A stretch of 64,000 nt of DNA, from IMG/VR virus record IMGVR_UViG_3300046542_000248, positions 1 through 64,000 of that record; one strand, written 5' to 3'. The stretch's first letter is position 1, and every line of letters starts with the position of its first letter. Of the stretch, positions 1 to 64,000 are shown in pieces. The notes beneath the pieces are model-generated. The model ran no database searches. It was not told where the DNA came from and worked only from the letters and a program-made list of their open reading frames with translations. A program made the position numbers and the translations under genes.

Positions 1-1
1 G

Positions 2-118
2 TCAGTAGTTAGTGCAATTATTTTGATGGCTTCATTGAGCGGACCAATAACAATTCCGGCGATTGAAGCTGAACGGTTGCGTATGCCTACAAATGAATAC
101 GCAAAGGAGATTTCATAA
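2..118 (+). CDS. 3' end of an upstream gene (partial; ...SVVSAIILMASLSGPITIPAIEAERLRMPTNEYAKEIS*)
   Basis: Frame 2 is open from the window start to TAA at 116-118, ending 1 nt before the next ATG; translated by hand. Confidence 0.5.
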   Translation, partial: SVVSAIILMASLSGPITIPAIEAERLRMPTNEYAKEIS

Positions 119-119
119 G

Positions 120-1139
120 ATGGATATAGTATTTCTTTCACCATTAACTGAATCATACGGTATCGAGAATTTCGCTGAAACTACTAGAGAGATTCTCAGA
201 GAAACCGATCTACTATTTAGCATGGTATGTCTTCAGGAGAATTCTGTCGATAATCTATTGCTAACTGAGGCTGTTGAAAGTAACAAGAATTTTCTAGTCA
301 ATGCACTGGAAAAAATGATTGTTGCTATTAAAGCATTAGGACAAAGATTTTCTAATATTGCTACTCGTCTTGTTACAAGTAATAAGGCTTGGATTGCAAA
401 AGCAAAGTCTATGGATATTGCTGCTTCTGTATCTGATAGATTCACTTATGAAATTTTCCCATACTGGAAAGCTGAGGGTAAATTGAGAAATTATCAATTT
501 CCTGAATTTAAAGAAACGCCTGAATTCATTCAGGAACTTTCGAATATGGATGAGTTTAAAATGAAATATTTTAAAGATCTCCATATTACGACAGACGGCA
601 AAACTGAATTCAATCCTAAGGAATTCTTCCAAGGTGGTCACACCAAGATCAAAATGAATAAAGCTATCTTCATGAGTCAAGTTTCTAATATGATTAGTTT
701 CGTAGAGACTTATGATGAATTGGCTAAATCTATTAATGTCCGTAATAATAAAATTATGGAATTCATAAAATCAATTATCAATAAAATTCGTTCTGGTTCC
801 CTAAGAGAAAGTAATGAAATACTTACTACTATCAATACTCTTTTGGAACAAGGTGATGCACCATCTACAACGAATAATATTGATGATAAGCCTACTGATC
901 CTAATAAGCCTGATGGTCGTGAAGAAGGTAAAGATTCTAATAAAGCAGGTAAGGATGTTATTAAAGCAAGAGAAGCTTATAACAAACTTATCTACTCTAT
1001 TAACTCCGCTAGAATGGGAGTTGCTGAATCTTGCTACAATGCATATGCTAATGCAATTCATCAGGCTATCAATAATAAGCCTCAGACTGAGCCTGCTAAA
1101 CAAGCTCAACCACAGCCTACTAATAAACCAACTAAATAA
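120..1139 (+). CDS. Putative internal head (virion) protein
   Basis: AAGGAG SD before ATG at 120; repeated L-x-E|S/A motifs (LTE|SY, LTE|AV, LRE|SN) resembling head-protease processing sites; low-complexity P/Q/K C-terminus. Confidence 0.55.
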   Translation: MDIVFLSPLTESYGIENFAETTREILRETDLLFSMVCLQENSVDNLLLTEAVESNKNFLVNALEKMIVAIKALGQRFSNIATRLVTSNKAWIAKAKSMDIAASVSDRFTYEIFPYWKAEGKLRNYQFPEFKETPEFIQELSNMDEFKMKYFKDLHITTDGKTEFNPKEFFQGGHTKIKMNKAIFMSQVSNMISFVETYDELAKSINVRNNKIMEFIKSIINKIRSGSLRESNEILTTINTLLEQGDAPSTTNNIDDKPTDPNKPDGREEGKDSNKAGKDVIKAREAYNKLIYSINSARMGVAESCYNAYANAIHQAINNKPQTEPAKQAQPQPTNKPTK

Positions 1140-1146
1140 TTCAGCG

Positions 1147-1175
1147 ATCCTAGCGGGAAATACTCCTGCTAGGAT
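1147..1175 (+). terminator. Intrinsic terminator hairpin
   Basis: ATCCTAGC...GCTAGGAT stem directly after the stop, followed by T-rich sequence. Confidence 0.7.
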
Positions 1176-1196
1176 TTCTACTTACTTTTATCTGCA

Positions 1197-1210
1197 AATT
1201 ATATATTATT
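1197..1210 (+). promoter_or_regulatory. Putative phage early promoter (AAWTATATATTATT)
   Basis: AATTATATATTATT; the motif recurs about 9 times at operon starts. Confidence 0.7.
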
Positions 1211-1254
1211 ATACTGAAGAAAGAATATAGAATATACTATGGGAGGAATTGAAC

Positions 1255-1812
1255 ATGAAAGATTTATCTGAAAAGATTCATCAAGTTGTAGCCAATCATT
1301 TTACGGCTTTTGAAGTGATCATTGACCCTGATCACGAGAACGATGTTATGTATAAACTAAAGCTTGATAAGCGAATGAACGTAACGGGGATTGCGATATT
1401 TCCTAAAATTATTGCAAATGTAATTAAGGAAAACTTCACAATCTTCGAACGAATACTCTACGGCAAAAAGATTCAAGATGCCGCTGTACTGGTATTATCT
1501 TCTACTATTTCTAATCTTACAAAATCCAGAGATTGTCTTGAATCGCTGGCAAATCATATCAGAACTGATATTCAAACTGAACTAGAGTACGAGCAATTGA
1601 AACCTCAGCTTGAAGCAACGCTTGCAAAACTTTCTAACTTGGTAATTCCCTATCAGGATAGAAATAAATATCTGATTCAACCTAACATTACAGTTAACTT
1701 AGAATCTAAGCTCCCTGTTATCTTTTCTAACATTGAGCTTAACAGCTTCATGAATGTAATTGGGTATAGACCAGAGAAAAATAGTAGAGGGAAGGTGTTA
1801 CCTTGGCAGTAG
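1255..1812 (+). CDS. Hypothetical protein upstream of RNAP beta' subunit
   Basis: GGAGG SD 8 nt before ATG 1255; stop overlaps the start of the next gene. Confidence 0.75.
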   Translation: MKDLSEKIHQVVANHFTAFEVIIDPDHENDVMYKLKLDKRMNVTGIAIFPKIIANVIKENFTIFERILYGKKIQDAAVLVLSSTISNLTKSRDCLESLANHIRTDIQTELEYEQLKPQLEATLAKLSNLVIPYQDRNKYLIQPNITVNLESKLPVIFSNIELNSFMNVIGYRPEKNSRGKVLPWQ

Positions 1813-3320
1813 CAACACTTGAAAAGATGTCGAACGGTGATGTCATTGACTTAGGAGATGTTAAGCAATTTAAACTTCCTAAGGTAGAAAGACATTTTGA
1901 AAAGTATGGAAAAGCTGTTACATCTGAACGGCTATTGAAACTTAATTTAGATGAAGAAGCCAAGCGGCGTATCAGGGATGAGAAAGATTTTCTCATCACT
2001 AATGCAGTTGCGGTTGAAAAGAACGGAACTAAAACCATGGACGGTATATTCTCTCCTAAGTTCGGTCATACACAATTCGATGATCAGCTTGGGACTAAAG
2101 ACATGTATCGCTGCCGTTGTGGTAATTTAGCAGGTGCAATTTACTTAGGAGAACTATGCCCTAAGTGTGATACTGATGTAGCATTTATTGATGCGGATCT
2201 ATCCGTTATGGGTTGGATTCCATTGAAAGAATATGCGATCATCAATGCAGGTATGTTTATCCATCTTCAAGATTTCATTGGTAAGACAGAAATTAGAAAC
2301 ATCCTGAAAGTGGATGTCTCTAAAATGGATTCCAATGGTAATTTGAAATATGAAAGAACAGCAAAATCTCCATACGCACATATTGGTATGTCAGAATTTA
2401 GAGAGAAGTTTGATGAGATTATCGACTTCTATCTTAAGCGATTCCCTAAGAAACGGGAATTGTACGATTTAATTCAGGAGTTTAAAGATTGTGTATTTAC
2501 ATCTCACATTCCTGTATACAGCTCAATCCTTCGTCCTCGTATTGAAGCTAATGAGAAGATTCGTTCATTCAAAGCGAATACTTATTACGATACGATCATG
2601 AAGCAATATGAATTAATCATGCTTGATGTAGGTAATATCTTAACAATCCTACCAGCTCTATTCGAGATTCAATATGAATACATGGAACTATATGAGTTCA
2701 TCGTTGAATCTTATACTGGTAAAGAAGGTTTATTCAGATCACAATTTGGTGGGATTCGAATCGACTATGGTGCACGGTCAGTTATCATCAATGGTAAAGA
2801 TCTTAAACCAGATGAAGTTGATATCCCTTATGTATCTGCAATTACCTTCCTTGAACTTGAAATCTTGTACTTATTACGGAAGCTTGATGACATTACCGAG
2901 AATGAAGCTTATATGATTCTCAATAAAGCAATGAGAGAATTTAATCCTAAGATTCATGCTCTATGTCAGAATATCATTAGTAAAAGTAAGACTCCGATGA
3001 ACGTATTGGTTAATAGACCACCATCCCTATCGGATAGATCATTCCGACTTCTGCGAGTTCGTAAGGTTAAGAATAACATCGACGATCTTACACTTAGCAT
3101 TAGCCCAAGTCTTTTGGATGGATTTGCAGGAGATTACGATGGTGACTCCTTGGCTTATATTCCACTCAAAGATTGGAGACTTATCAAGACATTCGAGCTT
3201 ACACTCGGACCAAGATACAACTATATCTCTAGAACCAATGGTAAGTACAGCGGACGTATGGCGTTCATTAAAGACTATGCTATCGTATTGTCTGAACTCT
3301 ATTCGCTTAGTGCTGCCTAG
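1803..3320 (+). CDS. rpoC: Phage multisubunit RNA polymerase beta' N-terminal subunit, probably non-virion (nvRNAP)
   Basis: DGIFSPKFG, Zn ribbon CRCG...CPKC, RIDYGARSVI, VLVNRPPSL and catalytic FAGDYDGD (NADFDGD equivalent); ends shortly after the catalytic loop, as in split jumbo-phage beta'. Confidence 0.9.
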   Translation: MAVATLEKMSNGDVIDLGDVKQFKLPKVERHFEKYGKAVTSERLLKLNLDEEAKRRIRDEKDFLITNAVAVEKNGTKTMDGIFSPKFGHTQFDDQLGTKDMYRCRCGNLAGAIYLGELCPKCDTDVAFIDADLSVMGWIPLKEYAIINAGMFIHLQDFIGKTEIRNILKVDVSKMDSNGNLKYERTAKSPYAHIGMSEFREKFDEIIDFYLKRFPKKRELYDLIQEFKDCVFTSHIPVYSSILRPRIEANEKIRSFKANTYYDTIMKQYELIMLDVGNILTILPALFEIQYEYMELYEFIVESYTGKEGLFRSQFGGIRIDYGARSVIINGKDLKPDEVDIPYVSAITFLELEILYLLRKLDDITENEAYMILNKAMREFNPKIHALCQNIISKSKTPMNVLVNRPPSLSDRSFRLLRVRKVKNNIDDLTLSISPSLLDGFAGDYDGDSLAYIPLKDWRLIKTFELTLGPRYNYISRTNGKYSGRMAFIKDYAIVLSELYSLSAA

Positions 3321-3331
3321 AGTAAAGATTG

Positions 3332-3356
3332 GAAGAGGGGTTAATTTCCCTCTTTC
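3332..3356 (+). terminator. Intrinsic terminator
   Basis: GAAGAGGG...CCCTCTTTC hairpin followed by a T-run. Confidence 0.65.
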
Positions 3357-3393
3357 AGTTTTATTTTTATTATGAAAATAGGAGGATTTAAAA

Positions 3394-3789
3394 ATGAAAG
3401 AACAAAAAGCTAAAGTAAGATGGTCAAAAGTATCAACTCAACCTCATGAAGTAACTGGTAAATATTATGCTTCTGAGGCTGATGGTACTTTGTATGAATC
3501 GGATAATGGTTATGAGTGGACTAAGATCAATACAGACCCACAAGCAACTATAACAACTGTTAGTTTGCAAATTACTAATATTGATGGTGAAGTGATTAAA
3601 GAAAAAATCCTTGAACTTACTGAGGGATCTACTCTTATTGCTAAAATTCCTTCAATTTATAGTACGCAAAATGTCGAAGAGATTTTTGATGCGTTAGCAT
3701 CAATTGGAGATTCTAAAGCAATAGCTATTCCTGATGATATTGAGCTGCAAATAATAACTATTAAAAACTCGAACTATAATAGGAGCTAA
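3394..3789 (+). CDS. Hypothetical protein
   Basis: AGGAGG SD, 131 aa ORF. Confidence 0.75.
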   Translation: MKEQKAKVRWSKVSTQPHEVTGKYYASEADGTLYESDNGYEWTKINTDPQATITTVSLQITNIDGEVIKEKILELTEGSTLIAKIPSIYSTQNVEEIFDALASIGDSKAIAIPDDIELQIITIKNSNYNRS

Positions 3790-3792
3790 TAC

Positions 3793-4221
3793 ATGACAAA
3801 ACCTTTAGGCTTTACAACTTTTAAACCATTCATGGTGAAGTACAGTATCAATCAAATCGAATTCAAAGAATTGGTGGATAAGTATTTTAAAGAATACATT
3901 AAAATTGAGCTTGAAACTGAAGTTACTGTCATTCCTAATCCTAATACTAAATCTACAGATAAATATATTGGGCAATTGGTATTTGTTGATATCGAAAATA
4001 TTCCTGATCAAAGCTATCATTCATTATTGGCACATGGTATTAATGATGAAACTGAACCGTCCCGCAATTTTGACATAATGATGGATATATTATTTGCTCA
4101 ACCTGAATGGTATGTAATTGATAAATCATCAGACGAGGGTGAATGGCATATGTTTATTCACTGCATGTTCGGAGATTACATAACGTTCAAAGGACCAACT
4201 GCTGAGCGTGAATCACTATAA
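3793..4221 (+). CDS. Hypothetical protein
   Basis: AGGAG SD, 142 aa ORF in tandem with the previous gene. Confidence 0.75.
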   Translation: MTKPLGFTTFKPFMVKYSINQIEFKELVDKYFKEYIKIELETEVTVIPNPNTKSTDKYIGQLVFVDIENIPDQSYHSLLAHGINDETEPSRNFDIMMDILFAQPEWYVIDKSSDEGEWHMFIHCMFGDYITFKGPTAERESL

Positions 4222-4249
4222 TTAGTTATTAACTTTATTAAAACACAGT

Positions 4250-4275
4250 ATGGATGGGGTTAAAACCTCATCCAT
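4250..4275 (+). terminator. Intrinsic terminator
   Basis: ATGGATGGGG...CCTCATCCAT stem plus T-run. Confidence 0.65.
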
Positions 4276-4317
4276 TATTTTTTAGTTAAAACTACATACT
4301 GTGGAGGAATAATAACT

Positions 4318-4773
4318 ATGACACAAACCGAAAGAGCTTTTAAACCAGGCATTTATACACACTTTAAAGAAGGTACTAAGTATCTTGCTTATGAATCTAC
4401 TACCGATGAAGAAACAAAACTTCCTCGTATTAGTTATCATTCACTTGAAAATCTTGATGAAAAATGGAACCGTAAACAAGAAGTATTTATGGCTCTTGCT
4501 GATCAGGATGAAACAAATAAAACTGGTCAAGAGTTTAAGTTTGAATTCCTGACTAATGAACATTGTCTGTATGACAGAACTATTGATCCGTCAACGTATA
4601 ACGTATTAGTAGGTTTACGTATGATAGATTTGGTTAAAATTGTATCGGTTGAAGGTACTTTTGCTGGACGGGTGCAAGCAATTAGTGTTGCAGGCGTGAT
4701 TATAGTTACTTTGGATAAAAATAAAATAACTATTTCATGGAACGATGTAAAGCGATTATATAAAATCTATTAA
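4318..4773 (+). CDS. DUF1653-like domain protein
   Basis: N-terminal PGIYTHFKEGTKY...EET...SYHSL...WNRKQEVF matches the DUF1653 pattern (G-Y-H-F-K-G...ET...VY...W-R...F). Confidence 0.65.
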   Translation: MTQTERAFKPGIYTHFKEGTKYLAYESTTDEETKLPRISYHSLENLDEKWNRKQEVFMALADQDETNKTGQEFKFEFLTNEHCLYDRTIDPSTYNVLVGLRMIDLVKIVSVEGTFAGRVQAISVAGVIIVTLDKNKITISWNDVKRLYKIY

Positions 4774-4783
4774 GAGGTGTCTA

Positions 4784-5122
4784 ATGGCAATTGATATTCA
4801 GTATACTTCTCTTGAAGCATCTAAATATGATGTAATCATAAAATTTCTAGAAGGTAAGAAATTTGTATGGGCATTTAAATCAATGTCTGTATGGATTGCA
4901 ATATACCCTATCATTATCAATGGTAAGGATACCTTTCTGATTCGATGCTCTAACAGTGATCAACTTGAAATTGCTGATTCGTTTAGAATAGTCAATACTA
5001 TTATTAAACGGGAAACATATCAAGCACAATGGTTGGACGATGGTGAGATTCTTAAAGTGCAAGAATTCTTAAAAGATACTGATAAAATTGATATGACTGA
5101 GGTGCTATTATGCGAAACGTAG
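4784..5122 (+). CDS. Hypothetical protein
   Basis: GAGGTG SD, 112 aa. Confidence 0.7.
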   Translation: MAIDIQYTSLEASKYDVIIKFLEGKKFVWAFKSMSVWIAIYPIIINGKDTFLIRCSNSDQLEIADSFRIVNTIIKRETYQAQWLDDGEILKVQEFLKDTDKIDMTEVLLCET

Positions 5123-5430
5123 AACGAATGCTTAATCATAAGAAACGTCGTATTCGCGATAAGTACTATAAGAAATATCGAAGAGAGTATTATTCAGATT
5201 TATACACTCTGAATAATACTTCTAGTATAGGTAGCGTTCTTTTAGATGCTACTGCCACAAGATTAGTAGAAGATGTTGATGCTGATATACATATGGATTT
5301 ATTAAAACTCGGTGTTCCGAATAAGAATCAACGTAGTTACAATCCCGAAGCTCTTAAACCTATGGTGATAGATAGTGGATTTCCATTGAAATCATTAGCT
5401 CGAAAGATTATTTCTTGGGTGAAACCATGA
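5110..5430 (+). CDS. Hypothetical basic protein
   Basis: GAGGTG SD, overlapping start; K/R-rich N-terminus. Confidence 0.65.
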   Translation: MRNVERMLNHKKRRIRDKYYKKYRREYYSDLYTLNNTSSIGSVLLDATATRLVEDVDADIHMDLLKLGVPNKNQRSYNPEALKPMVIDSGFPLKSLARKIISWVKP

Positions 5431-5684
5431 CAGATCTTATCTATGCTACAATTCCAGCTCATCGTATGCATCATAAGAATAACAGGATTGGAAAGAAATG
5501 GCGTAAGAAATACATGAAAGTTCAAGCTATTTATACAAACGTTATGCCAATAAATGCACCTACTAATTGCGATGAATGTAACAGTCATGAAATCACCTTT
5601 AAAGGTTCACTTAGCAAAACTCCTGAACTGGAGAAAATGGCTGAGAAAATTGGATTTAGATTTAAGTTACCTAGATTCATGTAA
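5427..5684 (+). CDS. Hypothetical protein
   Basis: ATGA start/stop overlap at 5427-5430. Confidence 0.6.
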   Translation: MTDLIYATIPAHRMHHKNNRIGKKWRKKYMKVQAIYTNVMPINAPTNCDECNSHEITFKGSLSKTPELEKMAEKIGFRFKLPRFM

Positions 5685-5763
5685 AAGCCTCTGAAGTCGT
5701 GTTTTAAATAATTATATGTAGACCATGATATTAGAAGTATATTCCGAAGGGAGTTCTAATATC

Positions 5764-6288
5764 ATGGCTAAATCTACATTAGTTATTTCCGCTTTCCCAG
5801 GTGCTGGTAAGACTACATTGTATAATGCAATGGAAGAATTGAAAAAAGTTAATACTGTATTTGAGGGGCAGCTTGATATCCTAGATTCGGACTCGTCCCA
5901 ATTTTCCTGGATCGAACCAGGTGTAAGACACCCAGATTTCCCTAATAACTACATTGCTCATATTAAAGAGAATATCGGCAAAGTAGATGTTATCATGACT
6001 TCGACTCACAAAGTTGTGCGTGATGCTCTTAAAGAAGCTGGTATTAACTTTGTTATCGTATTCCCTCTTAGAAATTTGAAAGAGGAATATATTGAACGCT
6101 ATCTGTTACGTGGTAGCCCAGATGGGTTTATCAAGTTAATGAATGAGAAATGGGATGACTTCATCACAGAACTCAAAGAAGAAGAGTATGTGAACAAAAT
6201 CAATTTGATGCCGGGTCAATTCTTGGGAAGTATCTTAAATGATTCTAACTCAATGACTCAGCAGTTCTTAGCTCAATGCTCTAATTAA
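5764..6288 (+). CDS. P-loop NTPase / nucleotide kinase-like protein
   Basis: Walker A-like VISAFPGAGKTT, then LDSDSS...PNNY..HIKEN, a pattern common in Bacillota phages; GAAGGGAG SD. Confidence 0.75.
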   Translation: MAKSTLVISAFPGAGKTTLYNAMEELKKVNTVFEGQLDILDSDSSQFSWIEPGVRHPDFPNNYIAHIKENIGKVDVIMTSTHKVVRDALKEAGINFVIVFPLRNLKEEYIERYLLRGSPDGFIKLMNEKWDDFITELKEEEYVNKINLMPGQFLGSILNDSNSMTQQFLAQCSN

Positions 6289-6317
6289 TATTCTTACATT
6301 ATAAGGGGCTGTACAAA

Positions 6318-6551
6318 ATGCAAAAAAATAATACTATTATGATCGACGGGCAACCAGTTGAGATGAACGATCCTGGATTCCAACAAAGGTTAGTGCAAGC
6401 AAAACTTGATGCTGAAAGCGGTACGTCCAATGGATCTGCATCAAGTCCTCACATAAACAGGAAACTTCGTCGAGAGATCGACAGAATCACTAAAGCTGGT
6501 CCAGCAAAAACTACAAGCAACAAAACTAAATCTAAAAGACGCAAAAAATAA
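6318..6551 (+). CDS. Small hypothetical protein with basic C-terminal tail
   Basis: 77 aa ORF with AAGGGG SD, followed by a terminator. Confidence 0.65.
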   Translation: MQKNNTIMIDGQPVEMNDPGFQQRLVQAKLDAESGTSNGSASSPHINRKLRREIDRITKAGPAKTTSNKTKSKRRKK

Positions 6552-6574
6552 GAAGAGGAGAAATTCCTCTTCTT
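6550..6574 (+). terminator. Intrinsic terminator
   Basis: AAGAAGAGGA-gaaat-TCCTCTTCTT perfect 10-bp stem. Confidence 0.75.
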
Positions 6575-6599
6575 GCTTTATTTTTGAAAACTAAAGGAG

Positions 6600-7136
6600 A
6601 TGATTAGTATGTCAACGGAAAGTAAATGTAATAATAAGTATAGTATTCATAATGAGAGTATTACAGATATGAAATTGCAATGGGTAACTGCACTAATGGA
6701 TTATATTCGTAATACATCAGTACCGTTATTTGATCATCCTGCGAATAATGATCTTCAAAAAATTGTTGGATATGTGTTATTGTATACTGGTACTTTTGGT
6801 GTGGTGATATATTGTGACACAACAAGAACGCATCAGGTTATATTTGCACATCATTATCTGGGTCAAGGTGCTTTTAACTTATTCATTTCATATAAAAATG
6901 AAGAAAGACATATTAAAAGTATGACTATACCAACAGGATCTGGTGATATACCTGATTTATATGCGTTAAATAATGAGCTTAAGAATCTCAAATTATCTTC
7001 AGTATATAAAGCTTATATAAATTCTGAAATTTGTAATGTGGCAGCTATACCTCCATCCAGCTTTGCCGGTTCTATAGATGAATGGGCTAGTAAAAATGGA
7101 TTTATTCGTCGTATACATATCAAATTGGAGGTGTAG
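6600..7136 (+). CDS. Hypothetical protein
   Basis: AAAGGAG SD (true start may be 6609), 178 aa. Confidence 0.7.
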   Translation: MISMSTESKCNNKYSIHNESITDMKLQWVTALMDYIRNTSVPLFDHPANNDLQKIVGYVLLYTGTFGVVIYCDTTRTHQVIFAHHYLGQGAFNLFISYKNEERHIKSMTIPTGSGDIPDLYALNNELKNLKLSSVYKAYINSEICNVAAIPPSSFAGSIDEWASKNGFIRRIHIKLEV

Positions 7137-7138
7137 AT

Positions 7139-7519
7139 ATGAGCGTGTTTGATAAGATTGCCAAGTTTATCCGTTCAATAGCTTACAGAACGCCAACTCC
7201 GCAAGAAATTATTAAACAAGAACCTCCAAAACCAGTCATTAAAGATCCTTGTCCTATATGCGGTCAGCAAATGACTATTCTTGAGAATAGATTATTCTAC
7301 TCTTTAAAATGTCATACTGGCTGTAGAGCATTCTATTATAGATGTGATAGTGGTGGAACTATTTTAGCTTCCACAATTATATCTATTGCACCAGCTCGTT
7401 ATGTAGAATTTCAAGTTGTAAGATGGGGTAGAAAATATACACAAGAAGAATATGACGGAACTCTTAAAATTGCTCGTGACAATTGGATTGCATCTCAATC
7501 AAATACGGAGGTTATATAA
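7139..7519 (+). CDS. Hypothetical protein with CxxC/CxxxC putative Zn site
   Basis: CPICG...CHTGC; GGAGGTG SD. Confidence 0.65.
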   Translation: MSVFDKIAKFIRSIAYRTPTPQEIIKQEPPKPVIKDPCPICGQQMTILENRLFYSLKCHTGCRAFYYRCDSGGTILASTIISIAPARYVEFQVVRWGRKYTQEEYDGTLKIARDNWIASQSNTEVI

Positions 7520-7521
7520 AT

Positions 7522-8214
7522 ATGTCAACTATTAAAATCCATGGTGTTGAATGTGCAAACCCTAATGGCATTGATATGATCGGTCAGAATATGTGGTTTA
7601 AAACTAAATGTGGTCAAATACATCAAGTATCTTATATTGATGTACAGCATCCGAAGAGTGCTGATGTAAAATTCGCAATAGTATATTCTACCGATAGAAA
7701 AACTTGTTGGGGCTTAGATAAGATTGTTAAAACAGCTTTGACTTCTGGAGGGCTGGATGATCCAAATACCAATATCGAATTAATTAGAAAAGCATTTAAG
7801 TTTTGGACTGAGATTGTGGATGAGGAGATTACTACACTATTCTCGATACAAGATTGTAAGTATATCTTCTTATCAGAACAGATTTTAGGATTTGATACGT
7901 ACAGCAGAGATTTGGATCTTCAGTTTGGTCGAATGTTTCTTGAGGTGATGGTTGTTATTGAAACTAGAACTAATCATCAATACATTAAATCGGCTGTGGC
8001 TCATCATAAGAATTATGTTATGGCGTGTCATTTCCTCAAAAACTGTATCGAGTATGGTACAAGTCTTCGTGGTGCTTGGTTTGATTATAATGATGGTAAA
8101 ATCTATCCTGACTTCTGCTTATCTAATATTAGTGGACATACAGAAGACTTTATTAAAATTGACGAACCATTCATGAAGTGGTTTATTAATTTCATCCAAG
8201 GAAAAGAAGAATAA
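7522..8214 (+). CDS. Hypothetical protein
   Basis: GGAGG SD before ATG 7522. Confidence 0.7.
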   Translation: MSTIKIHGVECANPNGIDMIGQNMWFKTKCGQIHQVSYIDVQHPKSADVKFAIVYSTDRKTCWGLDKIVKTALTSGGLDDPNTNIELIRKAFKFWTEIVDEEITTLFSIQDCKYIFLSEQILGFDTYSRDLDLQFGRMFLEVMVVIETRTNHQYIKSAVAHHKNYVMACHFLKNCIEYGTSLRGAWFDYNDGKIYPDFCLSNISGHTEDFIKIDEPFMKWFINFIQGKEE

Positions 8215-8220
8215 TAAGAG

Positions 8221-8247
8221 GAGTATGAGAAGAAATTCTCATACTTC
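8221..8247 (+). terminator. Intrinsic terminator
   Basis: GAGTATGAGA...TCTCATACT stem plus long T-run. Confidence 0.75.
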
Positions 8248-8264
8248 TTTTTTTTTCGTTCGAA

Positions 8265-8276
8265 GACATCTAATTA
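8265..8276 (+). promoter_or_regulatory. Putative late promoter (RACA-N6-TA)
   Basis: GACAtctaatTA about 27 nt upstream of a virion-type gene; one mismatch to AACA-N6-TA. Confidence 0.5.
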
Positions 8277-8302
8277 ATAAGACTATTGTAGGAGGTTTAT
8301 AA

Positions 8303-9574
8303 ATGCATATAGAATCTAAACTTAAGTTAATTATGGAAGGTCACTATGAAGAACTTGGACCTATTCTGAATGAAGCATATTATGGTGGGAATCCACAACT
8401 TGTAAAATGTGAAGAACTCTTTGCTAAAGCATTAGAGTCTAAAAGTGGCAGGCATGAAATAAAAGAAATTCAAAATATTCTTCAAAAGTTATTTAATTTC
8501 AAGAAACTTGTAATCTCGACTATCCCACTTAGTTTAGGTGCTACAATTCCAATTACAGTTTATAAATTTAAATTCATTAAAGAAGGTATTAAACTGGAAC
8601 GTACTAAAACTGGTGTTGCATTTAAAACTGAGGATGAAGTTGAGGCTGCAATGTTCTTGGATTTAAACATGATCAAACTGTTTAACATTACTCCAAGAGA
8701 AGCAATAGCAATTATACTTCATGAAATTGGACATTCGATGCAAATGATTCTTCCATCAGAGCAACTTGGAAATGCAATCGGTGCAATGAATTTTGTAACA
8801 AAAATATTCCCAATGCTTTTATTAAACATGTCAAAGACTAAAGATGGTAAAACTTATGCCGATGCATATGAGGATATGGATACGTTATATAATGATTTGA
8901 AAGATAGATTTGTTAAATATGAAAGAGATGTTCAGATCCAAGTTAAGAAATCAATATTCGTTGTACTTTCATTGGGTAATACTGCAATGGCATTAAAAAG
9001 ACTATGGGATGCATTTAAGGGAGATGTTGTAAAAAATATCGTTAAATCTGTTTTTAGTGGTATTGATACTAAAATTAAAATGGGTCTAGGTGTATTACGA
9101 TTACCTGCGTCATATAAAGCAGAACTCTTTGCTGATCATTTTGCAACTATATATGGTTATGGTCAAGATTTAACATCTGGCTTGGGTAAAGTTGTTAATA
9201 CAGTTAATGGAAGTATATTAAACAACGTATTATTTCGTTTAGCTAAATTACCATATAATATCATTGGTAGAGTATTAGATCCACATCCAAATGATTTAAC
9301 ACGTTTTAAAAGCATTATTACAACCCTTGAAACTGAATTGCAGAAAGATATAAACGAAGATATGTATGAGATCATCAAGAAAGATATTGATGCAGCAAAA
9401 CAAAACTTAGATGATTTCATAACTGAGATGAATAAACATAAGTTTAGAAATGCTGATATCATTGTCTTTAAGAAGATTATGGGATTACTTATGGATGGTA
9501 ATGATGATGTAAAGCATTTATTCTTTAATCTTAAACCAGAAGAAATTGAATACTTGGATACCTTGGAAAAATAA
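8303..9574 (+). CDS. Putative virion-associated zinc metallopeptidase (HExxH, M48/gluzincin-like)
   Basis: ILHEIGH, downstream ELFADHFATIYGYG (third-ligand E..AD motif), DPHP...R; N-terminal LNE|AYY processing-like site. Confidence 0.7.
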   Translation: MHIESKLKLIMEGHYEELGPILNEAYYGGNPQLVKCEELFAKALESKSGRHEIKEIQNILQKLFNFKKLVISTIPLSLGATIPITVYKFKFIKEGIKLERTKTGVAFKTEDEVEAAMFLDLNMIKLFNITPREAIAIILHEIGHSMQMILPSEQLGNAIGAMNFVTKIFPMLLLNMSKTKDGKTYADAYEDMDTLYNDLKDRFVKYERDVQIQVKKSIFVVLSLGNTAMALKRLWDAFKGDVVKNIVKSVFSGIDTKIKMGLGVLRLPASYKAELFADHFATIYGYGQDLTSGLGKVVNTVNGSILNNVLFRLAKLPYNIIGRVLDPHPNDLTRFKSIITTLETELQKDINEDMYEIIKKDIDAAKQNLDDFITEMNKHKFRNADIIVFKKIMGLLMDGNDDVKHLFFNLKPEEIEYLDTLEK

Positions 9575-9577
9575 TAA

Positions 9578-9610
9578 GAAGACATGAGGGATTTTCTCCT
9601 CATGTCTCTT
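9578..9610. terminator. Bidirectional terminator between convergent genes
   Basis: AGACATGAGG...CCTCATGTCT stem, T-run on + and A-rich flank. Confidence 0.7.
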
Positions 9611-9618
9611 TTTTTTTG

Positions 9619-11199
9619 TTAAAATTTAGCAACTCTTGAAAGGTTTTGGAATACGGGGATTCCGTCGCCAGGCTTCGGTTGCTTCGTCATTTGGTAGACT
9701 GTTTGGACGAAGTCCCTCTGAATGATTCTAGAGTTCTGTCCAATGAGCGTCATGATGTACTTCTTATCATTCATATATCTAGCAGCATCTTCATTGGCTT
9801 CTTCTGTAAGAGCGGCAGCCAGTGTAAGCATATCACCATCATAATCTCCACCCAATCCTGGTAGATAACTATTATGAACGTGAAGAGTATCAATAAATGA
9901 AATACTACTATTCTTATTGATCTCAATGTCTGGATAATAATCATAGTACTTATCACCAATCAATACAGATATAGTTTTCTTAGTAGTAAGAATAGTAAAT
10001 TTAGAAGGATTTACACCAAAGTTATCTTCAATTGGATAACGAGTGAAGTAAACGTGCTTTTCAGATAATCTGTCGTTACACACAATGAATAGGATATCTG
10101 TCCAAGTCAATGGGCGTGTTACAGAAGTTTGAGCTTGACCAAATCTTCCTGTCAAATATAGATTACCTTTTCTTCCTTCTTCATTTTCAGGAAGTTCGAT
10201 AGCTTTGAATCTGGAAGAAGTACCGTAGATGAACTTTTTGATCATCTTAATGATATATTCTTCAGAAGTATAATATTCGGGATTTGTTAATGTGAGATAC
10301 TCAACCTCACCTTTTTCATTCCTATATGGGTATTTACCCGATAGTTGGAATTCATTTTCTAAAAACTCTTTTACACCATGAATTACAAATGGCATAAAGA
10401 TAGCACAGATACTGGCAAGAGGAACACCAATTCGTCCAAATCTAACTTGAACTTGATCGTAAGTTTCTCCTCTGATAATTGGTGCAGAGATTACTAGTCG
10501 AGCACCTAAGTCTGTATTCTTACCCATTACAAACTTTTTAAAAGTACCATTCTTTGCTCTAAGTTGAGAATCAATGATTTGGTCATGAATCTCATTCAGA
10601 GTAAATTGGATACGAGCTTTGGAGATATTGGATGTTAGACCATATTGCGCTTGTTGAGTTACGCTGTTAACCTGACGAATAATGAATAGATATTTATCGT
10701 TCAATTCATCGTAAGAAGGACGTCCCTCTTCATTATAGTTTACATCACGATAGAAAGCAGGTAGAACGATCCAAGAAGATACCCAGGAGTTCTCTCTATC
10801 TGCTAAGTTCTTAATTCTTTCAGTAGCGAAGACCGACTTACGTTCTTTGAACTCAAGTTTATCCCAGTTATCATATAGGAAATCAAGCCCTGTTTCACCA
10901 TTAGGATCAGGAGTTAATTTCCCATTTTTAATGGAAAATGTCTGTGTTCCTGTAGCACAACTCTCGAAATTCCTATCTAATCGACTAAGATTATAGAACG
11001 TAAGAGGATGTAGATAATGTCCTTTTAAATCAATAAATGCTGGAATGTTCTGACGCTCATAAGAGGTTTGACCGAAGATTCCATAAGAGAATAGAGAATC
11101 ATCCGTTGGCAATCCTTTATCAATAGGAATTGGTCCAGAAACAGGTCTTAGCCCGTTAATAGCAACAACTCTATCAACCCGTGCTTTATGAAGTTTCAA
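9619..11199 (-). CDS. rpoC: Second phage RNA polymerase beta' N-terminal subunit, probably virion RNAP (vRNAP)
   Basis: LFSYGIFG, HYLHP, VLPAFYRD, MGKNTDLGARLVIS, FTRYP and catalytic LGGDYDGD; no Zn ribbon; co-transcribed behind an AACA-N6-TA promoter. Confidence 0.88.
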   Translation of the reverse strand: MKLHKARVDRVVAINGLRPVSGPIPIDKGLPTDDSLFSYGIFGQTSYERQNIPAFIDLKGHYLHPLTFYNLSRLDRNFESCATGTQTFSIKNGKLTPDPNGETGLDFLYDNWDKLEFKERKSVFATERIKNLADRENSWVSSWIVLPAFYRDVNYNEEGRPSYDELNDKYLFIIRQVNSVTQQAQYGLTSNISKARIQFTLNEIHDQIIDSQLRAKNGTFKKFVMGKNTDLGARLVISAPIIRGETYDQVQVRFGRIGVPLASICAIFMPFVIHGVKEFLENEFQLSGKYPYRNEKGEVEYLTLTNPEYYTSEEYIIKMIKKFIYGTSSRFKAIELPENEEGRKGNLYLTGRFGQAQTSVTRPLTWTDILFIVCNDRLSEKHVYFTRYPIEDNFGVNPSKFTILTTKKTISVLIGDKYYDYYPDIEINKNSSISFIDTLHVHNSYLPGLGGDYDGDMLTLAAALTEEANEDAARYMNDKKYIMTLIGQNSRIIQRDFVQTVYQMTKQPKPGDGIPVFQNLSRVAKF

Positions 11200-11215
11200 T
11201 TTAACTCACCTCGTA

Positions 11216-11464
11216 TTATGGTATAATTGCATCCTTACCCTCATCCTCTTCAATTGCACCAATACAATGATCTTTCTCAAAGAGGTTTAAAAATTTGCAA
11301 AGAAATCTACACATCCAACAGCTTGTATTATTACGTAAGTGTTTACCAAGTCTGCTACTAATAGTTTCATCAGGATCTCCACCCAAAATAGCGTTTGCTA
11401 ATTGGTCGATTCCAAATAATACATTCCAGATATACCGTATTAAAACTTGTTTGAATTTACTCAT
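11216..11464 (-). CDS. Small conserved phage protein (DQLANAILGGDPDETISSRLGK family)
   Basis: Widespread phage motif DQ..N...GG.PDETISSR.G plus C-terminal C..C...HC; AAAGGAG SD. Confidence 0.75.
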   Translation of the reverse strand: MSKFKQVLIRYIWNVLFGIDQLANAILGGDPDETISSRLGKHLRNNTSCWMCRFLCKFLNLFEKDHCIGAIEEDEGKDAIIP

Positions 11465-11499
11465 ATTATCCTGCTCCTTTCGACCAAGATTTAATTAAT

Positions 11500-11511
11500 T
11501 ATCTGGGTGTT
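11500..11511 (-). promoter_or_regulatory. Putative late promoter AACA-N6-TA
   Basis: Minus strand reads AACAcccagaTA, 35 nt upstream of the 11464 start. Confidence 0.6.
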
Positions 11512-11536
11512 TCCATCATCAAAAGAAAAAAAAAAT

Positions 11537-11562
11537 AAGATAGAGGATTTCTCCTCTATCTT
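11537..11562 (-). terminator. Intrinsic terminator (GAAA loop)
   Basis: Minus strand AAGATAGAGGA-gaaa-TCCTCTATCTT then long T-run. Confidence 0.75.
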
Positions 11563-11566
11563 GCTC

Positions 11567-11668
11567 TTATTTGATCATATGTAGAATTACTGACATCAGG
11601 AATCCTATAGATACGTAGAATATTACAGAATTCACATGATCATTATCGTTACTATGTATTTCATCCAC
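11567..11668 (-). CDS. Possible 33-aa membrane peptide (MDEIHSNDNDHVNSVIFYVSIGFLMSVILHMIK)
   Basis: Hand-translated; fills the gap between an ORF and a terminator; hydrophobic C-terminal half; SD spacing is poor. Confidence 0.3.
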   Translation of the reverse strand: MDEIHSNDNDHVNSVIFYVSIGFLMSVILHMIK

Positions 11669-11672
11669 CTCC

Positions 11673-12047
11673 CTATTTATCATAAAACTTAAGTCCTAGT
11701 TTTGCATATGGATATTTGCGACGCATCGCACCATACTCATCCATGTCAATAAATTTTACTTTAATATCTTTAAAGAATAACTCATTGTAATCATCTATTA
11801 GGATGCAAGCTTGATAGATTGCACCCATAATAGCTATTTGATTTTGGTCTAGATTTTTAATAGGGGTTGCATTAAATTCTCGAATCAACGTTCTAATCTT
11901 TTCAGTCCTTACAACTTGACTGAGTGTTATAAAGCGTTTCTTCTTTACACACAAATGCATTTCCTGTATAAACTTCTTAGGATGCTTATTAGGCTTCGTT
12001 AGATGCTTATACTTTCGCATCTTTTTTATCATATCTTTTGTATTCAC
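11673..12047 (-). CDS. Hypothetical basic protein
   Basis: 124 aa ORF in a minus-strand operon. Confidence 0.65.
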   Translation of the reverse strand: MNTKDMIKKMRKYKHLTKPNKHPKKFIQEMHLCVKKKRFITLSQVVRTEKIRTLIREFNATPIKNLDQNQIAIMGAIYQACILIDDYNELFFKDIKVKFIDMDEYGAMRRKYPYAKLGLKFYDK

Positions 12048-12567
12048 GAATCATATCAAGCAGAATCTCTTCAACAATACCAGTCCAAGGAAGATCCTGG
12101 GTATTTTTACGTTTAATATCATACATAAATATTGTACTGGATAATCCCTTGTCAAAATCATAATGAGCAACACGGCGAATAATCTCCATGTTTTTAAGCT
12201 GCATTCCAGCGGATCTGATATTTATAACCTCGCCTAATGTGAACATCGGTAATGGTACCTCAGTAACAACTTCATCATCTGTCTTATTAGGATAGATAGT
12301 TGCACATGTACCAATAGCTTGTGGTGTACCGTACATTGCAATGTAATCTTGATCGCCCATACGTTTAGTCAATACATATCTTGCATCCATCCAACCAATT
12401 CTTTCATCCATAAATTGATCGGCAGAGATTACAATATCAGCTTCGGTTATTGCACCACCATAACCTTTACAAACATAGGTTTTTAATTGTTCCTCGTTCA
12501 CAAACTCCATAGCTTCTGCTAAGGAGTCTACTAGTGTAGCTCGGTTTGGTCTGAAGATAATTGCCAT
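12007..12567 (-). CDS. Hypothetical protein
   Basis: AGGAGG SD, 186 aa; DERIGW motif. Confidence 0.7.
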   Translation of the reverse strand: MAIIFRPNRATLVDSLAEAMEFVNEEQLKTYVCKGYGGAITEADIVISADQFMDERIGWMDARYVLTKRMGDQDYIAMYGTPQAIGTCATIYPNKTDDEVVTEVPLPMFTLGEVINIRSAGMQLKNMEIIRRVAHYDFDKGLSSTIFMYDIKRKNTQDLPWTGIVEEILLDMIREYKRYDKKDAKV

Positions 12568-12569
12568 GA

Positions 12570-13025
12570 TTAATTTCCTCCTTGAATTGCTTCGAGTATT
12601 TTAATACCGGAGATAACATCATTAACGACATTATCAATTCGATCCATAAACGGTGATTCATAATACTTGATTTTATTATTTACAATATCCTCAGATTTTC
12701 TTTCTACGGGCATTGTTAATTTAGAATTATCTATTTCAAAATATGTATCAGTTGCCAATGCATATTCTTGTGGATTTATTTGATGTACTAATGCCAATTC
12801 AGCATCAGCCCACATCCATCCAATAATAACGCTTATAAAGTAGAATGAAGATTCACGATCTGCATTGCCAACTACTGTGAAAGCATCGTTAAACCCAGAT
12901 AACCGATGAGTTACTTTATAATGAGATAATCCATTCTGATCAAGATGTTCTTGTATCTTATTCATAATAACTTCTACAGTTTGTGATGATTTCTCAGCCC
13001 AACTATTTCCCATAATTTCGCTCAT
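12570..13025 (-). CDS. Hypothetical protein
   Basis: AGGAGG SD, 151 aa. Confidence 0.7.
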   Translation of the reverse strand: MSEIMGNSWAEKSSQTVEVIMNKIQEHLDQNGLSHYKVTHRLSGFNDAFTVVGNADRESSFYFISVIIGWMWADAELALVHQINPQEYALATDTYFEIDNSKLTMPVERKSEDIVNNKIKYYESPFMDRIDNVVNDVISGIKILEAIQGGN

Positions 13026-13026
13026 T

Positions 13027-13614
13027 TTAATTTCCTCCTAATTGATATCTTAATACCCATTTTTCATCAAGGAACGCACGAAATTCTTCAATGAATTCTG
13101 GAGTTAATTTTTGATATTTAGAAATATACTTCCAAGCCACATTATCCTTAAATTCTCTGATAAATGATTCAGATAGTTTCTGATGCATTGATATTTGCAA
13201 CCAGTCAACTTTATATCTGTATTTACGAATAAATGCTTCCGACATAACCTGACATCTACTTGCTACAACCCAGCTGAGTTTATCTCTGTGCTTGGTCATC
13301 ATCTCTTCTGATAGTTTTTGGTGTCTGGATATTACATCCCAAACAGATGGTTTATCAGTTAGATCGTACATATCTTCTGAAAATACCTGATGTTTTGCTA
13401 AAACTCTTAGTGGGAATTTTTTAGTATGAAGATTTCTCTTCATAAATTCAGGACTAAGATCCATATAGGTCATTGCACCATTCCAGAGCATCCAGTCAAG
13501 AGGACCTCTCTTCTCTAGAATTTCTTCAGTTACATTCACATAATCTTTTCCACGGTAATTCATTTGCCATTCATTTAATCTTGGATTGGCAGCCATCAGG
13601 TAATCACTCCTCAA
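13027..13614 (-). CDS. Tryptophan-repeat protein
   Basis: About 4 tandem 23-aa repeats W..IS..QKLSE.FI..F.D.V. Confidence 0.75.
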   Translation of the reverse strand: MRSDYLMAANPRLNEWQMNYRGKDYVNVTEEILEKRGPLDWMLWNGAMTYMDLSPEFMKRNLHTKKFPLRVLAKHQVFSEDMYDLTDKPSVWDVISRHQKLSEEMMTKHRDKLSWVVASRCQVMSEAFIRKYRYKVDWLQISMHQKLSESFIREFKDNVAWKYISKYQKLTPEFIEEFRAFLDEKWVLRYQLGGN

Positions 13615-13626
13615 TAAATTTAGTAG

Positions 13627-14388
13627 TTACTTCAATTTTATTCTCTTAGCAAATATAGGTTTAAACCTATCACATCCGCCAAGAATTTGTTCAATATCTT
13701 CATCGACTAATAAAAGTCTGTCGATTGTAGATCCCCAGAGAATAGATGCTGAAAATCCCCATCTATAATCTACGCCACTTAAATAACTTTTTGAATCTAT
13801 GTAGGTCCATAAGGAAAGATCCTCATCGACGTGCCATACAGGATTTGTAATACGAAGGTCTAACTTTCTTAACATATTTTTAATATTTCTTCCATAGCAT
13901 AGATCCAATATGGACATATTAACATTGCCCATAGAGAAGCAAGGAAGACGAGTTGTTGCACAGACATTTGGGCAATGGACCTTGATAGAATTAAAGGTCT
14001 TGCCACCGTAATAAGTTTCACCAATAATAACAATACCAGTATCGACGTTATAAGCTAATAATTGATAATCATTGCCGTAATCACTTTGGAACGGTCTTTC
14101 AAATCCAATCTTATAATTTAACAATTTTAGTACTTCTATAAATTCATCGTAACCAATATCATTATAATAATCATAAGCAATATTAATAGCTTCAACCATA
14201 ATAAACTTTTCACTTTCTTTAATAACATTTGTTACCTTTGCATATCCAATTTTAATGTCAGGACAATTAACAATAATAATTACTTTTCCAAATTCGGTAT
14301 AAGAAATAAAGGACTCATTTTTTCCAGGTTGGATAAGGATAATGTCGTCAAGTTTAATTTGACTTCTAACTTCAGTTACAAATGTCAT
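13627..14388 (-). CDS. Hypothetical protein
   Basis: GGAGG SD, 253 aa, first gene after an early-type promoter. Confidence 0.7.
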   Translation of the reverse strand: MTFVTEVRSQIKLDDIILIQPGKNESFISYTEFGKVIIIVNCPDIKIGYAKVTNVIKESEKFIMVEAINIAYDYYNDIGYDEFIEVLKLLNYKIGFERPFQSDYGNDYQLLAYNVDTGIVIIGETYYGGKTFNSIKVHCPNVCATTRLPCFSMGNVNMSILDLCYGRNIKNMLRKLDLRITNPVWHVDEDLSLWTYIDSKSYLSGVDYRWGFSASILWGSTIDRLLLVDEDIEQILGGCDRFKPIFAKRIKLK

Positions 14389-14430
14389 CTGTAGATCCTC
14401 CGATGGTTTTAGTAGTATTATTCACTATAT

Positions 14431-14444
14431 AATAATATATATTT
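14431..14444 (-). promoter_or_regulatory. Putative early promoter
   Basis: Minus strand AAATATATATTATT. Confidence 0.7.
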
Positions 14445-14477
14445 TATTATCCTAGGTACTTCGGTTACAAAAAAAAA

Positions 14478-14505
14478 GAGAAGTTCTGCTACTCAGCAGA
14501 ACCTC
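14478..14505 (-). terminator. Intrinsic terminator
   Basis: GTTCTGCT...AGCAGAAC stem, T-run on the minus strand. Confidence 0.65.
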
Positions 14506-14511
14506 CGTATA

Positions 14512-14949
14512 TTATTTATTACTGGTTAAGACATCCAACTTTTTAACCACCTGTAATCCATGTGTCCCCGTTGTAATCTGTACGGTAGATTGAGCAACTG
14601 CATAACCTTTCTTGAGTAGAAACTCAAATAAATCTTTTGCCATTTCAGGAGTTTTGCAGTATATAATATCTACCACGTTGGTTTGTTTCTGTCTTTCTGA
14701 AAATGGAACTGCACCCATAATCTTGTCTTTAAGTTTAATATATCCTTCAATGACTACTTCATTTTCACTATTGAAAATTTGTTCTTCACCTTCTGCACCG
14801 AATGCTTGCCAAACTTGTTGAACACACTCTTCTGCTTGGTCTAATGTTAATTGTTGACCTTGATCAATTGCATTGGTGATATTGTTAACTGCCATAAATC
14901 CTGTAAAGCATTTTATAATACGATCTGTTTCTTGGCGTTTTGTTTCCAT
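14512..14949 (-). CDS. Hypothetical early protein
   Basis: GGAGG SD; monocistronic between a promoter and a terminator. Confidence 0.75.
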   Translation of the reverse strand: METKRQETDRIIKCFTGFMAVNNITNAIDQGQQLTLDQAEECVQQVWQAFGAEGEEQIFNSENEVVIEGYIKLKDKIMGAVPFSERQKQTNVVDIIYCKTPEMAKDLFEFLLKKGYAVAQSTVQITTGTHGLQVVKKLDVLTSNK

Positions 14950-14989
14950 TTTCTATTCCTCCGATATAATTAATTTATCATTACTAATC

Positions 14990-15003
14990 AATAATATATA
15001 TTT
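14990..15003 (-). promoter_or_regulatory. Putative early promoter
   Basis: Minus strand AAATATATATTATT. Confidence 0.7.
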
Positions 15004-15020
15004 TACTTTGCAAGTAAAAA

Positions 15021-15044
15021 GAGCATAGGATTTCTCCTATACTC
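15021..15044 (-). terminator. Intrinsic terminator (GAAA loop)
   Basis: Minus strand GAGTATAGGA-gaaa-TCCTATGCTC plus T-run. Confidence 0.7.
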
Positions 15045-15055
15045 AGTCTATCAAT

Positions 15056-15412
15056 TTATTCTTCTTCCACCTTAGTGAACTTAACCTTAATTCCACTAGA
15101 CGTTTCCACAATAGTCACTTTAAAATCGTCAGATTCAAGATACTTCACCCTAAATTTTTTGGTTTCAAGGTATTCCATAATCTTTTTAGACGCTTTTCCA
15201 GGAAGGGAAATAGGGAAGGTTAATTCATCATTAAACACTTCAGGATTTTTAAACTTACATTTGTCAAGTATACTAGCACGTTTCAATATGTTATACAGCG
15301 AATAGCATTCCGAGTAATACGTTGGGATGAGTAAATCGAATATTTCTTCACTGTAAGAATTATTCTTTTTGATTAATTCTAGCAGCATATCAACCCGTGT
15401 CATATCATCCAT
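15056..15412 (-). CDS. Hypothetical protein in tail/baseplate operon
   Basis: AAGGGAGG SD, 118 aa. Confidence 0.7.
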   Translation of the reverse strand: MDDMTRVDMLLELIKKNNSYSEEIFDLLIPTYYSECYSLYNILKRASILDKCKFKNPEVFNDELTFPISLPGKASKKIMEYLETKKFRVKYLESDDFKVTIVETSSGIKVKFTKVEEE

Positions 15413-15427
15413 CTGCGCTCCTCCCTT

Positions 15428-15799
15428 CTATTTCCTATTCTGGTTAGAGCGCCTTTGCTCTTTCAGTTGCTCTTCCAGTTGCCTTTGTTCCATTTGTTTT
15501 CTATTTTTCTCGACGAATATGCGTCGTCGTTCAAGTTCAGATAGTAATTCCCGTAAAGGCATATTAGTTATCTTATCTTCAGAAAAGATGGCAGAGAGGA
15601 AATCGCGAGCGAAATCCAATAGCTTTTGATATTCCTCTATCCGCCTTGCTGCTACTTGCTTTCGTTTAAGGATTTCAGCTTTTCGCTGTTCTTGCGTTTC
15701 TCCAAGTTGTTCTTCATCCCCCTTATTCGGGACAAAGTAAAAAGCAAGTCGTCCATCTTTTGCCGTTGCTGTTTGTGAACACGTCCACAAGCAGGGCAA
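15428..15799 (-). CDS. T4 gp51-like / tail-assembly-chaperone downstream ORF, probably expressed by -1 frameshift from the upstream gene
   Basis: SEDKITNMPLRELLSELERR resembles the gp51-type motif; 148-nt overlap in the -1 frame; no convincing own start. Confidence 0.5.
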   Translation of the reverse strand: MPCLWTCSQTATAKDGRLAFYFVPNKGDEEQLGETQEQRKAEILKRKQVAARRIEEYQKLLDFARDFLSAIFSEDKITNMPLRELLSELERRRIFVEKNRKQMEQRQLEEQLKEQRRSNQNRK

Positions 15800-17256
15800 G
15801 TGAACCCTTTAATCCCGTATTGGATCTCCTTGGAGTTATCATATTCTTCGATTTGATTATCAATTTCATTGTGAGTTTCAGGTTCCATACCGATAAGAAC
15901 TTCGATAAGTTCCTCGATAGTATCATATTTCAGATACTCGCCATCAGGAGTTGGTAGACCAATGTATTCGATGAACATGAGGTATCCAAATACTACATTC
16001 AAGTTCGTAGTGTCTTTATTGGATTTAGTAACCCAGTTCTCGATTTTACTCATAGTAGTCAAACGATCATACAGGGAAGGAATACGAATTCCGACTACTG
16101 TGTAATCACTAAGAGTAACTTGCTTGATTTTGGACAATTTAGTTTGTTTGATAACATCCTTAATGTCCATATTTTGATATAGAATCGTGTCGATCTCTTC
16201 TTTGAATTCATCGCTGTTCAGAACAAGGTCTGCGCTATGAACTTTCAAGTTAAGGTCGATCTTACATTTTTCGTTAGCGCAATTCATCGGATAGTCGTTT
16301 TCTTCAGGGAATGTGGATACAAACATATTGAAGTAAAGTGTTTGCTCATCTTTGTAGTGAATAACCTTCATGAGATCTTGAAGATTTACCACTTTACCAA
16401 AAGATGTATCAACCAAATGCTTCTTGATTACGCTGAGTTTCTTAAACTCAAGCTCAAGAATGGATCTAGGGTTTTCGATGTTTGCAATTGCAATGATTTC
16501 TGGAATTGCAGCACCGGAAAGTGTAAGATGGAAGCCAGAGTTAACCAATGGAGTAGTAACATGGTTATGGCGTTGTGTGTAAGTCTTAAGCAGCGCTTGC
16601 TTAAGGTTACCCTTTTTGCTTGTTTTGAATTTAACTTCATTGGTTTCAAGTACGCCTTTAACCGTTTCTTCATACGTCTTATTGCGTTTAATTTCTACAC
16701 GCAATGCAGATGAAGTACGATCAAATTCTTTCGTCGCACCAGTTAATTCAGTATCAATAGCGTCGGCAAATTTACGTTCAATTTCACGGAATGCCCGTTC
16801 TTGAACATCTTCATCATCTTCAGCAGAATCTTGACCTTCAGCATCACGAAGAAGTGCCATGAATTCGTTATCTTCTTCAGATATTTCTTCTTCTGTGCGT
16901 TCTTCGATATATTCTTGTGCTTTGATTGCATCAGAAGTAAGTTCAGTTTTACCTTCAAGTTCACGAACACGGTTGATTTCACGAACTGTTTCAAGCTGCT
17001 GTTGAACTAGACCTTTATCAAGATCGTCCATTACTTTATCAGGATTTCCGCCGTTTTTAACAAATTCTTTGTGTTCCGACGAAAGATCTTTATACCATTG
17101 CGTTTGCATAAGCTCATCCAACGCTTTACGAGCTTCGTCAGTCATTGCAGGCTGTGTTGGACCTGTAATAGTACCGTCACCGGTTTTCTCATTCATCAAT
17201 TCTGTCATTGCCGTCCGTAATGTGGAATCTTGTTCCTTTGGATTTTGATCGTTCAT
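15652..17256 (-). CDS. T4 gp26-like baseplate hub / tail assembly protein
   Basis: Acidic N-terminal extension, C...C (CANEKC), RIPSL, C-terminal CPACG...DDLLF pattern typical of gp26-like proteins; next to a gp25-like gene. Confidence 0.5.
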   Translation of the reverse strand: MNDQNPKEQDSTLRTAMTELMNEKTGDGTITGPTQPAMTDEARKALDELMQTQWYKDLSSEHKEFVKNGGNPDKVMDDLDKGLVQQQLETVREINRVRELEGKTELTSDAIKAQEYIEERTEEEISEEDNEFMALLRDAEGQDSAEDDEDVQERAFREIERKFADAIDTELTGATKEFDRTSSALRVEIKRNKTYEETVKGVLETNEVKFKTSKKGNLKQALLKTYTQRHNHVTTPLVNSGFHLTLSGAAIPEIIAIANIENPRSILELEFKKLSVIKKHLVDTSFGKVVNLQDLMKVIHYKDEQTLYFNMFVSTFPEENDYPMNCANEKCKIDLNLKVHSADLVLNSDEFKEEIDTILYQNMDIKDVIKQTKLSKIKQVTLSDYTVVGIRIPSLYDRLTTMSKIENWVTKSNKDTTNLNVVFGYLMFIEYIGLPTPDGEYLKYDTIEELIEVLIGMEPETHNEIDNQIEEYDNSKEIQYGIKGFTCPACGRVHKQQRQKMDDLLFTLSRIRGMKNNLEKRKNSEKLKSLNESK

Positions 17257-17324
17257 ATTGTCTCAATCTCCTTCTAATTGGAATTAATGTAGTTTTTAGA
17301 CTGTTTTTAAAATTATTTTCAATC

Positions 17325-17687
17325 TTACACCGTAGACACTGTTAGTAGCACATCATCGCCATTTGTATTGAACAGAACAATCTCGTTAAAGCTCGGAGAC
17401 TGTATTCCGATATATAATTCCGAATCTTTTAGTTCGATAATCATATCATTGATAGAGAAATCACAGTATTCTTCTACCTGCTTATTTATCACAACTTTAA
17501 GATCATTGGCTACATCTTCAGAGAATGATACACGATATTGACCTATATCTATTCCCTTTTCCAAATCATCAGAATGATCACCTGGTTTCATAACCAATAA
17601 AATATATAACTGCATAGCCATCGCAAATGCGCCAGTATATACTTTACCTTTTGAAAATTCATCAATTTCAAATCCAACGTCTTTCAT
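17325..17687 (-). CDS. gp25-like baseplate wedge protein
   Basis: 120 aa; LLVMKPGDH...GIDIGQY...INKQVEEY matches the gp25/GpW pattern (L.t.pGe.P..GI.l..y). Confidence 0.6.
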   Translation of the reverse strand: MKDVGFEIDEFSKGKVYTGAFAMAMQLYILLVMKPGDHSDDLEKGIDIGQYRVSFSEDVANDLKVVINKQVEEYCDFSINDMIIELKDSELYIGIQSPSFNEIVLFNTNGDDVLLTVSTV

Positions 17688-17689
17688 GC

Positions 17690-17980
17690 TTATTCCTCCT
17701 CATCAAAACTATATTTATCTTTTGGAATTTCCGGTAAATCAACAGTGGTTCCTGATAATGAGTGTGTTGAATCTGATAGAAATTCTATTTTGCCATCTCT
17801 AATGAAAAGATGACAGGATGCGGGTTTGGTTGGAGTTGGACCTGTTAATAGTGAACCCTGCACATCAGGCTTATCAGTAAAATCCTTATTAAATCCCCAA
17901 CCTTCACCAAATGAGTGTAATGTTTCACAACCTGGGCAATACATAAGGTATGTGCTAGTACCTGCTTGTCTTATTTTCAT
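17690..17980 (-). CDS. Cys/His metal-binding protein, DUF6527-like (paralog 1)
   Basis: CPGC..LH...W.FN...P.V..S...CHLFIRDGKI.FL.DSTH. Confidence 0.65.
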   Translation of the reverse strand: MKIRQAGTSTYLMYCPGCETLHSFGEGWGFNKDFTDKPDVQGSLLTGPTPTKPASCHLFIRDGKIEFLSDSTHSLSGTTVDLPEIPKDKYSFDEEE

Positions 17981-18282
17981 TCTATTTCCTCCTTATCTGT
18001 AAACCACTCATCTTCAGGGAGAAGATCAATAGTTTTATTTGCAAATTTATGAGTAGTATCTCCAAGATATTGAATCTTTCCATCATTAATGAAACTATGA
18101 CAATTGAACCTTTGCCCTCCTCTAACTCCATCTATTACATATGAAGGAGATATCGTTGGGAGTTCCATATTACCATTAAATTGCCAACGACTGTCTATAC
18201 CGTGCAAGAATTCACATCCCTGGCAATAGAATATATAATTAAAATTTGGATCATTATCAGGCATCTTTCTGAATCTTGACAT
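17977..18282 (-). CDS. Cys/His metal-binding protein, DUF6527-like (paralog 2)
   Basis: CQGC..LH...WQFNGN..LPTISPS...CHSFINDGKIQYLGDTTH. Confidence 0.65.
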   Translation of the reverse strand: MSRFRKMPDNDPNFNYIFYCQGCEFLHGIDSRWQFNGNMELPTISPSYVIDGVRGGQRFNCHSFINDGKIQYLGDTTHKFANKTIDLLPEDEWFTDKEEIE

Positions 18283-18310
18283 AGTATCACCATCCTTTTT
18301 ATTTGTACAT

Positions 18311-18322
18311 TAATTTTGTGTT
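18311..18322 (-). promoter_or_regulatory. Putative late promoter AACA-N6-TA (leftward, baseplate operon)
   Basis: Minus strand AACAcaaaatTA. Confidence 0.65.
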
Positions 18323-18334
18323 TTCTATATAGAA

Positions 18335-18346
18335 AACAGCCAATTA
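18335..18346 (+). promoter_or_regulatory. Putative late promoter AACA-N6-TA (rightward)
   Basis: AACAgccaatTA; back-to-back with the leftward copy. Confidence 0.65.
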
Positions 18347-18375
18347 AAGTATATTAAACGAAAGGACTGAATCGA

Positions 18376-19737
18376 GTGAAATGTCCAATTTGCAGGAAAC
18401 CTATTCAATATAAAAAGGATATGATTCATCATCTCCATTTAAGACATGCAAGAGAACTTCCTGAGAATGTGAGTCCGGCAAAGTTTCTATTCTCTTCAAC
18501 CCATGGTGGAAGAACTGGTGGCTCTTGTCGAGTATGTAACAGTGAAACTTTATTCGATGAGAAAATCGGTAGACCTAGAGTATTTTGTACTAATCCTAAA
18601 TGTAAAGAGGCATTTGCCACTATTGCACAATCCAGGAACATAGAGAAATATGGAGTTCCACATCTATTAAACAACCAAAAACATCAGATGTTTATGCTTT
18701 CTAAAAGAAAGATCTCTGGTGAATATGATTGGTCTGATGGAAGAACTAAGATTCCATACGTTGGATCTTATGAAAGAAAATTTTTTGAGTTCTTAGATAA
18801 CTTCATGGATTTCGATCCATCGGTAATTCATTCCCCATGTCCTTTTGATATTCAATATGAATTTGAAGGTGAAATGCATACGTATACACCTGATGTTTAT
18901 ATTGATATCGTTGATCTCGTCGTTGAGATTAAACATGGTGGTGACAATCCTAATAATCATCATAAGATTCAAGCTGTTGATGTAGCTAAGGATAAAGCTA
19001 AGCAGGAAGCTATTAAAAAATCCACTAATCACAATTTCATTAAGATTGTGGATAATAAATTCGGACCTTTCCTCAAAGCAATGTTTAAATTAGTAGAAGA
19101 TGAAAAGTATGAAAGCAAACAAAGATTGTTTGTGATTAATGAATCTTCTCAAACTATAGCTGCTATAAGAGAAGCAGCCTCATCACCTCCACTTACTGGG
19201 ATTCCTGTTGCCCCTAAAGCTGATCCTGATTCTAGATATAATACACAGGTTTCTGTGAATATGTTCACTGCACTGGGTGGAGCTGCAAAATGTCCATCTA
19301 TGAAAGAAACTCAATCTCTTGCTAGTATTCATCCAATAGTCACTGGCTTTATTGGTCGAGAGATTGACGGTAATGAAAAGCCACTCTATATTACAGTATT
19401 TAATGATAGCAGTGATAATTACACAATTGGTGTAGCTATTGATCGCATGCGTGATCCTGCAATATATGAAAATAGTAAATTTATAACTTTTCTAGGTTCA
19501 GGTGATAGATTGGATGGTCAGGATTACTCAGTCTATAAGTATATTGGCAACGGTAATTATGATGAAAAACAATTCCTTAAAGCCTGTTATGAAACTACTG
19601 AACATCCATATGGTTCAGATGTAGAGGCATTTACTACTATATTAGAATCCGTATTCAAAAGACCTTTATATAATGTGGGTCAATTACTTATGAATCCAGA
19701 ATTCGTTAAAATTAAACAAGGAAGGGTTGAATACTAA
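18376..19737 (+). CDS. C2H2/C4 zinc-finger plus PD-(D/E)xK (TnsA-like) nuclease fused to a C-terminal domain of unknown function
   Basis: CPIC..HLHLRH, CRVC, CTNPKC; GSYERKF...YTPDVY...VVEIK; INE|SS and IRE|AA sites separate the halves. Confidence 0.7.
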   Translation: MKCPICRKPIQYKKDMIHHLHLRHARELPENVSPAKFLFSSTHGGRTGGSCRVCNSETLFDEKIGRPRVFCTNPKCKEAFATIAQSRNIEKYGVPHLLNNQKHQMFMLSKRKISGEYDWSDGRTKIPYVGSYERKFFEFLDNFMDFDPSVIHSPCPFDIQYEFEGEMHTYTPDVYIDIVDLVVEIKHGGDNPNNHHKIQAVDVAKDKAKQEAIKKSTNHNFIKIVDNKFGPFLKAMFKLVEDEKYESKQRLFVINESSQTIAAIREAASSPPLTGIPVAPKADPDSRYNTQVSVNMFTALGGAAKCPSMKETQSLASIHPIVTGFIGREIDGNEKPLYITVFNDSSDNYTIGVAIDRMRDPAIYENSKFITFLGSGDRLDGQDYSVYKYIGNGNYDEKQFLKACYETTEHPYGSDVEAFTTILESVFKRPLYNVGQLLMNPEFVKIKQGRVEY

Positions 19738-20807
19738 TGAAGAAAGATCAGTTAACGAGTATCCCAGCTAATCAATTCGGTCTTCCAAAAGATCGTAAGT
19801 TTCCAATGCAAGATGAGAAACATCTTAAAGCTGCTATCGGTTATTTTTATACAGCTAAACCAGAGAAGCGTAAAGAGCTTGCAAAGAATATTATCCGCAG
19901 GCATGGTGAGCTTAAATCATCTATTAAGATCTCCAAGAAGAATCCTTTGTTCAAATTCATTCCAGAAGAGATGAAGAATCTTAATGAATCTTCTCTATTT
20001 GAGAATGTAAGTTCTGAACATTTTGGACAACTATTTGGACCTAGAGGAAGGGAGATCATCGAATCTCTTATAGCTAAAGATGGTGTATCATGCGTTGATG
20101 ATATCGACTCTCAAGTCCCAAATGATTACAGAAATAAGCAGCGATTTGTAAATACTGTTAAATCCTATATTCTTAATGAAATGGGAGATAACTACCCAGT
20201 AGTTTATATGGATTATCCAGTAACTAAACAAGATCTTCGAGGAAATAACGGCGGTATCAGAACTCTATCTGAAACTTCCATTGTACTTGATTATAGATCT
20301 TACTTGAATGAATCTACTAGTATTGATGTGATTACAGAAATGAGTCATATTCAATTTGGTGCTCTATTACGTGAATGGGATGAGAATTATAGAGCTGGTC
20401 ATCGTAATCATACTTATGACCGCTTAGTAATTGAATCGTGGAAGACACGAGTTCATGATTTACTCACTGAAGGTGTTGATGAGGTTGGTAGTGTTAAATA
20501 CAAGGCTCAGCATCATGCTGATATTGAAACTAAACAAAAGCTTATTGATCTTGGTATTAAAGATCCTGATGAATATAAGCGGAATCATATTGATGGAGAT
20601 ATCTATGAAAGATCTCCTATTCATAAATCTGCTGAAATTGGATTTGACATTACCAAAGATATTATTGACAAGCATCATAATGAAAGTCATGGCAGCAATG
20701 TTATTGACGGTTCATTAAGTTTGAAACTATACACATATAAAGATGATGTATACATCCATCAAAAGGGTGTAGATATTACTGTAGATGAACTATGGAGGAT
20801 GGACTAA
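19737..20807 (+). CDS. Putative internal head protein with N-terminal DUF6582-like domain
   Basis: FGLPKDRKFPMQDEKHLKAAI motif; several L/I-x-E|S/M/G sites (LNE|SS, LNE|ST, ITE|MS, LTE|GV). Confidence 0.6.
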   Translation: MKKDQLTSIPANQFGLPKDRKFPMQDEKHLKAAIGYFYTAKPEKRKELAKNIIRRHGELKSSIKISKKNPLFKFIPEEMKNLNESSLFENVSSEHFGQLFGPRGREIIESLIAKDGVSCVDDIDSQVPNDYRNKQRFVNTVKSYILNEMGDNYPVVYMDYPVTKQDLRGNNGGIRTLSETSIVLDYRSYLNESTSIDVITEMSHIQFGALLREWDENYRAGHRNHTYDRLVIESWKTRVHDLLTEGVDEVGSVKYKAQHHADIETKQKLIDLGIKDPDEYKRNHIDGDIYERSPIHKSAEIGFDITKDIIDKHHNESHGSNVIDGSLSLKLYTYKDDVYIHQKGVDITVDELWRMD

Positions 20808-22135
20808 TGGAATTCTTTCCTTGCTTTATAGACATTGACAAACATCTTTCTACAGTTGCATTTGGATATAGTAATACAGAAGCTACTAAGTATGATATTG
20901 AAGAATACTTTAAATCTAGTCAGTTAAATACTATATTTGATAAGGATACAATCTTTCGTCTTGTGGATGATTATATGAATTACTATTATTTCATTAGGAG
21001 ACTTTTAAGATGGAGTAAGTGGTATATCTATGATAAGAATCCAGTTAACAAACCAGAAGGTAAAGAAACTGACGAGGATATGATTATCAAATGGAATACA
21101 ACTGTTAAGCAGCTATTCGAAAAACTTCGAATGTCTAATAGTTTCTATGAAAAAGTACTCTATACTCAATTGCTTAACGATCATCTTTGGAATCCTAAAT
21201 TCGATCCTATGAATCCTAAGATTCAGGAATATAACAGAGATAAATTATTAAGAGTATCTACTAAAGGTAGTGTAATAACTGAAGCTTCTGGGAAGGATGT
21301 TCACTTTAAACTTTACCATGTGAGTGAAGAAAACTTAAATGGTAAAGTATTAACTCCTAGAATTCCTGATAACTTCTTAACTAAGCATGGCTACGAAGAA
21401 AACAAAACTCCTAGAGTTAGTTTCAGTACATCTATAGATGGATGTTTAGTTGGACTTTCACAGAATATTAAGGATAAAGAATTCTTTGTATTCGAACCTG
21501 ATGATTACTCTAAAATTCAAGTTAAAGGTGTCAATGTAGCTTTGGTGCCTGACGCTCAATTAACTCATGAAAAATGGGTAACTACTTCTGTTAAGCTTAA
21601 GTTAGTTGGAAAGATAAAAGTGCATGATGCTAAAGATCCTGCATTAACTTATACGTATGGTCCTGATAATACTAAAGCAGAAATGTATGCTTGGAATTGG
21701 GAGCATGTAAAAGAAAAAATACATGAAGCCACACTGGAATATGATAGAGATTCTTACAAGCTCATGACTATGAAGTTAGAATCTAATATCATTGATATCT
21801 TTAATAATAGCACAGTTAAGTTACAAGCATTAACTGAAGCTGATGATATTGGAGGTATTAAACTTGAAACTGCTAAGCTTGAATTTATCAATACTTTGAT
21901 AGAAGCTAATTCTACTTTTTCGGATACTAAGCCTGATAGTAAGCTATTCAGTATTCGTGGAACTATACGAAAAGAGCTTCATAAGTTAATTAATAAATCT
22001 GTGGGCGTTGTAACACTCAAAGAATCTAGTTTTGATCTTAATAGTTTCTATGAGTCTACTGCATTCTATACTGCTGCTATTAATGAGTATAGACATCTAC
22101 AGAATTACAAGGAATTCATTAAAGTTAGTTTATAA
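20807..22135 (+). CDS. Putative internal head protein carrying an Arr-like ADP-ribosyltransferase-fold domain
   Basis: TAATG overlap and GGAGG SD; LYHVS...PRIP...RVSFSTSIDGCL...FVFEP...THEKW...LKLVGKI; domain flanked by ITE|AS and IHE|AT. Confidence 0.6.
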   Translation: MEFFPCFIDIDKHLSTVAFGYSNTEATKYDIEEYFKSSQLNTIFDKDTIFRLVDDYMNYYYFIRRLLRWSKWYIYDKNPVNKPEGKETDEDMIIKWNTTVKQLFEKLRMSNSFYEKVLYTQLLNDHLWNPKFDPMNPKIQEYNRDKLLRVSTKGSVITEASGKDVHFKLYHVSEENLNGKVLTPRIPDNFLTKHGYEENKTPRVSFSTSIDGCLVGLSQNIKDKEFFVFEPDDYSKIQVKGVNVALVPDAQLTHEKWVTTSVKLKLVGKIKVHDAKDPALTYTYGPDNTKAEMYAWNWEHVKEKIHEATLEYDRDSYKLMTMKLESNIIDIFNNSTVKLQALTEADDIGGIKLETAKLEFINTLIEANSTFSDTKPDSKLFSIRGTIRKELHKLINKSVGVVTLKESSFDLNSFYESTAFYTAAINEYRHLQNYKEFIKVSL

Positions 22136-22140
22136 ATAAA

Positions 22141-22173
22141 ACCCGGTATAGGACTTAGATCCTATACCGGTTT
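22141..22173. terminator. Bidirectional terminator
   Basis: CCGGTATAGGA...TCCTATACCGG 11-bp stem between convergent genes. Confidence 0.75.
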
Positions 22174-22174
22174 A

Positions 22175-23095
22175 TTATGCAACTGATTTTTTGATTCGCA
22201 GCAAGAAGGACTCACTGCATCCAAATTCACCAATGATATCAATATTTCTAATACCTTCTATGATTCTGGATTTTATAGCATCAATAGTTTCAGTGTTATA
22301 TCTATTATTCTCTTTGACTGGATTTTTAATATCAAATCTACTAGAGATTCCTTTATATTTCTTACCCAAATATACGGAAGATAGAATCTTTTTGAATGAT
22401 CGTCTGTAGGACATCTCTATTTGTAATGAGATACAAATTCCTTCATAACTCCAATTATCTTCTTCCATAAGTTTACAGGATCTTTCTATAATGTCTTTAC
22501 TAGCAATATTATCTCTGAATTTGATAGGTTCAGAGTTTTTAGCAACTCTTTTATATTTAGTCAGGATAGAACTATACTTAATATTCTTATCCACAGACAT
22601 TAGAATTTCAAATTTCTTATAGTCGGTATCTTTATCATATCCCAATTCTCTTAGGATGGTATGATAATTCCACGGTTTCATCATTAACGACCCAATCTTG
22701 TGAACTTCACCTTCTGTAAATCCTGCTTTATTTCTTTTAGATAATGCAGCATAGGTCACATCAGAATCTGACGCCCATTTAAGATTATGAGAGAAGTTAT
22801 TAGATTTATCACCATCAATATGAAGGACTTGATTAAAATTGTTTGGGTTTTTAATAAATGCCAAGGCAACTAATCTATGGAGTCCTCTATACGTCTTATT
22901 GAATAAACCTTTCTCCTCTAGTTGGACTCTCTCATATCCTCGATCATTTCTGTTGGATTGAATATATTTATCAGAATCTTTATCCAAGATTCGTCCGTAA
23001 GTAGAGATTACATAACGAGCACTTTTAACTAATATTCCATCAATATCCAAGATTAATGGTTTAACACATTCTTTACGCCTAAAAACTTTTATCAT
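22175..23095 (-). CDS. Free-standing HNH homing endonuclease
   Basis: GLHRLVALAFIKNP...VLHIDGDKSNN...NLKW (HNH_3 type) with helical C-terminal repeats; oriented opposite to its neighbours. Confidence 0.85.
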   Translation of the reverse strand: MIKVFRRKECVKPLILDIDGILVKSARYVISTYGRILDKDSDKYIQSNRNDRGYERVQLEEKGLFNKTYRGLHRLVALAFIKNPNNFNQVLHIDGDKSNNFSHNLKWASDSDVTYAALSKRNKAGFTEGEVHKIGSLMMKPWNYHTILRELGYDKDTDYKKFEILMSVDKNIKYSSILTKYKRVAKNSEPIKFRDNIASKDIIERSCKLMEEDNWSYEGICISLQIEMSYRRSFKKILSSVYLGKKYKGISSRFDIKNPVKENNRYNTETIDAIKSRIIEGIRNIDIIGEFGCSESFLLRIKKSVA

Positions 23096-23176
23096 GATGA
23101 TATCACTCCTTATGACGAGATTTATTCTGCGTTTAGAGTATCTAGAGTAATCCTTGCGACTAAGAGGCGTATAAAA

Positions 23177-23207
23177 AATAATATATCACAACCAAATATA
23201 TATTATT
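23177..23207. promoter_or_regulatory. Divergent pair of early-type promoters
   Basis: Minus strand GATATATTATT (23177-23187) and plus strand AAATATATATTATT (23194-23207). Confidence 0.65.
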
Positions 23208-23247
23208 AAAATGTGATATACATACTACTAGAAAGGAATTGATTTAA

Positions 23248-23877
23248 TTGAGTACTGAGCTTCTGGACAGATTACTAGCCGATAAAGAAAAGTTCTATCA
23301 ATCAGTTACTAAAGAACTAGATCAGTACTATTATGATTTGCAAGACATGGTTTGTGTTAAATTCATTAAAACTAAATCTAATGATTATGTTATTGAATTC
23401 CATGTCGCCAATGATGATTTCGATACCCCAATACGTTTAATGGGTATTGCAATTGAAGCTGCTAATGATTTAATGACTGAAATTATTCATAACATTAATA
23501 GGTTACCGGCTGTATTGAGAGCTTATAATATCGACATGTCTAAGTCTGGTGCAAATCAAACTACTATAGAATATGTCGCTAAAATGACTAAGATCTGTAT
23601 TACATTTATTGAGAAATATGAAGTATGCTTTTTAGCATATGATGATTTGAATAAACCAGAACGGCAGATTAACTTTGTTCTTATTGGTAATTTATCAGCA
23701 AAGCCAATTAAGAGAGGTTATCCGTTATCTAGATTAGCATTGCGTCATACTATACGCAAGTTATTTCGAGACGCAGGTAAAACAAGTGTTCTCGATGTAA
23801 TGATGAGAAGATATTCAGAAATATTTATGGAACTGTGTATTGTAAGAAATGAAGATAATATTCCGCTATATCATTAA
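23248..23877 (+). CDS. Hypothetical protein
   Basis: AAAGGA SD, TTG start, 209 aa. Confidence 0.7.
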   Translation: MSTELLDRLLADKEKFYQSVTKELDQYYYDLQDMVCVKFIKTKSNDYVIEFHVANDDFDTPIRLMGIAIEAANDLMTEIIHNINRLPAVLRAYNIDMSKSGANQTTIEYVAKMTKICITFIEKYEVCFLAYDDLNKPERQINFVLIGNLSAKPIKRGYPLSRLALRHTIRKLFRDAGKTSVLDVMMRRYSEIFMELCIVRNEDNIPLYH

Positions 23878-23901
23878 TGACTGCATGTTCAAGTACCTAG
23901 C

Positions 23902-23915
23902 AATTATATATTATT
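23902..23915 (+). promoter_or_regulatory. Putative early promoter
   Basis: AATTATATATTATT. Confidence 0.7.
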
Positions 23916-23992
23916 ATAGTGAATAATAGAGAGAATAGTTAATTATTATCAACTAGACTTTCTATAAATACTCTTAAGGAGGAAAAAAAGCA

Positions 23993-24646
23993 ATGTCAAA
24001 AAATCTAGCAGCAGTAAAAGGTTTAGTAACTCAACCGGATCAAGAGGTATTTAAAGTTGGTCCAGATGTGATTCAAGATTTCATCGGTAAAGTTATTATT
24101 ATCATGGGCGGCTCTCCGGACGATATCGAAAATATTCAAGTAGCTCAAGACAAAAAGCGCCTGCGCATTTTGGCAATGATTGATAAAGAATCCAATATCT
24201 TTGCATGTGACGAAGACAATCGTCAAACACATGGCGGCCTAACGTTAATGGGCGCTTCAGAAGTACAAGACAATACCGAACTTACAGCTACTGCAAAAGC
24301 AGCTCTGGAAGACATCGGTTATTCGTACCGCGATGCTGATGATCGTCGTGTTTCGCTGGTAACAGTAGTCGAGTACAAAAAAGGTATTGAGCTTGAATTT
24401 GATTCTCAAATCACAATGGCCATTATCACTGATACTGATTACAGCGATAAGAACTTCATCGTTGACGCAGTGGAAGAAGTGTTTAAGAAAAAGAAACACA
24501 ACTCCCACAAATTCAAAGACAAGAAGAAGACAATCGTATTTGCAAAAGTTTATCGTGCAGTTGGCGATGACAAAGTTGGATTCGATCCAGAGCAAGTTGC
24601 TGACTGGAAAGAAAACAGCAATGAAGATGATGATGATGACTGCTAA
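23993..24646 (+). CDS. Hypothetical protein with acidic C-terminal tail (high-expression-like codon usage)
   Basis: AAGGAGG SD; ends NEDDDDDC. Confidence 0.8.
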   Translation: MSKNLAAVKGLVTQPDQEVFKVGPDVIQDFIGKVIIIMGGSPDDIENIQVAQDKKRLRILAMIDKESNIFACDEDNRQTHGGLTLMGASEVQDNTELTATAKAALEDIGYSYRDADDRRVSLVTVVEYKKGIELEFDSQITMAIITDTDYSDKNFIVDAVEEVFKKKKHNSHKFKDKKKTIVFAKVYRAVGDDKVGFDPEQVADWKENSNEDDDDDC

Positions 24647-24663
24647 TATTAGCAGTAGTAAAC

Positions 24664-24691
24664 GGGTGGTATGAGGAAACTCATACCATCC
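24664..24691 (+). terminator. Intrinsic terminator (GAAA loop)
   Basis: GGGTGGTATGAG-gaaa-CTCATACCATCC plus T-run. Confidence 0.75.
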
Positions 24692-24734
24692 TTTATTTTT
24701 TGAAAACTATAAAACGTAGAGGAATGATCTGCTA

Positions 24735-25322
24735 ATGGAAACTAATAACTTAACACTTACTAATGAAGAATTTAGTAATTTTACTACTTATACTAAAAAA
24801 GTTCTTGCGCTCCTGAATGGAATTGCATACACAAAAACTATCTCGGCAATCAGTACTGAATTGGAAACTCCTGCTCTTGATTGGGCTGCATTAATATTGA
24901 AACATCATCACAATTTAAACCACAGTCATATTTCGCTGCTAATATCGGAATTAATTCGTGTGAAAAATTCAGACCTATATGATGATGAATCAATCACGGA
25001 AATTCCATTCAATGCTATGCCACAAGAAATAAAAGCATTGAAACAAGTTGTTCATGATTTCTCCAACCTTGCTAATCTAATCTTAATAGGATTGGCTGAT
25101 CATAAACGTAAGCATAAAGAAGATGTTGATGCTGTTAGAGCACTCTACAAAGAAGTAAGTGCTAAGTATGGTATTTATGTTCCTAAAGAAATCAATGAGG
25201 AAGCTTTTATGGATGATTCTATATGGATGCATACTTATCAAGTTTGCAAATATATTCACGATCACTATATCGAGTTTGTAGATATTATTACTAGAATTCA
25301 AGCTCAGTATCCTACTAAGTAA
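24735..25322 (+). CDS. Hypothetical helical protein
   Basis: AGAGGA SD, 195 aa. Confidence 0.7.
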   Translation: METNNLTLTNEEFSNFTTYTKKVLALLNGIAYTKTISAISTELETPALDWAALILKHHHNLNHSHISLLISELIRVKNSDLYDDESITEIPFNAMPQEIKALKQVVHDFSNLANLILIGLADHKRKHKEDVDAVRALYKEVSAKYGIYVPKEINEEAFMDDSIWMHTYQVCKYIHDHYIEFVDIITRIQAQYPTK

Positions 25323-25327
25323 TACAG

Positions 25328-25353
25328 GAGTCCAGGTAGAAATATCTGGACTT
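25328..25353 (+). terminator. Intrinsic terminator (GAAA loop)
   Basis: GAGTCCAGGTA-gaaa-TATCTGGACTT plus T-run. Confidence 0.7.
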
Positions 25354-25383
25354 ATTTTTTTTTCTGTCTTTCGAGCCTTGTGG

Positions 25384-25397
25384 AAATATATATTATT
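25384..25397 (+). promoter_or_regulatory. Putative early promoter
   Basis: AAATATATATTATT. Confidence 0.7.
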
Positions 25398-25440
25398 ATA
25401 GAGTAATATACAAACTACTATGGACTCTGGAGGAATTAAA

Positions 25441-26031
25441 ATGGTTGAACATGAAGAAAGCTACACGTTAGGTGAACTTGCAAAAAGAACTGGTCAAACT
25501 ACTGATGTATTGCGTGCTTATGTACTTGCTGATAAGCTGGAAGCTACAAAGGTAACTAGAGGTTATCGAGTAGCTAAAAGTGAAGCAGATAGATTCATGA
25601 AAGAGATTAACAGTGGTGAAGTGATGCAGTTCGAAGATGTTACAATTAAGAAACCTATCGAGTATGGTTTCGATGGAACTGTAAGTACGATCTTCGGAAT
25701 CTCCACTGGCGAAATCTTTCAGTTTATGATGAAGGTATTGGAATCTATTAAGGATTACAATTCTGGTGGTTCACGTGATGAACAAATTAAAGTTACAAGT
25801 GAAGATGTTCGTCTTCTTCATCACTTAATCAAAGAAGGTAAGATTGATGTGGTACCAAGAGAAAATAGGGTTGTAGTTATGGATTCAGATCCAACAACTG
25901 CATTCCTAGTGAAAGCAATGGCTACGGGAATTTCCTGTACATTTACTGAGCTTGCAACTCAACAGAACTTTTCAGTTGAGTCCGATAAGATCAAAGCAGC
26001 ATCTGATTATATTGTACAGATGCTTGAGTAG
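25441..26031 (+). CDS. MerR/excisionase-like HTH DNA-binding protein
   Basis: YTLGELAKRTGQTTDVLRAYVLADKLEATKVTRGYRV winged-HTH pattern; GGAGG SD before ATG 25441. Confidence 0.7.
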   Translation: MVEHEESYTLGELAKRTGQTTDVLRAYVLADKLEATKVTRGYRVAKSEADRFMKEINSGEVMQFEDVTIKKPIEYGFDGTVSTIFGISTGEIFQFMMKVLESIKDYNSGGSRDEQIKVTSEDVRLLHHLIKEGKIDVVPRENRVVVMDSDPTTAFLVKAMATGISCTFTELATQQNFSVESDKIKAASDYIVQMLE

Positions 26032-26040
26032 TTAAATGGA

Positions 26041-26070
26041 TAGGCTGGAATGCTTCTATGTTCCAGCTTA
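26041..26070 (+). terminator. Intrinsic terminator
   Basis: TAGGCTGGAA...TTCCAGCTTA plus T-run. Confidence 0.65.
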
Positions 26071-26100
26071 TTTTTTCTAATCAAATGAATAACTTTAAAG

Positions 26101-26114
26101 AAATATATATTATT
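26101..26114 (+). promoter_or_regulatory. Putative early promoter
   Basis: AAATATATATTATT. Confidence 0.7.
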
Positions 26115-26155
26115 AATACGTAATAATATAAATCTATATGAAAAGGAATGATACT

Positions 26156-26734
26156 ATGTACGTTGGAGAGAAGACACATCTATTCTCATTTGATGTGGAA
26201 ACTGATGATCTCTATGGAGAGACATTCGCAGTTGGAGTTTCTATATGGGACTTGAAAACAAAAGAAATTATTAGCACTTTAGGTTTATACGCAGAACTTA
26301 GTGCGGTTAAATCCCAATGGTGTCAAGACAATATTGTAAAAACTCTACTTACAGTTGAGCATAATGCTCAATTTGTACAGCTACCATGTCGTAAAGATAT
26401 GCGTGAAATCTTTTGGAATTTCTACATGGCATGGAGGGATAAAGCTATCATCTTAGGCGATTTCCAATCTCCATGTGAAAGCGGATTCATGCGTCAATGT
26501 GTTATGGATAATCTGAAGAAACGGGAATGGCTTGGCCCATATCCTATGCATGAATTAGGTACAATGTTAGCTATGGTAAATCTTGATCCTGATTTGGATC
26601 GGTTCATATTTAGCGGCTGCAATAATCTTGTAAAGCATAATCCGATTCATGATTCAATCACCGCAGGAAAAACTTATTTTATGGTCAACGATATTATGTA
26701 CAATATGGTAGAAGCAAATAACTTGAAAGCATAG
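26156..26734 (+). CDS. DEDDh (DnaQ-like) 3'-5' exonuclease
   Basis: FSFDVETD (ExoI), ILGDF (ExoII), HNPIHDS (ExoIII); AAAGGA SD before ATG 26156. Confidence 0.75.
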   Translation: MYVGEKTHLFSFDVETDDLYGETFAVGVSIWDLKTKEIISTLGLYAELSAVKSQWCQDNIVKTLLTVEHNAQFVQLPCRKDMREIFWNFYMAWRDKAIILGDFQSPCESGFMRQCVMDNLKKREWLGPYPMHELGTMLAMVNLDPDLDRFIFSGCNNLVKHNPIHDSITAGKTYFMVNDIMYNMVEANNLKA

Positions 26735-26794
26735 TTACATCCTGCCACTGGCAGTTGTATATAAAAATCAAAATAAACCTTGGAGGTTATAACC

Positions 26795-27286
26795 ATGGCA
26801 AAAGATATTGATTGTGAAATTAAATCTATTATCGGCGAAATCACTGAAGTTAATTCAAAGAACGAGCAGAAAGTTGTCGCTCTAGCATCGTGGAACGGCC
26901 GTGAAGAAAAAATTGAAATTCGTAATTACAATGTATCTGCTGAAATGCTGCTTAAAGGAATTGGTTTTACACCAGAAGAAGCTGGTGAATTACTATATAT
27001 TCTTTTAGCTTCGACAGATGTTAAATATGATCCAGACCGTGTTCGTGAAATTCTTCAAGAACAAGAAGATCGTGACGTGGATGTACAAAAGCTGGTTTCA
27101 GATCTTCCACCGGAACAAGAAGTAGTTGACGTTGCTGCGCTTATCGCGGCAGAAGAATACGATCCTATTAATAACGCTGACGCTTATGAGACTGCATCGT
27201 ATGGTAATCGCCGTCCTTCTAATAAAACTGGTTTACACCGCATTACACCGAAGAAAAATGGGCTATTCGCCCACATGTATCAATAA
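26795..27286 (+). CDS. YdbC/PC4-like single-stranded DNA-binding protein with C-terminal extension
   Basis: IDCEIKSIIGEI...KVVALASWNGREEKIEIRNY...KGIGFTPEE closely follows the YdbC consensus. Confidence 0.8.
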   Translation: MAKDIDCEIKSIIGEITEVNSKNEQKVVALASWNGREEKIEIRNYNVSAEMLLKGIGFTPEEAGELLYILLASTDVKYDPDRVREILQEQEDRDVDVQKLVSDLPPEQEVVDVAALIAAEEYDPINNADAYETASYGNRRPSNKTGLHRITPKKNGLFAHMYQ

Positions 27287-27321
27287 TACTAAATTCGAAT
27301 TAAAGGGAGACTACTAAAACC

Positions 27322-27849
27322 ATGGAAACTAATAACACTACAGAACAACAACCACAAATCGAACCACAACAGGTTGCAATGCACGCGCTGTTTGCACGCT
27401 TCATGCGCTATGCTGAAGCTAATATTCTTAACGCTAAAGCAGCCGATGAAACGTTGAGTCTTGATCAATTCAAGCAAATTGAAAAAGACAAAACTGAACA
27501 AACTGAAATGGAAAGATATCTTGATGCAGTTGCAATCAATGCATGTTCCGGTATCTTAGATATCATCGTAACAAAAGTACGTATTGTAACTGGTGAAGAT
27601 ATTTCGGAAGCTGATTCAGACGTTGTATTTGAGCAAACGTATACATGCTTTAGAGATGCTGTTGCACATGCGGAAAATGTGTATAACGGTGAGAATAACA
27701 GCTTGTATGAAATGCCGCTATTTACAATCATTGACGTGGTTAGCTCGGTAGCAGCACAAAACGTTGTTGAGCGCTATTTTGTCAATGATCCTGGGGCTGC
27801 TGAAGATGCTGAGGAGCAAGAGTCCGAAGAAACATCGGAGGAAGCGTAA
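27322..27849 (+). CDS. Hypothetical acidic protein
   Basis: AAGGGAG SD, 175 aa. Confidence 0.75.
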   Translation: METNNTTEQQPQIEPQQVAMHALFARFMRYAEANILNAKAADETLSLDQFKQIEKDKTEQTEMERYLDAVAINACSGILDIIVTKVRIVTGEDISEADSDVVFEQTYTCFRDAVAHAENVYNGENNSLYEMPLFTIIDVVSSVAAQNVVERYFVNDPGAAEDAEEQESEETSEEA

Positions 27850-27966
27850 ATGCTACAAGAATATCATGAACGTCTTCTTGCCGAAAAAGAAGCAGCAATT
27901 GCAGCTGGCGATCATATTCGCCTAGCTGAGATTGAAAAATCTCTTGAAGCTTTAAATGAATTTTAA
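27850..27966 (+). CDS. 38-aa helical peptide (MLQEYHERLLAEKEAAIAAGDHIRLAEIEKSLEALNEF), missing from the ORF track
   Basis: TAA-ATG junction, GGAGG SD 8 nt upstream, typical codon usage, terminator follows. Confidence 0.65.
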   Translation: MLQEYHERLLAEKEAAIAAGDHIRLAEIEKSLEALNEF

Positions 27967-27975
27967 ATAAACTTA

Positions 27976-28003
27976 CCGGTTATGGGAGCAATTCCATAAC
28001 CGG
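27976..28003 (+). terminator. Intrinsic terminator
   Basis: CCGGTTATGG...CCATAACCGG plus T-run. Confidence 0.7.
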
Positions 28004-28020
28004 ATTTTAATTTTTTCGTC

Positions 28021-28032
28021 TACATATTATTA
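28021..28032 (+). promoter_or_regulatory. Possible late-type promoter (TACA-N6-TA variant)
   Basis: TACAtattatTA, 20 nt upstream of the CDS. Confidence 0.4.
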
Positions 28033-28052
28033 GATGAAAGGATGGGATATAG

Positions 28053-29132
28053 TTGATTGAGAAAATTATTAACATGAACAGGATTAAGTTCGCCGTACTG
28101 GATGAGCTTTTCAAAGATAAGTTCGAGAAGAAGCATAAAGAAGTTTCAATCCATATAGATCTTCATACTATATTGGAACCGCTATACGATTCAAAGAATT
28201 ATGAAGAAACCAATTGGTTGAATGATAAGACCAATACTGTAATGACCGCTTGTATCATCAATCTATGTGCTCACTATAGATTATATTTCGGAAAGAATAA
28301 ATTGGCTACAAAAATCTACCTATATTTTGGTAGTGAGAAACCAAGAAACAATTCCGAATACTATAATGAGTATGGATATAAATTCTTCGATAAATCTTCT
28401 AAAGATAACGAAGACTACAAGCCTATTAATAAAGAAGTATATTTCTCTTTAAACCTTATTAAAACTATAGCTACGTATATACCTGGCGTATACTATATTG
28501 ACTGTAAGAATACTGAGCCGATGAATTCAGCTTCTTACATGATCACTAAAGACCCAAGTGATTTTAATTTGGTTCTTTCCAAAGATCCATTATGGTATCA
28601 ATGTATCGCTTTAACTAATACAGAAATTCTCCGTCTTAAACGTGATGAAAGTATGTTAATTACTAGAGAGAATATTCTGGAGTTTCTATTAAAAGGTGCT
28701 GCATATGAGAATCAATTTGTTTCATATGAGCAACTATCTATCCTGTATTCATTTGCAGGTCTTAAATCTAGAGATATCAAAGGATTATCCGGTTATGGAT
28801 ATACAAAGATTGTAAAGATCCTTGATCTAGCTATTGAACGAGGATTACTTCGATCTAAGTATACTCATATCAAAAATATCATTGATGAGATCTATAACGG
28901 CAATCAAGAAGATTACCTAGTCAATGTATTTAGAGCAATTGATCTGACGTTCCAGCTTAATAATATGACTACTGCACAAAAAACTAGTTTAACCGACTGC
29001 ATTAAGGATAAGTACAATAAGCGTGATATGCTTAAATTAAATCAGTTAGTATTCACTGGAGAGAATTCTCTTATGCTCGATGAGCTTTTCAAATATGCAG
29101 AACAACCTAAGTCAACTAATCTAAAATGGTAA
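28053..29132 (+). CDS. 5'-3' exonuclease/FEN (T4 RNase H-like) fold protein; catalytic residues look partly degenerate
   Basis: IHIDL N-terminal strand, LVLSKD, H3TH-like AGLKSRDIKGLSGYG..K. Confidence 0.55.
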   Translation: MIEKIINMNRIKFAVLDELFKDKFEKKHKEVSIHIDLHTILEPLYDSKNYEETNWLNDKTNTVMTACIINLCAHYRLYFGKNKLATKIYLYFGSEKPRNNSEYYNEYGYKFFDKSSKDNEDYKPINKEVYFSLNLIKTIATYIPGVYYIDCKNTEPMNSASYMITKDPSDFNLVLSKDPLWYQCIALTNTEILRLKRDESMLITRENILEFLLKGAAYENQFVSYEQLSILYSFAGLKSRDIKGLSGYGYTKIVKILDLAIERGLLRSKYTHIKNIIDEIYNGNQEDYLVNVFRAIDLTFQLNNMTTAQKTSLTDCIKDKYNKRDMLKLNQLVFTGENSLMLDELFKYAEQPKSTNLKW

Positions 29133-29144
29133 GGAGATTAATAC

Positions 29145-29372
29145 ATGTCAGTGATAAATGTTAAATTTGTTAGTGAGTGGAATCATGAAACGAAAGTTAT
29201 AACTGATGCTAAATATGATAAAGAATCAAAAAAGGTATTTGATATTGAACCGTCATCCCAAGAAATAGAGGGTGTGGTTACACGAGAATATATAATCTTA
29301 CCAGATGGTTCTGAAAAAGAAGTTGAGTATGATCATTCCGACCCCGAATCGGATGTACACACAATAGATTAA
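29145..29372 (+). CDS. Hypothetical protein
   Basis: AAGGAG SD, 75 aa. Confidence 0.7.
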   Translation: MSVINVKFVSEWNHETKVITDAKYDKESKKVFDIEPSSQEIEGVVTREYIILPDGSEKEVEYDHSDPESDVHTID

Positions 29373-29392
29373 AATGGTAAAGGAGTTTTAAT

Positions 29393-29845
29393 ATGCACGA
29401 ATTTACAGAAAAAGAACAGGAAGCGATTATTAATTATATTAAATACGAGTCAGGGTTTACACTCCCTGACTGGTTTATGAAAGGTAATATTAAACTTGAT
29501 CCTATTAAAGTACCCGATCCAGATATGTGGTATGGTGTGTGTACATTTTATTTCTCATGTGATACCATGCCATCTGATGGAGAACCTTATTGGGTTTCAA
29601 TTCTTAAACACGAAGTTATTAGAATCTTACGAGATGCAAACAGACCACCTATTATTATTTGGGATGTGAAGAATAATAAACCATGTGAAGATGATAAGGT
29701 CTTTATTAATCGTCGTGGTGAAATCTGTCGAATACTCCCACTTTATGCAAATTTCTTTCACGAACAACCACTCGGTTCAGAAGAATTTGTTATCAAATAT
29801 AGAAAGGAAAATGAATCGAATGAATCTAACTCTATTCTCAAATAA
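29393..29845 (+). CDS. Hypothetical protein
   Basis: AAGGAG SD, 150 aa. Confidence 0.65.
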   Translation: MHEFTEKEQEAIINYIKYESGFTLPDWFMKGNIKLDPIKVPDPDMWYGVCTFYFSCDTMPSDGEPYWVSILKHEVIRILRDANRPPIIIWDVKNNKPCEDDKVFINRRGEICRILPLYANFFHEQPLGSEEFVIKYRKENESNESNSILK

Positions 29846-30434
29846 TAGTGATTTATGTTTAGCATGGGAATGCGAATTTCAAGGTACAAAAGTAGATATC
29901 GTATATGGTGATTTTAGAGATGATTATAATAGAATGAATATCAGTGCTCTTGTAAGTCCTGCAAATTCTTTCGGTCTTATGGATGGAGGATTCGATCAAG
30001 TTATCATTGATATCGTTGGTCCAAAGGTAATGGAAAGTGTACAAAGACGTATTAATCTTGATTATGGTGGGGAGCAACCTGTTGGGACTGCTTTTGCAGT
30101 TAAAACAGATCATTTTTCAATCCCATTAGTAATCCATTCACCAACTATGAGAACACCAATGAATATAGTTGGTACAAATAACTGCTTCCATTCTACTAGA
30201 GCAGCATTACTTGTGGGTAGAAGATTGTCCGCAAGTGATCCAAATTTTAGAAATGTTGCAATGACTGGAATGGGAACACTTACTGGTGGTCTTGATTTCA
30301 ATTTTGCCGCAAGACAAATGAGATTGGCGTATGATGTCACTATGAATTTCAATGTCACTGAACTACCAACGTGGAGTGGTGTGGATAATCTTGGTACATT
30401 ACTCCTTCAAACTCATATTGGAAGGAGGTTATAA
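29820..30434 (+). CDS. Macrodomain protein (ADP-ribose binding / ADP-ribosyl hydrolase)
   Basis: GDF...ALVSPANSFGLMDGGFD...GEQPVG...IHSPTMR...VAMTGMGTLTGG; start 29811 or 29820. Confidence 0.88.
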   Translation: MNLTLFSNNSDLCLAWECEFQGTKVDIVYGDFRDDYNRMNISALVSPANSFGLMDGGFDQVIIDIVGPKVMESVQRRINLDYGGEQPVGTAFAVKTDHFSIPLVIHSPTMRTPMNIVGTNNCFHSTRAALLVGRRLSASDPNFRNVAMTGMGTLTGGLDFNFAARQMRLAYDVTMNFNVTELPTWSGVDNLGTLLLQTHIGRRL

Positions 30435-30437
30435 ACT

Positions 30438-30644
30438 ATGGCAATTGATCCTATGAAAGTTGGTACAGTTTATCTCCATGTATTTCATGATGATATTTAC
30501 GATCATATAAAAGAAGAAACGGATTTTAATGAAACTAAACCTAAAGGAGATGTTGGCTATGTTAACTTGGCTACAGGACTTTCTATCTTCACATCCCCTA
30601 GTCCCATTTTGTATCCTCAATCTTATCTTTTACATCGTCGCTAA
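30438..30644 (+). CDS. Small hypothetical protein
   Basis: Strong GGAAGGAGG SD; overlaps the next gene by 86 nt. Confidence 0.5.
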   Translation: MAIDPMKVGTVYLHVFHDDIYDHIKEETDFNETKPKGDVGYVNLATGLSIFTSPSPILYPQSYLLHRR

Positions 30645-30975
30645 TATTTACAGAGTGAGATACTATGATAAAACTACGAAATCATACTTTCCAATAGTTA
30701 AACATAATAAAGTTGCCACAATCCATTTAGCAACTCTTAAATTGTCGGTATTGCTTGCTACATTAGTGGCAGCGATAGGAATTCAATTTATTAGGTTACT
30801 AACGTTTGGTAAGTTTATTATACCTAGATATAGACACATTCATGGCCCTTATACGGTATTGGTCTATTTTCCAGTGATGATACTCATATTCTTTCCAGTC
30901 TTAGCTTTGATGTCATTGATCGGATTATTCGTCCAGTTTGACCTCAGGGATTTGCAATTAGATCCGCCAAAATAA
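30559..30975 (+). CDS. Putative membrane protein (about 3 transmembrane segments)
   Basis: AAAGGAG SD 9 nt before ATG 30559; three hydrophobic stretches. Confidence 0.55.
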   Translation: MLTWLQDFLSSHPLVPFCILNLIFYIVANIYRVRYYDKTTKSYFPIVKHNKVATIHLATLKLSVLLATLVAAIGIQFIRLLTFGKFIIPRYRHIHGPYTVLVYFPVMILIFFPVLALMSLIGLFVQFDLRDLQLDPPK

Positions 30976-31058
30976 AAATTTATGTTATTTTTAGAAATGT
31001 ACTCAGGAGTGGCTTATGATTAAAAAATAAGCCTCTTTTGAACATTTTTATAAGCCAG

Positions 31059-31091
31059 ATTATTAACCCTCGGTTTCGTTGGGTTAATAAT
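31059..31091 (+). terminator. Intrinsic terminator
   Basis: ATTATTAACCC...GGGTTAATAAT plus T-run. Confidence 0.65.
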
Positions 31092-31128
31092 TTTTTTTAT
31101 AAATTTACCACGAAAGTGATGTGATACA

Positions 31129-31527
31129 TTGAGTAGCCCGCTTATAGTGTTCGATACTCGATTCGGAAACGTGAGAAGATTTGTTAAGAAGCTAGGGATG
31201 AGAGCTGTCTTCCTTAGAGAAGTTGAGAAAGTGGAAGAACCGTATATACTTATTACTTATACTGATACGTTTGGAACTGTTCCAATTACAACTCAGAATT
31301 TTTTACATAATAACAGCCAACTTCTTCTTGGTGTAGCATCAAGTGGTAATAGAAGATGGCATGAAACATACTGCAAAGCAGCAGATGTAATTTCAGATGA
31401 ATACGGAATACCTGTCATTTCCAAGTTTGAATTATCAGGGAATGTCGATACAATAAAATCATTTATCGAAAGGGTTGGTCAAATTGACTACAGCGTCATT
31501 AGAAAACATGAATTACTACGAGCTTAA
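31129..31527 (+). CDS. nrdI: Class Ib ribonucleotide reductase flavodoxin NrdI
   Basis: GNVRRFVKKL...EPYILITYT...G.VP...LLGVASSGNRRW...KFELSG. Confidence 0.95.
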   Translation: MSSPLIVFDTRFGNVRRFVKKLGMRAVFLREVEKVEEPYILITYTDTFGTVPITTQNFLHNNSQLLLGVASSGNRRWHETYCKAADVISDEYGIPVISKFELSGNVDTIKSFIERVGQIDYSVIRKHELLRA

Positions 31528-33805
31528 TAATAGTATTATGCTCAAAGATGAGGATGGCTTCTTGCGTCTTGATAATGACAAGCTTGCCATTGTAAAATAT
31601 CTTGAATACGTGGATGAAAACCGTTTGAAGTTTACAAACGTTGTTCAACGTATGAAATACCTTGTTGAGCAGCATTCAGTCGTTAAAAAGACGATGGATG
31701 TAGAAAAAATCATCGGCTATCTTGAAAAGATAAAAGTGGATATATCAGATCCATACTATTCTAAAATACTTGATGATGTTATGGCTAATCTTCCTGAAGA
31801 ATGTTTTATGGAAGAAACCACTCTTCCATTCTATGATAAAAATATTATTGCTAAGTATACCGATGAGCAGATCGTCGAGTTACATACATTAGCTTCCGAT
31901 TATCAATTCAATTATAAAACTTTTATGCAAGCATACAAATTCTATGAAGATTATGCCCTTAAGAGTGATGACAAAAAAACATTCTTGGAAACTTTTGAAG
32001 AGCACAATGTTATCGTTTCTATGTATCTTGGAAATGGTGATTATGAAAAAGCAAAAGAATTCTTAGCTTCTTTTATGGAGCAACGAGTACAACCTGCAAC
32101 TCCAACATATCTAAATGCTGGTAGAGCACGTCGTGGTGAAATGGTAAGTTGTTTCTTACTTGCACTTGATGATTCTACTGAATCTATTCAACACAATCTT
32201 ACTAACATGGCTAATCTTAGTCGTATTGGTGGTGGGGTTGCATTTGATGTAAGTAACCTTCGTGCATTCGGCGATCCAATCATGGGTGTTGAAGAAGCAG
32301 CAAAAGGTCCTTTACATGTATTGCTTATTGCTGAAAGAATCTTCTCTTTCTATGATCAACTCGGTCAACGTTCTGGTAGTGGAGCAGGTTATATTAACGT
32401 ATTCCATCCAGATGTAAATATGGTAATTGACTCCAAGAAAGAAAATGCTGATGATGCTACTCGTCTGAAATCATTGTCTCTTGGATTAACTGTACCACAG
32501 AAGTTCTACGATCTTGCAGAAGCAGATCTAGACTTCTACGGATTCAGTCCTTACGATGTGAAGAAATACTACGGTATGGCATTCACAGAAGTTGATTTCG
32601 ATATCTTCTATGATCTATTCATGATGGATGATCGTATTAGAAAAACTAAGATTATGAGTGCTCGTGCATTCCTTAACAAGATTGCTCAAGTTCAACTCGA
32701 ATCTGGTTATCCTTATATCTTCAATATCACTAATGCTAATAAACAGCATGCTCTTAAAAACGAAGGTCGAATTTTGATGACTAATCTTTGTACTGAAATT
32801 ATGCAGTTGCAAGAAGTTTCAAAAATCGGCAGATACTTCGAGCAAGATGATATTCGACGTGATATTTCTTGTAACCTTGATTCAATCAATATTACTAACA
32901 CAATGCTAAGCAGAGATATTGCTGGTACTGTATATACTGCAATGGATGTAGTTACAGCAGTATCAGATTTTACAAGAATCAGTACAGTTCCAGGTGTACT
33001 TAAAGCCAATGATGAAATGCATTCAGTTGGCGTTGGGGCAATGGATCTTAATGGTTATCTTGCTAAAAATATGATCAAGTATGAATCATTCGAAGCTCGT
33101 GACTTTGCAAGAACTTTCTTCATGATGATGAACTTCTACAGTTTGAAGCGTTCATGTGAAATTGCAAAAGAACGTGGTATTACATTCAAAGGATTCAAAG
33201 GTTCTGAATATGATACAGGTGTATATTTCACTAAGTATCGTAACAAAAACTATGCTCCTTTATCTGCTAAAGCAATTGCACTATTTGAAGGAATCTACAT
33301 TCCTACTCCTCAAGATTGGATCGAACTTGAAGCAGATATCAAAGAACATGGTTTATACCATGCTTATCGCTTAACAATCGCTCCTACTCAAAGTATTAGC
33401 TATGTACAGAATGCTACGAGTTCTGTAATGCCGATTATCGACGTTGTCGAAATTCGTTCGTACAAAAAAGGTAAGATCTTCTATCCAGTACCTCATTATT
33501 CCCGTGAGAATAAATGGTATTATAAATCTGCTTATCAAATGGATCAAAGAGCAGTTATTGATATGATTGCTGTAATCCAAGAGCATATTGATCAAGGCAT
33601 TAGCTGTATCTTACATGTAAACAAAGATGTAGCTACTGGTGATCTTGCAGGTCATTACCTTTATGCCAATTATAGAGGTTTGAAATCTCTTTACTACACT
33701 AGGACTAACCGTCCTAAGCAAGAAAAAATTAAAACAGGCATTCGCAGAGTTATGAGACAGGTTGAATCGGATAACGAACCTGGCTGCGTATCCTGTAGCG
33801 TATAA
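31484..33805 (+). CDS. nrdE: Class Ib ribonucleotide reductase alpha subunit
   Basis: QPATPTYLNAGR, VSCFLL, GGGVA, TNLCTEI, APTQSISY, GLKSLYYTR, C-terminal CVSC; start uncertain (31484 TTG or 31508 ATG). Confidence 0.95.
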   Translation: MTTASLENMNYYELNNSIMLKDEDGFLRLDNDKLAIVKYLEYVDENRLKFTNVVQRMKYLVEQHSVVKKTMDVEKIIGYLEKIKVDISDPYYSKILDDVMANLPEECFMEETTLPFYDKNIIAKYTDEQIVELHTLASDYQFNYKTFMQAYKFYEDYALKSDDKKTFLETFEEHNVIVSMYLGNGDYEKAKEFLASFMEQRVQPATPTYLNAGRARRGEMVSCFLLALDDSTESIQHNLTNMANLSRIGGGVAFDVSNLRAFGDPIMGVEEAAKGPLHVLLIAERIFSFYDQLGQRSGSGAGYINVFHPDVNMVIDSKKENADDATRLKSLSLGLTVPQKFYDLAEADLDFYGFSPYDVKKYYGMAFTEVDFDIFYDLFMMDDRIRKTKIMSARAFLNKIAQVQLESGYPYIFNITNANKQHALKNEGRILMTNLCTEIMQLQEVSKIGRYFEQDDIRRDISCNLDSINITNTMLSRDIAGTVYTAMDVVTAVSDFTRISTVPGVLKANDEMHSVGVGAMDLNGYLAKNMIKYESFEARDFARTFFMMMNFYSLKRSCEIAKERGITFKGFKGSEYDTGVYFTKYRNKNYAPLSAKAIALFEGIYIPTPQDWIELEADIKEHGLYHAYRLTIAPTQSISYVQNATSSVMPIIDVVEIRSYKKGKIFYPVPHYSRENKWYYKSAYQMDQRAVIDMIAVIQEHIDQGISCILHVNKDVATGDLAGHYLYANYRGLKSLYYTRTNRPKQEKIKTGIRRVMRQVESDNEPGCVSCSV

Positions 33806-33816
33806 GGAGATAAACA

Positions 33817-34983
33817 ATGACAACCACAACTGATTCAATTATCTTAAACGCCCAAGGTGTTCTACAATATACCGAAGAAAATCCATTCGCTGCTGTAAAC
33901 TGGAACGAACCAGATGATGATTATACCAAAGATATTATCGACACTTCACTATCTGCTTTCTGGCATGACCAACGTCTAATCTTCAGTGATGATGCATTGG
34001 ATTGGAAAAACATGACTGATGATCAGCGTGGAACTTACATGCATGTATTCGGTGGATTAACCCTACTTGATACTAAACAATCCTCTATCGGTATGACTAC
34101 TATTTCTATTCTTGCAGGAAATGAACAACGTCGGATGGCGTTTAATAACTTCGCATTTATGGAAAGTATTCATGCTAAGATGTACAGTTCAGTATTTACA
34201 ACACTTCTTTCCCGTGAGCAAATTAAAGATGTATTTGCTTGGATCAAAGAAAATCCTTATCTTCAAAAGAAAGTATCTATTATTGAAGCTTACTATAGAA
34301 GGGCGTTGCAAGTATATGTCTCAAATTTTAAATTCGATGCGCGGTCTTTTTATCTCTGCTTGGCTTGCTCAGTCATGCTTGAGAGTTTCCTCTTCTATTC
34401 AGGATTCTTCTATCCGTTATACCTTTCCGGACAAAAAACAATGCGGGCAAGCGGAGAAGGAATCGGCTTAATCTGTCGTGATGAAGCAATCCACGGATTG
34501 TATACAGGAGCAGTAGCTCAAGAAGTATTTGAGTTGATTCCTGAAGAGGAGCAGCAAGATGTACTTGATGAGGTAATGAGAATCTTTACGGTATTGATGG
34601 ATAACGAGGTTGAATATACTACAGATTTGTACACTAAACTTGGTCTAGTTGACGAGGTAGTTACATTCCTTAAGTATAATGCAAACTTGGCTTTCCAAAA
34701 CTTGGGACTTGAAGATCCATATCCTGAGATCACTGAGAATAGTGTAAACCCTGTAGTCCTGAATGGATTAAGTCAAGCGACTGTTCAACAAGACTTCTTC
34801 TCTGGTGGTGCAGGTGGTATCGGTAATGGTTACTCTATTGCAATGAACGTTAGTCCAGTAACTGATGAGCATTTCAAATTTAACAAAGTTGATGAATTTG
34901 CTGAGTATGAGAAATCCTTCAAACCAGATCCTGAAGCTGATGAGGCTCTCAGAACTTTAAATGCACTGTTACCTGATGCTTAA
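33817..34983 (+). CDS. nrdF: Class Ib ribonucleotide reductase beta subunit
   Basis: AVNWN, GGLTLLDT.Q, MESIHAKMYS, LESFLFYSGF, RDEAIHG. Confidence 0.95.
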   Translation: MTTTTDSIILNAQGVLQYTEENPFAAVNWNEPDDDYTKDIIDTSLSAFWHDQRLIFSDDALDWKNMTDDQRGTYMHVFGGLTLLDTKQSSIGMTTISILAGNEQRRMAFNNFAFMESIHAKMYSSVFTTLLSREQIKDVFAWIKENPYLQKKVSIIEAYYRRALQVYVSNFKFDARSFYLCLACSVMLESFLFYSGFFYPLYLSGQKTMRASGEGIGLICRDEAIHGLYTGAVAQEVFELIPEEEQQDVLDEVMRIFTVLMDNEVEYTTDLYTKLGLVDEVVTFLKYNANLAFQNLGLEDPYPEITENSVNPVVLNGLSQATVQQDFFSGGAGGIGNGYSIAMNVSPVTDEHFKFNKVDEFAEYEKSFKPDPEADEALRTLNALLPDA

Positions 34984-34994
34984 ATAATAAGAAG

Positions 34995-35020
34995 ATCCAA
35001 TCCCACTTTAGGGATTGGAT
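34995..35020 (+). terminator. Intrinsic terminator
   Basis: ATCCAATCCC...GGGATTGGAT plus T-run. Confidence 0.75.
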
Positions 35021-35050
35021 TTCTTTTTTGCTGCAAGTTTGAATCTTCTA

Positions 35051-35064
35051 AAATATATATTATT
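35051..35064 (+). promoter_or_regulatory. Putative early promoter
   Basis: AAATATATATTATT. Confidence 0.7.
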
Positions 35065-35105
35065 CTATTGGAATATACTACTCAATTACTGAAAGGATTG
35101 ATTAA

Positions 35106-36065
35106 ATGCCTGTAATTAATTTTGAACGTCCGATTATAATTCAAAAGTGTCAAAAGAACTATCCGTTTGAAGTTGATGAATACAGAGTTGAAATACATGG
35201 ATTCAATACGGATACAGATAATTTTATCTTTAGATTCTATGCGCCAAGTATGGTTGATGGTAAGATTGTATCTGGTTTTAAAGAATTAGAAGATGAACGA
35301 AGTATTATTGTTCTTGGTGATGTAGTACTTGATCCAGAGTACTATACTTCTGATTTAAAAGTTTTACAGCTCCTACAATCAGTTGGTGCAATAAATAAAG
35401 TTATTGGTATTCCACTCAGTATTAGGTTACAGTTGGATATAGAGTATATTAAAGATGATGATAACAGAAAAAGATTAAATGATCTTAGTGAATCTTTACT
35501 AAAAATTGAAAATGAGGAGTCTGACAAAATGCAAGAAAAACTACAATCTCAATTTATTAAACAAAAGCTTGAAGAAAAAGGTGTGAATCTTGAAATGTAT
35601 AAAAACTCAGCCCTTGAATTGATTCAACCATCAGGACAATCTGCGATTGGTGGTCTTACAGCTAAAAAACCAGGTGAGTATGTTGCCACTAAAACATGGC
35701 AGGATGCTTTCAAAGAAACTACTATTAATGATCTTCATGAATTTATTGAATTCTTGGATCAGATTAATGGTGGTATGTATATCGTTGAAAGTACAAAGAT
35801 TGTGGATAATGATTATAATAACGATCCAGAAGAAGGAAACCTGTCTCCTAATTTAAATGGTCAATCATCTATTACAGATCCGGATGATCATCTTGGTTCA
35901 TTGGCAAGTGGATTTCTAATTGGTGACGAAGGTAGACCACATTGGGCAAATATTAGAATTATGAAGAATCATAAATTTGATGTATTCGCTGGTGAATCTG
36001 ATAGCTTCGGCTGGTTAACTGGTGTGGTGAGATTACCTAGAGGATTACTAATCTTCTTCGGCTAG
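35106..36065 (+). CDS. Hypothetical protein with C-terminal phage domain (AGESDSFGWLTG motif)
   Basis: AAAGGA SD, 319 aa. Confidence 0.7.
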   Translation: MPVINFERPIIIQKCQKNYPFEVDEYRVEIHGFNTDTDNFIFRFYAPSMVDGKIVSGFKELEDERSIIVLGDVVLDPEYYTSDLKVLQLLQSVGAINKVIGIPLSIRLQLDIEYIKDDDNRKRLNDLSESLLKIENEESDKMQEKLQSQFIKQKLEEKGVNLEMYKNSALELIQPSGQSAIGGLTAKKPGEYVATKTWQDAFKETTINDLHEFIEFLDQINGGMYIVESTKIVDNDYNNDPEEGNLSPNLNGQSSITDPDDHLGSLASGFLIGDEGRPHWANIRIMKNHKFDVFAGESDSFGWLTGVVRLPRGLLIFFG

Positions 36066-36095
36066 ACGTATCAATATTTAAAAACTTATAATTAA

Positions 36096-36129
36096 ATGAA
36101 CTAGGGATTAAGATAAATTCCTAGTTCAT
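36096..36129 (+). terminator. Intrinsic terminator
   Basis: ATGAACTAGG...CCTAGTTCAT plus T-run. Confidence 0.7.
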
Positions 36130-36154
36130 ATTTTTTTCCAAGGGAGAGATACTT

Positions 36155-36688
36155 ATTAACATCAATGATATCACATTCAAGGTAATTGAACATGGTAAGT
36201 TTAAAAACTTTCCAATTACTTATGCTTCCTACAGTTGCCCATTTGAAGTAATCGAAATTAGCCCAACTGTACTGCTAGTAACAATTAGAGCTGTATACGA
36301 CATTGTTATGACACCCGGTGAAAGTAAATGTATTGACACAGGTCTGAAGATTGCTATCGGTGATAAGTCAACGTTAATTGCACAATCAACCGATACTATG
36401 TATTTCAAAACTAAATTGGAAGTAAAGCATCATGCTTTCTTCAAAGAAGGTACCGAATCTACTCATAATACAGAAACGTTCAAATTCATATTACATAATT
36501 ATGAGATGCCTATTATGTTTCCTGTAAAAAGTCCAGGTGATAGACCAGTGCACATGCAGTCTAATAAGGTTAAACTTATTAACGGTGAAGAAGCGACTAT
36601 CCCTGCACAATTAGTTCCAGTAAACAGTTATTTTATTAAGAAGAATGATATCATAGCGAGTATTATAATCGCAAAATTGGAGGAATAG
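36155..36688 (+). CDS. Degenerate dUTPase-fold protein, probably with a non-canonical (ATT) start
   Basis: TIRAVYDIVMTPGESKCIDTGLKIAI aligns by eye with the dUTPase beta-strand region, but motifs II, III and V are absent; frame open from 36125 with no ATG/GTG/TTG before 36308; AAGGGAG SD at 36140-36146. Confidence 0.55.
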   Translation: MNINDITFKVIEHGKFKNFPITYASYSCPFEVIEISPTVLLVTIRAVYDIVMTPGESKCIDTGLKIAIGDKSTLIAQSTDTMYFKTKLEVKHHAFFKEGTESTHNTETFKFILHNYEMPIMFPVKSPGDRPVHMQSNKVKLINGEEATIPAQLVPVNSYFIKKNDIIASIIIAKLEE

Positions 36689-36691
36689 ACA

Positions 36692-37432
36692 ATGAAAGAA
36701 AATGAAAAATATATAGGTTATAAACCACCACAAATATTAGATGAGGGTGCTAGAGCAGTTGCACATGGTACACAAGGTGGTGTAATTTTTACAGGTAATC
36801 CTGAAGCAGATCCACTATTCAATAAAACTATCTATGATCCGTATCCATTTACAGTTCCTGTTGGTATAAAAAGAATCAATCCTGAAGCTGAAATTCCTGT
36901 CTATAATAAGCGGGGAGATTCAGGATATGATCTTGTCGCTATGGAAGATGTGATTATTCTTCCTGGTGAAACTGCTTTAATTCCAACTGGATTAGCATTT
37001 GAAACTCCACTAGGATTAGAAGTTCAAATTCGTCCTAGATCTGGATTAAGTGCTAAGACTAAATCTCGTGTAACTTTAGGTACTGGTGATTCTAATTATC
37101 GTGGTGAACTTAAAGTTAACATGGATAATATCACTCAGATACGATGGGAATTTAATCAAAAGGAGCAATCAGTTGTGATGCAAACTAGTGATGAACTAGT
37201 AACTTTGGAGAATTATCCTGTCAGCATTCATGATATTGATCCTTTAACTAAGGGTCTTATTTATGAAGATGGCGATCTTCAGGAAATTCCTGTAGGTTCA
37301 ATCATTGTATTTAAAGGACAACGTGTTGCTCAAGGTGTACTTGCTTCTGTGTGGAAAGGTATTTTCACTGAGAAAGAAGTTCTATCTGAAACAGAACGTG
37401 GTACTACAGGATTTGGTCATACTGGCGTTTAA
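36692..37432 (+). CDS. dut: Trimeric dUTPase with a long insertion between motifs III and IV
   Basis: Five motifs: GDSGYDL, QIRPRSGLS, GTGDSNYRGE, GQRVAQG, ERGTTGFGHTG. Confidence 0.93.
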   Translation: MKENEKYIGYKPPQILDEGARAVAHGTQGGVIFTGNPEADPLFNKTIYDPYPFTVPVGIKRINPEAEIPVYNKRGDSGYDLVAMEDVIILPGETALIPTGLAFETPLGLEVQIRPRSGLSAKTKSRVTLGTGDSNYRGELKVNMDNITQIRWEFNQKEQSVVMQTSDELVTLENYPVSIHDIDPLTKGLIYEDGDLQEIPVGSIIVFKGQRVAQGVLASVWKGIFTEKEVLSETERGTTGFGHTGV

Positions 37433-37444
37433 TATATAAATTAT

Positions 37445-37476
37445 ATCACGAACCTTTAAATAATAGGGTTCGTGAT
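37445..37476 (+). terminator. Intrinsic terminator
   Basis: ATCACGAACC...GGTTCGTGAT plus T-run. Confidence 0.7.
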
Positions 37477-37502
37477 TTTTTTATTTTAATTATAAAGGAT
37501 GT

Positions 37503-38732
37503 GTGACAATGTTAAGATCTGTTGGAGATTTGGATGAATACAAATATGTGTTAAACGATATCATAATCTCGAAAAAAGGTAGCAATGATCAGTTAATCAT
37601 TAAATCAGCATTTATTAAAAGTATTACTATTGTCAATAAGTATGATGAAAATATCATACCTATTATTCAAGTTATTGCTTCAGTTACTAAAGATGTATAT
37701 AAAGCACTTACAATTGATGAAGCGGATTTAAAAGCTCTTGTTATCATGTATAAGAATATTGTTAATACTGACGTTAAAGCTCGTGAGTTAGTATTCAATA
37801 AATCATTCTCTATTAGAAATGAATACGACTTTCAACCTGAAGAACTTCGTACAATGACTGGTGAGAAGGATAATGGTGATGAGATTGATGCTAATAGTCC
37901 TAATGCTTTAGTAGATGCATCATTCTATTTACTAGATAATATGAATATTACAATGTATAGAAAAGTTAAATCATTAAGTGTGGTCGATTCATTGACGAAT
38001 GCATTAGCAGCAGCGTTTGCATCAAGAGGATTCACTTCAATATTAATGAATGCTATTCCGTATGACAAAGTTTCTAATATCATTGTACCGACAGGTAATC
38101 TTTTAGCTACCTTGGATTATATCAATAAGAATAATGGATTATTTGTTACCCCTTATACATTCTATATGGGTTTAACTCATAACTATATGCTAGATAGAAT
38201 AAATCTTGGAAAAGCAGTTGAAGAGGATACACCTTCAAATGTTGCTATGTTCCTGGAAGAAGATGGGTCTAATGAGCAATCTGATGTGGGATGTTCCAAA
38301 GAAGGTAATGCTTATATTGCCAATATGACAGAGCCTCCTAAGATTGTGAAACTAGACAATTACTCAGAACTTATTGACGGTTCAAGTATTATGAGTATAG
38401 ATTCTTTACAAACTGTCACAACTTTTGACGGTGGTGATGATGCATTAGTAAAACCTGTATATGTATCAAGTCATAAAATATCTAGACAATTAAGACACAG
38501 ATCTAAAGAAATGAAATCTGCTTTAATGGTAAATTTAATAGATATTGATTATGAAATGATTGGACCAAATCTTCTATACAAAGTGACAGCTCATAAGAAA
38601 TTTGAAGAGCTTAATCCTGTGAATGGAGATTACCGTCTATCTACTTCTGTAATAAATATTACTAAAGCTACCGATACTGATTTTTCTCTTACTGCGAGTC
38701 TAACACTCAAGAAGATAGTCCAAGACGAATAA
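37503..38732 (+). CDS. Putative virion structural protein, possibly gp27-like baseplate hub
   Basis: 409 aa beta-rich; IKSITIVNKYD..IIPII, IIVP.GNLL.TL.YI...G pattern seen in myophage hub proteins. Confidence 0.45.
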   Translation: MTMLRSVGDLDEYKYVLNDIIISKKGSNDQLIIKSAFIKSITIVNKYDENIIPIIQVIASVTKDVYKALTIDEADLKALVIMYKNIVNTDVKARELVFNKSFSIRNEYDFQPEELRTMTGEKDNGDEIDANSPNALVDASFYLLDNMNITMYRKVKSLSVVDSLTNALAAAFASRGFTSILMNAIPYDKVSNIIVPTGNLLATLDYINKNNGLFVTPYTFYMGLTHNYMLDRINLGKAVEEDTPSNVAMFLEEDGSNEQSDVGCSKEGNAYIANMTEPPKIVKLDNYSELIDGSSIMSIDSLQTVTTFDGGDDALVKPVYVSSHKISRQLRHRSKEMKSALMVNLIDIDYEMIGPNLLYKVTAHKKFEELNPVNGDYRLSTSVINITKATDTDFSLTASLTLKKIVQDE

Positions 38733-38737
38733 AACAA

Positions 38738-38749
38738 AACAGCTTATTA
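38738..38749 (+). promoter_or_regulatory. Putative late promoter AACA-N6-TA
   Basis: AACAgcttatTA, 28 nt upstream of ATG 38778. Confidence 0.65.
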
Positions 38750-38777
38750 AGACCAACAATTGGAGGATGATAAACAA

Positions 38778-39737
38778 ATGGCAAAATTAACCCCACTTAA
38801 TCTTACATCTGTTTTTGCCTATGCTGAAGAAGCATCGGACTCTAACCTGACTAAGACAGTCATGGCATATAGTCTAGGTAAAAACGGAACTATCACGCTT
38901 GATTATGATGCAGTAGCGGATGCTATGATGGATGTGACTAATAGAACATCCCCATTCCCATCTAAATACGTTATCGACCGATTAGTAAAAAGTGGTCAAC
39001 TTGAACTGGTCTATAATGATCAGCAGCGTTTGACTACCGCAGTTCCTTTTTTTAGAAGAGTAGTTAATGAGAAACCTGTTATGGTTATCAATGTAACTAA
39101 CTTCGGTAAATTGGGTCAGGATAATATTCTTAGGATCTCTCCTAATATCTTGTACGCATCTTTACTTTCAGCAGCATTCTCTACAATTATTGATCAAACG
39201 ATCATTACATTTGCTAGAGATATTGCTCCTATCTATGCTCGTTTATTCTCTAACGTGGTGTCCAATCTTGGATTCATGGATAATATTAAGAAAGAGAAGT
39301 TTAACTTCTTGATTACTAACTTCTTCTATTATCAAATCTATGGACATGACCAAATGTTTACTAATCCAATGTACGATCAGCTTCGTTACAATAGTAAAGA
39401 AGTTATCAAAGCATTGGATTCTAAGATTCCTATGTATACAGATGATTCTGGTTACAAGAATCTTAAGATCTTTATTGATAATCTTGCTAGAGTATTCCCT
39501 GAGATGAAGAAATTGAATTATAAGAACTTCATTGACAGATGGGTCACGTCTTATGGCTCCTCTACTCTATTTGCAACTGAATACATTCCTTACTTTTTCT
39601 ATATGATTATTAGCGCTGCTGTGATGTCCCCTACTGTCAACCTTAACAAGATTTCTATTGAGGTTGGTGATCAATTGACCTCATTATACAGAAAGATCGA
39701 ACAAAAAGTAAGTGACAAGTATTCAACCGTTCGTTAA
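38778..39737 (+). CDS. Hypothetical protein (late-type expression)
   Basis: GGAGG SD, ATG 38778, high-expression-like codons. Confidence 0.75.
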   Translation: MAKLTPLNLTSVFAYAEEASDSNLTKTVMAYSLGKNGTITLDYDAVADAMMDVTNRTSPFPSKYVIDRLVKSGQLELVYNDQQRLTTAVPFFRRVVNEKPVMVINVTNFGKLGQDNILRISPNILYASLLSAAFSTIIDQTIITFARDIAPIYARLFSNVVSNLGFMDNIKKEKFNFLITNFFYYQIYGHDQMFTNPMYDQLRYNSKEVIKALDSKIPMYTDDSGYKNLKIFIDNLARVFPEMKKLNYKNFIDRWVTSYGSSTLFATEYIPYFFYMIISAAVMSPTVNLNKISIEVGDQLTSLYRKIEQKVSDKYSTVR

Positions 39738-39748
39738 CAAAAAAAAAG

Positions 39749-39776
39749 CTCTAGAAGGGACAGTTTCCTTCTAGAG
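39749..39776. terminator. Bidirectional terminator
   Basis: CTCTAGAAGG...CCTTCTAGAG between convergent genes; A-run on the left. Confidence 0.75.
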
Positions 39777-40481
39777 TCAGTTTTGTATTTTCATTTTAAA
39801 ATTATTGTATGATGCCATAGTATTAAACACCGAGAGATTAATCGACATATCTTTATTCATACTTAATATGCCGCCTATAGTATCAGCAGTTGTGTCATTA
39901 GCAATAGCCGATAGCGTGTATATCATTTTCTTTCTATTTACAACGAAGTTTTTAAATCCGGTGTATGGTTCTACAGTAAATTTATTCCCGATCATTTTCT
40001 CAATCCGAGCGACATCCTGATAGATATATTCTCGTTCAGGAAATTCCGTTGTTCCTGTTTTATTTTGCATGTACTTGTAGGTTAAACCCACAATCTTTTT
40101 ATCCTGCTCATATAGAGTTAAATAGTTAACTCCGTAAATATCATATATCTTATAGATACCTGATTTTACATAATGATCAATTTGACCAAAGTTATAATCA
40201 GAGATCTTTTCATAAGACATTGTTTTATTGATAAAACTCTTAGCCGCATGATAGGTTAACGGATTATCGTCTATCACAATATGTTCAAAGTTTGACGCTG
40301 GATAGACTCTAACGATTTCCTGATTTTGATCAACAATCGTTACAAAAGGAAAGTCATATTTATTTTCTTTTGTAAAATTTGTAAATATCACTATGCCGAT
40401 AGTGATTGCAAGCAATACTGAAATTAGAATGAACCTGGAATAGTATTTGAATGGTATCACATTCTTTTTCTCTTCACCCAT
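39777..40481 (-). CDS. Membrane-anchored hypothetical protein
   Basis: N-terminal transmembrane segment FILISVLLAITIGIVIF; AAGGAGG SD. Confidence 0.75.
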   Translation of the reverse strand: MGEEKKNVIPFKYYSRFILISVLLAITIGIVIFTNFTKENKYDFPFVTIVDQNQEIVRVYPASNFEHIVIDDNPLTYHAAKSFINKTMSYEKISDYNFGQIDHYVKSGIYKIYDIYGVNYLTLYEQDKKIVGLTYKYMQNKTGTTEFPEREYIYQDVARIEKMIGNKFTVEPYTGFKNFVVNRKKMIYTLSAIANDTTADTIGGILSMNKDMSINLSVFNTMASYNNFKMKIQN

Positions 40482-40519
40482 TAATTGCTTCCCTCCTTCT
40501 TTAATAGAAAAAAAATATA

Positions 40520-40531
40520 TACGGTGGTGTT
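40520..40531 (-). promoter_or_regulatory. Putative late promoter AACA-N6-TA
   Basis: Minus strand AACAccaccgTA. Confidence 0.55.
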
Positions 40532-40784
40532 TTGACCCGAAGACAAAATGTCTTCGAGTCTAATCCATTTTTAATTAGTAGTTTAAATTATTATATTAAA
40601 TTAAATGATTATTTATTATGTATAACCATGTAGTTATCTGTGTTAGGTCTTATATTGTGTATGGTTTTTAATTAAATAAATTTTTTATATGATATATAGT
40701 ATATGGTTTAAATTCTTAATAAATCGCAGATAGAATGGTCAATTCTATCTCACTTCCACGTGTCGTCGAAAACTAATAGTTAGT

Positions 40785-41783
40785 TTATAGTTTAAGTTTT
40801 CGTCCACGCTTCTTGTATCTTTTCTTCTCTTCCCATCTGCTCTTCTCGTATTTTGGGAGAGCATCTCTTTTTTTGTTTTCTTCTTCCTTTAATTTAGATA
40901 CGATTGCAGAATCCGTTAAGATATGATTATCTTTCAAGACTATACGAATTGTTCTTCTTCGAAGTTCATTTGCATATTCCACTTTATCAATCTTTGGCTC
41001 TTTACAATAAATAACTTCGCGATTGTCCAGATAGTCAAATTGCTCAAGCTCTTTTGTCTTATCTTCAATAAGTTTTTTAAGTTCAAGTCTAATCCTTTCT
41101 CTTTTAGATAGCAATGTGAATATTTCTTTATCATGTAATTCAATTTCACGCATTTTACTGATATCATACGATTCACAACTAGGGCATCTATGCATTTGAT
41201 ATTTCTTGTAAAAGTTCTTTACAGAAATCTGGCACTTGCAATAGTTACATTTATAGAACGGATGACTTCTAGTAGTTTTCTTATTATTGGATCGAAAGAA
41301 TTTAATAAATTCGTCTTCAGATTTAAAGAAGTTTGTTATTAACTTACCTTCAGGATTATCTGAGCAGGTATGGCAGAATACATTTACGCCATTCTCATGA
41401 TCAGTAATTTCACATCGTAGATGATGATGTATGTGCTCTTGCCAATTTTGGCGATCATCAACTTTAACTTCAGGTTCAAATAATTCAGGAAATAGATCTT
41501 TGGGCATTTGTGCAATGCCAATTTCACCACATTTGAATCTACGGATATAAGTTTCCTTTAAACGCAGATCAAGTTTTTCTTTAATTCTCCGATTCTTCTC
41601 CTTATTAGATTTAGATTCCTTGTAAGTAAATCCTGTTGCTTCAAGCCGCTTTAAGCGTTTCAGCATGCGTTTTGTGTCTCGATCAACCTTTTCGTCGAGA
41701 CTAAGTTCTTTCTTAGAGCTTGCTTTAGGCTCGTTCATCTTCCTCCATTCGGAGTAGGTCGATGGATACTCTGCAATTGACAT
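40785..41783 (-). CDS. Basic zinc-ribbon protein (possible regulator)
   Basis: CHTC, CNYC...CPSC; K/R-rich ends; GGGGAG SD 8 nt before ATG 41783. Confidence 0.7.
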   Translation of the reverse strand: MSIAEYPSTYSEWRKMNEPKASSKKELSLDEKVDRDTKRMLKRLKRLEATGFTYKESKSNKEKNRRIKEKLDLRLKETYIRRFKCGEIGIAQMPKDLFPELFEPEVKVDDRQNWQEHIHHHLRCEITDHENGVNVFCHTCSDNPEGKLITNFFKSEDEFIKFFRSNNKKTTRSHPFYKCNYCKCQISVKNFYKKYQMHRCPSCESYDISKMREIELHDKEIFTLLSKRERIRLELKKLIEDKTKELEQFDYLDNREVIYCKEPKIDKVEYANELRRRTIRIVLKDNHILTDSAIVSKLKEEENKKRDALPKYEKSRWEEKKRYKKRGRKLKL

Positions 41784-41872
41784 GCGAAACACTCCCCGTT
41801 TAGTTATTTATATATTGGAGACAAATAGTGTGAATCAATTTAGTACAATAGTAATCCAATATATACTATAAT

Positions 41873-41886
41873 AATAATATATAACT
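41873..41886 (-). promoter_or_regulatory. Putative early promoter
   Basis: Minus strand AGTTATATATTATT. Confidence 0.6.
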
Positions 41887-41924
41887 GCCTTTTATTTCAA
41901 ATATGACTGGATCGCAAATAAATT

Positions 41925-41952
41925 AAGATACTGAACCTTGATTCAGTATCTT
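41925..41952. terminator. Hairpin/terminator between divergent units
   Basis: AAGATACTGAA...TTCAGTATCTT plus T-run. Confidence 0.55.
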
Positions 41953-41977
41953 TTTTGAGGTCTAAAATGACGTCTGG

Positions 41978-41989
41978 AACACACAGATA
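41978..41989 (+). promoter_or_regulatory. Putative late promoter AACA-N6-TA
   Basis: AACAcacagaTA upstream of the tail gene block. Confidence 0.65.
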
Positions 41990-42029
41990 ATTAAATTTAT
42001 GCATCCAAAATAGGAGGTTAAATAAACCA

Positions 42030-45000
42030 ATGAGAGCTAATGAAGATATTTATAAACGAATATACACTAAAACTCTAGTACGGAAAAATGAACTAAGTAA
42101 AATCAATAATCTCAGAACAAACGTGTTTCCCTCTAGTGTAATTGAGACAGATTCATATCTCGATTTCGGTAAATCTAAAAAGAATCTTCTACCTAGTAAT
42201 AGTGCTGTAGTATATCTCTATGAGGATGTACTAAATGATAAGGCATTACTAGATAGAAAGTCCATTGTACCACACACTGTGTATAAACTTACTGATTTTG
42301 GAGTAAGAACTAAAGTAGGTATGATAATATCTGATGAAACTGGATTAATTGATCCAGATCTTGTTAGCGTATACGTTACTGATATGAATACACTGGTATT
42401 TATGATCAATAAAGACACATCTGTTTATATTTCAATTATCTATTTAAAGGGTGTATTGATGTATGCCAGATATAATAACAACGTGGATGTTCCTATTCCA
42501 GCGAGTTATAAAAACTCATTTGTCGTATGGACTAAACTTGACAATTCTCCTAGTGGAGCAGTTGAATGGATTGATCCGGTTCTTAATAATGGTCAATATT
42601 ATATTCCCATCAGAGCACAAGGTAAGTTCTCATTACTAATGCTTTCTGATACTTTCAAATTCTATAACATCATTCCCCAAACTAATAGCCAATATAGTTA
42701 TATTAAATTCCCTGATGAAATTGGTTATACTGATTTAAATAACGTGTTTATGTGGAGAAATAGAAGCATTGGATTTAGCCAGCCGATTGGTCATACTCCA
42801 CTATATGATGGATTTAAAGTAGAAGGTGTTACAAGAACATCTCTTACTCTTAATGGTACTACCGGTTATGTTTCCTTTGGATCATATCCTTCTCGCAGTG
42901 AGCTAACAATTCATATCAAATTTAAGATCAATGCATTTGGTGATCTCGCTCGTGTTATTCAACGGGGTAATTCTGATGGATTTGGATGGTGTCTTCGTAC
43001 CACTACAGATAATCGAATAGCATTCCAATTTAAGAAATATGATATTCTTAAGAATATCACTTCTAATCCTTTAACTGCTAATACATGGTATAGCATGACT
43101 ATAACTGCTGCTACTGGCGAAGTACCTACAATGTACGTCAATAGTATTCAGCAACCTAGTAATTTTATTGATAATAGTGCAAGTGATAGTGGTACTGATT
43201 TCCTTGTCTTAGGTAGACGTGCAAATGCTAGTCAAGACTACACATCTATAGATATTGATTTTGTCCGTATTTATAATAGGAAATTGAAATTCTCTGAGGT
43301 ATTGGATGGATATAATTCTATTTATCCTTCTACTGGAATGGTAAATGAATGGCTATTTGATGAGAATACTGGAGCCACTCTTAATGATACTAAAGGATCA
43401 AACCCTGGAACTATTTCTGGCGGAACTACATGGGTTAATGGTCCAGATAATACAGTTGGAAGACTTGTAGGTTTCTCCAAACGTATTGAATATACTTCAA
43501 AGTATGCTGATCTTCGTCATCAGTATAATAAATTTAATGACTACATGACTCAGTATTTAGCTAATACACTACCTGTATTCATTAAGAATTACACTCCTTA
43601 TGTGCCTAATATTACTTTAGATACTCTTACATCTGATTTTCAGGATAGAATGGTATTGGCTTCCAAAGACTATCCTAATATTGTGAAAGAATATCTCGAA
43701 GAAACTGAAAGTATTAAGTTTACTGACTATGTTACTACAGATATAAATCCTATTTATACCCGAGCTAATACAGCTACAAGTGTAGATGGTACTTATTCTG
43801 TAATTGCTACTGATACTCCTAGATATGTTAAAGATAGTAATCCTATGAAAAAAGGTATTATTATTGAAGATATTGTCAATAATAAAATGCCTGATCCGTT
43901 ATTCAATACACCAGTTGCATTAATAGCTGCTGGTATATCGAATCCAACTGTTTGGACTGTGAATTATACTGCCACTGTTCAAACTACAGTAGTTGTAGCA
44001 AATAATGTATTGCGACACACTGGATTTAATAATAACAGTAACTCAATCAGATTGACTTCTCCTTCATTCACTGTGGATAAGACTAAACCTCTTACTATCC
44101 AATTCAAAGTGAAATATATTAAAAACACAGGTACTAATCAGCTATATGGATTTGGAACTGTTACCAATGGTGTAGAAGTTTTATTAGATAGCTTCTTATT
44201 CACATCATATGTAGATGCTGACGGATTTACCTATAAAGAATATCGAATTCCTGCAAATACATTCACAGGATCTGGAACTTCAATTAATATTGGATTCTGG
44301 GGTGGATGGAATACTTACGAGGAAAAAGATTATTATCTTAAAGAAGTTCAAGTTACTGAACTTGGTTATGGTGGATTAACATTTACTGCCGTAAATAAAG
44401 CTGCCGATTTTCTTAGAGTACCATCTCCAAATGTTTTAAATCCAACGGTAGGGACTCTTGAAATTTGGTATACTCCAAAAGTAGTTACTGATCGTGCACT
44501 ACTTCAAACTAATGATTCAAACGTTGCTACAAAGTTTGCTGTTAGAATACAAGCTGATGGTTCTGTGATGTTCTCTAATGCAGGAAATGATACTGCCGCT
44601 AAACGCATAGTATCTGCTGCTGGTTTAATTACTGCTAGAAATGTACATTACATCGTAATGGCATGGGAAAATAAAACTCTATATGCGTATATTAATGGGG
44701 TATTAATTGGGTCATTAGTGACTGTTTCTGATGCTATTATTAAAGATCTCTTACACATTGGTGCTGATGTCAGTGCTAACTATGTAAATGGTATTATCCA
44801 TGATTTTAGAGCCTCCAATACTAGAAGATCTCTTGCTGAGATTCAAGCTGCTTATACTGCAAAAACAGCATTAGCTGTGGATGCAAATACTACAATGAAG
44901 TTAAACTTCGATGAAACTATTAAACCTCCTAATACCGTGATACACTCACTTAAACTTGTGACAAATCACGATTTAAGAAAACGTTTATTATTCATAAACG

Positions 45001-46136
45001 GTCTAAACATTTCTCCAGCATCAGCTACTTATAATGTCCCTACTAGAAAATGGACATCTTCATTTAGAGCTAATGATGTTAAAGGATCTAAAATTACTGA
45101 AGTTGACACTGGAATGACGAAAACTCCATACTATGATAGTAAAATTATCAGTCAACAAGCTACAGTATTTGGGCCATCTACTAAAATTACATCTGAACTA
45201 TTATTCGATGTATTTGAACTTGATACTCCAGCAGATTCACTTGGTACTATTACTATAATGGACCCAAGTAAATATACTTACACAATAGCTGAGAATATTA
45301 TTAAGTTTAATTTCAATTCTGATAGAATTGGCAAATCTATTTATGTCTGCGAGAAACGCTACAATCAATTTATCTTTGAAGGTTATAGCAATGATGGCTT
45401 ACTTCAAAAACTACCTACATGGATAAGCTTCCTTCCTAAAGAGAAGATGTTAATATTCTTAAATGGTAGACTTCTTGAAAAAGAAAGATACTATCTATTT
45501 GATCCTTTTAGATATCAAGTTCTTAAAGGTGATACAGTATTAGTCACAGATTTGGATACCAATACCATAGATGGTGAAATATTCAATGGGTATTTTACAT
45601 CTAGACTTGAATTGGCTGAATATAATGTGACACTAACTGATGGTGCTCAAATTGTCGCACTTAATGATAAGAGTTTCCCATTCTCTAAGAAATACAATCT
45701 TGTATTTGTAGATGGTAAACTTATTCATCCTGATGATATTAAAGAGATTGACAACTACAGATTCTCTGTTAAAACCACATCTACTAATAATATGTGTGTA
45801 TTTAGAAGACGTATGGATCTTGCTGGAAGAGAGAAATTCTCTGGAGTAAAAGATAAATGGACTGAATATCTTGAAACTTTAACAACTCCTCAAATAGCTA
45901 CACTACTTGGGACTCTTAACACCGTTGTTACTGGTGAAAATAATTCAAGATCAGTCTTTTTAGCTGAACGTCATTTATTTGAAGTATTGTATTATTATTG
46001 CTTAAAGGGAAGAGATCATTTGACTGATAATGATAATATTCGAATCCCTATTGAACTTCCTGGAACTATGTTATCTGATGGTCGTATTCCTATTTCAACT
46101 ATGAGAGCTGGGTTATATCCTCGTTATCAGTTATAG
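42030..46136 (+). CDS. Large virion (baseplate/tail) protein with inserted LamG/concanavalin-A-like domains
   Basis: Two LamG signatures (LTIHIKFK...WYSMTIT...MYVN...IDFVRIYNRKL; GTLEIWY...HYIVMAW...YINGV...IHDFRAS); repeated L.F.NG.L motifs. Confidence 0.75.
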   Translation: MRANEDIYKRIYTKTLVRKNELSKINNLRTNVFPSSVIETDSYLDFGKSKKNLLPSNSAVVYLYEDVLNDKALLDRKSIVPHTVYKLTDFGVRTKVGMIISDETGLIDPDLVSVYVTDMNTLVFMINKDTSVYISIIYLKGVLMYARYNNNVDVPIPASYKNSFVVWTKLDNSPSGAVEWIDPVLNNGQYYIPIRAQGKFSLLMLSDTFKFYNIIPQTNSQYSYIKFPDEIGYTDLNNVFMWRNRSIGFSQPIGHTPLYDGFKVEGVTRTSLTLNGTTGYVSFGSYPSRSELTIHIKFKINAFGDLARVIQRGNSDGFGWCLRTTTDNRIAFQFKKYDILKNITSNPLTANTWYSMTITAATGEVPTMYVNSIQQPSNFIDNSASDSGTDFLVLGRRANASQDYTSIDIDFVRIYNRKLKFSEVLDGYNSIYPSTGMVNEWLFDENTGATLNDTKGSNPGTISGGTTWVNGPDNTVGRLVGFSKRIEYTSKYADLRHQYNKFNDYMTQYLANTLPVFIKNYTPYVPNITLDTLTSDFQDRMVLASKDYPNIVKEYLEETESIKFTDYVTTDINPIYTRANTATSVDGTYSVIATDTPRYVKDSNPMKKGIIIEDIVNNKMPDPLFNTPVALIAAGISNPTVWTVNYTATVQTTVVVANNVLRHTGFNNNSNSIRLTSPSFTVDKTKPLTIQFKVKYIKNTGTNQLYGFGTVTNGVEVLLDSFLFTSYVDADGFTYKEYRIPANTFTGSGTSINIGFWGGWNTYEEKDYYLKEVQVTELGYGGLTFTAVNKAADFLRVPSPNVLNPTVGTLEIWYTPKVVTDRALLQTNDSNVATKFAVRIQADGSVMFSNAGNDTAAKRIVSAAGLITARNVHYIVMAWENKTLYAYINGVLIGSLVTVSDAIIKDLLHIGADVSANYVNGIIHDFRASNTRRSLAEIQAAYTAKTALAVDANTTMKLNFDETIKPPNTVIHSLKLVTNHDLRKRLLFINGLNISPASATYNVPTRKWTSSFRANDVKGSKITEVDTGMTKTPYYDSKIISQQATVFGPSTKITSELLFDVFELDTPADSLGTITIMDPSKYTYTIAENIIKFNFNSDRIGKSIYVCEKRYNQFIFEGYSNDGLLQKLPTWISFLPKEKMLIFLNGRLLEKERYYLFDPFRYQVLKGDTVLVTDLDTNTIDGEIFNGYFTSRLELAEYNVTLTDGAQIVALNDKSFPFSKKYNLVFVDGKLIHPDDIKEIDNYRFSVKTTSTNNMCVFRRRMDLAGREKFSGVKDKWTEYLETLTTPQIATLLGTLNTVVTGENNSRSVFLAERHLFEVLYYYCLKGRDHLTDNDNIRIPIELPGTMLSDGRIPISTMRAGLYPRYQL

Positions 46137-46138
46137 GG

Positions 46139-46150
46139 AACAAATTATTA
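46139..46150 (+). promoter_or_regulatory. Possible late promoter AACA-N6-TA
   Basis: AACAaattatTA; followed by a strong hairpin at 46157-46183, so function is uncertain. Confidence 0.4.
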
Positions 46151-46156
46151 GAATAT

Positions 46157-46183
46157 GGAGAAGATCTAGTTCGGATCTTCTCC
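46157..46183 (+). terminator. Hairpin (terminator or 5' leader stem)
   Basis: GGAGAAGATC-tagttcg-GATCTTCTCC, short T-run. Confidence 0.5.
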
Positions 46184-46203
46184 TTTAACTCCAATGAGGG
46201 ACG

Positions 46204-49200
46204 GTGAAAGATAATATGCCACCAGATGTAACGAAGATTAGCTTTGCTAACTTTTTTAATGTATTCACGGATACATCTAAGATGCAAAATAATGAGTTAG
46301 CGTTTGATTCCAGCTATCGGCTAGTATATAAAGATAATACTGGCGTACTACGAAATATCGTAAGTGTAAACGACTATGCAAATATTTATGCTCCAAATTC
46401 TGTAAATATTACACAAATTGTAAAATCTGCTAAAGTTGGTGTTGGTACTGAGGGCGATTTTTCAGCTAAAGTAACCAAATCAATGCCGTTAAGTAATATT
46501 GTCACAGCAACTGGTATTCATAATAGACTTATGCTAGTTCAGTATGACAATAATAACAATCTTAAAGATACCATTCTATTCCCTGAATATTTCTGTAAAC
46601 TTGGTACTTATGCTGATACAATGGATATCAATAAAGGTATTATTACCGAGATTATTAGAAAAGTAAAGATTGATGCTAATTTGGGAGTAACTACTCTTAC
46701 AAATAACAAAATCTTTAAAATCTATTTAACTGAAACTACGGATGTTGCAACTACTTTAAATCTTCCTCTAACAGTTGAAGCTAATAAAGATGTGATTGCA
46801 AATCGTAACCAAATGTATATTGGTGCTGACGGATATCTTTATATTATCAAAGATAAGGCTGTATCTGACCTGACGTATTCATTCTGGGTATTTAATAGAC
46901 GTACTACTAGTGTTAAGGTTAAAGTTAATACTACGATTCCTTTGCTAGAAAAAAATGATAATTTTGTTTTTGAATCTTACAGATACGTGTCTGATAACAT
47001 CGTTGGTACATCATACCAATTTGTGGGTTCAGGTGAAACTGTACAGATCACTAAGATATTATCAGCAATTAAAACAAGCAGTCTTGGTAAAGAGGATGTT
47101 ACTCTTACTATCTCTGGTGATAAAAAGAGTGTTAATGGCATTCAAAATGGTGCATATTATACAATCAATGTAATCACCGATGAAACTCCTGTTATCCCAT
47201 CTTTAGTATATCAATTCTTGGATGTTCAAGATGGTTTCTTTGGTTATTTATATACCATTCTTAAAAGTATCAATGATAATGAACATCAAACTCCTATTGA
47301 TATTGATGCTATCGTTGAAACAGTTCGACTTGCTTTATTATCATATATGGATGATAAACTTCTTCCTAAAGCTGATTTGGATTCTCCTAACTTTATTGGA
47401 GTTCCTAAAGTTCCTACAGCCGCTGTTAATACTAATACTACTCAAGCAGCATCAACTGCATGGGTTATTGGTCAAGCCAGTTCAGCTTCACCGTTAATGG
47501 ATGGTGCTGCGACAATTGGTGTTTCTCTTAAATATTCTAGAGAAGATCACGTGCATCCTATTGACACAAGTAGAGCGCCTGCGGCTTCTCCTACATTTAC
47601 TGGAACTGTAACTATTCCTACCGCTGGTGTTAACACTAATACTACTCAAGCAGCATCTACTGCATTCGTTATTGGTCAAGCAGCAACAGCAACTCCTCTT
47701 ATGGCTGGTGTTGCAGCTGTTGGTACTGCTACTAGATTTGCTAGAGAAGATCATAAGCATCCCATTGATACATCTAGAGCAGCAGTGGATTCACCTACAT
47801 TTACTACAATAGTAAAAACTCCTGATATTGATATGCTTGGCAATGAACTTTGGAACTCTGCAAATCTACCTATAATAAATATGATACCAGATTCTGGTAG
47901 ATTTATGGGCAATCAGCAAGATCCATATGCAATTCAATCAGGCATTGCATTTACTATTAATAATGAATTTTTTGCCCCATATAATGGAGGAAATAATTCT
48001 ACTGGTGGTAAATTTATTCATAATAATACAGATAATGGTGGTTCTGCTGGAAGCATGACTGCTGATGCGATTGCACTTGTGAATGCGATGAATACTATTG
48101 CTGGAGCAGATAAAAGATATGGAGCAGAATTTCATATTCTTGATATTACTCAAGGTTCTGGTACATCACTTCCGCATGCAACTAACACATCGCATTATCT
48201 TTTAACTACAAATAACTCTAAAAATATAGCAGGTGGCGGTGATTATTTCACATTCAGCTTCTGGGTTAGACTTAAAACCGGATCTGGTGCCACAATTAGT
48301 AGAAGTATAAAATTGGCTAAAAATGGTATTGATGTCACTGCATCATTTTTAAACATTTCAACGGCTGATGGTTGGATGCATATTCAATCCGTTTATAAAC
48401 CATCGACAGGGTATGATAATACCGCTCCTCAAATTTATGCACCTAGTGGTGCTGTTATCGAAATTGCAATACCTGTTATAGCTTCTGGTGGATCTGGTAC
48501 TGGTATTCATACGTCACCAATTCCAAGACTGGATCTCGGGTTTACTGCTGCATCTACGGCTTCACCTACATTTACTGGAACTGTAACATTACCAGCTACG
48601 ACGTCCATTGGACCAGTAACTGCTACTGAACTTGGATATATTTCTGGAGTAACTAGTTCTATTCAAACACAGTTAAATGCTAGAGCAACATCTGCTTCTC
48701 CTACATTTACTGGAACTGTAACTATTCCTACCGCTGCTGTTAATACTAATACTACTCAAGCTGCTTCTACTGCTTTCGTGTTAGGTCAAGCAGCAACTGC
48801 TTCTCCATTAATGGCTGGTGTTGCAACTGTTGGTACAGCTACTAAATTTGCTAGAGAAGATCATGTACATCCTAGTGACACTTCTAGAGCACCTACGGCT
48901 TCTCCTACATTTACTGGAACTGTAACTATTCCTACAGCTGCTGTTAATACTAATACTACTCAAGCTGCTTCTACTGCTTTCGTATTAGGTCAAGCTGGCT
49001 CTGCTTCTCCTGTTATGAATGGCACTGCAACTGTTGGTGTTGCAACTAAATTTGCTAGAGAAGATCATGTACATCCTAGTGATACAGCTAAAGCAGATAC
49101 TGCTTCTCCTACATTTACTGGGACTGTAACTATTCCTACTGCCGCTGTTAATACTAATACTACTCAAGCAGCTTCTACTGCATTCGTTATTGGTCAAGCT

Positions 49201-51183
49201 GGCTCTGCGGCACCATTGATGTCTGGTACTGCAACTGTTGGTACAGCTACTAAATTTTCTAGGGAAGATCATATTCACCCTAGTGACACAAGTAGAGCAC
49301 CTGCGGCTTCTCCTACTTTTACTGGGACTGTAACTATTCCTACGGCAACTGTTAATACTAATACGACTCAAGCTGCTTCTACTGCATTCGTTATTGGTCA
49401 AGCAGCAACTGCTTCTCCTCTTATGGCAGGCACTGCAACTGTTGGTGTTGCAACTAGATTTGCTAGAGAAGATCATATTCATCCTAGTGATACGTCTAGA
49501 GCACCTACGGCTTCTCCTACATTTACTGGGATTGTAACTGTTCCTACACCAGCAAATGGTGATAATTCAACAAAAGCTGCAACAACTGCCTTTATTAATA
49601 ACTTATTGTCAGGGAATAGTATTTCTGATGGTATTACTTGGACAGCACGAACAAGTGCTGCTGATAATCAATGGCAGTCAATCTGTTATGGTAATGGATT
49701 ATATGTAGCAGTTGCTGGAACTGGTACGGGTAACAGGGTCATGACTTCCCCTGACGGTATTACTTGGACAACAAGAACAAGTGCTGCTGATAATAGCTGG
49801 GTTTCTGTTTGTTATGGTAATGGATTATTTGTAGCAGTTGCTTATGGTAGTTCCCCAAATACTGTTATGACATCAACTGATGGTATTACTTGGACAATAA
49901 GAAGTTCTGGTAGTTGGTTAAGAGCAGTTTGTTATGGTAATGGATTATTTGTGGCTGTAACTGATACTACTAGTGTTATGACATCTCCTGATGGTATTAC
50001 TTGGTCAACAAGAACGGGTGCCAATGCTAATCAATGGAATTCAGTTATTTATGCTGCTGGATTATTTGTAGCCGTAGCGTCTACTGGTACTGGTAATAGA
50101 GTTATGACATCACCTGATGGTATCACCTGGACAGCACGAACAAGTGCTGCTGATAATGGTTGGTATTCAATTTGTTATGGTGCTGGTTTATTTGTAGCCG
50201 TTGCGATTGATGGTACAGGTAACCGTGTAATGACATCTCCTGATGCTATCACTTGGACAATAAGAACAAGTGCTGCTGATGTTGTTTGGAGATCAGTTGC
50301 TTATGGTGGTGGAATATTTGTAGCTGTTGCACAATCATCTACATTAATGACATCTCCTGATGGTATCACTTGGACCGCAAGAACGGCTTCTTCTGGTAAT
50401 AACTGGTTTTCAGTCTGTTATAATAACGGTTTATTTGTAGCTGTAGCAACTTCAGGTACAGGTAATAGAGTTATGACAAATAGTGGAACCCCGGCAGCAC
50501 CACTATCAGTTACTACTGCCGCTGTTAATACTAATACAAATCAAATAGCATCTACAGCGTTTGTATTAGGTCAAGCAGCAACTGCTTCCCCATTAATGGA
50601 TGGAGTTGCAACTGTCGGTACTTCTACTAAATTTGCTAGAGAAGATCATGTTCATGCTAGTGACACTTCTAGAGCACCTACGGCTTCACCTACATTTACT
50701 GGAACTGTAGTATTACCTTCAACTACTAGTATCGGTTCTGTAACTGCAACTGAACTTGGATACTTATCCGGTGTAACTAGCTCTATTCAAACACAATTAA
50801 ATGCTAGAGCAACATCTGCTTCTCCTACATTTACTGGAACTGTGATCGCTCCTACACCAGCAGTTGATAATAGTTCTACTCAAGTATCAACAACTGCATG
50901 GTATATGGGTCAACGTGCACCAAGTGTACCTGTTATGAATGGAGCTGCTGCAATAGGGTCATCTTTAAAATGGGCAGCTTCTGACCATGTTCATCCAAGT
51001 GATACAAGCAGAGCGGCTGCGGCTTCTCCTACTATTACAGGAGTTCTTACAGCAAGTGGTTCTATCGTAACTCCTTTAATCACTGCAAATGCTGTTGAGG
51101 TAAAATCTAGTGCTACCACTAAGAAATTTACTTTAGATTATAATGAAACTGAAGATTCACTTGATTTTATCTATACACCGTAA
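46204..51183 (+). CDS. Long tail fibre protein with HxH fibre repeats and one 7-bladed beta-propeller
   Basis: Repeated SPTFTG..PT....NTTQAASTAFV and AREDHxHP; 7 W..VCYGNG.FVAV...TSPDGITW blades; C-terminal YNETEDSLDF; start 46204 or 46216. Confidence 0.85.
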   Translation: MKDNMPPDVTKISFANFFNVFTDTSKMQNNELAFDSSYRLVYKDNTGVLRNIVSVNDYANIYAPNSVNITQIVKSAKVGVGTEGDFSAKVTKSMPLSNIVTATGIHNRLMLVQYDNNNNLKDTILFPEYFCKLGTYADTMDINKGIITEIIRKVKIDANLGVTTLTNNKIFKIYLTETTDVATTLNLPLTVEANKDVIANRNQMYIGADGYLYIIKDKAVSDLTYSFWVFNRRTTSVKVKVNTTIPLLEKNDNFVFESYRYVSDNIVGTSYQFVGSGETVQITKILSAIKTSSLGKEDVTLTISGDKKSVNGIQNGAYYTINVITDETPVIPSLVYQFLDVQDGFFGYLYTILKSINDNEHQTPIDIDAIVETVRLALLSYMDDKLLPKADLDSPNFIGVPKVPTAAVNTNTTQAASTAWVIGQASSASPLMDGAATIGVSLKYSREDHVHPIDTSRAPAASPTFTGTVTIPTAGVNTNTTQAASTAFVIGQAATATPLMAGVAAVGTATRFAREDHKHPIDTSRAAVDSPTFTTIVKTPDIDMLGNELWNSANLPIINMIPDSGRFMGNQQDPYAIQSGIAFTINNEFFAPYNGGNNSTGGKFIHNNTDNGGSAGSMTADAIALVNAMNTIAGADKRYGAEFHILDITQGSGTSLPHATNTSHYLLTTNNSKNIAGGGDYFTFSFWVRLKTGSGATISRSIKLAKNGIDVTASFLNISTADGWMHIQSVYKPSTGYDNTAPQIYAPSGAVIEIAIPVIASGGSGTGIHTSPIPRLDLGFTAASTASPTFTGTVTLPATTSIGPVTATELGYISGVTSSIQTQLNARATSASPTFTGTVTIPTAAVNTNTTQAASTAFVLGQAATASPLMAGVATVGTATKFAREDHVHPSDTSRAPTASPTFTGTVTIPTAAVNTNTTQAASTAFVLGQAGSASPVMNGTATVGVATKFAREDHVHPSDTAKADTASPTFTGTVTIPTAAVNTNTTQAASTAFVIGQAGSAAPLMSGTATVGTATKFSREDHIHPSDTSRAPAASPTFTGTVTIPTATVNTNTTQAASTAFVIGQAATASPLMAGTATVGVATRFAREDHIHPSDTSRAPTASPTFTGIVTVPTPANGDNSTKAATTAFINNLLSGNSISDGITWTARTSAADNQWQSICYGNGLYVAVAGTGTGNRVMTSPDGITWTTRTSAADNSWVSVCYGNGLFVAVAYGSSPNTVMTSTDGITWTIRSSGSWLRAVCYGNGLFVAVTDTTSVMTSPDGITWSTRTGANANQWNSVIYAAGLFVAVASTGTGNRVMTSPDGITWTARTSAADNGWYSICYGAGLFVAVAIDGTGNRVMTSPDAITWTIRTSAADVVWRSVAYGGGIFVAVAQSSTLMTSPDGITWTARTASSGNNWFSVCYNNGLFVAVATSGTGNRVMTNSGTPAAPLSVTTAAVNTNTNQIASTAFVLGQAATASPLMDGVATVGTSTKFAREDHVHASDTSRAPTASPTFTGTVVLPSTTSIGSVTATELGYLSGVTSSIQTQLNARATSASPTFTGTVIAPTPAVDNSSTQVSTTAWYMGQRAPSVPVMNGAAAIGSSLKWAASDHVHPSDTSRAAAASPTITGVLTASGSIVTPLITANAVEVKSSATTKKFTLDYNETEDSLDFIYTP
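48697..49512 (+). repeat. Four tandem 204-bp (68-aa) coding repeats in the tail fibre
   Basis: TCTCCTAC unit starts at 48697, 48901, 49105, 49309 and 49513, exactly 204 nt apart. Confidence 0.9.
49633..50478 (+). repeat. Seven ~126-bp blade repeats (one beta-propeller)
   Basis: Seven W-x-x-[VI]-[CAI]-Y units with Asp-box-like TSPDGITW. Confidence 0.85.
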
Positions 51184-51184
51184 C

Positions 51185-51224
51185 AAAAAGACTGGATGGC
51201 TCCCTATTTGGGACCATCCAGTTT
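51185..51224 (+). terminator. Intrinsic terminator
   Basis: ACTGGATGG...CCATCCAGT stem plus TTTT. Confidence 0.65.
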
Positions 51225-51275
51225 TATCTGTTAAACCATATATAAATCTAATAACGTGAAAGGTGTGAAATATAA

Positions 51276-54200
51276 ATGCCTACAATTGGTAGACTTAAAT
51301 TTGGTGATTTAATGGTTGCTGGGAAAATAAATGAAAGAACACAAGCTATTACTAATGGATTAATAGCACATTACCCATTCGATAATACTGCTATTGGTGA
51401 GGATTGGAATAAGAAAAGAAATTTGGTAGATTACAGTCAATGGAAGTTAGGAACTTCCGGTTCTCAAGGAAGTTTCAATCAAAATGGTACTACTAGTGAG
51501 AATCAGATTGTCAGATATCCAAATCCATGGGGTATAGATGATACGATATGGGGATGTTTAAATAATGATGTAACTAGTGATGCAGATGGTGGATGGAATT
51601 ATAATTCTGCACCTGTAGATAATACAAAAACTTATAGATTTTCTGTTTGGGTTAGACGTGAAGATGTTGGTGATGGGTACACATACTTTGGCCCTCAAAC
51701 AAGTACTGTGTCGCCATTAGGTTCGACCACTGCTGATAGTAATCCATATTTTACAAGTAAAAATGCTTCAAATCTTCCACAATCTGTAAATCAATGGTTA
51801 TTGTGGGTTGCACATGTTAGACCGTATGATTATGCAGGAGTAACTGCTCATAATGATTCTGGTATATATGATATTACCGGTAAAAAGGTAATGAATACTA
51901 TGATTGATTGGAAATGGCTAAATACAACTACCAGTAGTGGTCATAGAGCATATCTATACTATTCAACAGTTACTACAGAAAAACAATACATGTATCACCC
52001 AAGAATGGAAATGCTCGATGGCTATGAAAATACAGTACAAGAATTAATAATGGGTATTGAAGATAAAATCGACCCAGCTATTAATACTAACACCACTCTT
52101 AGAACTACTGGTTTATCTGTAGATTCTGCTACTGTTAATCTAGCAGATGGTGTATCATATGGAGCCTATGCTAGTGCTACACAGATTGGTGATTATTATG
52201 CATTACCAAACCCTGAAGATAAAACTTCTCAAAAATATGTAGTAAATGGAGTCGGATCTGTTGCAAGAGGTAGAAAAAATTTACCAGCAGTTACTGGAAA
52301 AACATATATCATGTCAATAGTAATGAAAATTACTGGAGCTGGTAGTATGTATGTAAGTCCATCTAAACCAAATCCTGAAGCATCGAATACGATAAATGTA
52401 ACAACTGTTCGATTAGCAACTATAGATCTTGGTGGTGGATGGTTTAAAATTATTGAATTATATACGATTGTATCTAACACCGTGGCATCTTGCATCTTCT
52501 GCTTTGGTATCTCTGGCGGAGCTGTAAATGATGAATTTTACGTGTATGATCTTCAATGGGAAGATAAAGCTTATCCTACAAGCTACGTTGCCGGAACTCG
52601 TGCCAGTAATAGTGTTTTCTCAATACCGAAATCAATGGTTCCTTCTACTGGTACATTCGTATTTGAATTTATGCCTAGAGCTTTTAGTGCTAATATGCCA
52701 ATTTTTTCTACTGGTGTAGATGGCTCTTCTGGCGGATTTGATTTGTTAATGCCAACTGCCGCAGGTTCAGGCGACACACTGTTTAGATGCTACAATGCTT
52801 CAAATTATTTTCAAGCATCAGGATCATCATCATGGTTCCCTACCTTATTTGCATGGTATGAAGTTGCTATTGCTTATACAAATAACGGAAGTGTCACGAT
52901 GTATATAAATGGAGATCCAGTTATAACTGTACCAAGTATAGGTGACTGGTTTGCAGCATTTACAGCATCTGGAACTGGTTTATATTTAGGAAGTGGCATA
53001 AGATCAGCAACCTCAATGGAATTTAGAAATGTATCTCTATATAACAGAGTCTTAACTGCTGCTGAGGTTTTAGAGAATTATTCTCCTACAAAATTTAAAT
53101 TATCTATTGATGGTAATATAAATATGCCAGTTGTAGAAAAACCTATTGGGATTCCTTCTGATGCATATTATTGGCCTCTTGGTGAAACTACACTTGATAC
53201 CACTTTCAAGTTTGATGCGATTGTTAAGGATGCTCTTACTTATAGGGACGGATATGCATGGGTACATTCAACTACTCAAGCAAATTTATTTCCAACTTAT
53301 CAAGATACATCAAATTTTGGGGTTAAAGGTGCTAGTAATTTTAAAACAATACAATTTGATGATTCAAATGTTATTTATAGATATGACTATTTTGGAGAAG
53401 GTACAAACTATAAAGGTCATGATATTGCTGTAACTTCTGGTACTAGTTACTTTTTTAGTATTGATGTTTTTGTATCTTCTGACTTTAATGGTAATACTAC
53501 GATGGTTGCCGGAATAGAAAATATCGTTGCTAATTATTTTAATTATAATATGAACAGAAAAGGAGTATGGCAACGGTTTACTTATACATTTACTGCACCT
53601 TCTTCTGGGATTGCTAGATTATTAATGTACCCTTGTGCTAATAATTCATCTGGTACTAAAGGTTATGTTTTGTATAGAAATCCTATGTTTACAGCTAGTG
53701 CTTATGAAGTTCCATTTTATAAAACAACTCGCATGAAAGGAAATCTTCAATTCAATCTGTATAATACAATAGGTCTTGACTGGAATAGTAACTGGTCAAT
53801 TGTTTATACAAAAATTCCTAAAGGTACAAGTAGTATTGGTAACTTAACAAATTACAATATTGATACTCTTGGTGCAAACTCGAACAGTGTTGGTGGAGGA
53901 TATAAATACTGGGGCAAAACAACTGGTGCTGATACTTTGAATATCACTAATGGTGGTATAATTGCAACTCTTACACCATCAGATTATTTTAACAGACCTC
54001 ATATGATTTCCATAGTAAAGAATGGGACTAATATTACATGGAAATTCTATGGAATCAATGGAACAATTACTTCACATACTCAGTCTATAGGAACAATCGC
54101 ATCTAATTATTTCGTAAATCAGTATGGTTATGACTTAAAGCTTGGTGGATGGGATAATACTAATGATTGTGGATCAATGTTTAAAGATCTATTCGTTGTA

Positions 54201-54311
54201 AAACGAGCAATGCTTGATGCTGATCTTGATCTTATGTGGAAAAGACAAATGAGAGTTAAGAATGGTAGACTCGAAGTTCAGGGCGGCATTTCTGATGGTT
54301 ACGTATTCTAA
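51276..54311 (+). CDS. Tail/receptor-binding protein with LamG and carbohydrate-binding-like beta-sandwich domains
   Basis: GLIAHYPFD, TYRFSVWV, GTFVFEF...WYEVAI...MYINGD...VSLYNRVL; N/G/T/S-rich. Confidence 0.75.
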   Translation: MPTIGRLKFGDLMVAGKINERTQAITNGLIAHYPFDNTAIGEDWNKKRNLVDYSQWKLGTSGSQGSFNQNGTTSENQIVRYPNPWGIDDTIWGCLNNDVTSDADGGWNYNSAPVDNTKTYRFSVWVRREDVGDGYTYFGPQTSTVSPLGSTTADSNPYFTSKNASNLPQSVNQWLLWVAHVRPYDYAGVTAHNDSGIYDITGKKVMNTMIDWKWLNTTTSSGHRAYLYYSTVTTEKQYMYHPRMEMLDGYENTVQELIMGIEDKIDPAINTNTTLRTTGLSVDSATVNLADGVSYGAYASATQIGDYYALPNPEDKTSQKYVVNGVGSVARGRKNLPAVTGKTYIMSIVMKITGAGSMYVSPSKPNPEASNTINVTTVRLATIDLGGGWFKIIELYTIVSNTVASCIFCFGISGGAVNDEFYVYDLQWEDKAYPTSYVAGTRASNSVFSIPKSMVPSTGTFVFEFMPRAFSANMPIFSTGVDGSSGGFDLLMPTAAGSGDTLFRCYNASNYFQASGSSSWFPTLFAWYEVAIAYTNNGSVTMYINGDPVITVPSIGDWFAAFTASGTGLYLGSGIRSATSMEFRNVSLYNRVLTAAEVLENYSPTKFKLSIDGNINMPVVEKPIGIPSDAYYWPLGETTLDTTFKFDAIVKDALTYRDGYAWVHSTTQANLFPTYQDTSNFGVKGASNFKTIQFDDSNVIYRYDYFGEGTNYKGHDIAVTSGTSYFFSIDVFVSSDFNGNTTMVAGIENIVANYFNYNMNRKGVWQRFTYTFTAPSSGIARLLMYPCANNSSGTKGYVLYRNPMFTASAYEVPFYKTTRMKGNLQFNLYNTIGLDWNSNWSIVYTKIPKGTSSIGNLTNYNIDTLGANSNSVGGGYKYWGKTTGADTLNITNGGIIATLTPSDYFNRPHMISIVKNGTNITWKFYGINGTITSHTQSIGTIASNYFVNQYGYDLKLGGWDNTNDCGSMFKDLFVVKRAMLDADLDLMWKRQMRVKNGRLEVQGGISDGYVF

Positions 54312-54370
54312 ATTATTACGTATTTAACTATCTATAAATCCCATCCCATAAACGAGGAGTTGTTATTTTC

Positions 54371-54748
54371 ATGAGTCATAATCATCACTTTTTCACGAAT
54401 CAAAGTATTCACACTTTAAACGATTGTATTGATACTGCAATGCGTCAAAATGGTATTGATGTTCTGCAAGATATTAATGCAGTATTGTATGAATTTACAA
54501 ATAACGTGGCTTCGGTTGAAGCTAACCACGACAAAGTTATTGCTCTTACACCGGCAGTTGCCGAAGTGGTTAAATCATTTGCAGATCTACACTTGAAAGT
54601 TAAAGGTGCTGCGGTAATCAAAGCAGTCGGGGTTATTCTTGATACAATTGATAATCCTCTTGCACCACCGCAACCGCAAGAACCGGTAGAAGAAGCTGCC
54701 CAAGAAGAAGTTGTTGAAGCAGCTGCTAGTCCCGAATCACAACAATAA
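54371..54748 (+). CDS. Small protein in the tail fibre cluster (possible chaperone/accessory)
   Basis: GAGGAG SD, 125 aa, high-expression-like codons, own terminator. Confidence 0.7.
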   Translation: MSHNHHFFTNQSIHTLNDCIDTAMRQNGIDVLQDINAVLYEFTNNVASVEANHDKVIALTPAVAEVVKSFADLHLKVKGAAVIKAVGVILDTIDNPLAPPQPQEPVEEAAQEEVVEAAASPESQQ

Positions 54749-54756
54749 ACCAATTA

Positions 54757-54789
54757 ATCAGGAAGAGTCTAAAAAGGCTCTTCCTGGTT
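54757..54789 (+). terminator. Intrinsic terminator
   Basis: AATCAGGAAGAG...CTCTTCCTGGTT plus T-run. Confidence 0.75.
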
Positions 54790-54815
54790 TTTTGTTTGTC
54801 AACTTTATATTATGA

Positions 54816-54827
54816 AACATCAAAATA
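54816..54827 (+). promoter_or_regulatory. Putative late promoter AACA-N6-TA
   Basis: AACAtcaaaaTA, 40 nt upstream of the CDS. Confidence 0.6.
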
Positions 54828-54866
54828 AGATACTTTATAATGGAAATGTGATAAGGAGGCTTATAT

Positions 54867-57800
54867 ATGGGCGAGTGGCATGGTGGGTCTACATTAGGTG
54901 GATATCCACTTGTAGTTAAAGCTGGTACTGACAATTATTTACCCAGATTTTCTGGGAGACTTTTAGTAAATAGTTCCATCACTGATGATGGGACAACTGC
55001 AACTTTAGGAAATGCTAATATTACTGGGACAGTTTCTTTTTCTGGTCCAGTTACTTTTTCAGGAACAACTTCTTTTAGTAGTGGTCTTACTGCGACTACT
55101 GCCGCAGTTAATACGAATACTACTCAACTCGCTACAACCGCATTCGTTATTGGTCAAGCAGCAACAGCAACTCCTCTTATGGATGGTACAGCTACAATTG
55201 GTGTAGCTACTAGATTTGCTAGAGAAGATCATATTCATCCTACTGATACAAGTAGAGCGCCAACAGCATCTCCTACGTTTACGGGAACTGTAACTATTCC
55301 GACAGCAGCTGCTAATACCAATACAACTCAAGCTGCGTCTACTGCATTCGTTATTGGTCAAGCTTCAAATGCTTTACCAGTAATAAACGGTACTATTACG
55401 GCTGGTGTTTCGAGTAAATTTTCAAGGGACGACCATGTACATCCTGTGGATATAAGTAGAGCGCCTATAACCTCACCGGCTTTTTTAGGAACGCCAACAG
55501 CTCAGATCCAACCACCAGGTACAAATTCAACAGCACTTGCTAATACTCAATTCGTTCAAGCTGCAATTACAACACCTAGTGTTTGGGCTACAAGAACAAG
55601 TGCTGCTGATAATCAATGGATGACAGTTTGTTATGGTAATGGAACATTTGTAGCTGTGGCAAATACAGGTACAGGTAATAGAGTTATGACATCAACTGAT
55701 GGTATTACTTGGACAATAAGAACAACCCCTGCCGATAATGGATGGAGATTTGTTTGTTATGGTAATGGTTTATTTGTAGCTGTAGCAGAAACTACAGGTA
55801 CAGGGAATCGTGTAATGACTTCTCCTGATGGTACTACTTGGACCATAAGAACAAGTGCTGCTGATAATGACTGGAAAGCAGTTTGCTTTGGTAATGGATT
55901 ATTCGTTGCAGTAGCAGCTACAGGTACAGGGAATCGTGTAATGACTTCTCCTGATGGTATCACTTGGACAATAAGAACAAGTGCTGCTGATAATAGCTGG
56001 GTTTCAGTTTGTTATGGTGCTGGATTATTTGTAGCTGTGGCAAATACAGGCACAGGTAATAGAGTAATGACATCTCCTGACGGTATTACTTGGACAATAA
56101 GAACAAGTGCTGCCAATAATACTTGGAGATCAATATGTTATGGTAATGGTATATTTGTAGTAATTTCATTTGATACACCGTCTAATAGAGTTATGACATC
56201 AACGGATGGTATTAACTGGACTTTAAGATCAAGCTATGTTGATAATACATGGATTTCAGTTTGTTATGGTGGTGGATTATTTGTAGCTGTAGGTAACAGT
56301 GGTACAGGTAATAGAGTTATGACATCAACTGATGGTATTACTTGGGCAGCAAAAGCAAGTGCTGCCGATTATGCATGGAACTCGGTTTGTTATGGTAATG
56401 GATTATTTGTAGCTATATCATATGATGGTACAGGTAATAGAGTTATGACAATGACTCGTTCAGTCGATGTTGTTGATCAAATACAGTCTGTTATTTCATC
56501 ATATAAAAGTGATATTAACAATCTTGCAGGAGTATTTGATACTTGGACTGCAAGAACAACTCCTATTGATAATGCATGGCTTGGTATCTGCTATGGTAAT
56601 GGTTTATTTGTAGCTATTGCTAATAGTGGTACAGGAAATCGTGTAATGACTTCTCCTGATGGTATCACTTGGACAATAAGAACAAGTGCTGCCGATAATA
56701 ACTGGGCTAAAGTATGCTATGGTGCTGGATTATTTGTAGCTGTTGCAACCACTGGTACTGGTAACCGTGTAATGACTTCTCCTGATGGTATCACTTGGAC
56801 AATACGAACAAGTGCTGCTGATAATAACTGGGCTGGTATATGCTATGATAATGGATTATTTGTAGCAGTTGCAACTTCTGGTACTGGCAATAGAGTAATG
56901 ACTTCTCCTGATGGTATCACTTGGACAATACGAACAAGCGCTGCTGATAATAACTGGTCTTCAGTATGTTATGGTAATGGATTATATGTGGCAATTGCAG
57001 GATCTGGTACAGGTAACCGTGTTATGACTTCTCCTAATGGTATTACTTGGACAATAAGAACATCCCCCGCTGATAATAACTGGTATACAGTTTGTTTCGG
57101 TAATGGATTATTCGTATCTGTGGCTTGGAGTGGTACAGGTAACCGTGTTATGACTTCTCCTGATGGTATTACTTGGACTTTAAGAGTATCTCCTGCCGAT
57201 ATTTGGTGGATGGCACTTTGTTATGGTAATGGAGTATTTATATCTTTGGCACAAACTGGTACTGGTAACCGTGTTATGACTTCACCAGATGGTATTAACT
57301 GGACGCAACGATTAACACCTGTTGATAACCAGTGGACTGCAATATGTTATGGTAACGGATTATTTGTAGGTGTATCACTTGATGGTGCAGGTAATAGAGT
57401 TATGACTAGTGCTGGGCCTATTACAGTTGCAACTAGATTAAGTAATCTAGATACAATTGATGTTACTAGTAAAAAGAATTTAGATTCTGTAACTCAACAT
57501 ACGTGGGTAAATAGAACAAGTGCTGCTGATAACCAATGGGTTTCAGTTTGTTATGCTATTGGTTTATTTGTAGCTGTGGCTCAATCGGGTACAGGTAACC
57601 GTGTTATGACTTCTCCTGATGGTATTAACTGGACAATAAGAACAAGCGCCGCTGATAATAACTGGCAAGCAGTTTGTTATGGTGCTGGATTATTTGTAGC
57701 TGTTGCATCTACTGGTACTGGTAATAGAGTTATGACTTCTCCTGATGGTATCACTTGGACAATACGAACAAGTGCTGCTGATAATAGCTGGACTGCTGTT

Positions 57801-58658
57801 TGCTATGCTATTGGTTTATTTGTAGCTGTAGGGTTGAGTGGTACTGGTAACAGGGTTATGACTTCTCCTGATGGTATTACTTGGACTATTAGAACAAGTT
57901 CTGTTGATAATGCCTGGAGATCAGTTGTCTATGGTAATGGTTTATTTGTAGCGATATCTAATAGTGGTTTCCCTTCTATGGTTATGACTTCTCCTGATGG
58001 TATTACTTGGACTACAAGATCTGCTTCTGCTAATAATAACTGGCTCGCAGTTTGTTTTTCTAATGGTTTATTTGTAGCCGTAGGCGCTGCAGGTACTGGT
58101 AATAGAGTTATGACTTCTCCTGATGGTATCACTTGGACTACTAGAACAAGTGCTGCTGATAATAGCTGGACTACAATTTGTTATGCTAATGGTTTATTTG
58201 TAGCTATTGCATCGGATGGTCCAGGTAATAGAGTTATGACTTCTCCAGATGGTATCACTTGGACTATTAGATCAAGTGTCGCCGATAACGGCTGGGATTC
58301 AGTTTGTTATGGTAATGGATTATTTGTAGCTGTCGCACAATCGGGTACAGGTAACCGTGTTATGACAATGTATCGTTCAGATGAAGCAACTGATCAGATC
58401 TTACAAACTGTAACTAAACTTGCAACTAATTACAATACGGTTAGAAGTAGTAAAGATTCTAATGGAATATTTACTACTATTACAGTAAAAAGACCTGATA
58501 ACACCGTGTATCAAACATCTGTACTTTCTGGTGGAACAAGTCCAACTTATACTACTAGAACCATTACAACGTATGATACAAATGGTACTACAGTTTTAAG
58601 TACTAAATCATATGCATTAACTTACGACTCTGATGGAGATCTGGTAAGTGAGCTTTAA
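54867..58658 (+). CDS. Tail fibre/receptor-binding protein with three 7-bladed beta-propellers and a C-terminal adaptor-like domain
   Basis: N-terminal fibre repeats with two REDHxHP-type motifs; 21 blades in 3 groups of 7; C-terminal KDSNGIFTT...SVLSGGTSP.YTTRT...YDSDGDLVSE. Confidence 0.85.
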   Translation: MGEWHGGSTLGGYPLVVKAGTDNYLPRFSGRLLVNSSITDDGTTATLGNANITGTVSFSGPVTFSGTTSFSSGLTATTAAVNTNTTQLATTAFVIGQAATATPLMDGTATIGVATRFAREDHIHPTDTSRAPTASPTFTGTVTIPTAAANTNTTQAASTAFVIGQASNALPVINGTITAGVSSKFSRDDHVHPVDISRAPITSPAFLGTPTAQIQPPGTNSTALANTQFVQAAITTPSVWATRTSAADNQWMTVCYGNGTFVAVANTGTGNRVMTSTDGITWTIRTTPADNGWRFVCYGNGLFVAVAETTGTGNRVMTSPDGTTWTIRTSAADNDWKAVCFGNGLFVAVAATGTGNRVMTSPDGITWTIRTSAADNSWVSVCYGAGLFVAVANTGTGNRVMTSPDGITWTIRTSAANNTWRSICYGNGIFVVISFDTPSNRVMTSTDGINWTLRSSYVDNTWISVCYGGGLFVAVGNSGTGNRVMTSTDGITWAAKASAADYAWNSVCYGNGLFVAISYDGTGNRVMTMTRSVDVVDQIQSVISSYKSDINNLAGVFDTWTARTTPIDNAWLGICYGNGLFVAIANSGTGNRVMTSPDGITWTIRTSAADNNWAKVCYGAGLFVAVATTGTGNRVMTSPDGITWTIRTSAADNNWAGICYDNGLFVAVATSGTGNRVMTSPDGITWTIRTSAADNNWSSVCYGNGLYVAIAGSGTGNRVMTSPNGITWTIRTSPADNNWYTVCFGNGLFVSVAWSGTGNRVMTSPDGITWTLRVSPADIWWMALCYGNGVFISLAQTGTGNRVMTSPDGINWTQRLTPVDNQWTAICYGNGLFVGVSLDGAGNRVMTSAGPITVATRLSNLDTIDVTSKKNLDSVTQHTWVNRTSAADNQWVSVCYAIGLFVAVAQSGTGNRVMTSPDGINWTIRTSAADNNWQAVCYGAGLFVAVASTGTGNRVMTSPDGITWTIRTSAADNSWTAVCYAIGLFVAVGLSGTGNRVMTSPDGITWTIRTSSVDNAWRSVVYGNGLFVAISNSGFPSMVMTSPDGITWTTRSASANNNWLAVCFSNGLFVAVGAAGTGNRVMTSPDGITWTTRTSAADNSWTTICYANGLFVAIASDGPGNRVMTSPDGITWTIRSSVADNGWDSVCYGNGLFVAVAQSGTGNRVMTMYRSDEATDQILQTVTKLATNYNTVRSSKDSNGIFTTITVKRPDNTVYQTSVLSGGTSPTYTTRTITTYDTNGTTVLSTKSYALTYDSDGDLVSEL
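55583..58370 (+). repeat. 21 ~126-bp blade repeats
   Basis: Unit spacing 126 nt (for example 56682 to 56808); near-identical ATGACTTCTCCTGATGGTATYACTTGGAC cores. Confidence 0.9.
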
Positions 58659-58690
58659 GAATTTTATCATAGCTATTAAACAGTAAAACA

Positions 58691-58724
58691 TAAAGATAGG
58701 GAGGACAATTTCTCCCTATCTTTA
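58691..58724 (+). terminator. Intrinsic terminator
   Basis: TAAAGATAGGGAG...CTCCCTATCTTTA 13-bp stem. Confidence 0.7.
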
Positions 58725-58777
58725 TTAGTTATATTTAAACTATATAAAATTTATAATATTAAAAAGGAGGTTTCCTT

Positions 58778-61700
58778 ATGTTAGATATATTTCAACATGG
58801 TGTAGGTCAAACAAAAAAAACATTAGCCCCAGCTAGTAAATGGGATATAAGAACGGGTGCTGTAGATAATTTCTGGAAAGGTATTTGTTATGGTAATGGT
58901 TTATTTGTGGCTGTAGCTTATGCTGGTACAAATAGAATAATGACTTCTCCTGATGGTATTACTTGGACATCACGGACAAGTACTTATGAAAATGCATGGA
59001 ATTCAATCTGTTATGGTAATGGTTTATTTGTAGCTGTAGCTTATGCTGGTCAAGTTGGAACGCTTATATTGACTTCTCCTGATGGTATTACTTGGACACA
59101 TAGAACAAACCCTAATGCTAATCAATGGTGGGCAGTCTGTTATGGTAATGGAGTATTTGTAGCTGTCGCACAAACTGGTACTGGTAATAGAGCAATGACC
59201 TCTCCTGATGGGGTTAACTGGACAGCAAGAACAACTCCCGCTGATAATCAATGGCGTGGACTTACTTATGGTAATGGTTTATTTGTAGCAGTTTCAAATG
59301 ATGGTACAGGTAATAGAGTCATGACTTCCCCTGATGGTATTACCTGGACTATTAGAACAAGTTCCTCCGATGATGGGTGGATTTCAGTCTGTTATGGTAA
59401 TGCATTATTTGTGGCCGTTTCAAATTCAAGCAAAAAAGTAATGACTTCCCCTGATGGTATTAACTGGACAACAAGAACTGGAGGCATTACCAATGGAGCT
59501 ATATTAGTCACATATGATAACGGTATATTTGTAGCGGTATCATATGATGCAGCAGGTAGCAATGTAATGACTTCTCCTGATGGTGTTACCTGGATTACAA
59601 GAACTACATCTACTACCAATACTTGGCAAGCAGTTTGTTATGGTAATGGATTATTTGTAGCTGTAGCGTCTACTGGCACAGGTAATAGAGTAATGACAAG
59701 CGGTAGCATAAATATTCCCACACTTAGTAAAAATGTTGGAACTACGTGGCAAGTACAATCAAGCGCTGCTGATAATACATGGAGATCTGTATGTTATGGT
59801 AATGGATTATTTGTAGCAGTATCTGATTCGGGTACTGCCGGATATCGTATAATGACATCTCCTGATGGTATTAACTGGACTTTAAGAGCTACTCCTGGCG
59901 ATTATGCATACTATTCAGTATGCTATGGTAATGGTATATTTGTGGCACTTGCAGTTTCTGGTGGTGTATATATGACATCATTCGATGGTATTAACTGGAC
60001 ATTAAGAACACCTCCTATTGCTCTTGCATGGAGGTGGGCTTGTTATGGTAATGGATTATTTGTAGCAGTTGCACAAGGTGGTACAAATAACCAAGTTATG
60101 ACCTCCCCAGATGGGATTACCTGGACTGTAAGAACAACTCCTGGCGCTAATCAATGGAATTCAGTTGTTTATGGCAATGGACTATTTGTAGCTGTTGCAT
60201 CGCTTGGTACGAATAATAGGGTTATGACTTCTCCTGATGGTATTACTTGGACATTAAGAACTACAGGTATTAGTGGTAGCGGTACTACTACAATAGTAAA
60301 TTCAGGTGGAGTGTTTGTACAAGTTTCATTAGCCTATGCACCTGACACATTAAACTTAACATCTGGAGCACACACTATTTCATACACATCAGCAACTCCT
60401 GACAGATATGTTATAGATGGTGTAACGAAATTATTCTCCTCTGAGGGTGGATATGTAAATTCTACAGGATTCAAACTCTGGTTAACACCTTGGGGATTAA
60501 GTGCGGGAGCATCAGTAAACTGGTCTAGCACTGCGGATAATGGATGGTTTTCAGTCTGTTACGGTGCTGGTTTATTTGTAGCTACTGCAATGACAGGTAC
60601 AGGAAATCGTATAATGACATCTCCTGATGGTATCACATGGACATCACAAATAAGTCCTGCTGATAATGATTGGTATTGTGTTTGTTATGCTAATGGATTA
60701 TTTGTATCTGTGGGTGCTACTGGTACTGGAGATAGAATTATGACCTCTAAAGATGGTATTACTTGGGTTACACGAGCAAGTATTGATAATACTTGGAGAG
60801 GTGTTTGTTTTGGTAATGGTATATTTGTAGCTGTTGGTATTGATGGGGTAGGTAATAGGGCAATGAATTCTGGCACCGTAATTGATAATACTCTTTCTGC
60901 TGAATTTGCTATAAGAAAACCTGAACTCGGATCTACATGGCAAATAAGGTCAACCCCTGTTGATAATCAATGGCTTTCAGTTTGTTATGGTGGTGGTATA
61001 TTTGTAGCTGTAGCAATTTCTGGTACTGGGAATCGTATCATGGCTTCTGCAGATGGAGTTAACTGGACAACACAAACAAGCCCTTCTGATAATATGTGGT
61101 ATTCAATCTGCTACGGTAACGGAATGTTTGTAGCTGTGGCTGCTGGTGGGTATATAATGTATTCTTCAGATGGAGTTGTCTGGGCTTCAAAACAAGTTCC
61201 ATGGAATCATGCATGGTATAGTATTTGTTATGGTAATGGGACATTTGTAGCTGTATCAGCTAATAGTGTAGGTGGTAACACCGCAGCAATGACTTCTAAA
61301 GATGCTATTAACTGGACTTTAAGATCAACCCCTGCCGATAATCAATGGTACGGTCTTGCGTATGGTAATGGATTATTTGTAGCCGTAGCAATCTCTGGTA
61401 CAGGTAATAGAGTTATGACTTCTCCTGATGGTATTACATGGACAATAAGAACAACACCCATGGATAATGCTTGGATTGCAGTTTGTTATGGTGCTGGTTT
61501 ATTTGTAGCTGTAGGTTTTGATGGCACTATAAATAACTGTGTAATGACTTCTCCTGATGGTATTACTTGGACAATAAGAACTGCCGCATCTAATAATAAA
61601 TGGGTTAGTATAGCATACGGTAGTGGATTATTTGTAGCTATTTCCTTTGATGCTACCGGTAATAAAGTTATGGTATCTTCAAATGGTATTAATTGGTCAT

Positions 61701-63646
61701 TAAAACCGAGTGCAGGAAATAATCTATGGAGAGGTATTTGTTATGGTAACGGTATATTTGTAGCTGTAGCATATACTGGAAGTACCGGTAATCTGGTAAT
61801 GACAAGCTCAGGTGGTGCTAATACTGATACTAGCCTAGCTAAATCATACTCAGATACAATAGTTAAAGCGGGTATAAAATGGTCAGCAAAAAACGCATTA
61901 CCTAGTTTTGGTGCTAATAATTTGTGCTATGGTAATGGTTTATTTGTGGCTGTAATGTACACAGGTACAGATAGAGTTGCAATTTCTCAAGATGGTGTCA
62001 ATTGGACCTCAATAAATAGCCCTCTTGGTAATAACTGGTCTGCTGTTTGTTATGGTAACGGTGTATTTGTAGCAGTTTCAAATGGTGGTGTAGGTACTAG
62101 AGCCATGTCTTCTTTTGACGGGGTTACATGGACTCAACGAACAAGTGCTGCTGATAATAACTGGGCTGCTGTTTGTTACGGTAATGGATTATTTGTAGCT
62201 GTTGCAGTTACTGGTACAGGTAACCGTGTTATGACTTCACCTGATGGTGCTACTTGGACAGCAAGAACTACACCTGCTGATAATAACTGGAGTTCAGTTT
62301 GTTACGGTGCTGGTATATTTGTAGCTGTAGCAACTACAGGTACGGGTAATAGAGTTATGTCTTCTCCTGATGGAATTACTTGGACACTAAGAACAAGTGT
62401 TGCTGATAATAGTTGGTATGATGTTTGTTATGGTAACGGTATATTTGTAGCTGTAGCATATAACGGCACCACAGCTAATCAAATTATGACTTCTCCTGAT
62501 GGTATTACGTGGACAGCAAGAACTAGCCCATCAGCCAATGGATGGTATCTAACATGTTTTGGTAATGGTGTATTTGTATCTATTGGGGATACAGGCACTA
62601 GTAAAATTATGATTTCTGTAGATGGAGTTAACTGGACCTTAAGAACTGGAACAATTACTGGTAGTTCTTGGATGGGCTTCGTCTATGGCAATGGTATATA
62701 TTTAGTAGTCTCAGATAGTAATGGTAAATCAATGGTATCAAATGATGGTATAAAATGGTCGGCACCATATTTTACTGTAGATAATAACTGGAGTTCAGTA
62801 TGCTACGGTAATGGATTATTTGTAGCTGTTGGTACATCAGGAACTGGAAATCGCGTTATGACGTCACCTGATGGTCTTACTTGGACTACTAGAACAAGCG
62901 CTGCTGATAATAGCTGGACTGCTGTTTGTTATGGTAATGGATTATTTGTAGCGGTGGCGCTTAGTGGTACTGCATCGACTAGAGTTATGACCTCGCCTGA
63001 TGGTATTACTTGGACAACTAGATCAGCCACTACTACCAATTTTTGGAGATCTGTTTGTTATGGTAATGGATTATTTGTAGCCATCGCATCTACCGGTTCA
63101 CCTTCTCAAATTATGACTTCTCCTGATGGTATTACTTGGACCGCAAGAACTACTCCTCTTGATAACAGTTGGCAGTCAGTTTGTTATGGTGCTGGATTAT
63201 TTGTGGCTGTAGGACCCCTCACTGCATCAGTGGATGGAGTTATGACTTCTCCTGATGGAATTACTTGGACTGTTAGGTTAGGAGCTTCTCTTAATTACTG
63301 GTGTTCAGTTTGTTATGGTAATGGTTTATATGTAGCAGTTTCAAACGCTACTGGTACAGGTAATCGTGTAATGACTTCTTCTGATGGTCTTACTTGGACA
63401 TCAAGAACAACTCCTGCTGATAATGGATGGAATTCAGTATGCTACGGTAATGGATTATTTGTAGCTACTGCAATGTCAGGCACTGGTAATAGAGTAATGA
63501 CATCACCTGATGGTATCACTTGGACTTTACGAGCAACCAATGTTGATAATCAATGGGGTTCGGTATGTTATGGTATTGGCACATTTGTATCTGTATCAGT
63601 CGATGGTACAGGTAACAGAGCCATGACTTCATCTCTACAATATTAA
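58778..63646 (+). CDS. Receptor-binding-type protein with five 7-bladed beta-propellers
   Basis: 35 blades in 5 groups of 7; short N-terminal MLDIFQHGVG peptide; AAGGAGG SD. Confidence 0.85.
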   Translation: MLDIFQHGVGQTKKTLAPASKWDIRTGAVDNFWKGICYGNGLFVAVAYAGTNRIMTSPDGITWTSRTSTYENAWNSICYGNGLFVAVAYAGQVGTLILTSPDGITWTHRTNPNANQWWAVCYGNGVFVAVAQTGTGNRAMTSPDGVNWTARTTPADNQWRGLTYGNGLFVAVSNDGTGNRVMTSPDGITWTIRTSSSDDGWISVCYGNALFVAVSNSSKKVMTSPDGINWTTRTGGITNGAILVTYDNGIFVAVSYDAAGSNVMTSPDGVTWITRTTSTTNTWQAVCYGNGLFVAVASTGTGNRVMTSGSINIPTLSKNVGTTWQVQSSAADNTWRSVCYGNGLFVAVSDSGTAGYRIMTSPDGINWTLRATPGDYAYYSVCYGNGIFVALAVSGGVYMTSFDGINWTLRTPPIALAWRWACYGNGLFVAVAQGGTNNQVMTSPDGITWTVRTTPGANQWNSVVYGNGLFVAVASLGTNNRVMTSPDGITWTLRTTGISGSGTTTIVNSGGVFVQVSLAYAPDTLNLTSGAHTISYTSATPDRYVIDGVTKLFSSEGGYVNSTGFKLWLTPWGLSAGASVNWSSTADNGWFSVCYGAGLFVATAMTGTGNRIMTSPDGITWTSQISPADNDWYCVCYANGLFVSVGATGTGDRIMTSKDGITWVTRASIDNTWRGVCFGNGIFVAVGIDGVGNRAMNSGTVIDNTLSAEFAIRKPELGSTWQIRSTPVDNQWLSVCYGGGIFVAVAISGTGNRIMASADGVNWTTQTSPSDNMWYSICYGNGMFVAVAAGGYIMYSSDGVVWASKQVPWNHAWYSICYGNGTFVAVSANSVGGNTAAMTSKDAINWTLRSTPADNQWYGLAYGNGLFVAVAISGTGNRVMTSPDGITWTIRTTPMDNAWIAVCYGAGLFVAVGFDGTINNCVMTSPDGITWTIRTAASNNKWVSIAYGSGLFVAISFDATGNKVMVSSNGINWSLKPSAGNNLWRGICYGNGIFVAVAYTGSTGNLVMTSSGGANTDTSLAKSYSDTIVKAGIKWSAKNALPSFGANNLCYGNGLFVAVMYTGTDRVAISQDGVNWTSINSPLGNNWSAVCYGNGVFVAVSNGGVGTRAMSSFDGVTWTQRTSAADNNWAAVCYGNGLFVAVAVTGTGNRVMTSPDGATWTARTTPADNNWSSVCYGAGIFVAVATTGTGNRVMSSPDGITWTLRTSVADNSWYDVCYGNGIFVAVAYNGTTANQIMTSPDGITWTARTSPSANGWYLTCFGNGVFVSIGDTGTSKIMISVDGVNWTLRTGTITGSSWMGFVYGNGIYLVVSDSNGKSMVSNDGIKWSAPYFTVDNNWSSVCYGNGLFVAVGTSGTGNRVMTSPDGLTWTTRTSAADNSWTAVCYGNGLFVAVALSGTASTRVMTSPDGITWTTRSATTTNFWRSVCYGNGLFVAIASTGSPSQIMTSPDGITWTARTTPLDNSWQSVCYGAGLFVAVGPLTASVDGVMTSPDGITWTVRLGASLNYWCSVCYGNGLYVAVSNATGTGNRVMTSSDGLTWTSRTTPADNGWNSVCYGNGLFVATAMSGTGNRVMTSPDGITWTLRATNVDNQWGSVCYGIGTFVSVSVDGTGNRAMTSSLQY
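58841..63630 (+). repeat. 35 ~126-bp blade repeats
   Basis: Counted from the translation; linkers of about 20-30 aa after every 7th blade. Confidence 0.88.
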
Positions 63647-63684
63647 AGATAGGAATTGTTAATATTTTCATGGCTAAACAATAA

Positions 63685-63719
63685 AAATAAGGAATGTGTT
63701 CTTTACACATTCCTTATTT
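63685..63719 (+). terminator. Intrinsic terminator
   Basis: AAATAAGGAATGTGT...ACACATTCCTTATTT 15-bp perfect stem. Confidence 0.75.
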
Positions 63720-63760
63720 AATAAATTTATTAATTAAATTTATAATAGATGGGAGAGAAT

Positions 63761-64000
63761 ATGAACATGATAGAATCATATGTACATGGATTAGGAAGTA
63801 AAAGTAGTACTAGTAGTGATCCAGGTGTTAAATGGACTCCAAGAGTAACTCCTGCCGATAATGATTGGAGAGGCATCTGTTATGGTGCTGGTTTGTTTGT
63901 AGCTGTAGGGGCTTCAGGTACGGGTAATAGAGTAATGACTTCCCCTGATGGTATTAACTGGACTGCAAGAACAACTCCTATTGATAATAACTGGTTTGCG
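63761..64000 (+). CDS. Further beta-propeller repeat protein (5' partial, runs off the window)
   Basis: GGGAG SD; MNMIESYVHGLGSKSSTSSDPGVKWTPRVTPADNDWRGICYGAGLFVAV...TSPDGINW. Confidence 0.8.
   Translation, partial: MNMIESYVHGLGSKSSTSSDPGVKWTPRVTPADNDWRGICYGAGLFVAVGASGTGNRVMTSPDGINWTARTTPIDNNWFA

What the first reader, a model, noticed from the sequence alone, without database searches (positions are those of the whole stretch)
49633..64000. Array of nine 7-bladed beta-propellers built from one 126-bp blade with hypervariable positions: a possible combinatorial receptor-binding repertoire
Seen in sequence: three genes (46204, 54867, 58778) carry 7, 21 and 35 copies of a 42-aa unit, W-T-x-R-T-S-A-A-D-N-[x]-W-[x-x]-V-C-Y-G-N-G-L-F-V-A-V-[xxx]-G-T-G-N-R-V-M-T-S-P-D-G-I-T. 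The copies always fall in groups of exactly 7, and a fourth such gene starts at 63761. The scaffold is homogenised even at synonymous sites (ATGACTTCTCCTGATGGTATYACTTGGAC recurs many times across genes). Residues around the second Trp vary in almost every blade (QWMT, GWRF, DWKA, SWVS, NWAK, NWYT, WWMA, FWKG, QWWA, MWYS, YWCS and others), as do those after FVAV. Established: TSPDGITW is an Asp-box/BNR-like motif typical of beta-propellers. Inference: the variable residues line one face of each propeller, giving a TALE/DARPin-like fixed scaffold with variable residues that can be reshuffled by recombination or gene conversion between blades, diversifying host range without a reverse transcriptase.
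Basis: partly seen in the sequence, partly recalled or inferred. Interest (0 to 1): 0.85.

Follow-up and report, generated by a model that had tools for sequence, protein, structure and literature searches.

The report
Phage fibre genes with thirteen beta-propellers
Four neighbouring tail-fibre genes of an uncultured jumbo phage carry 13 near-identical seven-bladed propeller domains (92 blades) from a huge, unnamed protein family; a few residues on the binding face of each blade vary freely, so this is most likely a multi-site host-binding module, not a wholly new kind of system.

Summary
The window is nt 1-64000 of IMG/VR contig UViG_3300046542_000248 (246.9 kb jumbo phage). Blade counts are 7, 21 and 36 in the three genes. 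The fourth gene runs to contig nt 67435 and adds 28, giving 92 blades in 13 propellers. One group has 8 units.

AlphaFold2 with an alignment gives pLDDT 95.7, and the nearest solved fold is the 7-bladed Ycf48. The blade is not phage-specific. About 34,000 cluster representatives in bacteria, giant viruses and phages share the same consensus and the same variable positions (3, 11, 13, 27, 28; entropy r = 0.91). Phage blades are no closer to each other (58.7%) than to foreign blades (58.0%), so scaffold conservation comes from family-wide constraint.

At DNA level all 92 blades share codons beyond codon usage (0.63 vs 0.44), with no positional orthology. Linkage extends only 10 nt or less. Identical 40-56 nt tracts are in excess in g54867. 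Variable sites give omega of about 2.

By strand order these sites lie on the top face, the only face with a known function in Asp-box propellers. Relatives with about 50% identity keep the flanking genes and the fibre anchor but have no blades, so the array fills the exchangeable receptor-binding slot.

Ongoing blade shuffling that widens host range is plausible but untested. Fungal NWD WD40 repeats are the closest known analogue.

The parts
42030..46136 (+). 1368-aa protein with a Laminin_G_3 / concanavalin-like lectin domain; first gene of the conserved fibre module
   Evidence: Pfam PF13385, E 1e-29. An ortholog is present and syntenic in the relative L009.
46204..51183 (+). 1659-aa long fibre protein made of 68-aa repeats with an E-D-H-x-H-P motif, carrying one inserted propeller
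   Evidence: PHROG tail-fibre families, E 1e-37. Repeat listing. The L009 ortholog is 1309 aa, keeps the C-terminus and has no blades.
49639..50487 (+). Propeller 1 (7 blades), inserted inside a fibre repeat unit of g46204
   Evidence: Blade HMM. The fibre repeat resumes directly after the last blade.
51276..54311 (+). 1011-aa conserved fibre-module protein with a GTA head-spike-fibre-like domain; used as the marker to find relatives
   Evidence: NCBIfam NF048003, 38 bits against a cut-off of 36. Homologues at 52%, 50% and 41% identity.
54371..54748 (+). 125-aa protein conserved with L009; function unknown
54867..58658 (+). 1263-aa fibre protein: conserved N-terminal anchor of about 55 aa, two 68-aa fibre repeats, three propellers and a C-terminal region of about 95 aa
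   Evidence: Anchor is 59%, 52% and 29% identical in L009, L010 and L004, after which the sequences diverge completely. Blades.
55584..56465 (+). Propeller 2 (7 blades); this is the one modelled
   Evidence: AF2 with a 103-sequence alignment: pLDDT 95.7, pTM 0.92, 28 strands. Foldseek to Ycf48.
56544..57425 (+). Propeller 3 (7 blades)
57504..58373 (+). Propeller 4 (7 blades)
58778..63646 (+). 1622-aa protein made almost entirely of five propellers (36 units), with no fibre repeats
58841..59707 (+). Propeller 5 (7 blades)
59747..60883 (+). Propeller 6: 8 units. Unit 5 is degenerate and is followed by an insert of about 52 aa (nt 60365-60520). Whether it folds with 7 or 8 blades is not settled.
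60938..61822 (+). Propeller 7 (7 blades)
61910..62755 (+). Propeller 8 (7 blades; the first is partly degenerate). It abuts the next propeller with no linker.
62756..63634 (+). Propeller 9 (7 blades). The junction motif W-S-x-P-Y is shared with the fourth gene.
63761..64000 (+). Start of the fourth propeller gene. It runs to contig nt 67435, about 1224-1228 aa, with four more propellers (28 blades). A GGAG-like site lies upstream of the ATG at 63761.
54756..54789 (+). 15-bp stem-loop followed by a T run; terminator-like, upstream of g54867
58690..58725 (+). 16-bp stem-loop between g54867 and g58778
63685..63719 (.). 15-bp stem-loop between g58778 and the fourth gene
   Evidence: reported on the minus strand; the stem is palindromic.

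Best explanation
The region is the exchangeable receptor-binding part of the tail-fibre module of an uncultured jumbo phage of about 247 kb.

Architecture. Four adjacent genes display 13 seven-bladed, short-Asp-box beta-propellers. One is inserted in a long trimeric-type fibre. Three sit distal to a conserved N-terminal anchor. Nine are in two all-propeller proteins.

Family. The propeller belongs to a very large, unnamed family that overlaps Pfam DUF6242/DUF6242_C and has a Ycf48-like fold. Bacteria, giant viruses and phages use it as an extracellular module.

What is conserved and what varies. In every member the blade scaffold is held near one consensus by purifying selection. Five positions (3, 11, 13, 27, 28) on the top face vary. 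They lie next to conserved polar and aromatic residues: D9, N10, W12, N32 and R33.

Inferred mechanism. Each blade contributes one small binding sub-site around the conserved Trp. Each propeller is then a seven-fold multivalent binder, probably of surface carbohydrate, and the fibres carry dozens of slightly different sub-sites that give avidity and perhaps breadth.

Inferred origin. The phage's 92 blades descend from one blade type carrying Cys at position 16. They were amplified within this lineage and then diversified at the variable sites at or above the neutral rate, with some short-tract exchange between blades.
For: Shown:
- Blade and propeller counts.
- Fold.
- Family size: 33,972 representatives with E below 1e-3; 97 of the 120 best single-propeller homologues have exactly 7 blades.
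- Viral members in fibre-type proteins: a protein with an intramolecular-chaperone domain at 58% identity, a Hokovirus collagen-repeat protein, and the tail fibre of Caulobacter phage KSC.
- Cellular members: Bacteroidota-type T9SS cargo and a 3130-aa protein beside cell-wall genes.
- The same entropy profile in phage and family blades, r = 0.91, with the same residue preferences at variable sites (R, Y, N at position 13).
- Blade identity 58.7% within the phage against 58.0% to foreign blades.
- Codon sharing 0.63 against a null of 0.44, uniform across genes, with adjacent blades at 0.67.
- Cys at position 16 in 80 of 92 blades, where the family has mostly Thr.
- Omega about 2.0 at variable sites and 0.31 for the scaffold.
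- Fibre context: PHROG tail-fibre hits and HxH fibre repeats.
- Synteny: L009 and L010 keep the LamG protein, long fibre, g51276, g54371, the roughly 55-aa anchor and the downstream membrane proteins, but hold other distal domains and no blades.

From established knowledge: only the top face of Asp-box propellers is used functionally, and the Asp-boxes lie on the opposite face (PMC2716378).
Against: - No binding or virion-proteomics data exist, and the ligand is unknown.
- Placement of the variable residues on the top face rests on strand order. I had no access to model coordinates.
- The two all-propeller proteins have no recognisable fibre or anchor domain. Their N-termini resemble those of L010 accessory proteins only weakly (11-14% identity), so their attachment to the virion is not shown.
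- The omega estimate uses columns chosen because they are variable, a pairwise method, and sites close to saturation (pN 0.66 against a ceiling of 0.71).
- Family-wide residue preferences at the 'variable' sites show that they are not free of constraint.
Confidence: 0.65

Rival explanations
1. Active combinatorial repertoire. Blades are continually exchanged within and between the four genes by gene conversion or unequal crossing-over. New combinations of top-face residues arise quickly and are selected for altered host range, as in fungal NWD WD40 genes.
For: - No positional orthology between propellers: in-register minus off-register nucleotide identity is +0.005. This holds even between the architecturally matching C-terminal double propellers of genes 3 and 4 (0.657 against 0.652).
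- Uniform codon sharing across genes.
- Linkage confined to 10 nt or less.
- Excess of identical 40-56 nt tracts in g54867: 6 observed against 0.21 expected, exceeded in 0 of 300 permutations.
- Omega about 2 at variable sites.
- Adjacent blades are slightly more alike, also at variable sites: 0.166 against 0.13.
- A precedent exists in PMC1805685.
Against: - A fast burst of amplification followed by independent divergence also gives a star-like pattern with no linkage.
- The long identical tracts all lie over the most conserved peptide (R-V-M-T-S-P-D-G-I-T-W-T-I-R-T-S-A-A-D-N) and stop short of positions 11, 13, 27 and 28.
- Pairwise pS is 0.49, so any homogenisation is slow.
- No related genome carries the array, so no blade swap has been seen.
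Confidence: 0.25
2. Structural beads on a string. The propellers serve mainly as rigid spacers or bulk for long or curly fibres, and the variable positions are simply unconstrained surface residues with no ligand.
For: - The entropy pattern is the same in every family member, whatever its context.
- Two proteins consist of nothing but propellers.
- Omega is near the neutral range once selection bias and saturation are allowed for.
Against: - The variable residues cluster on the one face that is functional in all known Asp-box propellers (PMC2716378).
- They favour residues typical of interfaces, R, Y, N and F.
- The block occupies the slot where relatives carry other binding-type domains, such as a weak CBM96 match in L009.
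- The scaffold is under strong constraint, omega 0.31.
Confidence: 0.15
3. Enzymatic depolymerase. Like most characterised Asp-box propellers (GH33 sialidases, GH74 xyloglucanases), the domains hydrolyse a host surface polysaccharide.
For: Foldseek also lists GH74 tandem propellers. Phage fibres often carry depolymerases. Two pairs of propellers abut, as they do in GH74.
Against: - No glycoside hydrolase family is hit in Pfam or NCBIfam.
- The seven blades are near-equivalent, so no single differentiated active site is apparent.
- Sequence identity to any solved enzyme is insignificant.
Confidence: 0.07
4. Targeted hypermutation: a diversity-generating retroelement or similar system writes the variable codons.
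For: Variation is confined to a few codons in a conserved frame.
Against: - No reverse transcriptase was found among the ORFs scanned.
- There is no near-identical template/variable repeat pair. The longest exact repeat is 56 nt, and blades are about 64% identical.
- Variable positions include K, Q, M and W, which adenine mutagenesis of AAY codons cannot give.
- The same positions vary across the whole family.
Confidence: 0.02

Closest known systems
Asp-box / short-Asp-box beta-propeller superfamily, Ycf48 (HCF136)-like branch; Pfam DUF6242 and DUF6242_C
   Same: Seven four-stranded blades. The S-x-D-x-x-x-W hairpin lies between strands 3 and 4 in every blade. The bottom face is conserved and the top face variable. 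Ycf48 is the best solved fold match (TM 0.70). DUF6242 is hit above its cut-off (57 and 96 bits against 29).
   Different: About 15% sequence identity to Ycf48. The blades are almost perfectly repetitive. There is no link to photosystem assembly. It is extracellular or virion-borne and often multi-propeller. No Pfam model describes this blade as such; the EPTP hits are spurious matches to the repeat.
Fungal NWD/HNWD (HET-E, HET-D) WD40 repeat genes (PMC1805685, PMC2873952)
   Same: Repeats of about 42 aa in several genes. High internal conservation with concerted evolution within and between loci. Four positions per repeat on the interaction face are under diversifying selection.
   Different: A different propeller lineage (WD40), intracellular NLR receptors, and a eukaryote with RIP. 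In the fungi, repeat exchange is shown from population data; here it is only inferred from one genome.
Recently amplified, highly repetitive propellers (WRAP; Pereira and Lupas 2022, PMC9218822; PMC6805158)
   Same: Propellers arise by amplification of a single blade in all lineages, the Asp-box group included. Runs of 14 blades fold as two 7-bladed propellers. Lineage-specific signatures shared by all blades mark independent amplification. Here that signature is Cys16 together with shared codons.
   Different: WRAP has almost no synonymous differences. Here pS is 0.49, so the amplification is old or only slowly homogenised. The copy number (92 blades in 4 genes) and the phage fibre context are not described there.
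Phage receptor-binding proteins with propeller domains (Staphylococcus phage phi11 Gp45, PMC4901313) and multi-RBP phages
   Same: A propeller is displayed on a trimeric tail device and is implicated in recognising a cell-wall glycan. Distal domains are exchanged modularly on a conserved anchor.
   Different: phi11 has one five-bladed, non-repetitive propeller per chain and is unrelated in sequence. No described phage carries tandem arrays of Asp-box propellers, as far as my searches reached.
Multivalent propeller lectins (tachylectin-2, AAL, RSL, PVL; from my own knowledge, not tested here)
   Same: One sugar site per blade or inter-blade groove, with an aromatic platform plus Asp, Asn or Arg. 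Avidity comes from repetition.
   Different: These belong to other propeller lineages. No sugar binding has been shown for this family.
TALE / DARPin-type repeat scaffolds
   Same: A fixed repeat scaffold with a few specificity positions per repeat.
   Different: Those are open solenoids that read a linear target one repeat at a time. Here the repeats close into toroids of seven, so the variable residues form a ring-shaped surface rather than a code.

Membership tests
Asp-box / s-Asp-box beta-propeller superfamily | Four-stranded up-and-down blades arranged as a closed propeller | tested here: met
   AF2 with an alignment: pLDDT 95.7, 28 strands in 7 x 4. The top 1,118 PDB matches are propellers.
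Asp-box / s-Asp-box beta-propeller superfamily | S-x-D-x-G-x-x-W (Asp-box) or S/t-x-D/n-x-x-x-W/f/y (s-Asp-box) hairpin between strands 3 and 4 | tested here: met
   S37, D39 and W1 are conserved in at least 74 of the 81-89 blades aligned at each of those columns (92 blades in all). The spacing is that of the short form. The motif lies between the strand at positions 34-37 and the strand at positions 1-4 (PMC2716378). Pfam BNR (PF02012) itself was not hit for the window proteins.
Pfam DUF6242 (PF19755) | Score above the curated gathering threshold | tested here: met
   57.1 bits (g54867) and 95.9 bits (g58778) against a cut-off of 29. g46204 scores 22.7, below the cut-off. The match covers about two blades of the profile, so this shows relatedness, not a full-domain fit.
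Ycf48/HCF136 photosystem II assembly factors | Seven-bladed fold | tested here: met
   TM 0.68-0.73, E 1e-11.
Ycf48/HCF136 photosystem II assembly factors | Sequence membership and a photosynthetic context | tested here: not met
   14-16% identity in the structural alignment. No sequence hit to any PDB Ycf48 chain. The context is phage fibre genes.
Phage tail fibre / receptor-binding protein | Fibre or anchor domains shared with known tail fibres, and a position in a structural module | tested here: met
   g46204 hits PHROG tail-fibre families at E 1e-37, and g54867 at E 2e-8. The N-terminal anchor is conserved in three relatives. For g58778 and the fourth gene the evidence is position only.
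Phage tail fibre / receptor-binding protein | Presence in the virion and binding to the host | not testable with these tools
   Needs proteomics, cryo-EM or adsorption assays.
Concerted-evolution repeat repertoire (NWD type) | Repeats more alike within a genome than expected, with no orthology by position, within and between loci | tested here: met
   Codon sharing 0.63 against 0.44, equal within and between genes. In-register excess is only 0.005.
Concerted-evolution repeat repertoire (NWD type) | Observed repeat exchange or copy-number polymorphism between strains | not testable with these tools
   No related genome carries the array.
Concerted-evolution repeat repertoire (NWD type) | Positive diversifying selection at a few interface positions | tested here: inconclusive
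   Omega about 2.0 (1.8-2.2) by pairwise Nei-Gojobori counting. The columns were chosen post hoc and are near saturation, and no codon-model test was possible.
Diversity-generating retroelement target | Reverse transcriptase plus a template repeat, with adenine-specific variation | tested here: not met
   None found in the 71 kb examined. The residue spectrum is incompatible.

The most novel reading that the evidence does not exclude
The four genes form a self-renewing receptor repertoire. Short-tract exchange among 92 blades continually re-deals top-face residues over a scaffold that selection keeps fixed. That would give a jumbo phage an RT-independent, NLR-like way to track changing host surfaces. 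The 34,000-member family would then be a general natural binder scaffold used by phages, giant viruses and small-genome bacteria.
Probability: 0.2. Interest if true: 0.8.

Novelty: new variant of a known kind. Interest (0 to 1): 0.55.

Why it matters
This shows that a very abundant but unnamed and uncharacterised propeller family is a standard surface-binding module of viruses and bacteria. It also gives a clear example where the family fills the host-specificity slot of a phage fibre, in extreme copy number.

If the top-face positions prove to set ligand specificity, the family would be a natural, highly regular binder scaffold. The array would then be a bacterial-virus counterpart of the repeat-based recognition repertoires of fungal NLRs.

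For phage biology it offers a testable idea of how jumbo phages might gain avidity or breadth without many different receptor-binding proteins.

Tried and rejected
(1) My own error. In some searches five blades were read with shifted codons, because hmmalign trimming moved their offsets. This produced an apparent split into 'young' and 'old' propellers. It disappeared after the fix, and every conclusion based on it is withdrawn. All numbers cited come onward, or from the 38 gap-free blades.

(2) Single-sequence AF2 gave an unusable model (pLDDT 50).

(3) Sequence search of the PDB gave only chance matches to designed symmetric trefoils.

(4) Megablast against phage records found nothing. IMG/VR held only the source contig. 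The metagenome scan gave one relative at 41% with no blades. The two best relatives from the protein database (50-52%) also lack blades. Blade order could therefore not be compared.

(5) Codon context does not explain the codon sharing. A null that conditions on the next base rises only from 0.427 to 0.441.

(6) The many sigma-70-like TGGACA-N18-GATAAT hits are the blade's own W-T...D-N codons, not promoters.

(7) The N-terminal similarity of the two all-propeller proteins to L010 accessory proteins is too weak to use.

(8) DGR, enzyme and misassembly readings were rejected, as set out under rival explanations and the observation check.

Full report
**Where the window comes from**

The window is identical to nt 1-64000 of IMG/VR contig IMGVR_UViG_3300046542_000248, which is 246,901 bp. 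It is 31-40% G+C. It encodes split multisubunit RNA polymerase pieces that are 34% identical to those of Bacillus AR9/PBS1-like and Staphylococcus jumbo phages, and ribonucleotide reductase. It is therefore an uncultured jumbo phage with no close sequenced relative; megablast found nothing. A DNA pattern search recovered contig nt 57243-71423 as L002, so I could read the fourth gene to its end.

**Checking the observation**

Tandem Repeats Finder finds 126-nt periodicity from 49.6 kb to the end of the window. A blade HMM built from 15 blades of g54867 finds these units:

| Gene | Units | Grouping |
|---|---|---|
| g46204 | 7 | one propeller |
| g54867 | 21 | 7 + 7 + 7 |
| g58778 | 36 | 7 + 8 + 7 + 7 + 7 |
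| fourth gene (63749/63761 to contig nt 67435) | 28 | 7 + 7 + 7 + 7 |

- The locus holds 92 blades in 13 groups, nine of them complete in the window.
- Twelve groups have exactly seven units. The second group of g58778 has eight. Its fifth unit is degenerate and carries an insert of about 52 aa in place of the Asp-box loop.
- In g58778 and in the fourth gene, the last two propellers abut with no linker. They share a W-S-x-P-Y junction, so these two genes have a common architecture.
- The most variable columns are 3, 11, 13, 27 and 28, with 14 less so.
- Misassembly is unlikely. Blades are about 64% identical at nucleotide level, the longest exact repeat is 56 nt, and all ORFs are intact.

**Fold**

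A single-sequence prediction failed (pLDDT 50). With an alignment of 103 propellers (A1), AlphaFold2 gave pLDDT 95.7 and pTM 0.92, with 28 strands, four per 42-aa unit. Foldseek places the 7-bladed Ycf48 first among solved structures (TM 0.68-0.73), followed by designed and natural propellers, including GH74 tandem propellers.

The strand order per unit is:

- inner strand at positions 12-18
- tight turn at 19-20
- strand 2 at 21-26
- loop at 27-33
- strand 3 at 34-37
- S-P-D-G-I-T-W hairpin
- strand 4 at positions 1-4 of the next unit
- loop at 5-11

The first W-T-x-R strand of each propeller belongs to the last blade, which is the usual closure. The motif has the S-x-D-x-x-x-W spacing that Quistgaard and Thirup call the short Asp-box, and it lies in the loop between strands 3 and 4 (PMC2716378).

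That paper defines the top face as the N-terminal ends of the inner strands plus loop 2-3. It reports that the bottom face (loops 1-2 and 3-4, with the Asp-boxes) is structurally conserved, that the top is variable, and that only the top is used functionally in known structures. By that definition, positions 11 and 13 (start of the inner strand) and 27 and 28 (start of loop 2-3) are on the top face. Position 3 is near the top end of the outer strand. The near-invariant positions 19-20 and 37-42 are on the bottom. This is an inference from topology, because the tools did not give me coordinates.

**The family**

The blade is not a phage invention.

- A word-indexed search with one propeller gave 6,744 proteins at E up to 1e-5 among the 8,000 candidates scored, and the best were 55-75% identical over the whole domain.
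- An exhaustive search of 1.84 billion cluster representatives gave 33,972 hits at E up to 1e-3 and 8,356 at E up to 1e-30.
- 97 of the 120 best single-domain homologues have exactly seven blades.
- Partners include the T9SS sorting domain, FN3, Big_2, Hint and RHS.
- Multi-propeller giants are common: at least 64 blades in one 7,024-aa protein and 45-48 in a 3,130-aa protein. Runs of 7 dominate, with 205 runs of seven and 8 runs of fourteen.
- The 3,130-aa protein lies beside cell-division and cell-wall genes of a bacterium. Another lies on a contig that also carries a kinesin gene.
- The Atlas clusters are rich in Uroviricota and Nucleocytoviricota.
- BFVD matches include a phage protein with an intramolecular-chaperone domain (58% identity), a Hokovirus collagen-repeat protein, S-CBWM1 'BNR repeat' proteins and Caulobacter phage Percy.
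- In Caulobacter phage KSC the blades lie in the single annotated tail fibre gene.
- Pfam's only real match is DUF6242. The EPTP and other hits are repeat noise. NCBIfam has nothing.
- I found no paper that describes this family in phages.

**Scaffold and variable sites are family properties**

- The consensus of alignment A1 is the same 42-aa blade seven times, with undetermined residues at positions 3, 11, 13, 27 and 28.
- Per-column entropy of the 92 phage blades and of 807 blades from 120 other proteins correlates at r = 0.91. Residue preferences at the variable sites also agree: R, Y and N lead at position 13, and S, T and D at position 28.
- Blades of one protein are 66.0% identical on average, and blades of different proteins 61.1%. 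Phage blades are 58.7% identical to each other and 58.0% to foreign blades.
- At protein level, therefore, the uniform scaffold reflects family-wide purifying selection, not homogenisation inside this phage.
- The one clear lineage mark is Cys at position 16: 80 of 92 blades, where the family has mostly Thr.

**DNA-level history**

I first report an error. In some searches, five blades were read with shifted codons. This created a false contrast between 'young' and 'old' propellers. One search fixed it, and I withdraw that contrast.

Corrected results:

- Where two blades have the same amino acid, they use the same codon in 63% of cases. The phage's codon usage predicts 44%, and still 44% when the next base is taken into account.
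- The excess is column-specific and uniform: 0.630 within a propeller for non-adjacent blades, 0.624 between propellers of one gene, 0.628 between genes, 0.631 for the same blade index and 0.626 for different indices. Adjacent blades reach 0.670.
- In-register minus off-register nucleotide identity between propellers is +0.005. Between the matching C-terminal double propellers of genes 3 and 4 it is 0.657 against 0.652.
- Linkage between polymorphic sites is at the permutation level beyond about 10 nt and raised only below that.
- Within g54867, identical in-register tracts of 40 nt or more number 6, against 0.21 expected (0 of 300 permutations reach this). They all cover the most conserved peptide and stop before positions 11, 13, 27 and 28.
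- Three unrelated multi-propeller genes show the same kind of codon sharing, with an excess of 0.21-0.34. This fits the published view that propellers are continually amplified from single blades in all lineages (PMC9218822).

Taken together, the 92 blades descend from one blade type within this lineage. Their present relationship is star-like. That pattern fits a fast burst of amplification followed by independent divergence. It also fits slow concerted evolution by short tracts. One genome cannot separate the two.

**Selection**

By Nei-Gojobori counting over all blade pairs:

| Sites | Measure | Value | Ceiling |
|---|---|---|---|
| Scaffold codons | pS | 0.488 | 0.676 (codons redrawn) |
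| Scaffold codons | pN | 0.207 | n/a |
| Five variable columns | pN | 0.658 | 0.713 (random codon pairs) |

- Omega is 0.31 for the scaffold and about 2.0 for the variable columns. The bootstrap over blades gives 1.8-2.2, or 1.9-2.4 with empirical ceilings.
- The raw ratio pN(variable)/pS is 1.29-1.42.
- The variable residues have therefore turned over completely while synonymous sites have not.
- Caveats: the columns were chosen for their variability, the method is pairwise, and the sites are near saturation.
- I read this as 'at least neutral, probably diversifying'.

**Not a DGR**

None of the ORFs scanned matches a reverse transcriptase. There is no template/variable pair of near-identical repeats. 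The variable sites include K, Q, M and W.

**Genomic role**

g46204 hits tail-fibre PHROGs (E 1e-37). It consists of 68-aa repeats with an E-D-H-x-H-P motif, and its propeller is spliced into one such repeat. g54867 begins with a roughly 55-aa segment followed by two of the same repeats.

The best relatives of the neighbouring non-repeat protein g51276 are 52% (L010), 50% (L009) and 41% (L004) identical. L009 keeps the same gene order on both flanks:

- LamG protein
- long fibre (1309 aa, same C-terminus)
- g51276 homologue
- g54371 homologue
- a 98-aa protein that is the g54867 anchor alone
- a 779-aa protein with a weak CBM96 match
- the two membrane proteins that follow the fourth gene in our contig

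L010 has the anchor fused to a different 841-aa body, followed by other proteins. None of the three relatives holds a single blade. The anchor aligns at 59%, 52% and 29% identity and then similarity ends.

The propeller block therefore occupies the exchangeable distal slot of this fibre module, which is where phages place receptor-binding domains. Strong stem-loops follow g54371, g54867 and g58778.

**Mechanism proposed**

Shown: the architecture, the fold, family membership, the position in the fibre module, the pattern of conservation and variation, and the DNA statistics.

Inferred: each blade offers a sub-site on the top face, built from conserved D9, N10, W12, N32 and R33 and tuned by residues 11, 13, 27 and 28. 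A propeller would then be a seven-fold multivalent binder, probably of carbohydrate. The trimeric fibres and the two all-propeller proteins would present dozens of related sub-sites for avidity and perhaps breadth. How the all-propeller proteins attach to the virion is unknown.

**Comparison and novelty**

The fold and motif place this in the Asp-box superfamily, on the Ycf48-like branch, but it is not a Ycf48 protein. The evolutionary mode matches recently amplified propellers (PMC9218822, PMC6805158). If exchange is real, it also matches the fungal NWD WD40 repertoire (PMC1805685), which shares the repeat length of about 42 aa, several loci, concerted evolution and a handful of selected interface positions. 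Phage RBPs with propellers are known (phi11 Gp45, PMC4901313), but those are single, five-bladed and unrelated.

I rate this a new variant of known kinds: a large tandem array of an abundant, unnamed Asp-box propeller used as the variable part of a jumbo-phage fibre. Interest is moderate, at 0.55.

Noticed in passing
window 46204-51183 and 54867-55500: A 68-aa (204-nt) fibre repeat, S-P-T-F-T-G...N-T-N-T-T-Q...E-D-H-x-H-P, occurs about nine times in g46204 (seven with the HxH motif) and twice in g54867. HxH motifs recall the metal-binding repeats of T4-type fibre tips (from my own knowledge). The g46204 propeller is spliced inside one such unit.
   Followed up: partly
window 59747-60883: The one propeller group with eight units. 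Unit 5 has lost the Trp and Cys signature and is followed by a 52-aa insert where the Asp-box loop should be. It could be an 8-bladed propeller or a 7-bladed one with an extra subdomain.
   Followed up: no
blade position 16, all four genes: Cys in 80 of 92 blades, where the family mostly has Thr. This would put seven cysteines on the inner strands of each propeller, which is unusual for a virion-surface protein. It is a lineage signature shared by all four genes.
   Followed up: partly
window 54756-54789, 58690-58725, 63685-63719: Stem-loops of 15-16 bp sit in the three intergenic gaps around the propeller genes. They may be terminators or mRNA-stabilising hairpins.
   Followed up: no
window 49639-63424 (many sites): About 20 'promoter-like' TGGACA-N18-GATAAT hits are simply the W-T...D-N codons of each blade. 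They are an artefact of the repeat, not promoters.
   Followed up: yes
window 1803-3320 (+) and 9619-11199 (-): Split multisubunit RNA polymerase beta/beta-prime-like genes, 34% identical to those of AR9/PBS1-like Bacillus and Staphylococcus jumbo phages. They place the phage in a deep, unsampled branch of that group.
   Followed up: partly
L004 15216-16196 (contig RCUH01000011.1, 476 kb): The 41%-related huge phage carries a Kelch-like propeller protein of 326 aa just after its fibre gene. So a different propeller lineage sits in a comparable position. My reading of the sequence as Kelch-like was by eye and was not tested.
   Followed up: no
window 63632-63646, L002 10179-10193, L004 15192-15206: g58778, the fourth gene and the L004 fibre protein all end in ...(L/T)-Q-Y. 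This may be a shared C-terminal assembly signal, or chance.
   Followed up: no
L002 12660-13988 (-), contig nt 69902-71230: A 442-aa ORF downstream of the array looks like the C-terminal part of a polyphosphate kinase. This was judged by eye only and not searched.
   Followed up: no
window 42030-46136 and 51276-54311: Two large conserved fibre-module proteins carry lectin-type domains: Laminin_G_3, and a GTA head-spike-fibre-like domain. They flank the long fibre gene and are retained in all relatives, unlike the propellers.
   Followed up: partly
whole window: ARAGORN finds no tRNA genes in the 64 kb.
   Followed up: yes
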